Below are positions 1 to 64,000 of a stretch of DNA of 64,000 bases, piece after piece. The notes below the pieces were generated by a model. It ran no database searches. It had not been told where the DNA came from and saw only the letters and a program-made list of their open reading frames with translations. The stretch is from NCBI GenBank assembly GCA_963422375.2, contig OY729427.2, positions 1,088,001 to 1,152,000 of the forward strand, given 5' to 3'. The stretch's first letter is position 1. Every line of letters starts with the position of its first letter. Both the position numbers and the translations under genes were made by a program. The stretch comes from Bryobacterales bacterium. Its GTDB lineage: Bacteria; Acidobacteriota; Terriglobia; Bryobacterales; UBA6623.

Positions 1-293
1 AAGTCGATCTCGTCCGCGTGGACGGTGTGCTTGTTGCGGAACAAGGCGATCAGGATGCCCAGCCCCACGGCCGCCTCGGCGGCCGCCACCGTAATGACGA
101 AGATGGAGAAGACCTGCCCGTGAACCTGCTGCTGGGACGCCGAGAAGGCCGCCAGGTTGATGTTGACGGCGTTGAGGATCAGCTCGACCGACATCAGCAG
201 AACCAGGATGTTGCGCCGGGTCAGGATGCCGGTCACGCCGACGAGCAGCAGCAGTGTGCTCAGCACGACATAGTGCGTGGTGGTGACTTCCAT
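1..293 (-). CDS. nuoK: NADH-quinone oxidoreductase subunit K (3' end runs off the window)
   Basis: Manual translation from ATG at 293: MEVTTTHYVVLSTLLLLVGVTGILTRRNILVLLMSVELILNAVNINLAAFS...VAAAEAAVGLGILIALFRNK, typical NuoK; lies downstream of nuoJ. Confidence 0.95.
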   Translation of the reverse strand, partial: MEVTTTHYVVLSTLLLLVGVTGILTRRNILVLLMSVELILNAVNINLAAFSASQQQVHGQVFSIFVITVAAAEAAVGLGILIALFRNKHTVHADEID

Positions 294-319
294 GGCCGTG
301 CAGGGGGCGGGGGGGGCTC

Positions 320-853
320 CTAGCTCTCCGTTTCCCGGTTGCGGGCCTTGGACATCACGATGGCCCCGATGATGGCTACCAGCAGGAGGATCGAGGCCAG
401 CTCGAACGGGAGCAGGTACTCGGAGAAGAGCACCAAGCCGACCTTCTCGGAATTCTCGCTGAGACTGCCCGGGCCGAGCGGGTCGCCGCTGCCCGGATGG
501 TCCAGCGCGCCGATTCCGCGCACCACGATCAGCGCCAGCATCGCGCTGACCGCGCCCGCGCAGACCAGGGCCGGCCACTTCTGGTTGGAGAACCGCCGCT
601 GGGCGGATTCCTCCTGCAGCGGCACCAGCATGATGACGAATAGGAACAGGACCATGATCCCGCCGATGTAGACGATCACCTGCACGCCCGCCAGGAACTC
701 CGCTCCCAACAGCAGGAACAGGCCGGCCACGCCGAGCAGCGTGCTGATCAGCCAAACGGCCGAGTAGACCACGTTGCGACGGGTGATGGTCATCACCGCG
801 CTGCCGAGAACGAGCGCGGCCAGGGCATAGAAAAAGGCGGTATCAATCAGCAT
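320..853 (-). CDS. nuoJ: NADH-quinone oxidoreductase subunit J
   Basis: Hydrophobic protein with AEFLAGVQVIVYIGGIMVLFLFVIML and YLLPFELASILLLVAIIGA motifs; start taken at ATG 853. Confidence 0.95.
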   Translation of the reverse strand: MLIDTAFFYALAALVLGSAVMTITRRNVVYSAVWLISTLLGVAGLFLLLGAEFLAGVQVIVYIGGIMVLFLFVIMLVPLQEESAQRRFSNQKWPALVCAGAVSAMLALIVVRGIGALDHPGSGDPLGPGSLSENSEKVGLVLFSEYLLPFELASILLLVAIIGAIVMSKARNRETES

Positions 854-987
854 GGAAGCTCGGCCCCGGCCGGGCGCGGACACTGAATGAACAGCATATC
901 ATCACCTGCCTCGGGGCCTCGCCCGGCCCCGCCTCGGTCGCCGGGACGCTCCCCCGGGCGAGGCAACCTCGTCTCTCGCAGGCCCTC

Positions 988-1461
988 TCAGTGCGTGTAC
1001 CGCACGGGCAGCGGCCCTTCCTCGAGCATCTGGCGGTCCCAGACCTGGCCCTCTCGGGTGTAGGTGGCCAGCTCGAAATCCTGCGTGAGCTCGAGCGCAT
1101 CCACCGGGCAGGCGTCCTCGCACAGGCCGCAGAACATGCAGCGCGACACGTCGTACGTGAAGGTCGTCAGGTCCTTGCGCTTGGTCTCCTTGTTCCGCTC
1201 GGAGGTGACCACGATCAGCTGCTCCGGGCAGGCCAGCGCGCAGAGATTGCACGAGATGCAGAGCGTCTCGTCCGTCTCGGGATGCGTGTTGAGGCGCGGG
1301 GCCCCGCGGTAGCGCTCGGCCACGGCGGGACGCGCGAGCGGGTACTGCTCAGTGACGACCTTGGAGGGCTTTTGGTTCTTGAAGGTGGTCCACAGTCCCT
1401 TGAGCAGGTCCGTGAGCAGGAAGGTTCGGATCAGGCTGGCCACTTGGTACCCCGCTTTCAT
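988..1461 (-). CDS. nuoI: NADH-quinone oxidoreductase subunit I (2x[4Fe-4S])
   Basis: CISCNLCALACP and CMFCGLCEDACP ferredoxin motifs, VTEQYP; start at MKAGYQ. Confidence 0.95.
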   Translation of the reverse strand: MKAGYQVASLIRTFLLTDLLKGLWTTFKNQKPSKVVTEQYPLARPAVAERYRGAPRLNTHPETDETLCISCNLCALACPEQLIVVTSERNKETKRKDLTTFTYDVSRCMFCGLCEDACPVDALELTQDFELATYTREGQVWDRQMLEEGPLPVRYTH

Positions 1462-1481
1462 TGTCGCACCGGCGGGCCCGC

Positions 1482-2663
1482 CTAGCCTCGGGCGAGCAGC
1501 TGGACCACGCCGTTGAGGATCAGGCCCGCCATGCTGATGGGGATGAGCCATTTCCAGCCCACATCCATGAGCTGGTCGTAGCGGAACCGCGGGAAGGTGC
1601 CGCGATACCAGATGAACAGGTAGACCATCACGGCCAGCTTGCAAGCGAACCAGAACAGCCCGATCACCAGCGGATTCGCCTGGGGCACCACGAAGAGCGC
1701 CCCCGCCAGCAGGAACGCGCCGGCGAGGGCGGCCATCACGAGGCGGAATCCGGCGACGACCTGCTTCCGGACGCCCTTCAGGCATCCGAGCGCTATCAGC
1801 CCGAAGAGCGCCGCCGGGAACACCGTGTTGAGCGGCGTCTCGAGCAAGGCGACATTCGGGAAGGGCCTCAGCCAGCCGCCGAAGAAGAGCGTCACGCAAA
1901 GGGCGCTGATCACGACGATCGCCGCGTACTCAGCCAGGAAGAACAGGGCCCAGCGGAAGCCCGAGTATTCCGTGTGAAACCCGGCCACGAGCTCCGACTC
2001 GGCTTCGGGCAGGTCGAAGGGCGCGCGGTTCGTCTCCGCCGTCGCGGCGATGATGAACAGCGCCGTCGGGACGAGCATCAGCCCGTAGTTGTCGAAAGCG
2101 CCCCACCAGCCGCGCTGGAGCTGCGCCTCGATCACGCCCTGCATCGAGAGCGTGCCGGCGCACATGATCGCGGTCACGGTGGCGAACCCGAGGGGCACCT
2201 CGTAGCTCACCATCTGCGCCGCCGCGCGCAGCGAGCCCATCAGCGAGTACTTGGAATTCGCCGACCACCCGCCGAGAATCAGGCCCAGCGCGCCTATGGA
2301 CGACATCGCGAGGACGAACAGGATGCCGATGTTGACGTCGGCCACGTACAGCCGGTCGCTGAGGGGCAGGACCGCGAACGCCGACAGGGCCGTGAAAGTC
2401 GACAGCACCGGCGCCAGCCAGAAGATCCACTTGTCCGCCCGAGCCGGGATCACGTCCTCCTTGAGCATTAGCTTCAGCGCGTCCGCCAACGGCTGCAGGG
2501 CGCCGTAGGGCCCGACGCGCATCGGCCCCAGCCGCACCTGCAGGTCGGCCAGCACCTTGCGCTCGGCCAGCACGATGTACCCCGCGACCAGCGGGAACAC
2601 GAGAATGATCGCGACCGTCAGGACGAGCGGCGGCACGTAGGGGTTGGCAAGCAGTTCTTCCAT
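1482..2663 (-). CDS. nuoH: NADH-quinone oxidoreductase subunit H
   Basis: ERKVLADLQVRLGPMRVGP, NRAPFDLPEAESELVAGFHTEYSG, PRFRYDQLM motifs. Confidence 0.97.
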   Translation of the reverse strand: MEELLANPYVPPLVLTVAIILVFPLVAGYIVLAERKVLADLQVRLGPMRVGPYGALQPLADALKLMLKEDVIPARADKWIFWLAPVLSTFTALSAFAVLPLSDRLYVADVNIGILFVLAMSSIGALGLILGGWSANSKYSLMGSLRAAAQMVSYEVPLGFATVTAIMCAGTLSMQGVIEAQLQRGWWGAFDNYGLMLVPTALFIIAATAETNRAPFDLPEAESELVAGFHTEYSGFRWALFFLAEYAAIVVISALCVTLFFGGWLRPFPNVALLETPLNTVFPAALFGLIALGCLKGVRKQVVAGFRLVMAALAGAFLLAGALFVVPQANPLVIGLFWFACKLAVMVYLFIWYRGTFPRFRYDQLMDVGWKWLIPISMAGLILNGVVQLLARG

Positions 2664-2671
2664 GGCGGATC

Positions 2672-3814
2672 CTAGCGGTCCACTTCGCCCAGCACGATGT
2701 CGATGGTGCCGATGATCGCGACGACATCGGCGATCAGGGTGCCCCGGCACATCTTGTCGAGTGCTCCCAGGTTGACGAAGGAAGGCGGCCGCACGCGGAC
2801 GCGATACGGGTTCAGCGAGCCGTCGCTCACGACGTAGTAGCCGAGCTCGCCTTTCGGGGCCTCGATCGACACGTAGGCCTCGCCCGGCGGCGGCTTGATC
2901 ACCTTGCCGACCTTGCCCTTGATGGGCCCCTCGGGGAGGGCCTCCGCCGCCTGGCGAACGATGCGGCAGGACTGCTCCATCTCCTGCATGCGAACGATGT
3001 AGCGGTCGAACGTATCGCCGTTCGCGGCCGTCGGAATTTCGAAGTCGTACTTCTCGTACCCGCAGTAGGGCTGGGCCTTGCGCAGGTCCCACGCGACGCC
3101 GGCCGCGCGGAGCAGGGGCCCCGTCACGCCGTAGTCCTTGCAGCCCGCCGCGTCGAGGATGCCCACGCCCTTGGTGCGGTTGACCCAGATGCGGTTGCCG
3201 GTGAGCAGGTCGTGGTATTCCTGGACCTTCGCCTGCATGAGGTCGCAGAACGCCAGGCACTCCTGCTCGAACGTGTCGTAGGTCTCGTACTGCAGGCCGC
3301 CGATGCGGAAGGCGTGCGTGGTCAGGCGGGCGCCGCAGTAGCTCTCGAAGATCTTGAGGACCTCCTCGCGCTCGCGGAAGCACAGGAAGACCGGGGTGAT
3401 GGCCCCGATGTCGAGCGCGTGGGTGCCCAGCCAGAGCAGGTGCGAGGCGATACGGTTGAGTTCCGTCAGGATCACGCGGACGGCCTGGGCGCGGGGCGGG
3501 ATCTCCACGTCGAGCAGCTTCTCGACGGCCATGCAGTAGCCGAGGCCGTTCGAGACGGCCGCCACGTAGTCCATACGGTCCACGTACGGCGCGAATTGCT
3601 GGTAGGTGCGGTTCTCCGCGATCTTCTCCACGCCGCGGTGGAGGTAGCCGATCACGCAGTCCGCGCCCAGGACGGTCTCGCCGTCCAGCTTGAGGATCAC
3701 CCGCAGGACGCCGTGGGTCGACGGGTGCTGCGGACCCATGTTCAGGACCAGCTCGTTGCTGTCGAGGAACGTCGCTTCCGCGGCGGGCGGGGGAGCGAGG
3801 GCGGTCGCTGCCAT
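2672..3814 (-). CDS. nuoD: NADH-quinone oxidoreductase subunit D
   Basis: [25 protein letters not shown]-terminal DIVLGEVDR. Confidence 0.97.
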
Positions 3815-4434
3815 TACTGTGCGCTCTCGATCTTGAGATTCTCGCGGACCCAGTCGGCGTCCTGCTGGACAATGCCGTACTCTTTGCGGAGCGGGAACCC
3901 CGCCCATTCGTCCGGCATGAGAATCCGGCGCAGGTCGGGGTGACCGTCGAATTCTATGCCGAACATGTCGTACACCTCGCGCTCCAGCCAGTTCGCCGCG
4001 CTGTACAGTGACGTGGCCGTCGGGGCCTTCTCGCCCTCCTCGAGCGTCGTCTTGACGCGGACGCGCTCGTTCGAGGCGAACGAGTAGACGATCCACACGA
4101 CTTCGAACTGGCGCCCCTTCGTGGGCCAGTGGACGGCGGTCAGGTCGACCAAGTAGTCGAAACCGTGGTCGTCGCGGAGCGATCGGAGGACATCCCCGGC
4201 GGAGGCGAGGGAGACCGCGGCGAGCTTCTGGCCGCCCAGAAGTCTGGTGCTCTCGATGCCGGTTCCGAAGCGGGCCCGGAGCTCGTCGGGCACGGCCCCC
4301 TCCCACGCGGCCGAGGGCATCTCGGCCGGCTTTCTCCGGGCCGCCGGGCGGGCAGCCCTCGCAGGCCTGCCTGCCTTAGCCGAGCGCCGCGGTGGCGGGG
4401 GCTTGCCCCCCGGGGGCGAAGTGGAATCGGGCAT
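3814..4434 (-). CDS. nuoC: NADH-quinone oxidoreductase subunit C with Pro/Arg/Ala-rich N-terminal extension
   Basis: [28 protein letters not shown]...FPLRKEY; stop overlaps nuoD start; start codon uncertain. Confidence 0.93.
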
Positions 4435-4987
4435 AGGGGCAGGTCGAGCGGCCCGGTCCACGCCCGGCCCGCTGCATTCCAGTGCATCATACCAGCCGCC
4501 AGCGACGCAATCGGCGACCGCCGGGCCGCCGCGCGGACCCTCGAGCATCGAGACGCACGACCGCGGGAGTCCGGACGCAGCCAGGCTGAGCCTTCCCCGG
4601 CACTCCGGCCGGAAGCACGCCCTCGGGGAGGCCGCGAAGTCGCGCCGACCGCCCGCTAGCCCGCGGAGCGGCGGAGCGGCGGAGGCACTGGCACCCGGAA
4701 CGTCCCAGCCCGACCTCGGCCTCCCGACACGCCCCCGAGACGCGATCAGTCCGCGGCGCCCGCAACCCGGGCCGCCACGGCCCGGGGGCTTTATCGCGAC
4801 GCGATCCATGCATCGGCCTTGGAGCAGGCCCCGCCTGCGACGCAGGACCGGCCCCCCGGCTCCCCGAATTCGATTGCCCGACCGCGAGGGGCGGTGCGAA
4901 AATAGGAGTGCCTGCTCCCGTCGCGGCCGCCGGATGGCAGGGCCCGGCCTGACGCGGCGACCCCGCGCGCGCGATGCTGCCAACCAG

Positions 4988-7684
4988 ATGAACTCCTTTT
5001 CGACTAAGTCCGCTGTCTCGGTCCGCGGCACGACTCACTCTTATCACTGCGTACGGGATCTGGCCGGCCGAGCGACGGCCCGCCTGCCCTACTCGCTCAA
5101 GATCCTGCTCGAGAATCTCCTCCGCCACGAGGACGGCGGTACGGTAAGCGCGGCCGACGTGGAAGCGCTACTCGCCTGGGACCCCCAGGCCTCGCCGTCC
5201 CGGGAAATCGCGTACCGGCCCGCTCGCGTGCTGATGCAGGACTTCACGGGCGTGCCCGCCGTCGTCGACCTAGCGGCCATGCGCGACGCGATGCTGCGGA
5301 TGGGGGGCGACCCCGCTAGCATCAACCCGCTCCAGCCCGTCGACCTCGTCATCGACCATTCGGTGCAGGTCGACCGCTTCGGGTCGCGGGACGCCGTGTC
5401 GCTGAACAGCCTGGTGGAGTACCAGCGCAACCGCGAGCGCTACACCTTCCTCAAGTGGGGCCAGAAGGCGTTCCGCAACTTCCGCGTGGTGCCTCCCGAG
5501 ACCGGCATCGTGCATCAGGTCAACCTCGAGTACCTGGCGAAGGTGGCATTCGCCTACACGGACGGGGACGAGCGCTGGGTTTGCCCCGACACGCTGGTCG
5601 GCACGGATTCGCACACCACGATGATCAACGGCCTGGGCGTGCTGGGCTGGGGCGTAGGCGGAATCGAGGCCGAGGCCAGCATGCTCGGCCAGCCGGTCTC
5701 GATGCTGATCCCTCAGGTGGTGGGCTTCGAGCTGCGCGGGCGGCTCGCCGAGGGCGCTACCGCGACCGATCTCGTGCTCACCGTGGTGCAGATGCTGCGC
5801 GCCCGCGGCGTGGTCGGCAAGTTCGTGGAGTTCTGCGGCGACGGCCTCGACGATCTGCCCCTGGCGGACCGGGCGACGATCGCCAACATGGCTCCCGAGT
5901 ACGGCGCGACCTGCGGGCTCTTCCCGGTCGACGCGGAAGCGCTCGCCTACTTGCGCCTGAGCGGGCGCTCGGAAGACGAGGTGAGTCTGGTCGAGGCCTA
6001 CTCCAAGGCCCAGGGCTTCTTCCGCTCGCCGGGCACCGCCCAAGCCGACTATTCCGACAAGCTGTCCTTGGACATGACGGACGTGGTGCCCTCGATCGCC
6101 GGCCCGAAGCGCCCCCAGGACCGTATCGCCCTGCGCGATGCGTCCAAGTCTTTCGCTGCCCTGCTGGGGGAGTCGTCCGGACCAGCGGCAGGGGGCGGGG
6201 GCGGCACGGCCGTGGCCGGTGCGAAGGCAGCGGTCCGGACAGTCATCCGCCAATCGGAGTGCGAGCTGCGACACGGCGCGGTGGTGATCGCCGCAATCAC
6301 CAGCTGCACCAACACGTCCAACCCCGCCGTGATGGTGGGCGCCGGACTGGTGGCGAAGAAGGCTGTCGAGAAGGGCCTGCAGGTCAAGCCCTGGGTCAAG
6401 ACGAGCCTAGCCCCCGGATCGAAGGTGGTCACGGACTACCTTGCCAAGTCCGGGCTCGACACCTACCTGGACATGCTCGGATTCAACCTCGTCGGCTACG
6501 GCTGCACAACCTGCATCGGCAACTCGGGGCCCCTGCCTCCCGAGGTGTCCGAGGCGATTCGCGCCGGCGACCTGGTCGTGGCCTCCGTGCTGTCGGGAAA
6601 CCGCAACTTCGAGGGGCGCGTCCATTCGGAGATCCGCGCCAACTATCTCGCCTCGCCGCCTTTGGTTGTGGCCTACGCCATCGCGGGCAGCATGGAAGCG
6701 GACATGGCGAGCGACCCGCTCGGCACGGACCTGCAGGGCAGACCCGTGTACCTGCGCGACCTGTGGCCGTCGCAGGCCGAGATTTCCGGCATCGTCGGAT
6801 CGGTCGTCGATTCCGCGATGTTCCGCTCCAGCTACATCGACGTCTACCGAGGCACCGCGCGCTGGCGCGCGCTCGGAGCGGCCGGCTCGGCGCTGTTCGG
6901 GTGGGACGACGACTCGAGCTACGTGCGGCGGCCGCCCTATTTCGAGGGCATGGGGCCCGAGCCCGGCGAAGTCTCGGACATCGCGGGCGCGAGGGCGCTC
7001 GCGGTCCTAGGCGACAGCGTCACCACGGACCACATCTCCCCGGCCGGGGCCATCAAGGCCGACAGCCCGGCCGGCGCGTACCTGCTCGGACGCGGGATCG
7101 AGCCGAAGGACTTCAACTCTTTCGGGTCGCGGCGCGGCAACCACGAGGTGATGATGCGCGGGACGTTCGGCAACGTCCGCCTGCGCAACCTCCTGGCACC
7201 GGGCACCGAGGGCGGCTTCACCCGCCACCTGCCGGGAGGCGACCAGCTCCCGATCTTCGACGCAGCGATGCGCTACCGCCAGGAGGGCACGCCTCTGATC
7301 GTGCTCGCCGGGCACGAGTACGGCACCGGCTCGTCCCGCGACTGGGCGGCGAAGGGTCCGGCCTTGCTGGGAGTTCGGGCCGTGATCGCCGCCAGCTACG
7401 AGCGGATTCACCGCTCGAACCTTGTCGGCATGGGCGTGCTCCCGCTCCAGTTCCCGGAAGGCGAGGACCGCCGCTCGCTCGGCCTGACCGGGCGCGAGAC
7501 GTTCGCGATCCAAGGCCTGGCCGGCGGGCCGTCCGGCGTTGCTCGCGTCGAGGCCGTTCCCGACGGCGGGGGCGAGCCGATATCGTTCGACGCACGGGTC
7601 CGCATCGACACTCCCATGGAAGCCGAGTACTACCGGCACGGCGGCATCCTGCATTACGTCCTGCGGCGGATGCGGCTCCCGTGA
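4988..7684 (+). CDS. acnA: Aconitate hydratase AcnA
   Basis: [63 protein letters not shown]. Confidence 0.98.
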
Positions 7685-8481
7685 GCGGATCCGCCCGGCC
7701 CGGAGGCGCGTCCGGAGAGCCCGGGCAGGCGGGGCGGTGGCAGGACAACCTCCGCGTCGTCCTAGTCGCCTCCCGGAACTCGCTCAACATCGGCGCCGCA
7801 GCGCGCGCGATGTACAACTTCGGCTTCGCCGACCTGTGGTGCGTCCGCCCTTACGAGCTCGCCTTCCGGAATGCGCGCTCGGCCGCCGGGGCGGCCCCCG
7901 TCCTGCAGCGGGCCGGGGTGACTCGCGACTTGGCCGAGGCCGTCGGCGACGCCGAGCTCGTCGTCGGAAGCAGCGACCTGGAAGCGCGCAAGCAACGCCA
8001 CGTGCGCCGCGAGCTGCCCGCGGCAGCCGCCTCGGTCCGGACCCACCTGGAGACGCGCAGGGCGGCCCTGGTGTTCGGCTCGGAAAAGACCGGCCTGTCC
8101 AACGCGGACCTCAGCCACTGCGACTGGGTCCTCTCTATCCCGACCAGCGCCGCGTGCCCGTCGATGAATCTCGGCCAGGCCGTGGCGGTGTGCTGCTACG
8201 AGATCGCGCGCAACGCCGCTCCGCAGGCCGCGCTGCAGACGCCCGCGGGCGTGAGCGCGGGGGTCCGGGAGCGCATCCTCGGAGCCCTGCTGCCGGTCCT
8301 GCGGGCCTCGGGCTTCCTGCGCGAGGACGGCGCCGAGGGCCAGTCCAGGAAGCTCCGGCGATTCGTCAGCCGCCTGCGGCTCGCGCCGGAGGACGCGCGC
8401 ATGCTGCTGGCCATCCTGCGGCAGATCGACTGGAAGCTGCGCAACTCGTGCCGAAGCGCGAGCAATTCGCCGCGCTCATAG
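7681..8481 (+). CDS. TrmJ/LasT-family SPOUT RNA methyltransferase
   Basis: [36 protein letters not shown] start overlaps acnA stop (GTGA). Confidence 0.9.
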
Positions 8482-9765
8482 GAGGTGGTCCGGAAGCCCT
8501 TGGGCGGGCCTCCCCGGCGCCAGGACGGGCGCGGGACGCCCCCGCGGATCCGAGCCGCCGGGAGACGCCTGCCCGGCCTTGCCGCGCGACGGTCCTCGCG
8601 TCCCCCGCGCTAGGTCGGGGGGCGCAGCAGGCGCGGCATCCGCTTGCGGCGCGGCGGCCGGCGCCGGAGCGCTCGCGGGCGCGCCCCAGTCGAGAGCCCG
8701 GAGGTAGGGGCCGAGCCAGAAGACACGGTTGCGACGGTGCCCGGTAACCTCTTCCAGAACCCCCAGATCCGCAAGCCGCGCCACGAGGGTGTTGGCCGCG
8801 ACATAGGATGTACCGGTGATTCGCTGCACGTCCGCGACGGTCGCGACCGGCTGCCGGAACAGCCGGTCCAGGACGACGAGGGCCTTCGGCAGGGCGTAGC
8901 CGAGGTTCGCCGCAAGGTCCGCCCTGAGATCCTCCCGCAGGGACGCGCATCGCGCGAGCGAGCCCGCCGCCCCGGCGGACGCCTCGGCGACGCAGCGGAG
9001 GAAGAAGCCGGTCCACTCGGACCACGCGCCGGAACGGGCAGCCGAGCCCAGGCGGTCGCGGTACTCGCCGGGGCGACGGCGGAAGACGACGGACAGCGGC
9101 ACGGCGGTGCCGCATTGAACCGCCAGATCCACCACCGCGACCGCCCGGCCGGTCCGTCCGGCAGCGGCGCCGAACGGACCGGCGAGCTCCGTCGACGCCA
9201 GAGCCAGGCCGGTGCGGACGACCGCCGGCAAGCCGCCGTCGCCGACGAGCGCGGCTGCGACCCGCCGGAAGAACGCCCCTCTCCGCGGCGGCCCGGCGGA
9301 GGCGCTCCCGGCGGGCTCCGGCGAGACGGCCGCGCCGCCTTCGCCGTCCTTCCCCGAGCCGTCGGTCTCCCGGAGCCCGCGGGCGCAATCCTCGAGCGCA
9401 CCCGGCGAGAGCGCATCCTCGAGCGGCCGCCCGAGCGCTGCGTCCAGGGCCCTGAAGCAGCGCGCTGCGGCCGCGCTCTTCCTGCCGGCGCCCGGAACGG
9501 CCAGGCCGGCCTCGACCGCCAGCAGGTCGGGCAGCGACGGGCTACCGCCGTCCAGAATGCAGGACGCGACCGCCTCCTGGCGGAGCAGCATGCGGGCGAG
9601 CGCGCCGCGGCCGGGCAGCGCGGCCGCTGCCCCCGCCAAGCGGCAGAGCGCGCGATCGGCTTGCCGCGCGGCCGCCTCGAGCTCGCGGGTCCAAGCCAGC
9701 GACCGCTCGCCCGGGAAACCGGCACTTCCGGCCGGCGCGTCCCGGCCGCCGACGGCTAGAGCCAT
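8476..9765 (-). CDS. Fic-family protein with C-terminal HTH and a degenerate catalytic motif
   Basis: EAVASCILDG N-terminal motif; GPFGAAAGRTGR at the HPFxDGNGRxGR position; YRDRL...WSEWTGFFL; C-terminal LGVLEEVTGHRRNRVF wHTH. Confidence 0.85.
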   Translation of the reverse strand: MALAVGGRDAPAGSAGFPGERSLAWTRELEAAARQADRALCRLAGAAAALPGRGALARMLLRQEAVASCILDGGSPSLPDLLAVEAGLAVPGAGRKSAAAARCFRALDAALGRPLEDALSPGALEDCARGLRETDGSGKDGEGGAAVSPEPAGSASAGPPRRGAFFRRVAAALVGDGGLPAVVRTGLALASTELAGPFGAAAGRTGRAVAVVDLAVQCGTAVPLSVVFRRRPGEYRDRLGSAARSGAWSEWTGFFLRCVAEASAGAAGSLARCASLREDLRADLAANLGYALPKALVVLDRLFRQPVATVADVQRITGTSYVAANTLVARLADLGVLEEVTGHRRNRVFWLGPYLRALDWGAPASAPAPAAAPQADAAPAAPPDLARGTRGPSRGKAGQASPGGSDPRGRPAPVLAPGRPAQGLPDHLL

Positions 9766-9997
9766 ACCCGCGCCCCGCGGGGCGGCCGCGCAACGGGCCC
9801 GCCCCGGTCCGAGCCGCCGCACGGCGCAAGGAAGACTTGCGCAAAACCGTGCATGGCAGAAATGTAGCACGAATCCGTACGGTCTGCGCAAAAGGCAGGT
9901 TTAAGCAAGCCGGACTTCAAGCCGCGGACCCCGGGGGCGCCGCCGGCCTCGGACCGAAGCGACGGCCGCGGCCGAGAGTGTAGAATAGTTCGGACTC

Positions 9998-11182
9998 ATG
10001 GCCAGACTGCAAGACACCCCCGCAGAGGCCGCGTTCCGGGAGCGCCTCCGCGCGTGGCTCGAGGAGCATGCGCACCCCATCGACCGGCACGACGTAGCCG
10101 ACCTGAAGGCCTGGCAGCGGCAGCTGTACGAGGCAGGCTGGCTCGGCCTGACGTGGCCTGCGGCGTACGGCGGGCAGGGGCTCGGCTTCCGCGAGCAGGC
10201 GATCTTCAACGAGGAGGCCGCCCGGGCCAAGGCGCCGCCCAGCGTCAACAACATCGGCCTCATGATCGCCGGCCCGGCGCTGATCGCCGTCGGCAGCCAG
10301 GAGCACAAGCAGCGCTACCTGCGACCCATCCTGACCGCCGAGGAGATCTGGTGCCAAGGCTTCTCCGAACCCAACGCAGGATCGGATCTGGCCGCGCTGC
10401 AGACGCGCGCGGTCGACCGCGGCGACCACTACGTCATCACGGGCCAGAAAATCTGGACCTCGAATTCGCTCATCGCGGACTACATCTGGCTGCTGGCGCG
10501 CACCGATCCCGAAGCGCCCAAGCACAAGGGCATCACCGCGCTGGTGGTCGACATGAAGAGCCCCGGCGTGACCGTAAAGCCGCTGCGGCAGATCACCGGG
10601 GAAGCCGAATTCGGCGAGATCTTCTTCGACGAGGTGAGCGTGCCGAAGGCGAACCGCGTGGGCGCCGAGAACGGCGGCTGGATCGTCGGCATGAAGACCT
10701 TCACCCGCGAGCGGGCCAACATCTCGATCAATCTCAGCGTCCGCCTCCAGCAGCAGTTCGACCGCCTGCTGGAGGGCGTCCGCGCGAGCGACGTCCCGCT
10801 GGACGCGCAGCAGGCCCGCGAGGTCGCCCAGGCCTACGTCGACAGCCGGTGCCTGACGCTGACGTGCGAGCGCCTCGCCTCGCGCCTGTTCGGATTCGAG
10901 TCGTCCGTGGTCAAGGTGGCATGGGCCGAGATGAACCAGCGGCTGCAGGAAATCGGACTGGCGACGCTCGGCCCGGACGCCCCGCTGCTCGCGCCCGCGG
11001 GCGCCGCCGGCGGCCCCTCGTCCGCCTGGGGCACGGAGGAGCTCGCCGGGAACGGGGAGTCGCTAGAGAAGACATGGCAGTTCGGGTACCTGCGCTCGAG
11101 GGCCAACACCATCGAGGGAGGCACGTCCGAAGTCCTGCGCGGCGTGATCGCGGAGCGGGTGCTGGGCCTGCCGCGCAAGTGA
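9998..11182 (+). CDS. Acyl-CoA dehydrogenase (FadE-like, putative catalytic subunit)
   Basis: WCQGFSEPNAGSDLA, ITGQKIWTS, NTIEGGTSEV...IAERVLGLP. Confidence 0.93.
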   Translation: MARLQDTPAEAAFRERLRAWLEEHAHPIDRHDVADLKAWQRQLYEAGWLGLTWPAAYGGQGLGFREQAIFNEEAARAKAPPSVNNIGLMIAGPALIAVGSQEHKQRYLRPILTAEEIWCQGFSEPNAGSDLAALQTRAVDRGDHYVITGQKIWTSNSLIADYIWLLARTDPEAPKHKGITALVVDMKSPGVTVKPLRQITGEAEFGEIFFDEVSVPKANRVGAENGGWIVGMKTFTRERANISINLSVRLQQQFDRLLEGVRASDVPLDAQQAREVAQAYVDSRCLTLTCERLASRLFGFESSVVKVAWAEMNQRLQEIGLATLGPDAPLLAPAGAAGGPSSAWGTEELAGNGESLEKTWQFGYLRSRANTIEGGTSEVLRGVIAERVLGLPRK

Positions 11183-11333
11183 GGAGGAAGCGGACCCCCG
11201 AGGATCCACCCGGCAGGCTCGATGCCCCCGCGGCGCGGGCCGGTCCCGGCCGAGCCGGATCTCGCGGGAGCGCTCGGAGACCTCGGGCGGGATGAGGATC
11301 CCACGCCGGGAAAGCGATTCAAGGAGCTAAGCC

Positions 11334-12419
11334 GTGGACTTTGGCCTAAACGATGAACAAGCCATGCTGCGCGATTCGGCGCGGGACTTCCTGCGGACGG
11401 AATGGCCCGTCCCGGAACGGCGGCGCATGCTCGACGCTGCCGATTCCGCCGCGGCCGCGGGCGAGCTGTGGTCGAAGATGGCCGGTCTCGGCTGGCCGGG
11501 CCTGCTGGTCAGCGAGGACAGCGGGGGCCTCGGCCTCGGCATGTTCGACTTGGCAGTGCTGATGGAGGAGGCGGGCCGGAGCCTCGTGCCGGGCACGCTG
11601 CATGCCAGCGGGGTCCTGGCCGCGACCGCGCTGGAGACGCTCGGCAGCGCCGACGCGCGCCAGCGCTACCTTCCCGCTATCGCCGAGGGGGCCCTCAGGG
11701 CGACGGTCGGGGTTTACGAGCCCGGTTCCGGCTGGACGCCGATGCTGCTGCAGCCGCCCTCGGGCGGGACCGTGACCAAGCGCTGGGTGCCGGAGGCCCG
11801 GGGGGCGGATCTCGTGCTGTTCCTCGGCCGCACGGGCGGCAACGCCGCGGAACTCGCCGTGGCCCGGGCACCTGCCGTCTCGGACCTAGGCTCGATGGAC
11901 GTGACCCGGCCGCTGTACGAAGTCGCCTGCGAGCGCGCGGAGCTCGAGACGGTCGGCGCGGGCACCCTGGGGGACGTGCAGGCCGTCTTGGATCGGGCGA
12001 CGATCGCGCTCTCCGCCGAGATGGTAGGCAGCGCCGCCCAGGTTCTGGACATGACGGTCGAGTACGTCAAGAGCCGCAAGCAGTTCGGACGGCCGGTCGG
12101 GACGTTCCAGGCCGTGCAGCACAAGGCGGCTGACATGCTCATCGGCATCGAGAAGGCGCGCACCGCAGCGTACTACGCGGCCGCCGTCGCGGACGAGCAG
12201 CCGGAAGAGCTGGGCGAGGCTGCCTCGATCGTCAAGGCAACCGCCAATGCCGCGCTCGTCGATGCCGCCCAGGCAGGCATCCAGCTGCACGGCGGCCTCG
12301 GCTTCACCTGGGAGCAGGACCTGCACCTCTACCTGAAGCGCGCCAAGGCCTGCGAGTTCACCTACGGCGACACGAAGTGGCACCTGGACCGGGTGGCGCA
12401 CGGCCTCGGCCTGACCTGA
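11334..12419 (+). CDS. Acyl-CoA dehydrogenase (short partner subunit)
   Basis: RKQFGRPVGTFQAVQH, IQLHGGLGFTWEQDLHLYLKRA. Confidence 0.92.
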   Translation: MDFGLNDEQAMLRDSARDFLRTEWPVPERRRMLDAADSAAAAGELWSKMAGLGWPGLLVSEDSGGLGLGMFDLAVLMEEAGRSLVPGTLHASGVLAATALETLGSADARQRYLPAIAEGALRATVGVYEPGSGWTPMLLQPPSGGTVTKRWVPEARGADLVLFLGRTGGNAAELAVARAPAVSDLGSMDVTRPLYEVACERAELETVGAGTLGDVQAVLDRATIALSAEMVGSAAQVLDMTVEYVKSRKQFGRPVGTFQAVQHKAADMLIGIEKARTAAYYAAAVADEQPEELGEAASIVKATANAALVDAAQAGIQLHGGLGFTWEQDLHLYLKRAKACEFTYGDTKWHLDRVAHGLGLT

Positions 12420-12470
12420 CGGTCCCGGCGGCGGGCCAACGGGGCCGGCCGCCGTGCTACGCTCGCGCGC

Positions 12471-14045
12471 ATGACCCGGCACCCGGCTCTCGCCATGGCG
12501 GCCGCCCTCGCCATAGGGTCGTGCGCGAGCGGCCCGCCGGAGCCGCCGCGGCGGCCGAACATCCTGTTCGCCATCGCCGACGACGCGTCCTACCCGCACA
12601 TGGGCGCCTACGGCACAGCGTGGGTCAACACCCCGCACTTCGACCGCGTAGCCCGGGACGGAGTGCTGTTCGAGAACGCCTACACGCCCGACGCGAAGTG
12701 CGCGCCGTCGCGCGCCGCGATTCTCACCGGACGGCACCCCTGGCAGCTCGGGGCAGGCGCCAACCACATGGCGTATTTCCCGGCGCGCTTCAAGACTTAT
12801 CCCGAAGCGCTGTCGGAGAACGGCTACTTCGTCGGCATGACCGCCAAGGGCTGGAGTCCCGGCATCGCGAACGACGCCTCTGGCGAGCCGCGCCAGATGG
12901 CCGGAACGCCGTTCAGCGCGCGGGAGGCGGAGCCGCCCACGGCGAGGATTTCCAGAACCGACTACGCGGCGAACTTCGACGACTTCCTGGACGCGGCCCC
13001 CGAGGGCCGGCCGTGGGCCTTCTGGTACGGCTGCAGGGAGCCGCACCGGGCGTACGAATTCCGCTCGGGGGCGGACAAGGGCGGCAAGAGCCCCGAGGAC
13101 ATCGACGAGGTGTACCCGTTCTGGCCCGACACGGAGACGGTGCGCCACGACATGCTCGACTACGCCTACGAGATCGAGCACTTCGACGCCCACCTGGGCC
13201 GCATGCTGGACTCGCTGGCCGGGCGCGGCGAGCTCGGAGAGACCCTAGTCATCGTCACCTCCGACAACGGGATGCCGTTCCCGCGGGTCAAAGCGCAGGA
13301 GTACGAGGCGTCCAACCACTTGCCGCTCGCCATGATGTGGCTGGACGGGATGCCGCACCCGGGCCGGACCGTGGACGACTTCGTCAGCTTCACCGACCTG
13401 GCGCCGACCATCATGGACGCGGCCGGCGTCGACTGGGAGGCTGCCGGGATGGAGCCAGCGGCCGGGCGCAGCCTGATGCGTATCCTGCTCTCGGAGCGGT
13501 CGGGCCGGGTGGAGGCCGACCGCGACCACGTGCTGGTGGGCAAGGAGCGCCACGACATCGGCCGCCCCGGGGACGGGGGCTACCCCATTCGCGGCATCGT
13601 CAAGGGCAGCCTCCTGTACCTGAGAAACTTCGCCGCGGACCGGTGGCCCGCCGGCAACCCCGAGACCGGCTATCTCGCCACCGACGCCAGCCCCACCAAG
13701 ACCGAGATCCTGCAGCTGCGGCGGGCGGGCGGGAACGACCGCTTCTGGCAGCTCGCCTTCGGCAAGCGGGCAGGCGAGGAGCTGTACGACATCGAGAGCG
13801 ACCCCGGCTGCGTCCGCAACCTCGCGGCGGATCTCGAGCACCGCCCGGCAAGGGACGCCCTCGGGGCGCAGCTGGCGCGGGAACTCGAGGCGCTGGGCGA
13901 CCCGCGCATGCTCGGGCAGGGGGAGACGTTCGACCGCTTCCCGAACGCCACGCGCTGGAGGGGCTACTACGAGAAGTTCATGGCAGGCGAGGTCGAGGTG
14001 GCGCCGTGGATCGCGGAGAGCGACATCGACCCCGCCGTCGAGTAG
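12471..14045 (+). CDS. Sulfatase (formylglycine-dependent, sulfamidase-like), probable lipoprotein
   Basis: [26 protein letters not shown]; signal peptide ending IGSC. Confidence 0.92.
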
Positions 14046-14057
14046 GCGGGCCCGGCC

Positions 14058-15377
14058 TCAGGCCGCCCGGTCCGGGACACGCATCTCGGGAACCTGAATG
14101 CGGACGCGCACGCCGCCGCCCTCGCGGGGCTCGAAGACGAACTGGTACTCCTCGCCGAACAGCACGGTCAGGCGCTCGCGCACGTTGCTGACGCCGATCC
14201 CCTTGCGAAACACGGCCGGCATGTCCCCCAGCGGGATGCCGACGCCGTCGTCCTCGACCTCGATCTGCAGGCGCCCCGAGCGCAGCTTGCAGCTCAGCCG
14301 GATCGTGCCGCTGCCGACCTTGGGTCCGATGCCGTGCTTGATCGAGTTCTCGATGATCGGCTGGAGGATCATGCTCGGCACCAACGCGTCCCCGATGCCC
14401 TCGTCGATCTCCTTCTCGATGCGCAGCCGGCTCCCAAAGCGCACCAGCTCGATCTGCAGGTAGTCGTCGATGAACGCCAGCTCCTCGCGCAGCGGCACGA
14501 AGGCCTCCTGCTTGCGCAGCAGGGTCCGAAGCATCGCCGACAGGCGGTAGACCACTTGGCGGGCCTGGTCCGGGTCGCTGCGAATGAGGGACGCCACCGA
14601 GTTCAGGGTATTGAACAAGAAGTGCGGGTTCATCTGCAGGGCGAGGCTGAGAAAGCGCGCCTCGCTCAGGAGCCTTTGCTGGTTCTCGATCTTCCACTCG
14701 TTCCTAGTGTTGTTCCATACCTTCAGCGTGAGCCCCACCCCGGCCGCGGTCGCGATGCAGGGCAGCAGGAAGATGACCGGGTGCTCCACGAAGGAGCCGC
14801 TGAAGAACGAGAACACCAGTCCCTGCTGCGCGAATTCGGTGGAGAGGTGGATGCGCAGCGCCTCAACGACGAGGCAGATGAGCAGCAGGATGAGCTGGCA
14901 GGCCCCTTGGGAGCTCGGTATCCGGCGGCGCGCCCACTCGACCAGCGGAAACAGGAAGAACGGCGAGAATCTCCACACGTCTTCGGGGTCGCGCGCCCAC
15001 CAGCGCACGAAGCCGCCGAGCGCGCCGACGCCGACCAGCAGCGGCAGGGTGACCCACTCGAGGCCGGGGCCGACCGTCGCGGGCAGCGAAATCAGCGCGC
15101 CCGCCACCGCCCCGGGCACGTACCCGCCGACCAGGCCGGATACCAGCGCTCCCTCGATGCCGACTTCCGCGGCGCGGTAGCCGAGCGCGATCCGCACGAC
15201 CGATCCGCCCGCGAAGACGACGCCGAAGAGGGCCGCGAGCTCCAGCCGCTGGCGCAGGGTGCGCTGCTCGCGCAAGAACAGGCGCTTGGCGAAATTCGGG
15301 CGCAGCGCGATGCTTGCCATCGAGGCCAGCACGGCGATCTTGACGAGGAGCGTGACGAGGAGATCCGTGCTGGCCAT
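14058..15377 (-). CDS. LytS/YehU-family membrane sensor histidine kinase
   Basis: N-terminal TM helices; LQMNPHFLFNTLN, ILQPIIENSIKHG, VEDDGVG, GIGVSNVRERL. Confidence 0.93.
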   Translation of the reverse strand: MASTDLLVTLLVKIAVLASMASIALRPNFAKRLFLREQRTLRQRLELAALFGVVFAGGSVVRIALGYRAAEVGIEGALVSGLVGGYVPGAVAGALISLPATVGPGLEWVTLPLLVGVGALGGFVRWWARDPEDVWRFSPFFLFPLVEWARRRIPSSQGACQLILLLICLVVEALRIHLSTEFAQQGLVFSFFSGSFVEHPVIFLLPCIATAAGVGLTLKVWNNTRNEWKIENQQRLLSEARFLSLALQMNPHFLFNTLNSVASLIRSDPDQARQVVYRLSAMLRTLLRKQEAFVPLREELAFIDDYLQIELVRFGSRLRIEKEIDEGIGDALVPSMILQPIIENSIKHGIGPKVGSGTIRLSCKLRSGRLQIEVEDDGVGIPLGDMPAVFRKGIGVSNVRERLTVLFGEEYQFVFEPREGGGVRVRIQVPEMRVPDRAA

Positions 15378-15505
15378 CGGGAACGGGCCGGACGGCCGCC
15401 TGCGGGACCGCGAACCTGCCCTGCCTATAATGATTCTTCGCGGGCGCGCAGGAATTCAACCCGCTCGAGGCGTCCGGCGGCACCCTCCTGCAACCGAACG
15501 CAACC

Positions 15506-16138
15506 ATGCCGGATCCCGCCAGGCCGCCCGGGGGCTGCACCGTCGAACTGGTCGCCGAGGCCGACTTCCCGACGCGTTTCGGGAGCTTCCGCATCCGCGG
15601 GTTCCGCGGCCGCGCACCGCGACGCACCCAGGAAATCGTCGTGCTGACGCGGGGCAGTCCGGGGCAGTCCGGGCCCGCGCCCCTGCTGCGCATCCATTCC
15701 CAGTGCCTGACCGGCGAAGTGTTCGGCAGCCTGCGCTGCGATTGCGGGCCCCAGCTCGCGCTGGCGCTCGCGAGGATCGCCGAGTCCGGGCACGGCCTGC
15801 TGATCTACGATCCGCAGGAGGGGCGCGGGATCGGCCTGCTCAACAAGCTCATGGCGTACCAGCTGCAAGACGAGGGAGCGGACACGGTCGAGGCCAACCA
15901 GAAGCTGGGGTTCGGAGCGGACGAGAGGGAGTACGGCTACGCGGTGGCGGTCCTGCGGCATTTCGGCATCGAGCGCGTGCGGCTGCTGTCGAACAACCCG
16001 ACCAAGGTCAAGGCGCTGGAGGGAGCAGGGATTCGCGTCGCCGAGCGGGTGCCCTGCGAGCCCGACGCCGGGCGGATCGCGGCGCCCTACCTCCGGACGA
16101 AGAGGGACAAGCTCGGGCACCTGGTCGAGAGCGTCTGA
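15506..16138 (+). CDS. ribA: GTP cyclohydrolase II
   Basis: RIHSQCLTGEVFGSLRCDCGPQL, QEGRGIGL, LLSNNP, YLRTKRDKLGH. Confidence 0.97.
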   Translation: MPDPARPPGGCTVELVAEADFPTRFGSFRIRGFRGRAPRRTQEIVVLTRGSPGQSGPAPLLRIHSQCLTGEVFGSLRCDCGPQLALALARIAESGHGLLIYDPQEGRGIGLLNKLMAYQLQDEGADTVEANQKLGFGADEREYGYAVAVLRHFGIERVRLLSNNPTKVKALEGAGIRVAERVPCEPDAGRIAAPYLRTKRDKLGHLVESV

Positions 16139-16157
16139 GCCCGTCCGCGAGCCTGCG

Positions 16158-16976
16158 TCAAGGGAAGCCGCGCGACGCGGACAGGTCGCCGTAGGAGACG
16201 ATCTCGATCCCGCCGGCGGCGACGGCCCGTCGCGCCGCGTCCGAGCACAGGGCCTCCATCTCCGCCTCGCGGCTGCGCTTGAGCCGCGTGGGCGCCAGCA
16301 GCAGCTCCGGGCCGCAGATGCCCGGATGGCAAACCAGCTCGCCGACGCCATCGGGAAGCGCCGACAGCAGCGCGGCAAGGCGCGCAGGCCCCAGCGAGCC
16401 GGTCGAGACGAAGCCGGCGAAGTAGTCCGCCGTGCGGCAGCGAGCCCGGCCCAAGCGCTCGTCGAAGGGAATGCGGAAGGGGCGCGCCAGCAGGGAGAGC
16501 AGGGCCCGCGGCCCGGGGGCCAGGCCCAGCGGCACGTCGAAGGGCTTGCGGATCCAGCCGATCCGGTATTCGTCGGCGACGCGAGCCAGCGCGTCGAGCA
16601 CGGGCGGGAGCAGGTGGACGTGCTTGTGCGTGTCGAGGTGCGTCGGCCGGATGCCTCTCGCGAGCAGGGCCTCTACCTGCGCCCGGAACTCGCCCGGAGG
16701 GTCCAGCGCCGCGAGCGGCGTGGCGAGCAGGCGCCCGAGGGTAGCGGGCAGCCGCCTGCCCGGGCGCGCAAGGGACGCGCCCTGCACCAGCGTCAGGTGG
16801 CAGCCGACGCCGAGGCCGGGATGCCGCTGGGCGAGGCGGACGGCATGGCGGAAGGCCGCGCCGTTGGCCATCAGCGACACGGAACTCACGATCCCGTGCA
16901 GGTGGCTGCGCAGTATGCCTTCGTTGACGTCCGAAGCGAAGCCGAAGTCGTCGGCATTCACTACCAAGCGCTTCAC
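16158..16976 (-). CDS. ChbG/HpnK (YdjC) family carbohydrate deacetylase
   Basis: VVNADDFG, HLDTHKHVH, ELVCHPG. Confidence 0.92.
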   Translation of the reverse strand: MKRLVVNADDFGFASDVNEGILRSHLHGIVSSVSLMANGAAFRHAVRLAQRHPGLGVGCHLTLVQGASLARPGRRLPATLGRLLATPLAALDPPGEFRAQVEALLARGIRPTHLDTHKHVHLLPPVLDALARVADEYRIGWIRKPFDVPLGLAPGPRALLSLLARPFRIPFDERLGRARCRTADYFAGFVSTGSLGPARLAALLSALPDGVGELVCHPGICGPELLLAPTRLKRSREAEMEALCSDAARRAVAAGGIEIVSYGDLSASRGFP

Positions 16977-17002
16977 GCAGCGCGCAAGCCGTCTAAGGCA
17001 GG

Positions 17003-17030
17003 AGGCGGCGGGGCGCTAGCCCCGCCGCCT
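17003..17030. terminator. Perfect 12-bp GC hairpin (AGGCGGCGGGGC-gcta-GCCCCGCCGCCT)
   Basis: Inverted repeat read directly; no clear U-tract, so terminator function is uncertain. Confidence 0.5.
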
Positions 17031-17105
17031 CGGTCAACCACAGGTTCACAAGGAGAAGGTAATCGAACCGTAGTCTTTGTCAGCACTACCCAAGACGACT
17101 GAGCG
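17003..17105 (-). ncRNA. Candidate small RNA with anti-Shine-Dalgarno loop
   Basis: AT-richer intergenic island with three potential hairpins; on the minus strand GGTTC...GAACC encloses CCTTCTCCTT. Confidence 0.35.
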
Positions 17106-17170
17106 GCCCGGTCTTACGGCACGAATTCCGAGGAACCGAGAATTTCTCGCCGCGCCCGCGCGGCGGCGGG

Positions 17171-18859
17171 TCAGAAGCGGTCCGCGAAGATCCCGTAGCT
17201 GAACACCAGGCCCAGGAGCCCGGCCGCGGCGACGTAGTAGAGCATCGGATAGATCGTGCGGCGGATCAGGAGGCCCTCGCGGCCGACGAGACCTACGGTG
17301 GCGCTGGCCGCCACGACGTTATGCACGGTGATCATGTTCCCGGCGGCCCCTCCCAGCGCCTGCAGTCCCAAGATGACGAGGTGGGGGACGCCGATGCGGT
17401 CCGCCACGCCGTACTGGAAGAGGCTGAACATCAGGTCGCTGACCGTGTTCGAGCCGGCGACGAAGGCCCCGAGGGCCCCGATCATCGCCGCGAAGAACGG
17501 CCACGCCGCCCCAGCCACCGCGGCCACGAACTCCGCCAGCACCAGCGGCATGCTCTGCAGGCCGGAGGCGTTGACGTCCGAATCGATGAATACGCGCACC
17601 AAGGCCACCGCGAAGACGAGCGCGAACGCCGGCCCCGCCAGCATGCGCGCCGAGGCCGACCAAGCCCTGCGCATCTGGGCTCCCGACATGCGATGCAGCC
17701 AGGCGGTGACGAGCGACACGAGCAGGAAGATCGTCCCGGGCAGGTAGAGCGGCTGGATGCCCTGGGACAGGCCGGTGCCGAGGATGCCGTCCCAAGAAAC
17801 CTGCACCGACGCCAGCCACGACTTCAGGGGCAGCGCGGGCAGGCGGGTGATCACCAGCAGGACAGCGACCAGTACGTACGGCATCCATGCGCGAGAGAGC
17901 GCCATGCCGGACGGCTTCCCATCGAGGTCCCCGCTGAAGGTGCCCGTCCATTCCGGGGCCCAGCTCGCGCGGGCCGGGAACTCCCAGGGCTGCGCGCCCG
18001 AGAGCAGGAATCCCTTGCGCGCCGCCGTGACCACGATCGCCAGGCCGAGAAGGCCGCCCAGCAGCGACGGGAACTCGGGCCCGAGAAAGACGGCCACGAG
18101 CAGATACGGGCCGGTGAACGCGACGCCCGAGAACAGGGCGAATTTCCAGATGCCCAATCCCTCCCTGAAGGAGCGGCTCGCGCCGAAGAACCGGGTCATC
18201 ATGCAGCAGATGATCAAGGGGATCAACGTGCCGACGATGGCATGGGGAATGGCTGCGAACACCCCGATCTGATAGATGAACTGCGCGTAGGGCAGGCCAG
18301 CCTGCGCCAGAGCGCTCTCGACCGCTTCCACGTTGAGGGACTCCGCCATGCCGACGAGGATCGGAGTGCCCACGGCACCGAAGGTCACGGGCGTGCTCTG
18401 AATGATCAGCGTGCACATCACGGCCGCGAGCGCCGGAAAGCCCAAGGCCAGCAGCAGCGGGGCGGCCACCGCCGCCGGCGTGCCGAAGCCGGACGCGCCC
18501 TCGATGAACGCTCCGAACATCCAAGCCACGATGATCAGCTGCACGCGGCGGTCGCGGGACACGTCCATGAAGCCTTGGCGGATCGACGCGGCCGCGCCGC
18601 TCTCCGACAGAGTCTGCAGCAGGAGAATCGCCCCGAAGATGATCCACAGCAGCGAGACCGCGATCATCGAGCCGCGAATCGAAGCCGCAGCGACTTGCAC
18701 GGTCGAGACCTTCCAGAAGGCCAGCGCGAAGCCGGCGGTCATCAGGTACGCGACGGGCATGGCCCGAGTGGCAGGCCAGCGCAGGGCGACCAGGAAAACC
18801 ATCACCGCGAGGATGGGCAGGACAGCGATGAATGCGTACAACGCCGAGGCTTCTTGCAT
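17171..18859 (-). CDS. L-lactate permease (LctP family)
   Basis: [54 protein letters not shown]. Confidence 0.93.
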
Positions 18860-18867
18860 GAGCGTAA

Positions 18868-18897
18868 AGGCTAGCCGCAGCGGCGAGGGAGTGTCAA
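18868..18897 (-). promoter_or_regulatory. Sigma70-type promoter TTGACA-N18-TAGCCT, 8 nt upstream of the permease ATG
   Basis: Reverse complement of 18892-18897 and 18868-18873. Confidence 0.6.
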
Positions 18898-19192
18898 GCC
18901 GCCGACCTCCCCTGCGCGCGGCGGCGGCGGGCGGCATCTTCTCCGCGAGCCGTCCGCGGTCTCTTGGAAGCGATGTAGGAATTGCCGGACTTGCCGGCCC
19001 CGAAGGCCGGCGCGCGCTTCGGCGCGCGCCGAATTTCGCCGAGGGCGCTCTCGAGCGGGGAGGGCGTTTCGCGGGCGCGCGAAACACTCCGGCGCGCTCG
19101 CGCCGTGCCAATGCGCCCGAGGCTCCGGCGAAGATCGCCGGCACCGTCCGCGCGTCCGGCGAGCCCAGTCGACGGCACGGCATCTCGCTACA

Positions 19193-22045
19193 ATGCCCCG
19201 GTGGCGCGAACTCGCATGGCGGGTTCCCTCGAGAGCAGCAATAGCGCACAGAGCGCTACGGACCGGCACCTTGGAGATCTGCCCGGAATCGCGTGAATCC
19301 CGTCGACCGCGTGCGTCCAGGCGGGCTCGTCCGACGCGCTGGCGGCTCCTTCTCACCTCGATTCCCCTCGCTGCCTGCCTCGGCAGCGTCGCGCCGGGCG
19401 CCGAGTCCGGCGACGAGTATTTCGAGAAGCGGGTACGCCCGCTCCTGTTCGAGCACTGCTCCCAGTGCCATGGCGAGCGCCTGCAGTCCGCAGGCATCGA
19501 CCTAGGCAAGCCCGAGACGGTGATCGGCAGCGCGGTTGTCAGAGGCGACGAGTCGAGCCCGCTTATCCGGGCGATCCGCTACGAGAGCGCGATCAAGATG
19601 CCTCCGACCTCGAAGCTGTCGGAAGAGGCCGTCGGCACGCTGGTCGACTGGGTGCGCATGGGCGCCCCGTGGCCGGGCTACGAACCGGCTCGGACGGGCG
19701 ATGGCGGAGAGACCGACCAAGCGCCGCAGAGCAGCCATTGGGCCTTCCAGCCGCTGGCCGATCCCGCAGTCCCGGACATCGGCGAGTCGGACTGGGCGCG
19801 GAACGAAATCGACCGGTTCGTCCTAGCGCGGCTGCGCGCGGAGGGCCTCGAGCCGGCGCCCGCCGCCGGCAAGCTCGCCCTGCTGCGCCGGGCCAAGTTC
19901 GACCTGCAGGGCCTCCCCCCGGACGGCGGCGAGATTCGGCGCTTCCTCGCGGACACCTCGGCCGGCGCTTTCGGGCGCTTGGTCGAGGATCTGCTGTCCT
20001 CGCCCCACTACGGCGAGCGCTGGGGCCGGCACTGGCTGGACGTAGCCCGCTACGCCGACTCGACCGGAGTCGACGAGGACCACCCGTTCGGGAACTCGTG
20101 GCGCTACCGGGATTACGTGGTCAGCGCTTTGAACGAGGACCTGCCGTTCGACCAGTTCGTGCAGGAGCAGATCGCCGGGGACTTGCTGCCCGCCGAGGAC
20201 GGCGCGCCCATCAACGCCCGCGGCATCGTCGCGACCGGCTTCCTCGCCCTCGGCCCGATGGCCCTGGCCCAGCGCGATCCCATCCAGAAGAAATACGATG
20301 TCGTAGACGAGCAAATCGACACCACCTCGAAGGCGCTCCTAGGCCTGACGATCGCGTGCGCCCGCTGCCACGACCACAAGTTCGACCCGATCCTTGCCAG
20401 CGACTACTACGCACTGGCCGGAATCTTCGCCAGCACGCGCACCTTCGACGACTGGCGGACGAACGGCTCGCGATACTACAAGCACCCGCTGGTGGACCGG
20501 GAGACTTACGCCCGCTTCAGGGCCCGGGCCGGCGCGCTCGAGAGCCTGCGGCGGATCCGCCTCGTGGCGCTGCGGCGGGCGAAGATGCGCTACGTCGCCT
20601 CCGGCCCGGCGAGGCGGGTGGGTGCGTACATGCTGGCGGCGGCCGGGCTCGGAGAGGCCGAGGGACTGGAGAGCGAGGCGCTCGCATGGTTCCGCCAGTA
20701 CCTGGAGCCGCAGCCCGGGGCCAAGCCGCACCTGGACCGTTGGCACGACGCCCCGAGCGAGAGGGAGGACGTCGCGAACGCTCTCGAGCTAGATCTGCTC
20801 GACACCCTCGCGCAGAGGATCAAGCGCCTCGGGGCGTGGCTGGAAAGGGCGGAGCTGGCGTCCCGCGGGGCACCCGGCGCGGAGCCGCCGGAGTTCCCGT
20901 CGGACATTCCCTCGTCCCCGCTGTACCGCGACCTGTTCGACGACGGAGCCCCGTTCGACTGGGAGCCCGACGCGATCGCTGCCCGTTTCGACGCCCTGGA
21001 CCGGGCGCGAATCGATTTTCTGGACAGCCGGATCGCCGAGGCACGGGAGTCGCTGCCGGACGAGCCCCCGATGGCCAACAGCGTGGCGGAAGGCGACGTC
21101 GTGCGACAGCGCGTCTTCCGACGCGGCCAGCACAAGAACCCCGGCCGCGCCGTGGCGAAGCGCTTCCCCCTCGTGCTGGCGGGAACCGACCAGCCGGAGA
21201 TCGCCTCTGGCAGCGGGCGCCTCGAGCTGGCCCGCTGGCTCGCTTCGGAGGCCAACCCGCTGGCGCCGCGCGTGATCGCGAACCGTATCTGGCTGTGGCA
21301 CTTCGGCGAGGGGCTGGTCCGCACGCCGAACAACTTCGGAATCCGCGGGGAGGCCCCGACCCACCCCGCGCTGCTGGACTGGCTGGCCCGGCGCTTCATC
21401 GAGAGCGGCTGGTCGGTCAAGAGCCTCCACCGGCTGATCATGGACTCGGCCACCTACCGAATGAGCAGCGCCATCTCCGCGGAGGCCGTCGAGAGGGATC
21501 CGGAGAACCGCCTCTGGTCTCGGTTCGACCGGCGCAGGCTCGTCCTGGAGGAGATGCGCGACAGCTACCTGGCGATCAGCGGCCAGCTGGACCCGGCGGT
21601 CGGAGGCGACACCGACCGGGGCGCCGGCCGACTCGTGGAATTCGACCGCAACAACCGGCGCATCGACCCCGACGACTACACACGGCGCAGCCTGTACCTG
21701 CCCCTGATGCGCAACAAGCTACCCGTCTTGCTGGGCCTGTTCGATTTCGGCGACGCCACGACGTCCGGGGGACAGCGCTCCGTGACGAACGTGGCGCCCC
21801 AGGCCCTGTACCTGTTGAACAGCGGTTTCGCCGAGAAGACGGCGGGCCTGGTCGCGGCGGCCCTCGACGGACCGGTTGCGACCCGCGTCGAGCAGGCCTA
21901 CCTGCGCGTTCTGGCTCGCCCGCCCACGCGGGAGGAGAGTGGACGTGCCGCCGCCTACGTGCAGGCCTACGCCGGGGAGGGGACTGCATGGACGAGCCTG
22001 TGCAAGATGCTCCTAGCTTCGAACGAGTTCCACTACGTCGAATAG
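19193..22045 (+). CDS. PSD1/PSCyt (DUF1553+DUF1549) planctomycete-type cytochrome c domain protein; start uncertain
   Basis: CSQCH and [11 protein letters not shown] motifs, [32 protein letters not shown]-terminal SNEFHYVE. Confidence 0.92.
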
Positions 22046-22082
22046 CGTCGGCGATCAGGCGGTCGGTGGTAGGCTGGTGCGC

Positions 22083-23519
22083 ATGGGCGGCGGCGCGCCA
22101 TTCTCGCGACGCGCGGCCCTTCGCGGGTCCGCCCTAGGTCTCGGATCCCTCGGACTCTACGCGCTGCTGCACGACACCGGGCTGCTCGGGGCGGAGGCAG
22201 AGGCGCCGGCGGGGCCCCTCGCCGCAAGGGAGCCCCACTTCGGGGCGCGGGCGAAGCGCATCATCTTCCTCTTCATGCACGGAGGCGTGTCGCATGTCGA
22301 CACGTTCGATCCGAAGCCCCGCCTGGAGTCCGACCACGGCAAGCCCCTGCCCATCAAGCGCTCGCTGACGTTCAACGCCAAGGCCGCGGGCGGCCTGATG
22401 GGCTCGCCGTGGGCGTTCTCCCGCCGCGGCGGGAGCGGCATCCCGGTCAGCGAGCTGTTTCCCGAGGTCGCGAGCTGCGCCGACGACCTGTGCGTGATCC
22501 GCTCGATGGTCGGCGAGGGTGTCGACCACGGCGCGGCCATGCTGCAGCTGTTCACCGGCACGTTCTCGTTCTCCCGCCCGAGCCTAGGGGCCTGGACGCT
22601 GTACGGCTTGGGAACCGAGAACCAGAACCTGCCGGGCTTCGTCACGATCAAGCCCACGCAATGGCAGGGAGGCGACAAGCTGTTCGCCACGAGCTTCCTT
22701 CCGGGAGCGTACCAAGGCACTCCCATCGGCTCGGCGCCGATGGCTGCCGACGCCCTCATAGACAACCCGGTCGACCACCTGCTGCCGCGCGGCGGAAACC
22801 CCGAGCAGCGGCTCCTGGAGCTGGAGTTCCTGCGCCGGATGAACCGCCGCCATGCGGACGCCCGGCGGCTGGACGGCGATCTCGAAGCGAGGATTCAGGC
22901 GTTCGAGCTCGCGTTCCGGATGCAGGCCGAAGCGCCCGAAGCGTTCGACGTATCGCGTGAGACCGAAGCCACGCGCAGGCTCTACGGGCTGGACCGGGAA
23001 GTCACGCGCGACTTCGGCTGGCAGTGCCTGCTCGCCCGGCGGCTCAGCGAGCGCGGGGTGCGGGTCGTCCAAGCCACCCATTCCGGAGTCGAGGAGAAGT
23101 GGGACCACCACGCCGACATCCTGCGGCTGCACCCGATTCGGTCGCGCGAGGTCGACCGGCCGATCGCCGGGCTGATCAAGGATCTCAAGAGCCGCGGACT
23201 GCTGCACGAGACGCTGGTTGTGTGGGGCGGCGAGTTCGGGCGGACGCCGTTCTCGGAAGGGGCCGACGGCCGCGACCACAACCCCTACGGATTCTCGATC
23301 TTCATGGCGGGCGGGGGCGTCAAGCCGGGTTTCGTCTACGGCGCGACAGACGAATTCGGCTACCACGCGGTGGAGGACCGCATGCACATCCACGACCTGC
23401 ATGCGACGATCCTGCACCTGATGGGACTCGACCACGAGCGGCTGACGTTCCGTTACAGCGGGCGCGATTTCCGGCTGACCGATGTCGCCGGCACGGTGGC
23501 GACCAAGATCCTAGCTTGA
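22083..23519 (+). CDS. DUF1501 family protein with Tat signal
   Basis: SRRAAL Tat motif, FLFMHGGVSHVDTFDPKP, GGEFGRTP, GRDHNP, GRDFRLTDV. Confidence 0.93.
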   Translation: MGGGAPFSRRAALRGSALGLGSLGLYALLHDTGLLGAEAEAPAGPLAAREPHFGARAKRIIFLFMHGGVSHVDTFDPKPRLESDHGKPLPIKRSLTFNAKAAGGLMGSPWAFSRRGGSGIPVSELFPEVASCADDLCVIRSMVGEGVDHGAAMLQLFTGTFSFSRPSLGAWTLYGLGTENQNLPGFVTIKPTQWQGGDKLFATSFLPGAYQGTPIGSAPMAADALIDNPVDHLLPRGGNPEQRLLELEFLRRMNRRHADARRLDGDLEARIQAFELAFRMQAEAPEAFDVSRETEATRRLYGLDREVTRDFGWQCLLARRLSERGVRVVQATHSGVEEKWDHHADILRLHPIRSREVDRPIAGLIKDLKSRGLLHETLVVWGGEFGRTPFSEGADGRDHNPYGFSIFMAGGGVKPGFVYGATDEFGYHAVEDRMHIHDLHATILHLMGLDHERLTFRYSGRDFRLTDVAGTVATKILA

Positions 23520-23554
23520 AGCGGACGGTCCCGGCCACGGGCCGTCCAGGCTCC

Positions 23555-25261
23555 CTACGCGCTCCGCGCGAGATCGGCGATCACGGCGGCGCGGATGCGG
23601 CGCTTGGCGAATTTCCCGGTCGCGATCCTAGGAAGCGGCTCGCGGCGCAGCACGATGCGCGAGGGCACCTCGAAGCGGCCGACGTGCCGTTCCATCGACT
23701 CGCGGATGCGCCCCTCGGTGAGCGGGACCCCGGCGCGCGGCACGACGACCGCCGCCAGATCCTCCCCGAGACGCTCGTCGGGCACGCCGAACGCAACCGC
23801 CTCCCCGACCCCCTCGCAAGCATGCAGCGCGTCCTCGACCCGGAGGCAGCTGATGTTCTCGCCGCCGCGAATGACGATTTCCTTGAGTCGGTCAACGAAA
23901 TGGACGAAGCCCTCCTGGTCGACGTACGCGAGGTCGCCCGTACGGAACCAGCCGTCGCGGAAGGCATGCGCGGTCGGCTCGGGCTTGTTCCAGTACTCCC
24001 TGACGACCGGCGTCCCCCGCACCCACAGCTCGCCGACCTGGCCGGGAGGGACTTCCGCGGACCCGTCGGTCTCGACAAACTTCATGTCCATCAGCACGGA
24101 GCAGCGGCCGCTGCTGGTCGGCACCGCGAGGTATTCCGGGGCGGCGATCTGCGTTCCGATGGCGTTCGTCTCGGTCATGCCCCAGCCGGTGCCGGGCCGG
24201 GCGTTCTCGAAAGCGTCGCGAATCGCGAGGACCTGCTGCACGGGGCGATGGGAGCCGCCTCCTCCCACGGCCAGCAGGCTGGGCAGGGCGCGGCCCCGAG
24301 CGACGGCCGCCCGGACGAGATCCCCGGTGATGGTCGGCACGGAGATGAAGTGCGTGATCCGGTCCCGCTCGATCAGGTCCAGCGCTTCCCCGGCGTCCCA
24401 GCGGTGCATCAGGGTGAGGCGCCGTCCGAACCGCAGGCCGCCCAGCATGCAGGCGTGGCACGCGGTGACATGGAAGAAGGGGATCGTGACGAGCATGCGG
24501 TACTGGACCTCGAACGGCTCCTCGGGCATTCGCTCCTCGCGCAGCAGCGCCTGGGCCCGCGTCTCGATCTCCCACGCGAGCAGGGCGTGAACGACGTTGC
24601 GGTGCGTCGACACCGCGCCCTTTGGCCCCGCGGTCGATCCGGACGTGTAGAGCATGAGGCAGTCGTGGTCGGGCTCGCTCGGGACCGGCGCCAGGTCCGC
24701 CCCGCCGGACGCCTCCAGCGCTTCGTCCCAAGCCACGACGCCCGCCGGCAGCGGGGAGCGCGCGCGCACGGCGATCGCCTGGACGCCGAGTTCCGCCAGG
24801 CCGTCCGCGACGCGCTCGAGGCGGCCGCCGTCGATTACGAGGACGCGGGCACCCGAGTCGCGCAAGCCGTAAGCGATCTCCTCCCCGCTCCACCAGCCAT
24901 TGAGGGACACGGTGACCGCACCCAGGGCCATCGGGGCGAACAGGGCCGCGGGCCATTCGGGGTAGTTGCGCATACAGACGGCCACCCGGTCGCCGCGCCG
25001 GACTCCCATCCGACGCAGGGCCCGCGCCAAGCGAGCGGTCTGCTCGAGGACGTCAGCGAACGTGTAGGTCTCGTCGCGGTAGCGGAGGTATTCGAGCCCG
25101 CCGAACCGGCGGGCGTTCTCGAGGAGGTCGACAAGGCTGCGCGGGGCGTCCCTGACGACGCGGCACACGTTGCCGCCGCGGACCTTGCGGTGGCAGAGCT
25201 CGTACGGCCCGCCGGGTCCGGTCAGCGAGTCGAGGACCCGCTTGCGCGCCTCGGCTGACAT
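23555..25261 (-). CDS. AMP-dependent acyl-CoA ligase
   Basis: YTSGSTAGPKGA, GWGMTET, WFRTGDL, IIRGGENI-like, ATGK. Confidence 0.93.
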   Translation of the reverse strand: MSAEARKRVLDSLTGPGGPYELCHRKVRGGNVCRVVRDAPRSLVDLLENARRFGGLEYLRYRDETYTFADVLEQTARLARALRRMGVRRGDRVAVCMRNYPEWPAALFAPMALGAVTVSLNGWWSGEEIAYGLRDSGARVLVIDGGRLERVADGLAELGVQAIAVRARSPLPAGVVAWDEALEASGGADLAPVPSEPDHDCLMLYTSGSTAGPKGAVSTHRNVVHALLAWEIETRAQALLREERMPEEPFEVQYRMLVTIPFFHVTACHACMLGGLRFGRRLTLMHRWDAGEALDLIERDRITHFISVPTITGDLVRAAVARGRALPSLLAVGGGGSHRPVQQVLAIRDAFENARPGTGWGMTETNAIGTQIAAPEYLAVPTSSGRCSVLMDMKFVETDGSAEVPPGQVGELWVRGTPVVREYWNKPEPTAHAFRDGWFRTGDLAYVDQEGFVHFVDRLKEIVIRGGENISCLRVEDALHACEGVGEAVAFGVPDERLGEDLAAVVVPRAGVPLTEGRIRESMERHVGRFEVPSRIVLRREPLPRIATGKFAKRRIRAAVIADLARSA

Positions 25262-25316
25262 CGCGGACGGCACACCATTCTGCCATGCGCCCTGCGAGCG
25301 CGGGGCTCGCCTGCGG

Positions 25317-26171
25317 TCAGGCCCGCTCGTCTTCGACGGTGTTGGCGAGCGTGCCGATGCCGGAGATGCGCACCTCGATCCGATCGCCGGGCTGGAGGAA
25401 GACGGGCGGCTTGCGCGCCTTGCCGACGCCCCCGGTCGTGCCGGTGGAGACGACGTCTCCCGGCCGCAGCGGGAAGACTCGCGAGATGTACTCGACCAAG
25501 CAGGGGATGTCGAACAGCAGGTCGCTCGTGGGAGCGCTTTGCATGACCTGCCCGTTGAGGCGGGTCTGGAGAAACAGGGCGCCGGGATCGGGTATCTCGT
25601 CGGCCGTCACCATGCACGGACCGAACGCCCCGGAGTGCCAGAAGTTCTTGCCCGGCGTGAACTGCGACGCGTGCCGCTGGAAGTCGCGCACGGAGCCGTC
25701 GTTGTAGCAGCTGTACCCGGCGACGCACTCGAGCGCCCGGGAGGCGGGCACATGGCGCCCCCCCGCTCCGACTACGAACGCCAGCTCTCCCTCGAAATCG
25801 AATTCCCGGGACACGCGGGGGCGGATCATGGCCTCCCCGTGCCCAACATGCGAATCCGGGAAGCGCACGAAGATCGTCGGATAGGCGGGCAGCCTGCGTC
25901 CCGTTTCTTCGATGTGCGACCGGTAGTTCAAGCCGACGCAGAGAATCCGGCCCGGGTCCGGGACGGGCGGCAGGAAGCGGATCTCGTCGAGGGGGAAGTC
26001 GGGGCCGCGCCGGGCGGCCTCGTCCCGCAGCCGGTCAAGGACCCCGTCTCGGAGCGCCGCCAGCAGGGACGGCCAGCGTCCCGACAGGCGGGCGCCTAGG
26101 TCGACGACTCCGCCGCCGCTGGAGACGCCGTAGCTCTCGACGCCGTCGCGGCTGAAGGTGAGGAGCTTCAT
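25317..26171 (-). CDS. Fumarylacetoacetate hydrolase family protein
   Basis: CVGLNY, DFEGELA, GYSCYNDGSVRD, PGKNF, GDVVSTGT. Confidence 0.93.
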   Translation of the reverse strand: MKLLTFSRDGVESYGVSSGGGVVDLGARLSGRWPSLLAALRDGVLDRLRDEAARRGPDFPLDEIRFLPPVPDPGRILCVGLNYRSHIEETGRRLPAYPTIFVRFPDSHVGHGEAMIRPRVSREFDFEGELAFVVGAGGRHVPASRALECVAGYSCYNDGSVRDFQRHASQFTPGKNFWHSGAFGPCMVTADEIPDPGALFLQTRLNGQVMQSAPTSDLLFDIPCLVEYISRVFPLRPGDVVSTGTTGGVGKARKPPVFLQPGDRIEVRISGIGTLANTVEDERA

Positions 26172-26304
26172 ACCCTACCCATTCAATCCGTTTCGCGGAG
26201 GAATTGCACCTAGGGCAGATTCGAGGGTTCCGGGACGGACCTGGCATCGCCAGGCCGGCGCGACCGGGCGCCGCCTCCGGTGCCTCGAGCCCTCTTCCCC
26301 GCGG

Positions 26305-28890
26305 TCAGGACGCGGTCCCGCCCGGCGCGGCCGCCGACCGCGCGAAGCGCTGGTGCAGGTAGGCCAAGGCGAGCAGGCTGAGACCGAGGCCCATGAAGGA
26401 GCCGGCCCGGAGCAGACCGGTCAGACCGCTCATGTCGAATAGGAACACCTTGCAGACCGTCACAGCGAGCAGGGCCATGCCGACCCGGTAGACGCGCTGG
26501 CCGTAGCGCAGGCCGCCGGCCAACACACCGGCGACGGCCATGGCGAGCCAGACCACCGAATAGGTCGCCATTTCGCCGTCGGACGCCGGCTGGACCGAGC
26601 TGAGGCCGGCCTGCCAGAGGTGGCGGATCTCGAAGCTCACGAATGCGAACAGGGCCACGGCGGCGACCGGTCCGGCGATCCGCGCTCCGCGCCGCTCGCA
26701 AACCCGGGTCGCCAAGCAGGCGAGCAGGACCGGCGCGCCGAAGGCCAGCAGCAGGCCGTTCCAGATCCGCGTGTCGGTGAAGGGCTCGTGGGTGACGAAC
26801 GGGTTGAGCACGAACAGCACCAAGCAGTAGTTCGCCAAGGACATGGACAGGAGGAGCCGGCCGGCCCAGAGGTAAACAGGGCCGACGTGCCCGCTCGCCT
26901 GCGAGCGCAAGTAGTAGACGAGGCCCAGCGCGCCCCACACGGCCGTGTGGATGGAGGCCTCCCGGAAGCCGTAGTCCGCCGAGAAGACGTCGCCGTCGTA
27001 CACGAAGTCCCGGGTCACGACCCAGCCGGTCAGCACCAGCAGGTGCGCGGCTCCGGCCTCGATCCAGCGACGCAGGCGCGGAACGGGCCTCGCCAGCCAG
27101 CCCGCGAGCGTCGCGGCCAGGGTCGAGCCTCCGTAGGTCCAGAGCGTCCAGTGCTCTCCCTCGGAGTAGGCGGGCAGGCTCGGGTTGAGCGTCAGGCGCG
27201 CCACTACGGCCGCGAGGACGCCCTTGGTCATCCACGAGACGAGGACCGTGCCGAACCGCCCCGCGATCCACGCCAAGGGCGCCGCCTGCAGCGCCAGCGC
27301 CAAGGTCAGGCCGGCATCGCGGAATAGCATGGCGACCGCCAAGGAATACGCGGCCGAGCAGCCCACCACGCACCACGGGGCGACCGCAGCGAGACGCGAG
27401 CGGGCCAGCGCCCAGCCCGCAGCCGTGTAGCAGAGGCCCAGCGAGACCCCGGCGGCAGCCCATGCGCGGGAAACCGCGGCGTCGGTCGAGAGGGCGTACG
27501 CCACGGCGAGCCAGCAGACCGGGGAGGCCGTCGCGAGCGCTCCCCAGACCGGGCTCGACGGTCTCGACCGCAGGCTCCAGCAGGCGAGCGCCGTGTAGAG
27601 GGCCGCGGAGCAGGCGGCGTAGACGGCCAGCCCGGCGGCGTCGGCCGCAAACTTCGACTCCCAGCCAAGCCCGGACCTCCGGAGGCTCAGCCCGGCTGCG
27701 AGCCATCCCGCCGCCTGCACGGCAAGGGAGCCCCACAGAAGCGCCCCCGGGACCCTGCGCAGGCGCGCCGCCGCAAACAGCGCGACCACCAGCGGCAGCC
27801 AGCCGGCCGCCGACAGGGCCGAGAAGGGTTCCGTTGCGATCGACACGCCCTGGGCGAGAACCAGCAGGAGCAAGCCGAGCGTGAGCTGCATGCCGGCGGC
27901 GCCCCTCTGGGACGCAGCCCGCCCAGCGGCGGGCGCGGGGCCTGGACGCAGCCCGAGCCACTGCCGCCACTCCACCTCCGGCAGGTGGATCAGCGCGAAG
28001 GCGACCAGCGCCAGGTAGAATCCGCGATAGCCATGGGCGCTGTTCGCGCCGACCGACGCGAGCCACCAGAAAAGCGATCCGGCCAGAACGCCCCACCAGA
28101 TCCAAGCGCGGCGCAAGTAGCGGACCGTCAGAAGCGCCGCGGCGCTGACGATCAGGCTGTAGACAAGCACCTCGAGCGCCCGGTCGCTGTCCCCGCCCAC
28201 CAGCACCGGCACCGCGTAGCCGCCCATGAGTCCCAGCGCCGCCAGGACCGGGCCGTGCCGCAGCGCCAGCGCCATCGTCGCGAGCGACACCGCGGCCAAG
28301 AAGGCGAACGCGACGAGGGGAGGGACGAGCTCGTACAGGTGCAGGGCGCCCAGGGCCGCCGCGGACAGGGTGATGCTCCCGGCCGCGGCCAAGGCCGCGA
28401 ACGCGGGATGGCCCCGACCGGTCTTGCGAACCAGGAACTCGGACAGCGCGTGCATCGCGATGCCGGCAGCGAGCGCGACCGCCACGCGGGCCCACGGGGT
28501 GAGCAGGCCCTGCTCGATCGAGTACTTGACCAAGAACACACCGGCCAGGGCGACGGAGATGCCGCCGAGCCAGACCATCCAGTTCGGCCGGACTGCCGGG
28601 TCGGCCGGCCGCTCCCGCCGACGGGCCTTGCCTCGCAGACGCCCTAGGAGCCCCCCTCGCGACGGCTCTGTCCGGTGCGCTCGGGAGATCGCGCCCGGCC
28701 CCTTCTCCCTCTCGGCCTCCGCCTCCGAGCCGGGGACCGCCTCCGCCCGGCCGACCGGCGACACCCCGGGAATACCGGCCTCGTCAATCCGGCGCTGCAG
28801 CCGGTCCACCCGTTTCGACAGGGAATGAAGCCAGACCAAGGCGACAACCGCCAAGGCCACAGAGAACGGCGTGAACACGCGACAGCCCAC
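26305..28890 (-). CDS. DUF2339 polytopic membrane protein
   Basis: WMVWLGGISVALAGVFLVKYSIEQGLL; C-terminal KVFLFDMSGLTGLLRAGSFMGLG. Confidence 0.88.
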   Translation of the reverse strand: MGCRVFTPFSVALAVVALVWLHSLSKRVDRLQRRIDEAGIPGVSPVGRAEAVPGSEAEAEREKGPGAISRAHRTEPSRGGLLGRLRGKARRRERPADPAVRPNWMVWLGGISVALAGVFLVKYSIEQGLLTPWARVAVALAAGIAMHALSEFLVRKTGRGHPAFAALAAAGSITLSAAALGALHLYELVPPLVAFAFLAAVSLATMALALRHGPVLAALGLMGGYAVPVLVGGDSDRALEVLVYSLIVSAAALLTVRYLRRAWIWWGVLAGSLFWWLASVGANSAHGYRGFYLALVAFALIHLPEVEWRQWLGLRPGPAPAAGRAASQRGAAGMQLTLGLLLLVLAQGVSIATEPFSALSAAGWLPLVVALFAAARLRRVPGALLWGSLAVQAAGWLAAGLSLRRSGLGWESKFAADAAGLAVYAACSAALYTALACWSLRSRPSSPVWGALATASPVCWLAVAYALSTDAAVSRAWAAAGVSLGLCYTAAGWALARSRLAAVAPWCVVGCSAAYSLAVAMLFRDAGLTLALALQAAPLAWIAGRFGTVLVSWMTKGVLAAVVARLTLNPSLPAYSEGEHWTLWTYGGSTLAATLAGWLARPVPRLRRWIEAGAAHLLVLTGWVVTRDFVYDGDVFSADYGFREASIHTAVWGALGLVYYLRSQASGHVGPVYLWAGRLLLSMSLANYCLVLFVLNPFVTHEPFTDTRIWNGLLLAFGAPVLLACLATRVCERRGARIAGPVAAVALFAFVSFEIRHLWQAGLSSVQPASDGEMATYSVVWLAMAVAGVLAGGLRYGQRVYRVGMALLAVTVCKVFLFDMSGLTGLLRAGSFMGLGLSLLALAYLHQRFARSAAAPGGTAS

Positions 28891-28990
28891 ATTCTAGTCC
28901 ACACGGGAGAAAATCCCGGGCCATGCGGGCGCTTTCGGCGACGATCGCCAAGCAGGCGCCGATTCCGATGTGCCGGTGTAGAGTGATTCG

Positions 28991-30016
28991 GTGAGCAGGA
29001 AGTACCGGGCAGTCGGGATCGGGGCGGGCTACTTCTCGGGATTCCAGTACGAAGCCTGGAACCGCATCCCCGAGGTCGCCCTCGCGGCCATTTCCAACAG
29101 GACCGAGTCGAAGGCCAGGCTAAGGATGGCGGAGTACGGGATTCCGCGCTTCTACGCGGACTGGCGCGAGATGATCGACCGCGAGCGGCCGGACTTCGTG
29201 GATATCATCACGCCTCCCGAGACGCACGAGGAGATCTGCTCGCACGCCGCCAGCCGGGGAGCGGCCATTGTCTGCCAGAAGCCGCTCGCGCCGACCCTGG
29301 AGGAGAGCGGCCGCATCGTTGCCGGCGCGCGCGCCGCGGGCGTGCGATTCATGGTTCACGAGAACTTCCGCTGGCAGCCCTGGTACCGGGAGATCAAGCG
29401 GATTCTCGAGAGCGGAGACATCGGCGAGCCGACCCATCTGTACTTCCGAATGCGCACCGGCGACGGCTGGGGCGAGGGCGCGTACCTCGCGCGCCAGCCG
29501 TTCTTCCGCGACTACCCGCGCCTGCTGGTCTACGAGACCGCGGTCCACTTCATCGACACCTTCCGCTACCTGCTGGGGGAAATCGTCGAGGTCTACGCCC
29601 GGCTGCGCCGACTCAACCACGTGATCCGGGGCGAGGACGCGGGCCAGATGCTCTTCGCATTCGAGAGCGGGGCCACGGCCATCCTCGATGCCAACCGCTA
29701 TAACGAGGCCGAGGTCGATGCGCCGCGGTTCACGTTCGGGGAGCTACGGCTCGACGCGTCGGGAGGGCACCTTGCGATGGAGGCGGACTCCTCGATGCGC
29801 GTCAAGCCGCTGGGCGGGCCGGTGCGGGGCCATGGCTACCAGAGGGCGAACAGGAATTTCGCCGGCGACTGCGTGTACGGCCTGCAGCGGCACTTCGTCG
29901 ACTGCCTGAACAGCGGCCGCGGCTTCGAGAGTCACGGCGAGGACTATCTCAAGACGCTGGCCGTCGTCGACGCGGTCTACCAGTCGGCCTCGGAGGGGCG
30001 CGCCGTGCGGCCGTGA
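28991..30016 (+). CDS. Gfo/Idh/MocA oxidoreductase
   Basis: GIGAGYF Rossmann start, CQKPLA, HENFRWQP, VHFIDTFR. Confidence 0.92.
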   Translation: MSRKYRAVGIGAGYFSGFQYEAWNRIPEVALAAISNRTESKARLRMAEYGIPRFYADWREMIDRERPDFVDIITPPETHEEICSHAASRGAAIVCQKPLAPTLEESGRIVAGARAAGVRFMVHENFRWQPWYREIKRILESGDIGEPTHLYFRMRTGDGWGEGAYLARQPFFRDYPRLLVYETAVHFIDTFRYLLGEIVEVYARLRRLNHVIRGEDAGQMLFAFESGATAILDANRYNEAEVDAPRFTFGELRLDASGGHLAMEADSSMRVKPLGGPVRGHGYQRANRNFAGDCVYGLQRHFVDCLNSGRGFESHGEDYLKTLAVVDAVYQSASEGRAVRP

Positions 30017-30172
30017 GACGCCCGACCCGGGCCGTGCGGTCGGCGCTCCGGAACGATTCGCGACTCCGGCGAACCGCATGAGAAAGGCTCCCTTAACTTC
30101 GTGCTCGACGGGGCCCGCTCGGAGGAGGCAGGGGAGGAGCGTCGCAGCTGCGCGTTTATGATGATGGGTATC

Positions 30173-32752
30173 ATGCACCAGAGTTGCTTTCGCAGGCGGG
30201 CCGCCCGTCGGATCTCCGGCAGGCTGGCCGTCGCATCGGCGCTGGCTCTCGCTAGCTCGTGGCACGCCTCGGCAGCGGGAGTTCCTCGGGGATACTCCAT
30301 CCCGACCGTCGACCTCGCCGGGGAGACGCACCGGCAGGTGGTCGTCGACCGCGAGCCCGGCCAGTACCTCGGGCATCCCTCGACCCTTCTGCTCCCCGAC
30401 AACCGGACGATCCTCATCGCCTACCCCAAGGGGCACGGGCGCGGCGCCATCGTCTACAAGAAGAGCCTCGACGGCGGCCACACTTGGACGGAGCGCCTGC
30501 CAACCCCGGAAAACTGGGACACCTCGATGGAGGTGCCGACGCTGTTCCGCCTAGTCGATCCGGAAGGCGTTCCGCGGATCGTCATGTTTTCCGGCAAGGC
30601 CGGCGGGATTCGCGTGGCGTATTCCGAGGACGAAGGCGACTCGTGGTCGCCATTGCAGCCGATCCGCACGCCGGGACCCGGCTACGGCGGCATCGTGGCG
30701 ATGGGCTCTATGGTGGAGCTGAATGACGGGTCCTACATGGCCTTCTTCCACGACGACGGACGATGGCTGCGCGACCCGCCCGAGCATCCAGAAGGCAAGC
30801 TGTTCGAAGTCTACAGCGTCGTGTCCGCGGACGGCGGACTGACGTGGTCGCAGCCGCGAGTCATCGCCAAGCATGCCCGCGCCCACCTGTGCGAGCCGGG
30901 CGCGCTCCGGTCCCCGGACGGCACCCAGATCGCCGTCCTGCTGCGCGAGAACAGCCGCACGCTCAACTCGTTCGCGATCTTCTCCGACGACGAGGGCAAG
31001 ACGTGGAGCGAGCCGCGGGAACTTCCGGGCGCCCTGACGGGGGACCGCCACACCGCGAAGTACGCCCCGGACGGGCGGCTCTTCATCAGCTTCCGCGACC
31101 GCACCCACATCAGCCCCACCCGGGGCGACTGGGTGGGCTGGGTCGGCACCTACGAGGACATTGCCGAGGGGCGCGAGGGTCAGTACCGAGTTCGGCTGAT
31201 GGACAACCTCAAGGGCGCCGACACGGCCTACCCGGGCGTGGAACTGCTGCCGGACGGCACGTTCGTCACTACCACCTACGGCCACTGGACCGAGGGGGAG
31301 GAGCCCTACATCGTGAGCGTGCGCTTCAAGCTCGAGGAGCTGGACGCACGGGCGAAGCTCGCCTCGAGCGAGCCGACCTCCAGCGTCCGGGCGGCGGCCC
31401 GGCCGGCGCCGGCGCCACCGGCTTCGCTCGAGCGGCCGAACGTGCTGTTCGTGGCGGTTGACGACCTGAACGACTGGGTGCTCGAGGAGGGCTCGCCAGT
31501 CGAGATGCCGAATTTCCGGCGGCTCGCGCGACGCGGCGCTCTGTTCAAGCGGGCCTACACCGCGTCCCCGGCCTGCAACCCCTCGCGCGTGGCGCTGCTG
31601 ACCGGGCTGGACCCGGCCCGCACGGGAGTGTACGGCAACCGCTCCGACTGGCGACGCGCGTTGCCCGGCGCGATGACGCTGCCGCGCTACTTCATGGAGC
31701 ACGGCTACCGTGTCGAGGGAGCGGGAAAGATCTTCCACCACCACGACAACAGCGCCTTCCACGACGACGAATCCTTCCACCGGTTCCAGAAGATGCAGCT
31801 GGATCCGATGCCGCCGCGCAAGTTCAACGGCATCGGCGCCGTGCGCAGCCCGAACTTCGACTGGGGCCAGTGGCCCCTCGACGAGTCCGGGACCCCGGAC
31901 GCCCGCGCGGTGAATTTCGGGATCGAATTCCTCTCGCGGAATCACGACCGACCGTTCTTTCTGGCGATCGGCCTGTTCCGGCCCCATATGCCGTTCCATG
32001 TCCCGCCGAAGTACTTCGCCGGGTACCCGCGGGGCGGTCACGCGATGCCGAGGACTCCCGCGGGCGACCTGGCGGACATCCCCGCGGGAGGGCAGGCGCT
32101 GCTCGAGCAGAAGCGGCATTTCATGCGCGCGATTCGCGCGGCGGATTCCGAGCGCCCGGGGACGTGGGCCGAGGCGGTCCGGGCCTACCTAGCGAGCTGC
32201 ACGTTCGCGGACCACCAGCTGGGCAGGCTGCTGGACGCGCTAGGGCGGTCGGACCATGCCCGATCCACGATCGTCGCGCTGTGGTCCGATCACGGCTACC
32301 ATCTCGGCGAGAAGGGCCATTGGGAGAAGTTCGCGCTGTGGGAAAAGGCTACCCGCGTGCCGCTGGTGGTCGCAGCTCCGGGAGCCGTCGAGCCCGGCTC
32401 GGTGGTCGAATCTCCGGTGTCCCTCCTCGACCTCTATCCCACGCTCGTCGAGCTAGCCGGATTGCCGGCCAAGCCCGGCCTGGACGGGGACAGCCTGGTG
32501 CCGCTGCTGCGCGACCCCGATCAGGAGCGCGCCGTTACGATGACGTACCAGCGGGGCAATCACGCGGTCCGATCGATCAGATGGCGCTATATCCGCTACG
32601 CCGACGGCAGCGACGAGCTGTACGACCACCGCTCGGACCCGGACGAGATCAACAACCTCGCGACCAGCGGGGACTACGCCGACGTGATCCGCGAAATGGC
32701 GCGCGCGCTGCCCGAGCGGAGCGCAGAGCCCGTCCCGGCCCTAGCGCGGTAG
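30173..32752 (+). CDS. Secreted BNR/Asp-box (sialidase-like) beta-propeller fused to a sulfatase; start uncertain (30101-30173)
   Basis: Four Asp-boxes (SLDGGHTW, SEDEGDSW, SADGGLTW, SDDEGKTW); Ala/Pro linker; PNVLFVAVDDL, CNPSRVALLTG, WSDHGYHLGEK. Confidence 0.9.
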   Translation: MHQSCFRRRAARRISGRLAVASALALASSWHASAAGVPRGYSIPTVDLAGETHRQVVVDREPGQYLGHPSTLLLPDNRTILIAYPKGHGRGAIVYKKSLDGGHTWTERLPTPENWDTSMEVPTLFRLVDPEGVPRIVMFSGKAGGIRVAYSEDEGDSWSPLQPIRTPGPGYGGIVAMGSMVELNDGSYMAFFHDDGRWLRDPPEHPEGKLFEVYSVVSADGGLTWSQPRVIAKHARAHLCEPGALRSPDGTQIAVLLRENSRTLNSFAIFSDDEGKTWSEPRELPGALTGDRHTAKYAPDGRLFISFRDRTHISPTRGDWVGWVGTYEDIAEGREGQYRVRLMDNLKGADTAYPGVELLPDGTFVTTTYGHWTEGEEPYIVSVRFKLEELDARAKLASSEPTSSVRAAARPAPAPPASLERPNVLFVAVDDLNDWVLEEGSPVEMPNFRRLARRGALFKRAYTASPACNPSRVALLTGLDPARTGVYGNRSDWRRALPGAMTLPRYFMEHGYRVEGAGKIFHHHDNSAFHDDESFHRFQKMQLDPMPPRKFNGIGAVRSPNFDWGQWPLDESGTPDARAVNFGIEFLSRNHDRPFFLAIGLFRPHMPFHVPPKYFAGYPRGGHAMPRTPAGDLADIPAGGQALLEQKRHFMRAIRAADSERPGTWAEAVRAYLASCTFADHQLGRLLDALGRSDHARSTIVALWSDHGYHLGEKGHWEKFALWEKATRVPLVVAAPGAVEPGSVVESPVSLLDLYPTLVELAGLPAKPGLDGDSLVPLLRDPDQERAVTMTYQRGNHAVRSIRWRYIRYADGSDELYDHRSDPDEINNLATSGDYADVIREMARALPERSAEPVPALAR

Positions 32753-33339
32753 CCAGGCGACGATCCACACCCTCGTCCAATCCATGACGGATCCGGGCGA
32801 GGCGCAGGCACAGGGCCAATCGCCTACTCGGCATCCTGCCGTTTCCCTGCTAGCCCGGACCATTCACGAATGCGATCCACGACCAAGAACCCGCATTGGG
32901 CACGATGCCGTGCCCGCGAGAGCGCACGGAATCCTCTCGATGCGCTCTGCCTAGTCCGACAGCCCGGCCTTGCATGTCAGATCCGACGGACGGACGCCCG
33001 ATTCCACGGCTTCGGGAGAGATTCTGGCTTGGGAGCGCTCGGGAGCGCCGGGCCGGTCGTCAGCGACTGTCGGACTAGCCGTGCGAGCGCGTTGCTGCAT
33101 CCGGGCCTGTAGGTGCCCTTCAAGGACAGTGACCGACCGCTCTGGGACGGCCGGTTGACTTCCGAATATTCTTGCTTCCGATGGCAACTTTGCGCCAAGA
33201 CAAGCGATCTAGGGCAATGCTCATACGACGAACGGCCGCCGAATCAGCTTGTCCACGCCTTCCGTGCTCGGCCGGATTTCGAAAATGTCGAGGCTTGGTG
33301 AACGCCGACCCCGTACAAAGACCAGCGCAAGAACGTAGG

Positions 33340-34930
33340 AATAAGCTGCCCCATACGCTGATCAGCTTCCCTAAAAACCTCTCGCTTCTGCGGAACTGCC
33401 TCTCCTCCCGCGGACGGTCGCTGTGGTCGAACAGTAGCAAATGACCCTGCGTCGCCCCGCAGCGGTCCATATGCCGCACCGTCTGCTCTACACCCTTCCG
33501 CACCGCGCTGTCCCTGCTCCCCTTGAGGAATTTGCATTCCACGACGAACTTCTGAACTCCCCTCCTCCACGGCCATTCCACCAGAAGGTCCGTGCTTAAT
33601 CGTCCCAAGGCATACTCTCTCTCGATACGCCCCGCGCCGTTTACCACTCGTTGCAGAAACGCCTGCAGCAGGAGTTGCGGGCCTGCCTCCTTGTACTGGT
33701 AGCGCTCGATCCAGTGCTCCGAATTCTCCCGATAGAACTCTTGGAAGCCACTCAGCAGCCTGGCCATGTCCAAGCCTCCGCCCTCGTCCGCGTACGGGTT
33801 TCCGGCTGCAAGGACCACCTGCTGCGTTTCCCAAGTGAGCTCCCGCAGCACCACTTCGGCATAGATCGGATTGGCGATTCGCAATGGCTCGTCCAAGGCG
33901 ACCAATCCCAAGTCCTGCACGTACTCCAAGTCATGGACACTGTAGTGCCATCGGGAACCACCGCTCAGCAACGGCTCAATCACACGCCGGACGCGCTCTT
34001 CGCTCAGCTTGTCCGCCAGCTGGTCTAGATGCACCACCCGCCGCTGGATCAGACCTTCCTCCGCGTCCACGATGGCTTCCTTGGTAACCGCCCTCGCACG
34101 GTCGGTCCCGTGCCGACTCTTGAAGCAGGCCTGCTCGCACAACGCGTTCACCAGCCATGGCTGCCCCGAGGTCCGGCTCCAGACCCGCTCCACAGCCTCC
34201 TCTGAGAACTCCTGCCCGGTCTCCGCTGTATGCTGTCCCAGCAGCGTGACGACATCCTCGCGGCTCAAGTCTCCGAGCCGCAGCGACGCGGCGCTGATGT
34301 TGAATGCGCTGCCACCCGTCATGCGACGACCCGTAGATCCGGAGTCGATCCTGTAGTCCCGCAGGTCGCGCACGCCGCATAGCACAACGCTCTGCGGGAA
34401 ATTCCGCGGTCGCATGTTGTAGCCCGAGCGCAAATGCCGGAGCACCGATATGAGCGTGTCTCCTACGAGGGAGTCGATCTCGTCGATCAGCAGTACGAGC
34501 AGCAGTACGAGCGGCCGCGAGTCCTCCCGTGCCCAGCGGCGCAGGACTTGGGCGAGAGCGGTGCCCGCGCCCCAGCGATCTAGGACATCAATGGACATCT
34601 TCTCTGGGAAATCGTCGTCCAAGGTCAATTGCGCTCGCTCGCTCAACGCGCCGAGAATCGTCCGCATCGCCCTCTCGACGTCCTCTCGCATCGCCTGGCC
34701 CGCCTCGACGTTGACGTAGACACAGCGGAAGTCGCCTTCCCTGCCGCTGTTGAGAAGGTGCTGCAGCGCCAGCAACGAGGATGTCTTTCCTGTCTGCCTA
34801 GGGGCATGCAGGATGAAGTACTTCTGTTCCGGATGAGGCCCAGCACCTCTTCCAAGCCGATCCTCGCCAGTGGCGGGATGCAGTAGTGATCCTCTCGGAC
34901 TATTGGGCCGGATGTGTTGAAGCTGCGCAC
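33340..34930 (-). pseudogene. AAA ATPase with C-terminal PD-(D/E)XK-like domain, frameshifted near 34828
   Basis: N-terminus MRSFNTSGPIVREDHYCIPPL is in a different frame from KYFILHAPRQTGKT (Walker A); LIDEIDSL Walker B preceded by a 12-bp duplication; DLL...VVECK; natural stop after ISVWG appears lost (reads on to 33120). Confidence 0.8.
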
Positions 34931-35220
34931 TCCGCAGATTGACGTCGCTACTCAATCCTACGTGCTAGGCCCTGTCGCGGCCGCACCGGATCTCCAATGG
35001 GTGGACTCCGCTGGCGGCGGGCCACGCCGCGTCCAATCGCCAACGTCCGGTGCGACGCGCCGAGCGAGACAGCTGCAGGAAGGCGAATGGACGGCCTGCC
35101 GGTCCCTCGCACCGGCACTTGGTCGACGACGGTCGCATCGGAGGTGAACGGTTCCTTAGGTCCGCGCCGGTCTTGCTACGGCGACAATCGCGAGTCAGGA
35201 GCGGGTGTTCGTTGTCGGCC

Positions 35221-35298
35221 GGGGATCCGGTGCTAGTCACCGGTGGAGAGCAGTGCTTTACGAGGTAGCGCCGGGGGTGGGTTCCCGGCGCCATTCCC
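35221..35298. ncRNA. Candidate multi-stem structured RNA
   Basis: Closing stem GGGGAT/ATTCCC encloses hairpins CCGGTG-ctagt-CACCGG and GCGCCGGG-N8-CCCGGCGC; family not recognised. Confidence 0.25.
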
Positions 35299-35463
35299 GC
35301 AGCCTTGCCCCTAGGGCTCCGCCGGACAGTCTCGCCGCCCGACTCCGAAGGCGATACTGAAAGCCTGCGAAGGGCGCTTTCCGCGGTCTCGTGCCGCTTG
35401 CAGTGACGCCGCATCGGGCCTCGGACGCGCCGGGGCGCGAGACCTCAGCGGCCGGCCAAGCCG

Positions 35464-36255
35464 ATGGCAGTCGAATTCGGACGACCGGTCTTCCACTACC
35501 CGAGCGTGGACACCACCATGCGCGTGGCGGCCACCCGAGCACGGGAAGGCTGCCCGGAAGGCACGGTCGTGACCGCCGACGAACAGACCGCCGGTCGCGG
35601 TCGCCTCGGACGCAGATGGGAATCGGAACCGGGCCAAGGCTTGTACCTGTCGTTGGTTCTGAGGCCCGCCTGCCGGCCGGACCAGGCGCCGTTGCTGACG
35701 CTGGTAGCGGGGCTCGCCGTCAAGGAGGCAATCGAGCACGCTGCCGGCGTGCGCTGCGACATCCGCTGGCCCAACGACATCCTGATCGGCAAACGAAAGT
35801 GCTGCGGGATTCTCGTCGAAATGGAAGCCGCCGGCGGGCAGGTCAGTCACGTCGTGGTCGGCATCGGCATCAATGTCAACCAACTCGAGTTCCCGCCTGC
35901 GCTGGACGGCACGGCAACCTCGCTGCGAATCGAAACGGGTCGGCGCTGGACCATGGACTCCGTGATGCGGTCTGTGCTGGAATCGACGGCGTCGGTGTAC
36001 GACATCTTCCGGACCGCCGGCGCCGAGCCGATCATCAAGGCGTTCGAGCGCGCTTCAACCTACGCGTGCGGCCGTCGCGTAGTGATCGAGGGGCTCCCGC
36101 CGAGGGCGGCCGGTCCGGCCCGTGGCGTTACCGCGGGGCTATCCCCGAGCGGCCACCTCCTGCTCCGCAGCGAGGATGGCACGGTCGCGCCCGTCCTGGC
36201 GGGGAGTGTGCGCCCCGACGCGGTCACAATGGACGACAATGCTCCTAGCTGTTGA
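35464..36255 (+). CDS. birA: Biotin--[acetyl-CoA carboxylase] ligase (no N-terminal HTH)
   Basis: QTAGRGRLGRRWES, RWPND, KCCGIL, GIGINV. Confidence 0.95.
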   Translation: MAVEFGRPVFHYPSVDTTMRVAATRAREGCPEGTVVTADEQTAGRGRLGRRWESEPGQGLYLSLVLRPACRPDQAPLLTLVAGLAVKEAIEHAAGVRCDIRWPNDILIGKRKCCGILVEMEAAGGQVSHVVVGIGINVNQLEFPPALDGTATSLRIETGRRWTMDSVMRSVLESTASVYDIFRTAGAEPIIKAFERASTYACGRRVVIEGLPPRAAGPARGVTAGLSPSGHLLLRSEDGTVAPVLAGSVRPDAVTMDDNAPSC

Positions 36256-37006
36256 CGTCGGGAACACCAACCTGACCATCGGCCTGTTCGACGGCGCGGA
36301 GCGGGTCGCGGACTGGCGTCTCAAGACCGACCCCGAGCAGACCGTGGACGGCTGGGGAGCCATGTTCCACAACCTCCTGTCCCTCGCGGCCGTTCGCTTG
36401 GAGGACGTGAGCGGATTCACGTTCTCGTCGGTGGTTCCCCAGCTTGACGCGTCGATCAGCGGCATGGCGCGACGCTACCTCGGGCTCGAGCCCTTCCAAG
36501 TGACGGCTTTCAGCCGCACCGGCTTGGCCGTCCGCGTCGAGAAGCCCGAGGAAGTCGGCGCGGACCGGGTAGTCAATTCCGTGGCGGCGTCCGAGCGCTA
36601 CGGCTGCCCGTGCATTGCGGTGGACTTCGGCACCGCGATCACGTTCGACGCCATCTCGCCGGATCGCGAGTACCTCGGGGGCATCATCTGCCCCGGCATC
36701 CAAGTCTCGTCCCAGGCGCTGGTCCGGCGCACCGCCCGTCTGCCGCAGATCGAACTCCGCCGTCCCGTCAAGGTCATCGGCACCAGCACGGAGGGCAGCT
36801 TGCAGTCTGGCTTCTACTACGGAATGCTCGGCATGCTCGACGGAATCCTAGACAAGATGCTGGACACGCTCGGGCGCGATGCGTCAGTGGTCGCGACCGG
36901 CGGCCAGTCCGAAATCCTCGCGCCCGCCTCGCGGTACATACGCACGATCGATGACGGGCTAACGCTGGAAGGCCTGCGCCTGATCTGGAACATGAACCGG
37001 CCCTGA
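36239..37006 (+). CDS. coaX: Type III pantothenate kinase
   Basis: [38 protein letters not shown]. Confidence 0.96.
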
Positions 37007-37016
37007 GCGATTGCCC

Positions 37017-38483
37017 ATGCTCCCGCCCTACGGCCATTCGCTCGCGCTGATGACCGATCTCTACCAGCTGACAATGTCCCTCGGGTACTGGCAGGAGGGC
37101 CTCGCCGACCGGGAGGCGGTCTTTCACCACTACTTCCGCGAGTCGCCGTTCGAAGGAGGGTTCGCGATCGCTGCCGGAATCGGGCCGGCTCTCGCCTGGC
37201 TGCGTGACCTGCGCTTCCGGCCCGACGACCTCGAGTACCTGGCCGGCCTGCAAGGCCAGCGCGCGGAGCCGCTCTTCGACGCACGATTCCTCGAGTACTT
37301 GGGAGGCGTGACCTTCCAATGCGACGTCGACGCGGTCCCCGAGGGCACGGTTGTCTTCCCCAACGAGCCGCTAGCCCGCGTGCGGGGCCCCCTGCTGCAA
37401 TGCCAGCTGACCGAGACGGCGCTACTGAACATCGTGAACTTCCAGACTCTGGTCGCCACGAAGGCCGCACGGGTCTGCCTCGCGGCGGGAGACGATCCGG
37501 TGCTCGAGTTCGGCCTGCGCCGAGCGCAGGGAATCGACGGCGGACTCAGCGCCAGCCGGGCCGCCTATATCGGCGGGTGCGCGGGAACTTCGAACGTCCT
37601 GGCGGGAAAGTGCTTCGGAATTCCCGTGCGCGGCACGCACGCCCACAGCTGGGTCCTGTCATTCGAGAGCGAGCTGGCCGCCTTCGAGGCGTACGCACGG
37701 GCTATGCCGCACAACTGCGTCCTGCTCGTCGACACCTACAACACCCTCGAAGGGGTCATGCGGGCGGTCGAAATCGGAAAGAAGCTGCAGGGGCTCGGAT
37801 ACGACTTGAACGGGATCCGGCTCGACTCGGGGAATCTGGCGGCCCTGTCGGTCGAGGCGCGCAATCTGCTCGACGCGGCCGGGCTGGCCGGGACGGCGGT
37901 CATCGCGTCGAACGATCTCGACGAGTACGCCATCGCGGAACTCAAGCAACGCGGCGCCCGCGTCGGCGTGTGGGGCGTGGGCACCAGCATCGCGGCCGCG
38001 AAGGGCCAGTCCGCTCTTGGAGGCGTCTACAAGCTGGCGCTGCTGCGCGATCAGGACGGGCGCTGGGTCGCCAAGGCCAAGCGATCCGAGGATCCGTCGA
38101 AGGCCTCGGTGCCGGGCATGCTCCAAGTACGCCGGTACTCGCTCGACGGCGTGATGCAGGGGGACCTGATTTACGACGAGCTGGAGCCGCCCCGAGGGCC
38201 TTGGACCGGCTGCCTGCAACGAACGGAGTCGGACGCGCGGCCGACCGAGCTCGATGGCTCCCCCCATGACTTGCTACGGCCGGTACTGCAGCGAGGGAGG
38301 CCGGTCGATCCCGCCGAGCCGCTGGAGCGACTCCGCAGCCGGTGCCGGAAGCAGCTCTCGTCCGTGCCGTCCGAAATCCTCGAACCGCAGCCCAGTCGCG
38401 CCTTCCCGGTCCTGACGGAGACCGGGCTGCTGCATCGCCGGAACGCGCTGCTCGGCCGCCCCCGTCAGTCCGTTGCGCACTGA
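37017..38483 (+). CDS. pncB: Nicotinate phosphoribosyltransferase
   Basis: [38 protein letters not shown]. Confidence 0.96.
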
Positions 38484-38502
38484 GACCCCGTGCCCGGCGG
38501 AT

Positions 38503-39708
38503 CTATCCGAGCTCCGGCATGTTCTCGCGCAGGATTCCGATGTCCTTGTCGCCGCGCCCGGACAAGTTGACCACGAACGCCCGGTCCTTGGCGGCGGGCG
38601 CACGCGCGACAGCCTCGGCGACGGCGTGGGCCGACTCGAGCGCAGGGATGATTCCCTCGACCTCCGACAGCGTCCTCACGGCCGCCAGCGCGTCCGCGTC
38701 GACGCAGGAGGTGTACTCGACCCGGCCCCGGTCACGCAGCCAAGCGTGTTCGGGGCCGACCGAGGCGTAGTCGAGACCAGCGGAGACCGAGTGCGTCAGC
38801 GCGATCTGGCCGTCACCGTCCTGGAGGATATAGCTCTTCGTGCCTTGCAGCACCCCGGGCGAGCCCCCGGCGAACCGGGCGGCGTGGTCGCCGAGCGACA
38901 GCCCGCGGCCTCCGGCCTCGACGCCCACCATCGCGACGCCGTCGTCCTCCAGGAATGCGTGGAACAGGCCGATGGCATTGCTGCCCCCGCCCACGCACGC
39001 GATCAGCACGTCCGGCAGCCGTCCGCCGGTCGCGGCAAGGAACTGCTCGCGTGCCTCGAGCCCGATGACGCGCTGGAAGTCGCGGACGATCAAGGGATAG
39101 GGATGCGGCCCCAAGGCGGAGCCGAGCATGTAGTGGGTGGTCTCGAAGCTGGCAGCCCAGTCGCGCATCGCCTCCGAAATCGCGTCCTTCAAGGTGCAGC
39201 TGCCCGTGTCGACGCCGATCACCTCCGCTCCCAGCAGGCGCATGCGGAACACGTTCAACGCTTGGCGCCGCATGTCCTCCGAGCCCATGTATACGACGCA
39301 TTCGAGGCCGAACAGCGCGCATACGGTGGCCGTGGCGACTCCGTGCTGACCGGCCCCGGTCTCGGCAATGACGCGGCGCTTGCCCATGCCTCGGGCAAGC
39401 AGGGCCTGCCCGAGGCAGTTGTTGATCTTGTGGGCGCCCGTGTGCAGGAGATCCTCGCGCTTGAGGTAGATCGCGGCTCCGCCGAGCTGCTCGCTCAGCC
39501 GGCGCGCGTGGAACAGAGGCGTCGGCCGCCCCGCGTACTGGCGAAGGAGTCCGGTCAGCTCGGCGCGGAACGCAGGCTCCTTCCGCACCTCCCGGTAGGT
39601 CGAGTAGAGGCTCTCGAGCGGCGCCACGAGAATCTCGGGCGCGAAGCGCCCCCCGAAATCGCCGAAACGGCCCAGCGCGTCCGGGACGGCGGGGAGTGTT
39701 CGGGGCAT
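38503..39708 (-). CDS. trpB: Tryptophan synthase beta chain
   Basis: [42 protein letters not shown]. Confidence 0.98.
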
Positions 39709-39788
39709 GCAATCACTTTATCGCGGGGGCCGGCGACCAGCCCCGCGGGAGCGGGCCGAGCCCGCTTCGCGCGTCCGGCGTTACCCGC

Positions 39789-40958
39789 TTAGCGGGCGGG
39801 ATTCTCGTACCAGACGACCCCGAGCCCGTCCGTTTCCTCGCAGGTGAGGATGTCAAGATCCCCGTCGCCGTCCAAGTCGACGAGTTCGACGCGATCAAAC
39901 TTGGTGCCTTCCGGCCCCCCGACATCGGTCGCTTGCCATCGCGCCTCGGTGGGATCTCCCGCGTGCTTCAGCAGCCCGACCCCGGACAGCTCGCCAGTCG
40001 CGTTCTCGCAGGTGAACACTAGATCCAGCGCGCCGTCCATGTCCATGTCCCCCGCGGCCACGGCCTTGCCGGTGCCGAAGCCGCCGGGGATCTCGATGTC
40101 GTGGGCCCGCCAGTTGGTGCCGCGCTCGGACATAGCCCGGAAGAACTGAATCGGGCCGTCCTTGACCGCCATGATCACGTCCGCCCTGCCGTCGCCGTCG
40201 AGATCCGCGATGTCGAGGAACATGGCTTCGAGCTCCCCTTCGGGCCCGATGCGGCGTTCCGGCCAAGCCGCGCTGCCCGGCATGTTCACGAACCACAGCG
40301 CACCGCTCCGCGGCCCCTTGCGGTCGCTGGCGACGATGTCGTCCCTGCCGTCGCCGTCCAGGTCGTGAGCGACGATCGACATGACCCAGCCTGCGCCGTA
40401 CCAGCGGTTCCACGAGGCCTTGCCGCCGGGCGTCGCGGGGAAGCGCCACGATCCGATGGCCGCGAAGTCATTCTTCGAACCGGCGACTAGATCGGTCGTT
40501 CCGTTGCCGTCCACGTCCATCGGCATGGCGAACATCCACTGCCCCTTGCCTTTGGATCGCACGACAGGCCTCGTCTCCCACTTGGCCGAGTCCATGTAGT
40601 CGGCAGCGGGCGCTAGATGGACGTAGATGGTTTTCTCGTCTCCCTCGGCAGAACTCACGACGTCCATGACCCCGTCTCCGTTCATGTCCGCGAAGACCGC
40701 GTCCTCGGGCTTGGTGACCCTGCCGACGATGACGGAGGGCCAAGCCTGCGTGACCTTGTCCGGGCCGGGATGCAGGTAAGCCTTGACCTCGCCTGCCTCC
40801 TCCCAGCCCGTGGCGATGTCGGGCAATCCGTCACCATTGACGTCCGCCACCCGCACGCCGTCCGCGCCGCCGTCCGAGGCGTCAATGGAATGGCGAACCC
40901 AAGGGCTGCCGAGGAGCGCCGGAGCGAGTATGAAGAGAACCGCGACAAGGCATGCCAT
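39789..40958 (-). CDS. Secreted FG-GAP/VCBS repeat protein
   Basis: Signal peptide plus repeated D-x-D/N-G-D/N-G-x-x-D motifs (DVNGDGLPD, DMNGDGVMD, DLDGDGRDD, DLDGDGDLD). Confidence 0.88.
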   Translation of the reverse strand: MACLVAVLFILAPALLGSPWVRHSIDASDGGADGVRVADVNGDGLPDIATGWEEAGEVKAYLHPGPDKVTQAWPSVIVGRVTKPEDAVFADMNGDGVMDVVSSAEGDEKTIYVHLAPAADYMDSAKWETRPVVRSKGKGQWMFAMPMDVDGNGTTDLVAGSKNDFAAIGSWRFPATPGGKASWNRWYGAGWVMSIVAHDLDGDGRDDIVASDRKGPRSGALWFVNMPGSAAWPERRIGPEGELEAMFLDIADLDGDGRADVIMAVKDGPIQFFRAMSERGTNWRAHDIEIPGGFGTGKAVAAGDMDMDGALDLVFTCENATGELSGVGLLKHAGDPTEARWQATDVGGPEGTKFDRVELVDLDGDGDLDILTCEETDGLGVVWYENPAR

Positions 40959-41406
40959 GCGCCTAGATTGTATCCGACCTGCCCGTCTACGGGCATCCCC
41001 CGAAGCGAGCTACGCAGAGGCTGGGCCAGCGGCGCGCTAGCCCGGAGTGTTCGCGCAGCCTTGGGATCCAGGAATCCGTTCGCCTGCCTGGCGCGGGAGG
41101 CAGCGCCGGACGGTCCGTGCAGGCAGCATCCGACCGGCGGCGGTTCTGGATCCAGCCATCCTCGCCGGCGGCAACCCAATCCCATTCGCTGCGGCAGGAG
41201 CAGCGTTTCTCTGCGGAGGGATTCCTGTCGCCGGACCGAAATGCTCCTGCGATCGGTCAGACGGGCCGCGATCACGCGCCCCTGAGCATGGGTCATGGGT
41301 CGCACAACTCGGCGGCTAACCCTCGTAGCCGCAGTGGGACTCGGCGCAACCTAAAGTGCCCACAAGGAATGGGTCGCGACCGGGCGCGGCCAACCCCTGA
41401 CATCAG

Positions 41407-42755
41407 GAGCCTTTTGCAAAATTCAGAAAAGAGGGCTGACCGCCCCATGAACGACTAGTTTCCGGGCTGTTATTCTCGCCGAAAAAGACCCCCTTCAGCT
41501 GGGCTTGCTCCGCTTCGGGGCGCTCCTGCGAGGAGCGGCCCCGTGCAGGCGCAGCTCTCCCGGCCCGGCGGGCGGGCGCTCTGCCCGGCTGTCCCGGCGG
41601 CCCGGGCTCTCGGAGCGCCAGGCGCAGGAGCTGCTCCACCGTCAGCGCGAGCACGCCGAACAGGAGGTGGCACAGCACCTTGCCGTGGCCGCGGACGCGC
41701 ACGTGGCGCCCGCCGCAATCGTCCTTCAGGCAGCCGTTGACACGCTCCACCGTCGAGCGCTCCCGATAGCGCAGCTTCGCGGGATCCGCCCGCCAGGCGC
41801 TGCGCAGCGCCTGGGCCTCCCGTGCCAGATCCGCCTGCAGCTCCGTCCGGCCGCGCGGGTTGACATCAATGAGCGGCACGTGCCCGAGCCGCTCGCTGAA
41901 GGCCCGGATCCCGGCCGCGTCGCGCGCGCTGTCCATCAGGTCGTACAGGTTGTCGACGCGGCCCGCGGTCAGTGTCGCCAGCGGGATCGCGGCCTGGCTG
42001 TCGTGCAGCGAAGCCGAGGTGAGCAGGCAGCTGACCGGGATCCCGCCGTCGATCGCGTCGATATGCAGCTTGTAGCCGCGCCAGCTGACGGTACGGCCCT
42101 TGGCGTTGCGCTTGGTGCCGGTATCGCAGCCCTGCGGCAGGTCGTGCAGCATTTCTTCGAGATTCATGTCGGGCTGCCGCGCCAGTCGGCGCGGATCGGG
42201 CGGCCGCTGCTCGCCCTTGCGAGGGCGCCCGCGCTTGCGTTTCGGCTCCGGTTCCGGCGCGGGCTTCCCGGCGGGCCGCTCGCGGCCCTCGATGGCGGTC
42301 GAGTCGCGGGAGACGTGCCCTGCCAAGCGGCCGTCGAGCGCCCGCGCGAGCAGCGCCTGGTGCAAGCGTCCGGGCAGTTCGCCGGCGGCGAACTCGGCGA
42401 AGGCGCGCGAGAAGGTTGCCTCGCCGGGCACGGCCCCGGCCAGGTCCCAGCCGCGCAGGCGGCGCAGGCGGCGCAGGGTGTGATCGGTCTGCAGGCGCTC
42501 GACCAGCGAGCGCGTAGCGGGCTGGTCGAAGACGGCCTTGGCGATGCAGGCGCGCGCCATGGCGGCGCGGCTTTCGCGGGGGCGGCCGCGGCCGCCCTGC
42601 CCGACGGGCAGGAAGTCCTCGACCTGCGCCAGTTCCACCGCTTGGACGAAGCTGCGGCAGCGCTCACCGAGGGGGCCGAGTTCCTGCTCGAGCCAGGGGA
42701 ACAGCCCCTGCTGGAACGTGAACCAGTACGCGGATACGGTTTCTATCAAGGACAT
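41407..42755 (-). mobile_element. IS5/IS1182-like DDE transposase, degenerate; one putative end GAGCCTTTTGCAAAATTC
   Basis: HVSRDSTAI, WRGYKLH, SASLHDS, RSTVERVN; probable stop TGA->CGA near 41610; 9-bp duplication (LRRLRRL); other end not found. Confidence 0.85.
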
Positions 42756-43148
42756 GCCGTGGCGGTCGCGACTTGGCTGGACAGACCGCACGCTGCTGGA
42801 CCTACCCTTGGGACCATCCAGCTCAATCCGGACCGAGATCTCGCTAGGAGCGCCCATCAAGTGGATTGGAGCCGAAAGTGGTTCGGCAAGAGTGATCGCG
42901 GACGTGTCGGGAAGTCTCGGCAAGAGGGCGAGTTTCCCACAAACATCCGAGTTTCGCCACAAGGGGCCATGGAAGTGCCCAAGCTTGGCCGCGAAGACCT
43001 GAAGCGCGTGGTGAAGCAGGTCAAGAAGGCAGACGGCTTGGATGAAGACGCACCTTTATGGGCGCTAGAAGTGGCTAGAACCACACGTAATTGGCCAGCG
43101 GTGGAGGAAGTGATCCTGCCCAAGCATAGCGTGGGTTTGCTCTGCTAG
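42756..43148 (+). pseudogene. 3' fragment of an unknown CDS between two IS elements
   Basis: Open frame of lower GC ending ...LPKHSVGLLC*; no recognised motif. Confidence 0.3.
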
Positions 43149-43198
43149 TCTGCCGTGAACGCAGAAGGAATATGACACATCAAGTTGGATTTGTTATT

Positions 43199-44246
43199 GG
43201 GAATTATATCGGATAGTGCCTAAATAACCCTTGACCGAGGCCGCTGGGCACTATATGATGCCCCCATGAGTCGGACTGGACCGGGCCGGAGCGAACGACG
43301 CGGAATAAGCCTCCCTGAGCTGTTCCGCCAGTTTCCCGACGATGCCGCTGCCGAACGGTGGCTGGTCGAGCAGCGCTGGCCGAATGGGATCGCCTGCCAT
43401 CACTGCGGGTCGACCAATGTGCAAACCGGGGCGAAGCACAAGACGATGCCGTTCCGCTGCCGGGACTGCCGCAAGCGGTTCAGCGTCCGCACCGGGACCG
43501 TCATGCATGCCAGCAACCTCGGACTCCAAGTGTGGGTCATCGCCATGTATCTGATGTCTACCAGCCTCAAGGGCATCAGCAGCATGAAGCTGCACCGCGA
43601 CCTGAACGTGACTCAGAAGGCCGCGTGGTTCCTGGCGCACCGGCTCCGCGACGTGTGGCGCGTGGACGGACACCCGGCGCTGCCGTTCATCGGCCCGCTG
43701 GAAGTGGACGAAACGCACGTCGGCGGGAAGGCGAAGTCGATGCACGGCAAGCGCAAGAAGGCGCTTGGCATCGCAGACAACCCACTGGCGAACAAGACCA
43801 CGGTGGTCGGCGTCCGGGACCGCGAGACCGGCAAGGTAAAGGCGGCCGTCGTGAGCGACACCGCGCCGGAGACGCTGCATGGGTTCGTGGCGCACTGCGC
43901 GGCCCCGACCGCGACGCTCTACAGCGACGGGGAGCCGGCGTATGCCGCGTGGCCGCGCCACGAGGCGGTTGTCCACTCGGCCGGCGAGTACGTGAAGGGG
44001 TAGGCCAGCATCAACGGCATGGAGTCGTTCTGGAGCCTCCTCAAGCGCGGCTACGTCGGCACGTTCCACCGCATGAGCCGGGAGCACCTGCACCGCTACG
44101 TGGCGGAGCTCGAGGGTCGGCACAACGCGCGCGGGGACGACACCATCGACCAGATGGCGGCGATCGTACGCGGCGCGGAAGGGAAGCGGCTCCGCTACGC
44201 CGACCTGACCGCCCACCGGCACGGACACACCGCGACGGCTGTCTAG
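43199..44246 (+). mobile_element. IS1595-family element (copy A); transposase 43266-44246 has an in-frame TAG at 44001; right end missing
   Basis: Left IR GGGAATTATATCGGATAGTGCC; CHHC/CRDC zinc ribbon, EVDET, SDG, NGMESFW. Confidence 0.92.
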
Positions 44247-47200
44247 CCCGGATTATTCATGGCGGCCTCGCCTCGGTCGCCGGCGGGAGGTGACCGGGCC
44301 CGATTCGGCCACCGGCAGCGGGTGACCGACCGTTGGACAGCACCTTGAACGCCGCACACGGCGGGTAGCGGTGTGGTTGAGCGACTGACCGGCGTGATGA
44401 TGGGCGCGGCAAGAGGCGGGCAACGACAATTCCACCCGTCGGGCGGTTGACAGCCTTCTGGACGGCAGCGATGCGACGCTCGTCGAGCAGCTATCCGGCG
44501 CGCCCCCGAGGGCGAATGCGATGTGCCGCCACGCCGCCAGGTCCGGTGTCGCGCGCGGCAGGCGCAGGACGATGCGACGCACGGAGCGCACCACCTGGAC
44601 GCCGAGCTTCAGCAGCCGGTCGCGCAGCCAGGGCGCCTGCGCGCGGCTGCACGCGGTGTCGGCGGCGCGCAGCCGCAACTCCTGCATCAGCACGTAGGCG
44701 GCGGCCGTCAGCAGGACGCGCAACTGGTTCGGTGAGAACTGGTGGCAACTCGTGCGGTCGATCCGCAGGGCCTTCAATTCCTTGATCCGGTTCTCGACGT
44801 CACCGCGGTCGCAGTAAACCTCCTCGTAGAGGAAACGCGGCGTCTGCCGCATGTTGGTCACGACGAAGCGCGGATTGTCCCGCGGCGCGCGACCCACGAG
44901 GCAGACGACTTCGGCCTTGATGATGACGCGGCGCGCGTGGTTCCACGTGCCGGCCTGATACTCGGCGGTCTCGGTGTAGACGTGCTCGGTCTGTTCACTG
45001 CGCCAACTCCGCGCCACCAGCATGGCCGGCTCGGCGTGCCGCTCCAACACCGCGTTCTTCGCCATGGCGACCACGTATTCGAGTCGCGGCTGCGCCTCCA
45101 GGAAGTCGAAGACCTCCGGGGTCGCAAAGCCCCCGTCGAGCCGAACGCGAAAGTGCGCCCGCGGAAACGCCCGGCGCAGCAGCGGCAGCAACCGCGACAA
45201 TAGGCCGACCGTCCCCTTGGAGGCGACCGCCTTGCCGTGCCGCAGCAGCGCCGCGCACAGATACTGCTCGGATCGCAGTCGAAGGTCAGGAAGGCCAGCA
45301 GCGGCAGGTAGCACCAGGTGTCGTAGTTCCCGTTGAAGAGCGTGTACTGCTGCGCCCCGTGCGTCGGGTCGTCCGTCGGGTCCAGGTCGATCGTGATGCG
45401 CCGCGCCCGCCCGTCCAGCCGGCGGCGATGCCGCGAGATGACCCGCGTGGCCAACTCGTCCGCTATACGGTAGAGAGCGCAGCCGTTGACTGCGTTCTCG
45501 AACCGCGACAGCGTCGGCTGCGAGGCCAGGCGCTCGCCCGAAACCGGGTCTCTGTCGAGCAGCAGCTTATGGACGGGGTCGTCGGCGAGACGGTCGCCGT
45601 CGTTGCAGTCGGGGTGGCCGCAGGCGATGCCGAAGATGCGCTGACCGACCAGGTCCGCGAGCGAGTGCCGGGTCTTGTCCGGCGCCCGCTTGTCGAACAG
45701 ACACCCGGCGAACGCCTTGACCAGGCCGTAGATGCGCTCGGCTGCCTTCAGCAGAACCGCCCCGCCGTCGGAGCTGGCCTGCTCCTGGTTGAACTCGGCG
45801 ACGACGGGCTTGGCGAACACATCGGGGAACAGAACAGTCCGTGATATCGTTTGGGAATTATATATCTGAGTGCCGAGGCAACCGATTTTGCAAATTATCA
45901 GTCCATAAATTAATTTCATATTTCTTCCGGAGATCTGTTGAAAGTCGGTGAAGTATTTTGATAGAATAGTTCCAATATATGAGGTCGTCTATGAAGCAGG
46001 AAGGCCCCGGGAAGTGGTTTCGTAAAGGCATCACTCTGATTGAGGTGATCGCCATGTTCCCCGATGACGAATCCGCGGAAAAGTGGTTCGCCTCCATGCG
46101 CTGGCCCGACGGTCCGGTATGCCCCCACTGCCGCGGCTCCAGCGTGCAGTCCGGCACGGCCCACCCTTCGATGCCGTACCGTTGCCGCGGCTGCGGCAGG
46201 CGCTTTTCCGTGCGCACCGGCAGCGTGATGGCCGACACCAAGCTCGGCTACCGCACCCGGGCCGTCGCCCTGTTCCTGCTGACTACCGGCATCAAGGGCG
46301 TCTCAAGCATGAAGCTGCACCGCGACCTGGGCATCAGCCGGAAGTCGGCCTGGCACCTGGCGCACCGCATCCGCGCGTGCCGGGAGCGGGATCAGGGCCT
46401 GTTCGCCGGCCCGGTGGAGGTGGACGAGACTTACGTCGGCGGCAAGGAGCGCAACAAGCACGAGAGCAAGAAGGCCCGCGCCGGGCGCGGGCCCGTCGGC
46501 AAGACCCCGGTGGCGGGGGCGCGGGACCGCGCCACGAACGCAGTGGCCGCGCGGCCGCTGCCGGGCACCGCCAAGGGCGACCTGCAGGGCTTCGTGCGCG
46601 CCCGCGTCGTGCCGGGCGCGCAGGTCCGCTCCGACGAGGCGGCGGCCTACGCCGGCATGGAGGAGTTCCCGCACGAAGCCGTCAAGCACTCCCGCGGCGA
46701 GTACGTGCGCGGGGCAGCGCATACGAACGGCATCGAGTCGTTTTGGTCCCTGTTCAAGCGCGGCCTGTACGGCACCTATCACCGGATGAGCGTCCGTCAT
46801 CTCGGCCGCTACCTCACGGAGTTCGCGGGACGGTACAACGACCGCGACTGCGACACGGCGGAACGGATGCGGCGCATGGCGCGAGGCCTGGTCGGCCGGA
46901 CGCTGACCTACCGGCAGCTGACCGGCAAGGCCGCGGTCGCGGCCCGAGCGGCGCCCTCCGCGCCGAGCGCCGCAGCCCGCTGCCGACGCGCTCTTCACGC
47001 TCGATGCGCTTCACGCTCGGTGCGAGGGCGCGCCGGATCTGGAATCCCCCGGCGCGACCCACGTCCGGCCCGGACCGTCCATGCAGGCCGTCGAGCGCCG
47101 GGGATCCGCTGTCTTCGGCCCTCGCAGGGCACGCAAGCGGCTTGCAAGGGGTGCCCTCCACCGCCAACCGGATTCCACCCGGCATGCGAGGGGGCCTCTC

Positions 47201-47489
47201 TTATCCGTACCTCGTCCATTCCGCTGGCAGGTTCGATTCAGATACGATCCCACCTTTCCGTGCCTACCGCGGCCGCATTCGAATGACCCGAGCCAGACGC
47301 CGACCTCCCTGCTCAGAGCAGTTCTCGTCGGACATGGCGTTGTTGGCACTCAGATATATAATTCCCTATCGTTTCGGGTGTCACGCAAGGGCCTCCGTGG
47401 TGGCGCAAGTGGTTGTCAACACTGCACTTGTACCACACGGGGGCTCTTGTGTCTGTACCGGAATCGGAATACGCCACGAATTTTTCGGG
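44247..47489 (-). mobile_element. IS1380-family element; transposase (GTG 47384 to about 44490) frameshifted near 45270 and interrupted by IS1595 copy B
   Basis: SSDGGAVLL, LASQPTLSRFEN, IDLDPTDDPTHGAQQ, RLDGGF, RGDVENRIKELK; ends CCCGGATTATTCAT / CACGAATTTTTCGGG; GGAGG RBS before the GTG. Confidence 0.9.
45853..47366 (+). mobile_element. Complete IS1595-family element (copy B, 1514 bp); transposase from 45991, stop lost near 46946
   Basis: Perfect 22-bp IRs GGGAATTATATATCTGAGTGCC; 8-bp TSD TATCGTTT at 45845-45852 and 47367-47374. Confidence 0.96.
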
Positions 47490-47510
47490 CTATCTGGTCG
47501 TCCGTGTAGG

Positions 47511-47762
47511 TCACGGGCATCGTCTACTCCGACCCATCCGCCGGATCCTGTACTCGTGGAACAGCGCCCGGGTGATCCGCTGCCGGACCAGCTCCTTCGG
47601 TGTCTCCTTGATCTGCTTCGTGCCCGAAATGAAGTCGAGGACGAACCCGTCGCGGACGACGTCCGTGTCGGTCGCGTCCGCCGATGCGGCCGCCGCGCCG
47701 CTGGCGGTAGCCGCGCCGGGCGTTCTTCGCTGACGCGTCCTGGTCGAGGGCCCTCGGCTCAT
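47511..47762 (-). pseudogene. N-terminal fragment of a type I RM-related protein (HsdR_N-type domain)
   Basis: DFISG...ETPKELVRQRITRALFHEY resembles the HSDR_N_2 TPxExVRQ motif; truncated next to the IS1380 end. Confidence 0.6.
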
Positions 47763-47925
47763 GTGTGACGGTGTTCTTCGATGGTACGAACCTCGCCTCC
47801 AGCTCTCCCAGGTCGGCGGTGCAGACGCCTGGCGGTCAATCGTACACAAGCAGGCTTGACTTGGGCCACTGTCGCGCGTTATGTGTTGCACAACAGTAAA
47901 CGCGCCGGCGGATGAGGCCCTGGCG

Positions 47926-48297
47926 ATGACCAAGAGTTTCGGGGGCACGATTCGGGAACTGCGGGAAGCGCAGAAGCTGGGTCTGCGGGCGGCGGCCGAC
48001 CGGCTGGAGATATCGCCTGCGTATCTCAGCCACATCGAACGGGGCAAGAAACACCCGCCGAGGCCGGCGCTCGTGAAGCGCATGGCGACGCTGCTCGGTG
48101 GCGATCCGGATCTGCTGTTCCGTCTCGCGGAGAGCACGGATCCCGATCTCGCCGCCTACATGCACCGCGTGCCGCGCATTCCGGAGTTCCTGCGCACCGC
48201 GAAGAAGATGAACCTGACGTCGGAGGACTTCGACGTGCTGATCGAAGAGGTCAAGCGAGGCCGCCCCTCGGAGACCATCGATACCGCGGAGACGTAG
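47926..48297 (+). CDS. XRE-family HTH transcriptional regulator
   Basis: FGGTIRELR...LRAAADRLEISPAYLSHIERG. Confidence 0.9.
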   Translation: MTKSFGGTIRELREAQKLGLRAAADRLEISPAYLSHIERGKKHPPRPALVKRMATLLGGDPDLLFRLAESTDPDLAAYMHRVPRIPEFLRTAKKMNLTSEDFDVLIEEVKRGRPSETIDTAET

Positions 48298-48311
48298 ACA
48301 CCGACACTGCG

Positions 48312-48358
48312 CGATGGCCACGTCGGTTCATGTCGATGGCCACGGTCGGTTCATGTCG
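48312..48358. repeat. 22/23-bp imperfect tandem duplication
   Basis: CGATGGCCACG(G)TCGGTTCATGT twice. Confidence 0.8.
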
Positions 48359-48449
48359 CCGGTCGCGAGTTGCCGCTGGACGAGCCTTTGCCGGCGGATG
48401 AGCCGGCCCGCGGGCTGTCGGCCATCCGGCGCGCGGCTGGCGCTCAGGC

Positions 48450-49013
48450 TCAGTCGCGCTTCGCCGTGATCGACTCGAAGCCCGATACCAGATCACTCTG
48501 GCCGAGGGCCTCTTCGAGCAATCGCAACGCCCGCCGGATTCGGCGCCGGTCGATGCGGGATCCGCGGAGACGCCAGAGGCTGCGCGCGTCCTCGATGTCT
48601 TTCGGACGGCCAGCGAGGATCTTGGCGATGAGGAGGTCGGCGATGTCGATTACCGGGACACTGGCGCCGCCGATGTCCGTGGTCTTCGCTCGGCCGAGGA
48701 ACTCGTCTTCGAGGCCGGACCCCGCCAGCACGACATCGAGGGGCATGCCGGTGGCGGCGTGGACGAACGGCAGGACACGCGTTCGCCGCAGGAACTCCGG
48801 ATCGTCGACGCGCAGCGTGAAACCAGCGGCCTCCATGTCGCGCGCGAAGCGCTGTGGGTCGTCAGGGGCGAGCGCGACGGTGATGTCGACGTCCGCGCTG
48901 AATCGAGGCACGCCGTACGCAACCACAGCCTGCGCTCCGAAAAGGTACCAACGCCCCCAGCGGTCGAGGATGGCGGACAGCGCCTTGAGCAGCTCAAGCG
49001 CGGCGGGCTGCAT
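48450..49013 (-). CDS. Nucleotidyltransferase-fold protein (DUF6036-like)
   Basis: LFGAQAV..YG.PRFSADVD, DLLIAKILAGRPKDIED. Confidence 0.82.
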   Translation of the reverse strand: MQPAALELLKALSAILDRWGRWYLFGAQAVVAYGVPRFSADVDITVALAPDDPQRFARDMEAAGFTLRVDDPEFLRRTRVLPFVHAATGMPLDVVLAGSGLEDEFLGRAKTTDIGGASVPVIDIADLLIAKILAGRPKDIEDARSLWRLRGSRIDRRRIRRALRLLEEALGQSDLVSGFESITAKRD

Positions 49014-49248
49014 CGACACGGGCGAACAGCTCGGTCATGCGCACATGGTGGCGCAGGTCGTCGCGGCGACTGGCCGCGTCAGGCCAGCCCGGATGTTGCA
49101 GCAGCACCTGCCGTCGCAACTCGTCGGCAATCCGCATCGCTTCGAGAGGACCGAGACGCTGAACCCGCTCGGCCCAGTAGGCATCCTTGGCGGCGCGCGC
49201 CCTCTGCCAATCGCGCGTCATGAAGGCGCGGATGCCGCGGGTGATCAT
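48994..49248 (-). CDS. Small hypothetical protein overlapping the NTase start (possible antitoxin/partner)
   Basis: 84 aa helical ORF, 20-bp overlap, TATGAT 6 nt before its ATG. Confidence 0.65.
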   Translation of the reverse strand: MITRGIRAFMTRDWQRARAAKDAYWAERVQRLGPLEAMRIADELRRQVLLQHPGWPDAASRRDDLRHHVRMTELFARVDAARRA

Positions 49249-49351
49249 CTCACCATCATATCTGCTTGCGGGTTGACGAAGCGATTGCGAAGTCGAGGTA
49301 AACAGCCGAGGATTCGCGCCCGGAGCCGCGTGAGCGGCGTAGCGCCTGAAT

Positions 49352-49401
49352 CCCGATTCCACGGTCCAGAGCCGCGTGTCCTACCGTTGAACGACCTCCC
49401 A
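49352..49401 (-). pseudogene. 5' two-thirds of tRNA-Gln(CUG), truncated in the T arm
   Basis: TGGGAGG TCGTTCAACGGTAGGAC A CGCGG CT CTG GA CCGTG GAAT CGGG, then unrelated sequence; no TTCGAA loop or 3' acceptor strand. Confidence 0.8.
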
Positions 49402-49718
49402 GCAAGAAGGCGCAAGCAGGATCAACTGTCGATTATGGCAGGCCCTCCGCTCCGCCGCGAACCCCCGCGACGACGTTGCTGTTGCCTGATGCCGAGGACC
49501 GACGATTCTGTCGATGCCCCACACCGCGGCCCACCCGCTGTCCCTGAACCTGCGAACGTGTAGCCGTGCCCCAACACAAGGACGTCGGCAAACCGCTCGG
49601 ATTTGCCGATTCTGTTCGAATCTGGGCTGCGCGGTCTCGCAGGAATCTGCACCGTTCTACGGCGGAGACTTCTGAGACGCGGCCGCCTCCAGCTCGATCT
49701 CCGCCGCGAGCCGGGCGG

Positions 49719-50291
49719 TCACCCCGTCCCCCCGGAACGCCAGCCCCCGCCGCGCAGGAAGACCTCGCCCCACGCGTGGAGCTCGGTCGAGTCCGCCGTC
49801 TCGCTGTGGGCGTAGCCGCTGGCGAAGCGCGCGGCGAGGCGCTGTGCGAGCACCAGCGGGAAGCGCGCCGGGTCGCGCTCCGAGTCCTCGGCCGCGGCGA
49901 CAGCCAGCTCGCGCACTGCCGGGTGCGCGGCGTCGGGCGGACGCCGGTACAGCGCGAGCCGCTCGCAGAGGTCGGGTGCGTAGGCGCAGGACAGCGGCCG
50001 GTCCGGTTCGGTGACGAGGAATCGAAACGGATCGGTGACGAGCGTATCGACGACGGCCCGCGTCCGGAGGGTCGGGCCAGACCAGCGGCCCTCGAACCAC
50101 GCGCGGGTGACGACGTTGCCCTCCGGGTCGAGGTTCTCGGCGCGCACCACCGGTTCGGGATCGATCTCCAGTGCGAAGTCGACGAGGCGCACCACGCCGT
50201 CGGCCCGCGGGCGCAGCCGGATGACGTGGGGCTCTAGGTAGACCGGGGCGTCGAAGGCGTACGACGTCCGATGGCGGACCGTGATTCTCAC
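49719..50291 (-). pseudogene. Transglutaminase-family protein with internal deletion
   Basis: ITVRHRTSYAF...HVIRLRPR N-domain; SGY and HAWGEVFL..GGW retained, catalytic Cys segment absent. Confidence 0.75.
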
Positions 50292-50460
50292 GACTCGGGC
50301 AAAGAAAGTGTGCGTGACCTCGTCGCCGAGGCCGTTGAGCTTGTCCTGGATCGCGTCGAGGAAATCGTGCAGGCCCAAACGAACCACGTCGACGAGGTCA
50401 GTATAGTCGAGCTCCGCGACGAGCCGGTCGAGCGCCCGCTCCGCGGGAACTCGTGGCCGG
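50292..50460 (-). pseudogene. C-terminal fragment of an alpha-E (DUF403) protein, in frame with the transglutaminase remnant
   Basis: AERALDRLVAELDY...GLHDFLDAIQDKLN...TFF; alpha-E genes normally precede transglutaminases. Confidence 0.65.
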
Positions 50461-50535
50461 TTCAGTCGGCGAGCTGCTCCTCGAGCATCGCGACGGCCCG
50501 GACCGCAAGAGGCGCCGCGCGCCATCCAGAAGGTC

Positions 50536-50858
50536 TCAGTCGGCGGGCCGCTCCTCGATCATCGCGACGCCGCCGAGTCGGATCATCTGGCCGCGAATCC
50601 ATCGCTGCCGGCGGCGTACGCGCGCCGACGGATCGTCGACGCGCCAGCCGGACGGATAGGGCAGGACGGCCGCCAGCAGCGCCGCTTCGTCGGCGTTCAG
50701 ATCCAGCGGGCGCTTGTCAAAGAAGCGTTCGCTGGCCGCCGTGATGCCGAACACGCCCTCGCCGAACTCGGCGACGTTGAGGTACACCTCCAGGATCCGG
50801 CGCTTGCTCCAGCAGAGCTCGACGAGTACCGTGAGATACGCTTCGAGCCCTTTGCGAA
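50536..50858 (-). pseudogene. mtgA: C-terminal part of monofunctional peptidoglycan transglycosylase, cut by IS1595 copy C
   Basis: RKGLEAYLT..WSKRRILEVYLNVAEFGEGVFG...EAALLAAVLP. Confidence 0.88.
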
Positions 50859-52290
50859 GGGAATTATATATCTGAGTGCCGAGGGAATCAAGTCGGCAAA
50901 TTATCAAGCCATTATAAGATTTCATATTTCTTCCGACTTTCCGTTGACATTCTGTGGTGTTTCTTGGTAGAATAGTTCCAGTATGGGATACCGTAAATGA
51001 AGAAATCAGGTCCCGGAAAGTGGTTCCGTAAAGGCATCACATTGATCGAAGTGATTGCCATGTTCCCCGATGACGAATCCGCGAAAAAGTGGTTCGCCTC
51101 CATGCGCTGGCCGGACGGTCCCGCGTGCCCCCGCTGCCGCGGCTCCAGCGTGCAGTCCGACGCGGCCCACCCTTCGATGCCGTACCGTTGCCGCGGCTGC
51201 GGCAAGCGCTTTTCCGTGCGCACCGGCAGCGTGACGGCCGACACCAAGCTCGGCTACCGCGTCCGGGGCGTGGCCCTTGTTCCTGCTGACCACCGGCCTC
51301 AAGGGCGTCTCCGGCATGAAGCTGCATCGCGACCTAGGCATCAGCCGGAAGTCGGCCTGGCACCTGGCGCACCGCATCCGCGCGTGCTGGGAGCGGCATC
51401 GGGGCCTGTTCGCCGGCCCGGTGGAGGTGGACGAGACCTGCGTCGGCGGCAAGGAGCGCAACAAGCACGAGAGGAAGAAGGCCCGCGCCGGGCGCGGGCC
51501 CGTCGGCAAGACCCCGGTGGCGGGCGCGCGGGACCGCGCCACGAACGCAGCGGCCGCGCGGCCGCTGCCGGGCACCGCCAAGGGCGGCCTGCAGGGCTTC
51601 GTGCGCGCCCGCGTCGCGCCGGGGGCGCAGGTCCGCTCCGACGAGGCGGCGGCCTACGCCGGCATGGCGGAGTTCCCGCACGAAGCCGTCAGGCACTCCG
51701 GCGGCGAGTACGTGCGCGGGGCGGCGCATACGAACGGCATCGAATCGTTTGGGTCCCTGTTCAAGCGCGGCCTGTACGGCACCTATCACCGGATGAGCGT
51801 CCGTCATCCGGGCCGCTACCTCACCGAGTTCGCGGGACGGTGCAACGACCGCGACTGCGACACGGCGGAACGGATGCGGCGCATGGCGCGGGGCTTGGTC
51901 GGCCGGACGCTGACCTGCCGGCAGCTGACCGGCAAGGCCGCGGTCGCGGCCTGAGCGGCGCCCGCCGCGCTGAGCGCGGCAGCCCGCTGCGGGCGCGCTC
52001 TTCACGCTCGGTGCGCTTCACGCTCGGTGCGAGGGTCGCACCGGATCCGGCATGCCCCGGTGCGACCCCGGTCCGGCCCGGACCGTCCATGCAGGCCGTC
52101 GAGCGCCGGGGATCCGCTGTCTTCGGCCCTCGCAGGGCCTGCAAGCGGCTTGCAAGGGGTGCCCTGCCACCGCCAACCGGGTTTCACCGGGGCAACCGGG
52201 GCATGCGCGGCGGCCTCTCTAGTCCCTTCCTCGTCCAATCCGCTGGCAGGCTCGATTCAGATACGATCCCACCCCTCCGTGCCCGCCGCG
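50859..52290 (+). mobile_element. IS1595-family element (copy C, closely related to B); transposase 50997-51954 frameshifted near 51277; right IR missing
   Basis: Same 22-bp left IR as copy B; high nucleotide similarity through the 3' non-coding region. Confidence 0.93.
50944..50973 (+). promoter_or_regulatory. Near-consensus sigma70 promoter TTGACA-N18-TAGAAT (with TGn) for the transposase
   Basis: Read directly from sequence. Confidence 0.6.
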
Positions 52291-52294
52291 CCGC

Positions 52295-52800
52295 GCCCCA
52301 GTAGGCCCCAGTAGGCGTCGTCCACCGGCACGATGCCGCCCGGCGGCACGCGCTCGTCGCGCTCCTGCAGCACTGGCAGGAGCTTGTGCTGCACCTTCCA
52401 AGCCGTGTTCCGGCTCACGCCCAGCGGCACGCGCCAGTTCCAGCGACGAAACGCCGTGCTGGCCCTGCGTCAGCAGGTGGATCGCCAGGAACCGGACGGT
52501 CAGCGTCAGCTGGGTGGCGGCGAAGATCGTGCCGGCGACGAGGGAGCTCTGGCGGTGGCAGGCACTGCACTGCCAGAGCTTGCGGGAGCGGATGCGGCAG
52601 TGCCGCCGGGAGCCGCACTCCGGACAGCGGGCGTTGAAGACGGCCTGCTCGCATTGCCCCTCGCTGCCGTAACTTGCCCAGACTCAGTCCCTTCTGGAAT
52701 TGCACGCGATTGCCTTTCATCTGCTATCCCCTTTCCTATCAGAGGTTTCCGACCTCCTCCAGTATAGCATATCCTCGGCTGACGTTCGTTGGTAATCAGG
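52295..52800 (-). mobile_element. Truncated, frameshifted copy of the second IS1595 type (same as 61608)
   Basis: End CCTGATTACCAACGAACGTCAGCCGAGGATATGCTATACT; MKGNRVQFQKGLSL...VDDAYWG then breaks. Confidence 0.88.
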
Positions 52801-53424
52801 ATGAATTATCATATTTTGGTTGAATTGAAATTTGAGTTTGCGGTGATCTTGGGGGGTTTAGTCTATAGGATTGACTTGCCGACCGACGAAGACAGGTATC
52901 GATATGCAACTAATCATGAGAGGAAAAGCAGACTATACTTTCCGTGCAACGAAGATGAAGGTTCACCTACGCCTCTTCGAGGGTTTGGGGAATCGATTCG
53001 ACGACATGATGCGTTTGACGGTGATTCAATTCGAACAGGTCAGATCAATTCTCGGTCTAGTCGCTGAACGGACACCGGACTAAATAGGCGGAGGCAAGAC
53101 GCGCCAGTCGACCTTCGTTCGGTCTGCCGTTTCGGCGGCCCGCAGTTTGGTCCGCCGAAACAGCAGGACATCAGAGATGCACGCCTACCAGCCTACGCAC
53201 GGGCAGGTGGAGCCGACGCCGCAGGCCGCCGACGCGCAAGACTGAGACGAATGCGCACGATTCCCGCAGCCGGATTGCTCGGACGGGCCCCGGGCCGCGA
53301 CCGCGCACGAGTCGCGCGCCAACGCACGCCCGGATCGCACGACACGGGTGCTCCCGGCCGCTCCGCAGACAATGCGCCCGTGGCCGATTCCGCCGGCTGG
53401 CTAGAATAATGGGCAGAACGTTCG

Positions 53425-53946
53425 ATGCTCCGCAGGATCGTCAAGTACGGGGACCCGGTGCTTGAGACAGTGTGCGAGCCAGTACCAGAGAGCGAGTTCG
53501 GCAGTCCAGAGCTGGCCGCTCTCGTGAGGGACATGTTAGAGACGATGTACCAGGCGAACGGCGTGGGGCTGGCCGCGCCGCAAGTCGCCGTATCAACTCG
53601 GCTGACGGTCGTCGACTGCTCCGGAGGCGCCGACCGCAGGCAGCGCCACGTCCTCGTCAACCCCGAAATCGTCACCGGGGAGGGCGAGCAGGTCGGCGAG
53701 GAGGGCTGCCTGTCGATCCCCGGGTTCAGCGAGAAGATCCGGCGGCCGGCGCTAGTCCGCGTCCGGGCGCGCACGGCGGAGGGCGAGCCGGTCGAGATGG
53801 AAGCCAAGGAGCTGCTGGCGCGTGCCGTCTGCCACGAGATCGACCACTTGAACGGGATCCTGTTCCTGAAGCACATCAGCAAGCTCAAGCGCCAGATGAT
53901 TGTCCGGAAGATCCGGGCTCTTCGGAAACGGGGCGAGTGGGACTAG
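53425..53946 (+). CDS. def: Peptide deformylase
   Basis: GVGLAAPQ, EGCLS, HEIDHLNG. Confidence 0.97.
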   Translation: MLRRIVKYGDPVLETVCEPVPESEFGSPELAALVRDMLETMYQANGVGLAAPQVAVSTRLTVVDCSGGADRRQRHVLVNPEIVTGEGEQVGEEGCLSIPGFSEKIRRPALVRVRARTAEGEPVEMEAKELLARAVCHEIDHLNGILFLKHISKLKRQMIVRKIRALRKRGEWD

Positions 53947-53947
53947 C

Positions 53948-54874
53948 TTGCGGGTAGTCTTCATGGGCACGCCGGAATTCGCGGTGCCGTCCCTCGAGGC
54001 CCTCGCGGAGCGATACGACGTCGCGGAAGTGGTGACGCAGCCGGACCGGCCCGCCGGGCGCGGGCGCAAGCTAACGCCCCCGCCGGTCAAGCAAGCGGCC
54101 GCCGCATTGGAACTGCCTGTGTACCAGCCCCGCCGGATCCGCGATCCCGGCGCCTGGGAGCGCCTTGCCGCCCGGGAGCCGGATGCCATCGCGGTCGTCG
54201 GGTACGGCCAGATGATCCCGAAGCGCATCCGGGATCTCCCGCCCCACGGGTGTGTCAACGTGCATTCGTCGCTTCTCCCGAAGTACCGTGGCGCCGCCCC
54301 GGTCAACTGGGCGATCGCTAACGGCGAGACGCTCACGGGGGTGACGACCATGAGAATCGCACGGGAAATGGACGCGGGGGACATACTGCTCGCTCGAAAG
54401 ACGCCTATCGGGCCGGACGAGACGGCCCCCGCGGTGAACGCTCGTCTCGCCCTGATGGGATCGGAACTGCTCCGCGAGACGCTCGACTGTCTTTCTGCCG
54501 GCACGATTTGCCCGGTTCCGCAGGACCATGCCGCCGCCACCAAGGCACCGCTCCTCAAGCGGGAGCACGGGCTGATCGACTGGTCCGCGTCGGCCCGATC
54601 GATCTACAACAGGCTGCGCGGCTTCGAGCCGTGGCCCGGGATCTTCACTTTCCTCCGCGGCAAGCGCCTGCGGATCCGGTCGGCGCGGCCGACGGAGCAA
54701 GGGGGCATTCGGCCGGGTCATCTGCGACCCGACGCCAGCGGCCTCTGCGTAGGCTGCGGGTCGGGACGGCTCGTGCTGGAGGAGATCCACTTGGAAGGAC
54801 GCAGGGCCGTCTCCGCGGCGGAATTCGCGCGGGGCTTCCGCCCCGCGCCTGACGAAGTACTTCGAAATGAATGA
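53948..54874 (+). CDS. fmt: Methionyl-tRNA formyltransferase
   Basis: VVFMGTPEFA, TQPDRPAGRG, NVHSSLLPKYRGAAP, MDAGD; TTG start assumed. Confidence 0.96.
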   Translation: MRVVFMGTPEFAVPSLEALAERYDVAEVVTQPDRPAGRGRKLTPPPVKQAAAALELPVYQPRRIRDPGAWERLAAREPDAIAVVGYGQMIPKRIRDLPPHGCVNVHSSLLPKYRGAAPVNWAIANGETLTGVTTMRIAREMDAGDILLARKTPIGPDETAPAVNARLALMGSELLRETLDCLSAGTICPVPQDHAAATKAPLLKREHGLIDWSASARSIYNRLRGFEPWPGIFTFLRGKRLRIRSARPTEQGGIRPGHLRPDASGLCVGCGSGRLVLEEIHLEGRRAVSAAEFARGFRPAPDEVLRNE

Positions 54875-56063
54875 GGCGACAGCAGCCGATCTTCCCCTAG
54901 GATTCCGGTTCGCCGCCGGCTACGCAGGCATCCGCAAGGAAGCATCCGACGACTTGGCGCTGATGGTGTCGGACACCCGGGCGTCCGCCGCGGCGGTCTT
55001 CACCCGCAACGAGGTGCGGGCCGCGCCCGTTATCAGGAGCGTGTTGTCCATGCTGCAGAGCGGCGGCACCGCGCGGGCCATCGTTGCCAACGCCGGCAAC
55101 GCCAACTGCGCCGCCCCGTGGATGGAGGAGGTGGCTCTGGCGACGGCCCGCAAGGCGGCCGCGCTCGCCGGCGTCGAGGAACACCAAGTGCTGCTGGCAT
55201 CCACGGGCGTGATCGGCGAGCCCATGGAGATCGGCGTGATCCCGACTGCGCTGCCGCGCCTGTGGGCCGCGCTCTCGCGGGACCAGTTCGAGGCCTGCGC
55301 ACGGGCGATCATGACGACGGACACCGTGCCGAAGATCCGCTGCGAAAAAGTCGAGACAGCGGACGGCACCATACGTCTGGCCGGCATGGCCAAGGGGGCG
55401 GGCATGATCATGCCCGACATGGCGACAATGCTGTCGTTCCTGTTTACGGACGCCGCCATCGAGCCCCAGCGCCTGAAGGAAATGCTGCAGTCCTCGGTCA
55501 ACCACAGCTTCAACTGCGTCACGGTAGACTCGGACACTTCCACGAACGACACCGTCTACCTACTTGCGAGCGGAGCCTCCAACGTGCGGGTCGACGACGA
55601 CTCCGCACCAGCTTTCCAAGCCGGCTTGGACGCGCTTACCCGCGACCTAGCCATCGATATCGTCCGCGACGGGGAAGGAGCGAGAAAGCTGGCCGAAATC
55701 ACGGTCGAAGGCATGGCTACGGACTGGGGAGCGAAGCAAATCGCCATGGCGGTCGCCAACTCGCCCTTGGTCAAGACGGCGCTCGCCGGGGCCGACCCGA
55801 ACTGGGGGCGAATGCTCGCGGCGGCCGGCAAGTCGGGCGCCCTGTTCCTCGCCTCCCACATGAGCGTCTTCGTGAACGGTGTACAGGTCTGCGCCGACGG
55901 CGTGCGCGCCGACTACGACGAACCGGCGTTGCAGCGCACTATGGAAGGTGACGAGATCTCGATCCGTATCGCTATGCGGGACCCGGGACCCGGCTTCGCC
56001 AGAGCCTGGACCTGCGACCTCACCGAAGACTACGTCCGCATCAACGCCGACTACCGCACGTGA
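54867..56063 (+). CDS. argJ: Bifunctional ornithine acetyltransferase / N-acetylglutamate synthase
   Basis: ASTGVIG, IMTTDT, AKGAGMIMPDMATML, DTSTNDT, DGEGA, YVRINADYRT. Confidence 0.97.
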   Translation: MNEATAADLPLGFRFAAGYAGIRKEASDDLALMVSDTRASAAAVFTRNEVRAAPVIRSVLSMLQSGGTARAIVANAGNANCAAPWMEEVALATARKAAALAGVEEHQVLLASTGVIGEPMEIGVIPTALPRLWAALSRDQFEACARAIMTTDTVPKIRCEKVETADGTIRLAGMAKGAGMIMPDMATMLSFLFTDAAIEPQRLKEMLQSSVNHSFNCVTVDSDTSTNDTVYLLASGASNVRVDDDSAPAFQAGLDALTRDLAIDIVRDGEGARKLAEITVEGMATDWGAKQIAMAVANSPLVKTALAGADPNWGRMLAAAGKSGALFLASHMSVFVNGVQVCADGVRADYDEPALQRTMEGDEISIRIAMRDPGPGFARAWTCDLTEDYVRINADYRT

Positions 56064-56123
56064 TGCGACGGACCGCTTGAATCGCGGCGCATCCGGGGCC
56101 ATACTCGGAAGAGCTCAGCGCAG

Positions 56124-56199
<76 letters not shown>

Positions 56200-56252
56200 G
56201 GAGTCCCGCAGACGCCCGGAACGGTCGCGGCTCGACGGGCCGTCCCAGCCCC

Positions 56253-57608
56253 CTACACGGTGTCGGGAGTCGGATGGATCCAAGGCTTCCGGTACGGCCG
56301 CGCAAGCTTGCCGGTGGCCTCGGAATCGCCGATCACCTCGTGCCTAGCCGCATCCCACGCGAGGGATCGCCCCACCTCCATCGAAACGTTGGCGAGCAGG
56401 CAGCAGGCGGTCGAGATGTGCCCCTGCTCGATGTCCGCGACCGGCCGCGAGCGCCCGTCAATCGCCTTCAGGAAGTCCCGCATGTGGGCCCGCAGCACGG
56501 GAAACTCGTGCGCTCCGAGCCTCGACTCGACCGTGTCGACCTTGTCGATCTGGTACTTGTCGATTTCCGTGACGGCGTCGCGTCGGATCGGCCTCTCCTG
56601 CTTCTCTACCGGGATGAATTCCCACTTCGTGGTCGAGCCCTTGAAGAGCCCCTTCTCTCCGTAGATGAAATACGCCCAAGGATAGCCGGCGTAGACCGGC
56701 GGGCCCCAGTTGCGGTGCGTCCAGACGACATTGAGGTCGGGGAAGGCGAAGGTCGCCGTCTGGGTGTCGGGAGTGTTGGCCTTGCTGCCCTTGTCCACGA
56801 AGATGCCGCCGATCGAATGCACGGACGAGGGCCAGCCCAGATCGAGCGTCCAGCGCACGAGGTCGATCATGTGGATGCACATGTCGCCGATCACCCCGTT
56901 TCCGTACTCCATGAAGTACCTCCAGCGACGGGGGTGCGTCCACTGGCAGAACGGCCGCATCGGAGCGGGGCCGGTCCACATCTCGTAATCGAGATGCGAC
57001 GGCGGACCGGTGTCCGGCGGGTTGCCCCGTGGGCTGCGGTAGACGTAGCAGCAGACCTCGGCATGCGAGATCTTTCCGAGCATTCCGCTCCGGATCCGAT
57101 CACGGGCCTCGACCAGGTGAGGCGCGGAGCGCCGCTGGGTGCCGACTTGGCACACCCGACCGTACTTGCGGGCCGCGGCTACCATCGAGCGACCCTCGAC
57201 GACATCGACCGAGACCGGCTTCTGGACGTACACGTCCGCGCCCGCCCGCATCGCCTCGACCGCCGGCAGGCAGTGCCAGTGGTCGGGCGTCGCAACCTCC
57301 ACGATGTCGGGCTGCTCCTGCTTGAGCAGTTCGCGATAGTCCCCGTAGGTGCGGGGAACCTTGCCGGACCTGTGGCGCTTCGATGCCATCTGCGCGTCGG
57401 CGGCCAGGCTCCGGCTGTCGGGATCGCAGAGGGCCACGATCTCCACGTCGTCGACCTGGACGAGACGGAACAGGTCGTTCTTGCCGTACCAGCCGGATCC
57501 GACCAGCGCGACCCGGCGCGGCCGGTCCGCGGCCCGGGCGCCTGCCAAGGGTAGGCTCGCGGCAGCAGCCCGGACGAAGGCGCGACGATCAATCGAAGTG
57601 GGTGCCAT
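56253..57608 (-). CDS. Tat-exported Gfo/Idh/MocA oxidoreductase
   Basis: DRRAFV Tat motif, GSGWYG, ATPDHWH, YVQKP, GDMCIHMID. Confidence 0.92.
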   Translation of the reverse strand: MAPTSIDRRAFVRAAAASLPLAGARAADRPRRVALVGSGWYGKNDLFRLVQVDDVEIVALCDPDSRSLAADAQMASKRHRSGKVPRTYGDYRELLKQEQPDIVEVATPDHWHCLPAVEAMRAGADVYVQKPVSVDVVEGRSMVAAARKYGRVCQVGTQRRSAPHLVEARDRIRSGMLGKISHAEVCCYVYRSPRGNPPDTGPPSHLDYEMWTGPAPMRPFCQWTHPRRWRYFMEYGNGVIGDMCIHMIDLVRWTLDLGWPSSVHSIGGIFVDKGSKANTPDTQTATFAFPDLNVVWTHRNWGPPVYAGYPWAYFIYGEKGLFKGSTTKWEFIPVEKQERPIRRDAVTEIDKYQIDKVDTVESRLGAHEFPVLRAHMRDFLKAIDGRSRPVADIEQGHISTACCLLANVSMEVGRSLAWDAARHEVIGDSEATGKLARPYRKPWIHPTPDTV

Positions 57609-57781
57609 GCTCGTCTCCGTGCGCCAGACATTACCACAGCCGACGCCTGCGCGGCGCATGCGGCCGCTGGCGCAGTTGAGACTCTGGCGCCCGGGGGGTA
57701 TTCTGGCAGCGGGCCCGGCTGCCGGCCCGGGAAGCGTTTCCGGCGCGCGGCAGGGCAGGTCTAGTCACTCGGGAGGTCCTG

Positions 57782-59065
57782 ATGAACCGCATCACTCGGA
57801 GAGAGGCCGTCGGAACGGCGCTGGCCGGATTCGCAGTCCGCGCCAGCGCACAGTCGCCCAGCGACCAGTTGGGCGTTTCGGTGGTCGGCGTGGGCGGCAT
57901 GGGCCACGGCCATGTCGAGCGAGTCCTGACACGCGACGACGTCCGCATCGTCTCGATCTGCGACGTCGACCAAGCCAACGCGGAGCGCGCGGGCCAGACG
58001 GTCAACAAGGCCCGCGGCAAGACGCCGAACCTGGTAGAGGACTTCCGCAACGTGCTCGACGACAAGGAGGTCGACGCGGTCGTCGTGGCGACACCGCACC
58101 ACTGGCACGCGCCCATCGCGGTACGGGCGATGCAGGCAGGCAAGGACGTCTACGTGGAGAAGCCGGCCAGCCACGTGTTTCGCGAGGGCCGGCTGCTGGC
58201 GGAAGCGGCGAAGAAGTACGATCGCATCCTGCAGCACGGCACGCAGATGCGCTCGAGCGAAGTTACTAAGCGGGCCGACGCGCTGCTCCGGGAAGGCATC
58301 ATCGGCGAAGTCAAGATGTCGAAGGCGTGGAACTGCCAGCGCCACACGCACCGGCAGCTCGCGGAGGACGCCCCGATTCCCGCCGGCGTCAACTACGACC
58401 TCTGGGTGGGCCCGGCAGCCTACGACGGCAGGTTCAATCCGAACCGCTACAACCGCAACTGGAACTGGTACCGGGCATTCGGGAACGGCGACATCGGCGG
58501 GGACGGCCCGCACGACCTCGACCTAGCGCGCTGGGGCCTCGGGGTGGAGACCCATCCCGCGCGGATCACGGCGCACGGCAGCCGGGTCGACTTGGAAGGG
58601 ATCCGGGAGTTCCCCGACAACATGGTGGTCGCCTACCACTACGAGGAAGGCAAGGTCCTGATTTACGAGGACCGCGGCTGGACGCCGTACGGAATGCACG
58701 GGTTCGACAGCGGCAACGCCTTCTACGGCAGCGAAGGCTACATGATCTTCTCGAGGCGGGGCTACTTCCAAGTCTATCTCGGCAGGAACGAGGTCAAGGG
58801 CCCGGGCATAGCGGACGGCCCGACCGGCCATCCGGAGCACATGTACAACTTCCTGGACTGCGTGAAGACCCGCGAGCAGCCGGTCGCGAACGCCGAAGTC
58901 GCGCATCTCTCGTGCGGTCTGATCCATCTGGGAGAGGCCGCCTACAGGGCCGGCCGGGTGTTGCACTTCGACCCGGGGCGGGAGCGCTTCGTCGGCGACC
59001 CGGACGCGGACAAGCTGCTCACCAAGGAGTACCGCGAGCCTTGGTCGATGCCCGACCCGGTCTGA
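57782..59065 (+). CDS. Tat-exported Gfo/Idh/MocA oxidoreductase
   Basis: TRREAV, GVGGMG, ATPHHWH, YVEKP, HDLDLARW. Confidence 0.92.
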   Translation: MNRITRREAVGTALAGFAVRASAQSPSDQLGVSVVGVGGMGHGHVERVLTRDDVRIVSICDVDQANAERAGQTVNKARGKTPNLVEDFRNVLDDKEVDAVVVATPHHWHAPIAVRAMQAGKDVYVEKPASHVFREGRLLAEAAKKYDRILQHGTQMRSSEVTKRADALLREGIIGEVKMSKAWNCQRHTHRQLAEDAPIPAGVNYDLWVGPAAYDGRFNPNRYNRNWNWYRAFGNGDIGGDGPHDLDLARWGLGVETHPARITAHGSRVDLEGIREFPDNMVVAYHYEEGKVLIYEDRGWTPYGMHGFDSGNAFYGSEGYMIFSRRGYFQVYLGRNEVKGPGIADGPTGHPEHMYNFLDCVKTREQPVANAEVAHLSCGLIHLGEAAYRAGRVLHFDPGRERFVGDPDADKLLTKEYREPWSMPDPV

Positions 59066-59075
59066 GTCGCGGCCT

Positions 59076-60143
59076 CTATCTCGGTGCCGGTCCGCCCTCT
59101 CGGATCGCGCGGAAGAACCGCACGGCCTGCTCCTGGCCCCAGAAGCGAGGTCGGCCGCGGGCAAGAAAGGCGACGTGGCCGCCACGGCGCGGGCCGATGA
59201 ACCTCAGCCATGGGTTCTCGCGCAGGGCGGGCAGGTCGAACGCCTCGAAGGGGATGAAGGGATCGTCCTGTGCTTGGATGATCAGCGCGGGCACGCGGAT
59301 GCGGCCGAGAAATCGCGCCGACGAGGCCTGCTCGTAGTAGTCGGCGGCGTTCCGGAAACCGAACGCCGGAGCGGTCACCAGCTCGTCGAACTGCCAAATC
59401 GAGCGCGGCTTGGGCAATCCCTCCCCGGGGAAGGAGCCGGGAAGCGCCGCGCGCTTGCGCCGGAGGGCCGCGCCCAGCTGGAGCAGGAAGCGCTTCTCGT
59501 AGACGGCGTTGCGCCTGCGGCCGATGTTTCGCGAGCACAGATCCAGCCGGATGGGCGGAGAGACGGCGCAGACGGCCCGCACGTGAGCCGGGGCGGACTC
59601 GCCCCATTCCCCGGCCAGCTTGAGCGCGATGTTGCCGCCCATCGAGTAGCCGACCAAATACAGCGGCCGCGGCGCGAGCGCGTCGACCACCGCCCGCAGG
59701 TCGGCGGTCAGGCCCGAGTGGTACAGGGTGCGGCAGAGGTGCTCAGTGCCTCCGCAGTTGCGAACATTGAGGCGCGCGGCATCGAATCCGGATTGCAGCG
59801 CCGCGCGGGCGACCGAGACCATGTACGGGGCCCGGTCGCAGGCCGTCAGGCCGTGCAGCGCCAGCACCGTTGGGCGCGCCCGCGGCGGGGCGCCGCCGGC
59901 CCGGGCGTTCAGCTTCGCCAGGACGCGAGTATCGGGGTCGGTCCGGAACAGGCGCGATTCCGTGGGGAACCTGCGCTCGTCGAGCGACTGAGGCCAGTAG
60001 CGCGCCGCGACCGTCTGGAGGTCCCCGCCGGGCAGCAGCGGCCGGTAGGGCAGGCGCCACGCCTCCTCGGGGGGCGGCAGCGGGCCTCTTGCGAACGATC
60101 GCGCGGAAGCAGGCTCAGCGGGAGGCGCGAAGGTTCTCGGCAA
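59076..60143 (-). CDS. YheT-family alpha/beta hydrolase
   Basis: HGL, YHSGLTAD, GYSMGG nucleophile, DDPF, GGHVAF. Confidence 0.9.
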   Translation of the reverse strand: MPRTFAPPAEPASARSFARGPLPPPEEAWRLPYRPLLPGGDLQTVAARYWPQSLDERRFPTESRLFRTDPDTRVLAKLNARAGGAPPRARPTVLALHGLTACDRAPYMVSVARAALQSGFDAARLNVRNCGGTEHLCRTLYHSGLTADLRAVVDALAPRPLYLVGYSMGGNIALKLAGEWGESAPAHVRAVCAVSPPIRLDLCSRNIGRRRNAVYEKRFLLQLGAALRRKRAALPGSFPGEGLPKPRSIWQFDELVTAPAFGFRNAADYYEQASSARFLGRIRVPALIIQAQDDPFIPFEAFDLPALRENPWLRFIGPRRGGHVAFLARGRPRFWGQEQAVRFFRAIREGGPAPR

Positions 60144-60690
60144 GGAGCACGTCCAATTCCTTGACCAGGTGCGTCTCCATGTCTGACCAGAACTCCCCGT
60201 CCATGCCGCGATGCTCGTAGCGAATCACGCCGTTCCTGTCGACGAGCATCATATACGGCACGTAGGCCCGCGCCATGACGGACAGGTCGGCGAACCGCAT
60301 CCAGTCGGAGCGGGTCGAAACACCCACGGGAAACTCGACGCGGTGGTCCCTCCTGAAGCTGTCGATGTTGCCGGGCGCGTTCGGATTCACGGCCATCGCC
60401 ATGATCTCCAGCCCCTGGCCGGCGTACTTCTCGTAGATCGGCCCGAGGGCCTCGCAGGTGGACTGACAGTGCGGGCAGTCGGTGGAGATCCACAGCACGG
60501 CCACGACCTTGCCCTTGAGAGCGCCTAAGTCAATCGTCTTCCCGGAGACTGTCTTGAGGGCTAGTTCGGGCGCGTCGCGGGGCACGTTGCCGGCGCCCAG
60601 CGCCGAAGCGGCCAGCCACGCTCCTAACACAACGCCCGGAAGCATGCGAACTCGCATCGAGGCGACAAATCGACCTAGGGATCTCTTCAT
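60115..60690 (-). CDS. Redoxin/TlpA-like thiol-disulfide oxidoreductase; start uncertain
   Basis: LKGKVV..CPHC, YVP..LVDRNGVIR. Confidence 0.85.
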   Translation of the reverse strand: MKRSLGRFVASMRVRMLPGVVLGAWLAASALGAGNVPRDAPELALKTVSGKTIDLGALKGKVVAVLWISTDCPHCQSTCEALGPIYEKYAGQGLEIMAMAVNPNAPGNIDSFRRDHRVEFPVGVSTRSDWMRFADLSVMARAYVPYMMLVDRNGVIRYEHRGMDGEFWSDMETHLVKELDVLLAENLRASR

Positions 60691-60808
60691 GGCTTCGTAC
60701 CGGGAGCCGACCGCCACGCGCCCATCGCTTTCGAGGGGCCGGTGATTCCGCGACGTCTCCGAGTTCAATCTATCACACGCTCCCGGTCATCCGATCGGGG
60801 TCTCGAAC

Positions 60809-60843
60809 AGGCTATGCCTGGTCCGCGACCGCAGGCATAGCCT
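60809..60843. repeat. Perfect 12-bp inverted repeat AGGCTATGCCTG-N11-CAGGCATAGCCT
   Basis: Read directly; intergenic. Confidence 0.75.
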
Positions 60844-61233
60844 ACCGACGGGGTTTCTCGGTCGGACGCCGGACTAGCCCGGATCAGCTAAGGGCCACCT
60901 GCGGGCGGGCGAAGTCGCGCTTGGTCGCCGCCTACTAGCCCGCTCGCGATTCGGAGTGGGGCGAGGCTACCGGTCCGGGTCCGCAGGGAGGCGCACGGTA
61001 CGCCGACCAAGCGAACCGAAGACTAGCTCGCGAGAGGGGCCCGCCGACGGGGCAAGCGAGGACCGCCCGCCACTCGCGAGGCTCCCGGACAGGTCCGCAT
61101 TCCCCGCCCGCAGCCATTTTCTAAGCGGGTTCTCGGTCACCGAGAGCACAGCAACGAGACCCCTGCCATTGATCCTCACCTAAGTAGATGACGATCTCTA
61201 GTTATGGCACTGAGGTCTCTTCTTGGATGGATT

Positions 61234-61422
61234 CTACTTGATTCTCGAATCGGATTTGAACAGGTATCTTGCCACGAAATACAAGCACGTCGGTACATTG
61301 GCCGTTGTAGTTCAAGCGATTGTCATGATAACACCATCGGATAAAGCGAAGTATTCGAGCGGTCGAAGGAATCCCTGAAGCTGGAATATCAATCCCGCCG
61401 ACCACTTAGGCCTATCGTCCAT
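61234..61422 (-). pseudogene. Degenerate small membrane protein with internal TGA (61312-61314), coupled to the Panacea fragment
   Basis: Manual translation: MDDRPKW...FALSDGVIMTIA*TTTANVPTCLYFVARYLFKSDSRIK; ATG overlaps the upstream ORF end. Confidence 0.55.
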
Positions 61423-61607
61423 CTTGAGCCTGTTCTACCCTAGCCCTGAAGTGCTTGGCAATCAACTCGTTCGGGATGTCCACTCCCTTGAATTTCGGAT
61501 TCTCCCTATGGATCTTCGACCATGGTGAGTCAGACGCATGGGGCATTCGAGAGAGCTCGCAGGCCGAGAACTTGCCGTAGACTTCAAGCACACGTTGCAA
61601 AATCATA
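61412..61607 (-). pseudogene. C-terminal fragment of a Panacea (DUF4065/SocA-like) antitoxin, cut by IS1595
   Basis: ILQRVLEVYGKFSACELSRMPHASDSPW...IPNELIAKHF resembles the YG..SA..L...TH....PW....I...I..F pattern. Confidence 0.7.
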
Positions 61608-62885
61608 CCTGATTACCAACGAAAGTCAGCCGAGGATATGCTATACTGAAGGAGGTCGGAAATCTCTGACAGGAAAGGGGATAGCAGATGAAACGCAAGC
61701 GCGTGCAATTCCAGAAGGGACTCAGCCTGGGCAAGTTCCTGCAGCGCTACGGCAGCGAGGGGCCATGCGAGCAGGCCGTCTTCAACGCCCGCCGGCCGGA
61801 CGGCTTGCGCTGCCCGGAGTGCGGCTCCCGCCGGCACTGCCGCATCCGCTCCCGCAAGCTCTGGCAGTGCCATGCCTGCCACCGCCGGACCTCCCTCGTC
61901 GCCGGCACGATCTTCGCCGCCACCAAGCTGCCGCTGACCGCCCGGTTCCTGGCGATCCACCTGCTGACGCAGGGCAAGCACGGCGTTTCGTCGCTGGAAC
62001 TGGCGCGGCAGCCGGGCGTGAGCCGGAACACGGCTTGGAAGATGAAGCACAAGCTCTTGCAAGTGATGAAGGAGCGCGACGAGCGCCTGCCGCTGGGCGG
62101 CATCGTGCAGGTGGACGACGCCTGTTGGGGCGGGGAGCGGCGGGCAAGACGCCGTTCGTGGCCGCCGTGCAGGTCACCGCCGCCGGCCAGCCGGCAAGGA
62201 TGCGCATGAGCAGCGTGGCAGGCTTCCGCAAGAAGACGCTGGCAGCCCGGGCCAGGCGGCACTTGCAGCCCGGCACGGAGGTGCATTCCGACGGCCCGGC
62301 CTGCTTCCGGGGCGTGGCCGACGCCGGCTGCGAGCACGTGCCGACCGTCACCGGAGGCGCGAAGCGGAGCTGCGGGGATTCCCGCTTCGTCCGGGTCAAC
62401 GTCCGGGTCAACACGATGCTGGCGAACGTCAAGCAGTCCCTGGCGGGAACCTGCCATGCGCTCGACGGCAAGCACCTGCCGCGGTACCTCGCCGAGTTCC
62501 GCTACCGCTTCAACCGCCGCTACGATCTGGAGGTGCTGGTCCCCCGCCTGCTCCACGCCTCCGTGCGCACCCCGCACATGCCTTACCGCCTCCTAACCTT
62601 GGCTGAGTCTTGTGGGTAATTAGTGCTTGTGACAAAACCCCTGAATTCTGGCCTGATCAGCATTTCATACTACATCCTGATGTCGGATGGATCTCCAAAC
62701 ACAACATATAGGGCCCAAGGTCGGAAGTTGCTCAGCCGCCAATCGCGAACATTTCCGCGCTCTACCCAGAATTGGCAGGATTTCGGACCAGTCGTAGCAT
62801 TCCAGCGAAATCTTCGCCTTGAGAGATTGGATCTAACGCCTTTATTGTCAAGGGGATACGAGTTTTGTCACAGGCACTAATTAGG
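61608..62885 (+). mobile_element. IS1595-family element (second type); transposase 61688-62619 frameshifted near 62140; right IR split by a MITE
   Basis: Left IR CCTGATTACCAACGAAAGTCAGCC; reconstructed right IR GGCTGAGTCTTGTGGGTAATTAGG; CPEC/CHAC, QVDDA, SDG, YLAEFRYRFNRR. Confidence 0.92.
62623..62877. mobile_element. 255-bp non-autonomous MITE-like element
   Basis: IRs GTGCTTGTGACAAAAC / GTTTTGTCACAGGCAC (15/16); TAATTA on both sides (62617-62622, 62878-62883). Confidence 0.88.
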
Positions 62886-63921
62886 ATCCGAAATGCTTTG
62901 GGTCACGGCCTACGATACCGACGAGTCCGAGCTGCTTGCCACATGAAAAAATCTGCTGCAGAGCCAATCGAGAGTCATCCAACAGGTGCTGCGAGCGCGA
63001 GCCGGACCGGTGCTGAGTCGGAATATATGCCACCCAAAGCAGATTATACGATCATCGCCTCTCGCAAGTAGACGTCGCGAGAGGACCCTGCACACCCGTC
63101 TCGGCCACCCGTCCAACCTAGGCCGTCCGCAATTCTGGCCGAGCGTGGCGCGGGTCATTAGGACACCCGAGTCCCTCGAACTGCCCTCGAGTCTGGCAAC
63201 GCCTCATGGTAGTTTGCACAGGAAGCTGCAAACACGCCCATGGCTCGGGGGTATTCATGTCTTCGGAAGGCCTGCCGCGGATTTCCAGACCGTAGATCAG
63301 GAATACGCTACGAATCCGAGCCCGGTCGCCGAGAGCCGCTTTGGGAAGGCGCGCTCCCACAGCGGGACTGGTGCAGGCGACAGTCCATTCTACGGGTAGT
63401 GCGGGGAATATGACCGTACAGAATAGGTCCCTGAGATATCAACACTGCTTGTTCAGTTCGCCCGGCGAATTCTGAATTGATCAATTCGAATTCTTAGCCT
63501 TCGGAAGGGACTTAACTCTCTGTACGAAAACAATTTCGTGGATTGGACTGATGCACTTGGATCGAGAACTTATTTGACCGTACTAGCCCGCACTTCGTCG
63601 CGTTGCATAAGTCGCAAGAGGCAAGGGCCGAATCCTTGCGCCGCCACGCATGTCGGTCAGTCCCGGCCCTTTTCCACGAGCGCCACCGCGTCAGCATTCG
63701 GACCGCCTCCCTGGCGGTGGAGACGGAGACGGCGACCGCGTCGCTCGCTAGGCCGCAGAACGCGGCCCGACCTAGTGCCACAGCGGGCGCCCTCCCGGTA
63801 CACACAGTGCTCGGCGCTGGCTTCCCGTCACGGGAAGTCTCATTCGACTAGAGTGATCATCTCGGCCGCCCTCTAGGCGAACTGCGAGCCCCCTGCCACG
63901 CCTTCCTCGTTCAATTCCCGA

Positions 63922-64000
63922 CCTGATTACCAACGAACGTCAGCCGAGGATATGCTATACTGAAGGAGGTCGGAAATCTCTGATAGGAAAGGGGCTAGCA
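63922..64000 (+). mobile_element. Left end of a third copy of the second IS1595 type (runs off the window)
   Basis: Near-identical to 61608-61686. Confidence 0.9.

Follow-up and report, generated by a model that had tools for sequence, protein, structure and literature searches.

Dead IS copies in a 6-Mb Bryobacterales-related genome carry damaging alleles that lean towards G and C and are common to many copies, and the evidence points to GC-biased overwriting among these copies, a process that is well known in animals and disputed in bacteria. The pattern is probably the result of GC-biased ectopic gene conversion, by which GC alleles are spread among the dead copies and AT alleles are held down.

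Transposase relics in the window

The window, the whole analysed stretch of 64,000 nucleotides, contains the following elements:

41407..42755, minus strand: decayed transposase gene of a 24-copy IS family (Pfam PF01609, PF05598 and PF13751; DUF772 + DDE_Tnp_1)
43266..44228, plus strand: IS1595-family copy A, closest partner at most 68% identical, frame broken by TAG at 44001-44003
44253..45852, minus strand: IS1380-type transposase (DDE_Tnp_1_4), split over two frames, without a close partner
45853..47271, plus strand: IS1595-family copy B, whose gene runs from about 45991 and has CGA in place of its stop
50859..52290, plus strand: IS1595-family copy C, gene 50997-51954, 1-base insertion near 51277
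52305..52800, minus strand: truncated inverted copy of a second IS1595 family (family D), inverted repeats I1-I5
61607..62625, plus strand: IS1595-family copy D (61.6-kb copy), gene from 61688, family of about 105 copies
63921..64000, plus strand: start of a further family-D copy (repeat D6), extending beyond the window (C1:1151921-1152939)

The transposase families of the window thus comprise about 130 copies (B and C), about 105 copies (D) and 24 copies (the 41.4-kb transposase, for which "IS5-like" is a working label only). We take the IS1595 family to be marked by a Zn ribbon, an ISXO2-like DDE domain, terminal inverted repeats and an 8-base target duplication. PF12760 was found in copies A, B and D and PF12762 in copies A, B and C, while inverted ends and 8-base target duplications were found in family D, the one family in which they were checked. 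Copy B is among the least damaged members of its family, whereas most damaging alleles of copy C are common to 13-98 further copies. Copy D has a 28-base deletion, present in 1 of 79 copies and carried over into the family-D consensus used here, as well as a short tandem duplication. Copy A served as the partnerless control. The 41.4-kb element extends about 100 bases upstream of its gene, and the upstream end of the IS1380-type transposase adjoins copy B.

Damage in the window copies and their families

The codon changes that the first-pass annotation had read from copies B and C were checked by alignment with two sister-genome copies and by family codon counts. H46R, M80T, S106G, Y148C, V185A, D197G, K232R, Y282C and Y307C are present in copy C, W131R and the stop change TGA->CGA in copy B, and W90R in both. 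Of the two GTG->GCG changes proposed for copy C, the one at codon 207 is likelier to be a C->T change in copy B, as the family consensus there is Ala. For the CAG->TAG change proposed at 44001 in copy A, the corresponding column of the outgroups most often has Gln. Counted over conserved non-degenerate sites, the changes in copy C are 8 A:T->G:C, 2 A:T->C:G, 1 A:T->T:A, 1 G:C->C:G and 0 G:C->A:T, and those in copy B are 4 A:T->G:C and nothing else; the 61.6-kb copy has 7 A:T->G:C, 2 A:T->C:G and 4 others, and the 41.4-kb copy 5, 2 and 5, respectively.

The earlier observation of A:T->G:C decay is partly confirmed. Damage does run towards GC, with family-wide per-site ratios of A:T->G:C to G:C->A:T of 23, 5.6 and 9.4, far beyond chance. 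It is not "almost only" A:T->G:C, however, as A:T->C:G changes per copy are equal or higher in two of three families (5.05 vs 5.08; 5.63 vs 3.95). Most of the listed changes are also not private to the window copies, with W90R found in 96 of 114 and Y220C in 73-74 of 109 copies. The idea that dead genes stay open holds for point nonsense changes, which are rare (7 of 86 full IS1595 B/C copies), but not for frameshifts, since 38 of the same 86 copies have a net frameshift; the same is true of 11 of 19 copies of the 41.4-kb family. The stop codon reads CGA in 43 of 105 IS1595 B/C copies, and no IS copy is without damage. True nonsense alleles occur in 1-2 copies each. One that was listed at 30 copies proved to be an artefact of the variable 5' end.

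Allele frequencies across IS copies

Alleles were polarised with outgroups about 65-77% identical at the DNA level. Counting against the majority consensus hides the effect, because the consensus itself has damaging alleles. Copies below 85% identity or 300 bases were left out. So were codons at which outgroup agreement was below 75%, outgroups numbered under 6, or the conserved residue stood in too few copies. A G/C allele is present in at least 10% of copies at 60 of 419 conserved A/T positions, while an A/T allele reaches this frequency at 5 of 591 conserved G/C positions. By class, 25 sites are A:T->C:G and 36 A:T->G:C, and transitions and transversions are equally raised, with a mean frequency of 0.186 each in a table that retains some wrongly polarised alleles of family D (four S->W at ≥88%; W = A/T, S = G/C). 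The number of alleles at conserved non-degenerate sites of the two big families is as follows, with the 24-copy family left out of the fit:

Copies per 100: 1, 2-3, 4-10, 11-30, 31-60, 61-95
W->S: 47, 22, 15, 22, 9, 10
S->W: 65, 17, 0, 2, 0, 1
GC-neutral: 33, 8, 5, 3, 1, 1

The W->S class is shifted above the neutral class (p 0.002) and the S->W class below it (p 0.005), the neutral class being 51 alleles, mostly G->C. The scaled bias from a rough fit is 9 (5-15). As the neutral class is mostly G->C and A->T alone resembles S->W, a bias towards anything that yields G or C is compatible as well. The spread of alleles is indifferent to their effect on the protein: rare-allele pN/pS is near neutral (0.75-0.86), and invariant residues are damaged as often as others (27/178 vs 19/104). 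Cys, Asp and Glu are spared (1 of 54 sites), possibly through context. A search for a single motif behind the GC-ward sites, such as a methylation site, found none, and tetramers show no strong footprint of Vsr (CTAG 0.91, CCAG 1.06, CCGG 1.04). There is no coding-strand skew in the host genome (G000), and W->S frequency shows no clear trend from the element ends inwards.

Exchange of sequence between copies

Homologous copies exchange sequence, at least partly non-reciprocally. Linkage in the B/C family falls from an r2 of 0.55 at 1-3 bases to 0.06 at 51-100 bases, and all four gametes are found in >90% of distant pairs. Linkage between synonymous C/G markers also weakens as the distance grows (p 0.008 and 0.03); r2 shows no such fall for W/S sites in B/C (p 0.20) or in the 24-copy family. 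Multi-site blocks have been transferred between subfamilies, two of which differ by 23% at the left end and by 4-6% inside. In family D, 46 of 73 copies have an intact 8-base target duplication yet are mosaic, and the remaining 27 may reflect crossovers or rearrangement. As a point against biased conversion, linkage among derived GC alleles is slightly positive whatever the distance and does not clearly decay past 10 bases. The strand-specific co-conversion signal expected from MutY is not clearly seen. At subfamily-diagnostic sites, with 7 recombinant copies left out, G/C alleles do not cross in excess of A/T alleles: one pair of subfamilies gives 0.114 vs 0.076 and 0.119 vs 0.146, the second pair 0.078 vs 0.102 and 0.076 vs 0.079. 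This test is a proxy for distorted transmission in conversion products and is conditioned on sites that still differ.

GC-biased conversion would act on large IS families that are no longer under protein constraint and whose copies, as the mosaics show, go on swapping sequence by ectopic recombination, much of it non-reciprocal. New point changes would arise about evenly in both directions, as they do among private changes. Mismatches of A/T with G/C in heteroduplexes would then be repaired more often to G/C, a step that would account for the observed frequency shift, so that GC alleles would rise through the family and AT alleles would be wiped out. The likeliest enzymes would be short-patch systems, namely MutY, taking A from A:G and A:C, and Vsr-type (very-short-patch) repair of T:G; gene presence and class specificity make both plausible. 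Under such repair Trp->Arg, Tyr->Cys, Leu->Pro, Lys->Gln and stop->Arg changes would accumulate family-wide, and nonsense alleles would be rare because nonsense changes are G/C->A/T.

Private changes and repair genes

Recent change gives no support to a reversed mutation spectrum dominated by A:T->G:C. Private G:C->A:T changes (670 on 7789 sites) are slightly more frequent than A:T->G:C changes (238 on 3224 sites), and therefore, for private changes, the first-pass annotation fails by its own standard, a G:C->A:T count equal to or above that of A:T->G:C. Pooled over 15 repeat families, the per-site ratio of W->S to S->W is 1.05; the 12 families other than those of the window enter only this singleton count. 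Loss of mismatch repair does not agree with the genes either: mutS and mutL are both of full length, retain their motifs and look intact in sequence, and neither mark of a mutator, a broken mutS or mutL or mostly A:T->G:C private changes, is present. Likewise, A:T->C:G changes, the mark of a mutT mutator, are only 137 of 1577 singletons. A MutT-like Nudix gene is present and scores below the cut-off, as in all 31 genomes of the genus; no nucS was found in the genome.

The genome has recA, mutY, vsr, mutS and mutL, of which recA and mutY also look intact. MutY falls just below the TIGR01084 cut-off (282 vs 286.5 bits) and contains what we take to be the expected motifs, vsr is above its cut-off, and no methylase gene lies beside vsr. 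Nearly all genomes of the genus that were searched have mutY and vsr, hence their presence is not discriminating.

Partnerless relics and sister genomes

A weaker pull towards GC exists outside the present multi-copy families and, like the even crossing of alleles at subfamily-diagnostic sites, speaks against the conversion reading. Transposase relics without a partner at 85% have 55 W->S against 33 S->W changes on 734 conserved sites, a lean that differs from the rare-allele ratio (p 0.0005), and Trp->Arg/Gly is found at 6 of 40 sites against 1 Trp->stop. The W->S load per site is alike in partnerless and multi-copy elements (0.075 vs 0.074) and the difference lies in S->W: the W->S:S->W ratio is 547:35 in multi-copy B/C matches, which are non-independent, and 37:22 in partnerless relics. 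Several "partnerless" relics have partners at 73-82%. The first-pass interpretation, a mutation spectrum or adenine-directed targeting, is partly supported: a process tied to repeated mobile DNA holds in outline, but it looks like biased spread of alleles between copies rather than targeted mutation of each copy.

Among the sister genomes, G042 has a young family of 26 copies that are 1.2% apart without an identical pair (2 unrelated elements were left out and a divergent sister copy was set aside as outgroup). The pattern recurs there with A:T->C:G as the only class concerned: 16 of 22 alleles in at least 4 copies belong to it against 4 of 18 singletons, with a coding-strand skew of 14 A->C vs 2 T->G. 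Two genomes count against biased conversion. In G015 (12 copies) the pattern is lacking, as just 1 of 16 W->S alleles is shared, and G039 is mixed, with a skew at conserved codons (6/7 vs 0/8) and none when all sites are counted (shared alleles: 10 W->S, 13 S->W). G008, with 5 of 15 copies grouped, was left out.

Alternative explanations

An older period of GC-ward mutation, caused by weak mismatch repair or MutT or by an excess of dGTP/dCTP and followed by unbiased conversion and trans mobilisation under today's balanced mutation, is unlikely, though the likeliest of the alternatives. It accounts for the GC lean of the old partnerless relics and for the lack of asymmetry in the subfamily test, and the contexts are in part those of mutators (for A->G, TAC 6 of 21 sites; A->C before A or T), as compared with the mutL and mutT contexts in part of 10.1101/2022.10.21.513255. 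Unbiased conversion should, however, also raise S->W alleles, so that their gap counts against it: the commonest class of singletons numbers 17 alleles at 2-3 copies and 0 at 4-10, against 8 and 5 neutral ones (p 0.009). In an untuned toy simulation of this history, which serves as illustration and under-predicted singletons, S->W alleles at 4-30 copies were retained without bias and lost in biased runs. Moreover, the repair genes look intact today, and the young family of G042 would require such a period of its own.

Recurrent, context-dependent A/T->G/C mutation at hot sites, arising independently in each copy and ongoing genome-wide, seems more doubtful still. Context does have effects (20 of 56 CCA sites show A->G and 8 of 36 GAA sites A->C), GC alleles are scarcely linked beyond 10 bases, several alleles have similar frequencies in all three subfamilies, and both the strand skew of G042 and the partnerless relics would fit. 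Yet the rates would have to be hundreds to thousands of times the average, by our own estimate, at 14% of A/T sites that share no single motif. With the same 6 flanking bases on each side and in one cell, K70R is found in 10/18, 3/56 and 0/10 copies of the three subfamilies and H46R in 3/17, 38/56 and 8/8. Of 26 CCAG sites, 11 have the derived allele at ≥10% and 13 lack it, at 3 of 318 columns both G000 and G042 are polymorphic (about 1.8 expected by our own arithmetic), and the damage load per copy does not increase with private changes. Together these observations argue against recurrent mutation set by context. Just 1 of 60 sites has both A->G and A->C at ≥10%, and the shuffled C/G markers and the low S->W class would be left unexplained.

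Host selection for higher G+C or for transposase inactivation, acting on alleles supplied by unbiased conversion, is very unlikely. Passages of PMC11879095 argue that selection outweighs gBGC in setting bacterial GC content, and the third positions of host argJ (0.854) are near the top of its relatives (mean 0.796, range 0.729-0.868). Selection for inactivation, on the other hand, predicts spreading nonsense alleles, which remain confined to one or two copies; single bases in dead copies are weak targets, and every copy is damaged. An artefact of assembly or polishing, by which bases are shuffled among copies or miscalled, has slightly less still to recommend it: unique DNA is matched by contigs of three runs (8125 bases with 0 differences in two, 1 in 2792 in the third), contigs of these runs, which may include the window's source, show the alternative IS alleles at multi-copy depth, argJ departs from its relatives at 13 of 206 conserved columns, within their own range and without Trp->Arg or Tyr->Cys, and errors would not turn a damaging allele into the family majority. 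Editing of repeated mobile DNA by a DNA adenine deaminase or a RIP-like defence, although the bias is strongest in multi-copy families and the B/C family has mostly transitions (16 sites vs 3 transversions), is largely refuted and hardly credible, since A:T->C:G changes, which deamination cannot produce, match transitions in strength in two families and predominate in G042, the alleles are common to many copies rather than clustered in single ones, and a PF00383 search gave only three ordinary deaminases, TadA-, ComEB- and RibD-like.

Relation to known systems

[quoted passage not shown] For bacteria it is argued for in passages of Lassalle et al. 2015 (PMC4450053) and doubted in parts of PMC11879095. 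As in gBGC, G/C alleles go up and A/T alleles down in the families described here whatever the effect on the protein, and damaging alleles are driven upward. The material in those two sources, as far as the passages cited go, is strains and genes under selection, whereas the population described here consists of 20-130 dead paralogues on a single chromosome, which largely removes selection on the site. MutS/MutL are named in the relevant part of Lassalle et al. (PMC4450053), while the A:T->C:G specificity of G042 points more to MutY.

Loss of A from A:G and A:C and of T from T:G by MutY and Vsr would likewise leave G/C patches of a few bases and break linkage. Wolbachia has an AT-rich genome with far fewer copies in each family. 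In Wolbachia wBm, according to a passage in PMC3205602 citing Cordaux 2009, conversion similarly keeps dead IS copies alike in a genome without an intact copy. A section of PMC2582958 proposes for H. pylori that MutY acts on G:A or C:A in recombination heteroduplexes. In the portions of this literature cited here, such MutY/Vsr systems (H. pylori interspersed recipient sequences, pneumococcal hyperrecombination) concern transformation or phage crosses and not IS paralogues. E. coli mutL/mutS and mutT mutators give the same two classes in partly similar contexts, judging from parts of 10.1101/2022.10.21.513255 and PMC12606429, but they alter private mutations, which are balanced here in a genome whose repair genes look intact. 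A full-text literature search, which covered few subscription papers, yielded no account of GC-biased conversion between IS copies in bacteria.

Implications

It is unsettled whether bacterial genomes are kept GC-rich by gBGC or by selection, since recombination also aids selection when strains are compared, as parts of PMC11879095 set out. Dead IS families of 20-130 copies offer an allele-frequency spectrum from one genome with selection largely removed and neutral classes built in, and the same test is applicable to any long-read genome with large IS families and can be set against its repair genes. More tentatively, gBGC within one bacterial chromosome might form a one-way ratchet of MutY and Vsr that disables whole IS families, also raises the GC content of the lineage and leaves an enzyme signature in each genome. 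G/C alleles would be written across families without co-converting neighbours, and the signatures would be transitions and transversions in G000 and transversions only in G042. For the annotation of such elements, the family consensus here differs from the ancestral transposase, and a long frame rich in Arg, Pro and Ala can be that of a dead gene.

Insertion sequence families of the host genome

The host genome (G000; 6.0 Mb, 67% G+C, three contigs, C1 to C3) carries repeats with at least five partners that span about 525 kb; the window is C1:1088001-1152000. Four of the transposases singled out in the first-pass annotation fall into three families, and neither copy A of IS1595 nor the IS1380-type element has a partner above 68% identity in the genome.

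Transposase families, as matches in the genome at 85% identity over at least 300 bases
IS1595 B/C family (window copies B and C): 130 matches
IS1595 D family (copy D): 105 matches
41.4-kb transposase family: 24 matches

Copies of family D are often inserted inside the ends of other IS. The genome also contains 18 C5 methyltransferase matches, several fragmented or with stops; three with identical scores, one per contig (C1:1834233, C2:1339756 and C3:16926; loci L076-L078), are perhaps a repeated mobile region or an assembly overlap. A tRNA with a CAT anticodon lies at window 56124-56199, directly after argJ-like, def and fmt genes, the last two named from their motifs.

Damage at conserved sites

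The codon changes named in the first-pass annotation are present in the window copies. When conserved, non-degenerate sites are polarised against outgroup transposases, taken for each family at 14-18 loci of sister genomes, damage runs toward G/C in 91/92, 86/88 and 19/19 copies of the three families, none of which has a copy free of it. The GC-ward direction claimed for this decay stands, but its restriction to A:T->G:C does not, as A:T->C:G is equally frequent in two families. Likewise, dead genes stay open in the sense that point stops are rare (true nonsense alleles at conserved codons occur in one or two copies each), but frameshifts are common.

The damaging alleles are common to many copies, not confined to single ones. 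Among the 419 A/T sites that are conserved, a G/C allele reaches 10% of copies or more at 60 (A->G at 36 and A->C at 25, including one site with both) and an A->T allele at one; the 591 conserved G/C sites have 3 G->A, 2 G->T and 4 G->C alleles of that frequency. Compared with GC-neutral changes, those from A/T to G/C (W->S) have higher frequencies in the two big families (p 0.002) and the opposite class (S->W) has lower ones (p 0.005); a rough fit assuming equilibrium puts the scaled bias at 9 (5-15), with input rates almost equal (ratio 1.28). Rare alleles behave as nearly neutral, with invariant residues not spared. Across the three families, conserved Cys/Asp/Glu codons have a common G/C allele at 1 of 54 A/T sites, and Trp codons at 6 of 12; the sparing of the former possibly stems from context or residual constraint.

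Private changes and repair genes

A reversed, GC-driving mutation spectrum, one of the two explanations first offered, is not supported for recent change by the changes found in a single copy only, counted together across 15 repeat families of which some may belong to one element. On 7789 G/C sites there are 670 G:C->A:T, 191 G:C->T:A and 290 G:C->C:G changes, and on 3224 A/T sites 238 A:T->G:C, 137 A:T->C:G and 51 A:T->T:A. The per-site ratio of W->S to S->W is 1.05 (range 0.22-2.42 in the 14 families with singletons), which is balanced and not reversed. Most bacteria lean more to AT in mutation than these private changes do.

For the other explanation, an adenine-directed process, a PF00383 search of the genome gave only TadA-, ComEB- and RibD-like proteins. 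Judged by their motifs, mutS (878 aa) and mutL (631 aa) are both present with open frames, as are mutY, recA, vsr and a MutT-like gene; nucS was not found in the genome. In the genus, vsr was detected in 30 genomes out of the 31 searched, and the sole copy in G000 (C2:2578614, L075) has no cytosine methylase beside it.

Repeated mutation at favoured contexts could also place one allele in many copies. Sequence context does affect GC-ward alleles, which by itself does not decide between spread and repeated mutation. The same context shows opposite allele frequencies in different subfamilies, half of the CCAG sites carry no derived allele, and both derived bases are seen at 1 of 60 sites. Hot columns are shared between genomes no more than expected by chance, and the damage load of a copy does not track its private divergence.

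Exchange among copies

The copies are mosaics, in which r2 drops over a few tens of bases and all four gametes occur for most pairs of distant sites, C/G sites included. Linkage falls significantly with distance at C/G sites in each of the two big families and, in D, at all sites; no significant fall is seen for W/S sites in B/C, or for the 24-copy 41.4-kb family. Multi-marker blocks cross between three B/C subfamilies. These differ by 15-23% at their left ends, and the interiors of two differ by only 4-6%. The AT-rich left ends (window 45853-45990 and 50859-50996) keep three distinct subfamily types, and the interiors of two subfamilies are homogenised.

In family D, 46 of 73 copies have an intact 8-base target duplication and yet are mosaic, so that much of the exchange must leave flanks in place. 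A neighbour less than 1% away exists for only 4/93 and 3/88 copies of the two big families, so that recent clonal transposition is not the main source of allele sharing. The remaining 27 D copies are without a matching target duplication, and C1:135364 and C1:188330 have the same right flank; this suggests crossovers or rearrangement between copies.

Dead copies of the families at 41.4-42.8 kb and 61.6-62.6 kb also carry, genome-wide, many 8-14-base insertions, a good share of them resembling tandem duplications. This applies to 14 of 23 insertions of at least 4 bases in the 24-copy family, where 17 distinct insertions stand against 11 deletions; bacteria usually lean toward deletion. Insertion counts for family D are inflated by a gap in its consensus.

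As a check for assembly artefacts, contigs of three runs were compared with the unique DNA at 41.0-60.9 kb; they match it almost exactly and carry alternative IS alleles at high depth. ArgJ, which is 60-71% identical to records labelled Bryobacterales or Terriglobia, has no damage of the kind seen in the transposases. This DNA (window 41000-60900) is near-identical in runs of three samples from two studies, one with another organism label, and the population is thus very clonal.

Sister genomes

The comparison covered the best-matching copies of four sister genomes (15 from G042, 14 from G039, 15 from G008 and 12 from G015), followed by 14 more from G042; the allele comparison uses G042, G039 and G015. 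Among singletons in 26 G042 copies, S->W changes outnumber W->S by 12 to 6. Alleles present in at least four copies run the other way, with 17 W->S (16 of them A:T->C:G) against 4 S->W and 1 neutral (6 sites unpolarised; contrast with singletons, p 0.004). The best 14 copies of G039 show a GC skew that is seen at conserved codons and disappears when all sites are counted, and the best 12 of G015 show no allele sharing. In the G042 IS1595 family (loci L162-L175 and L242-L255), 14 of 16 shared transversions are A->C on the coding strand, a skew which counts against GC-biased conversion; 20 of the 26 pattern matches lie on one genome strand. A further G042 copy (L161), 4% divergent with an open 322-aa frame, is without most of the shared alleles.

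GC-biased conversion as a possible mechanism

The dead copies exchange sequence, their private changes are balanced, and their W->S and S->W frequencies are shifted in opposite directions. GC-biased conversion among IS copies is a reasonably probable explanation of this pattern. Several results stand against it: the subfamily test gives no asymmetry of G/C versus A/T alleles, co-conversion is not clearly seen among derived GC alleles, and partnerless relics are GC-leaning too (W->S 55 vs S->W 33). These relics, several of which have partners at 73-82% identity, may be what is left of families that used to be larger; alternatively, the same bias may act between strains, or mutation may have leaned to G/C in the past.

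Under GC-biased conversion, heteroduplexes made by RecA between copies would be resolved toward G/C. The A:T->G:C changes of G000, which are enriched at CCA/TGG, would require either that MutY acts at A:C pairs or that T:G is corrected by a Vsr-type enzyme. From G:A pairs, MutY takes out the A (PMC12606429), an action that would fit A:T->C:G in G042. MutY is also linked to short patches in recombination heteroduplexes (PMC2582958), and such patches would explain how GC alleles move without their neighbours.

Conversion tracts of a few hundred bases are described for bacterial multigene families (PMC8223754), and in Wolbachia dead IS copies are reported to undergo conversion (a study cited in PMC3205602). 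GC-biased gene conversion has been argued for bacteria (PMC4450053) and doubted (PMC11879095), and a full-text literature search returned nothing joining it with conversion among dead bacterial IS copies. Dead IS families offer a selection-free test of this disputed process.
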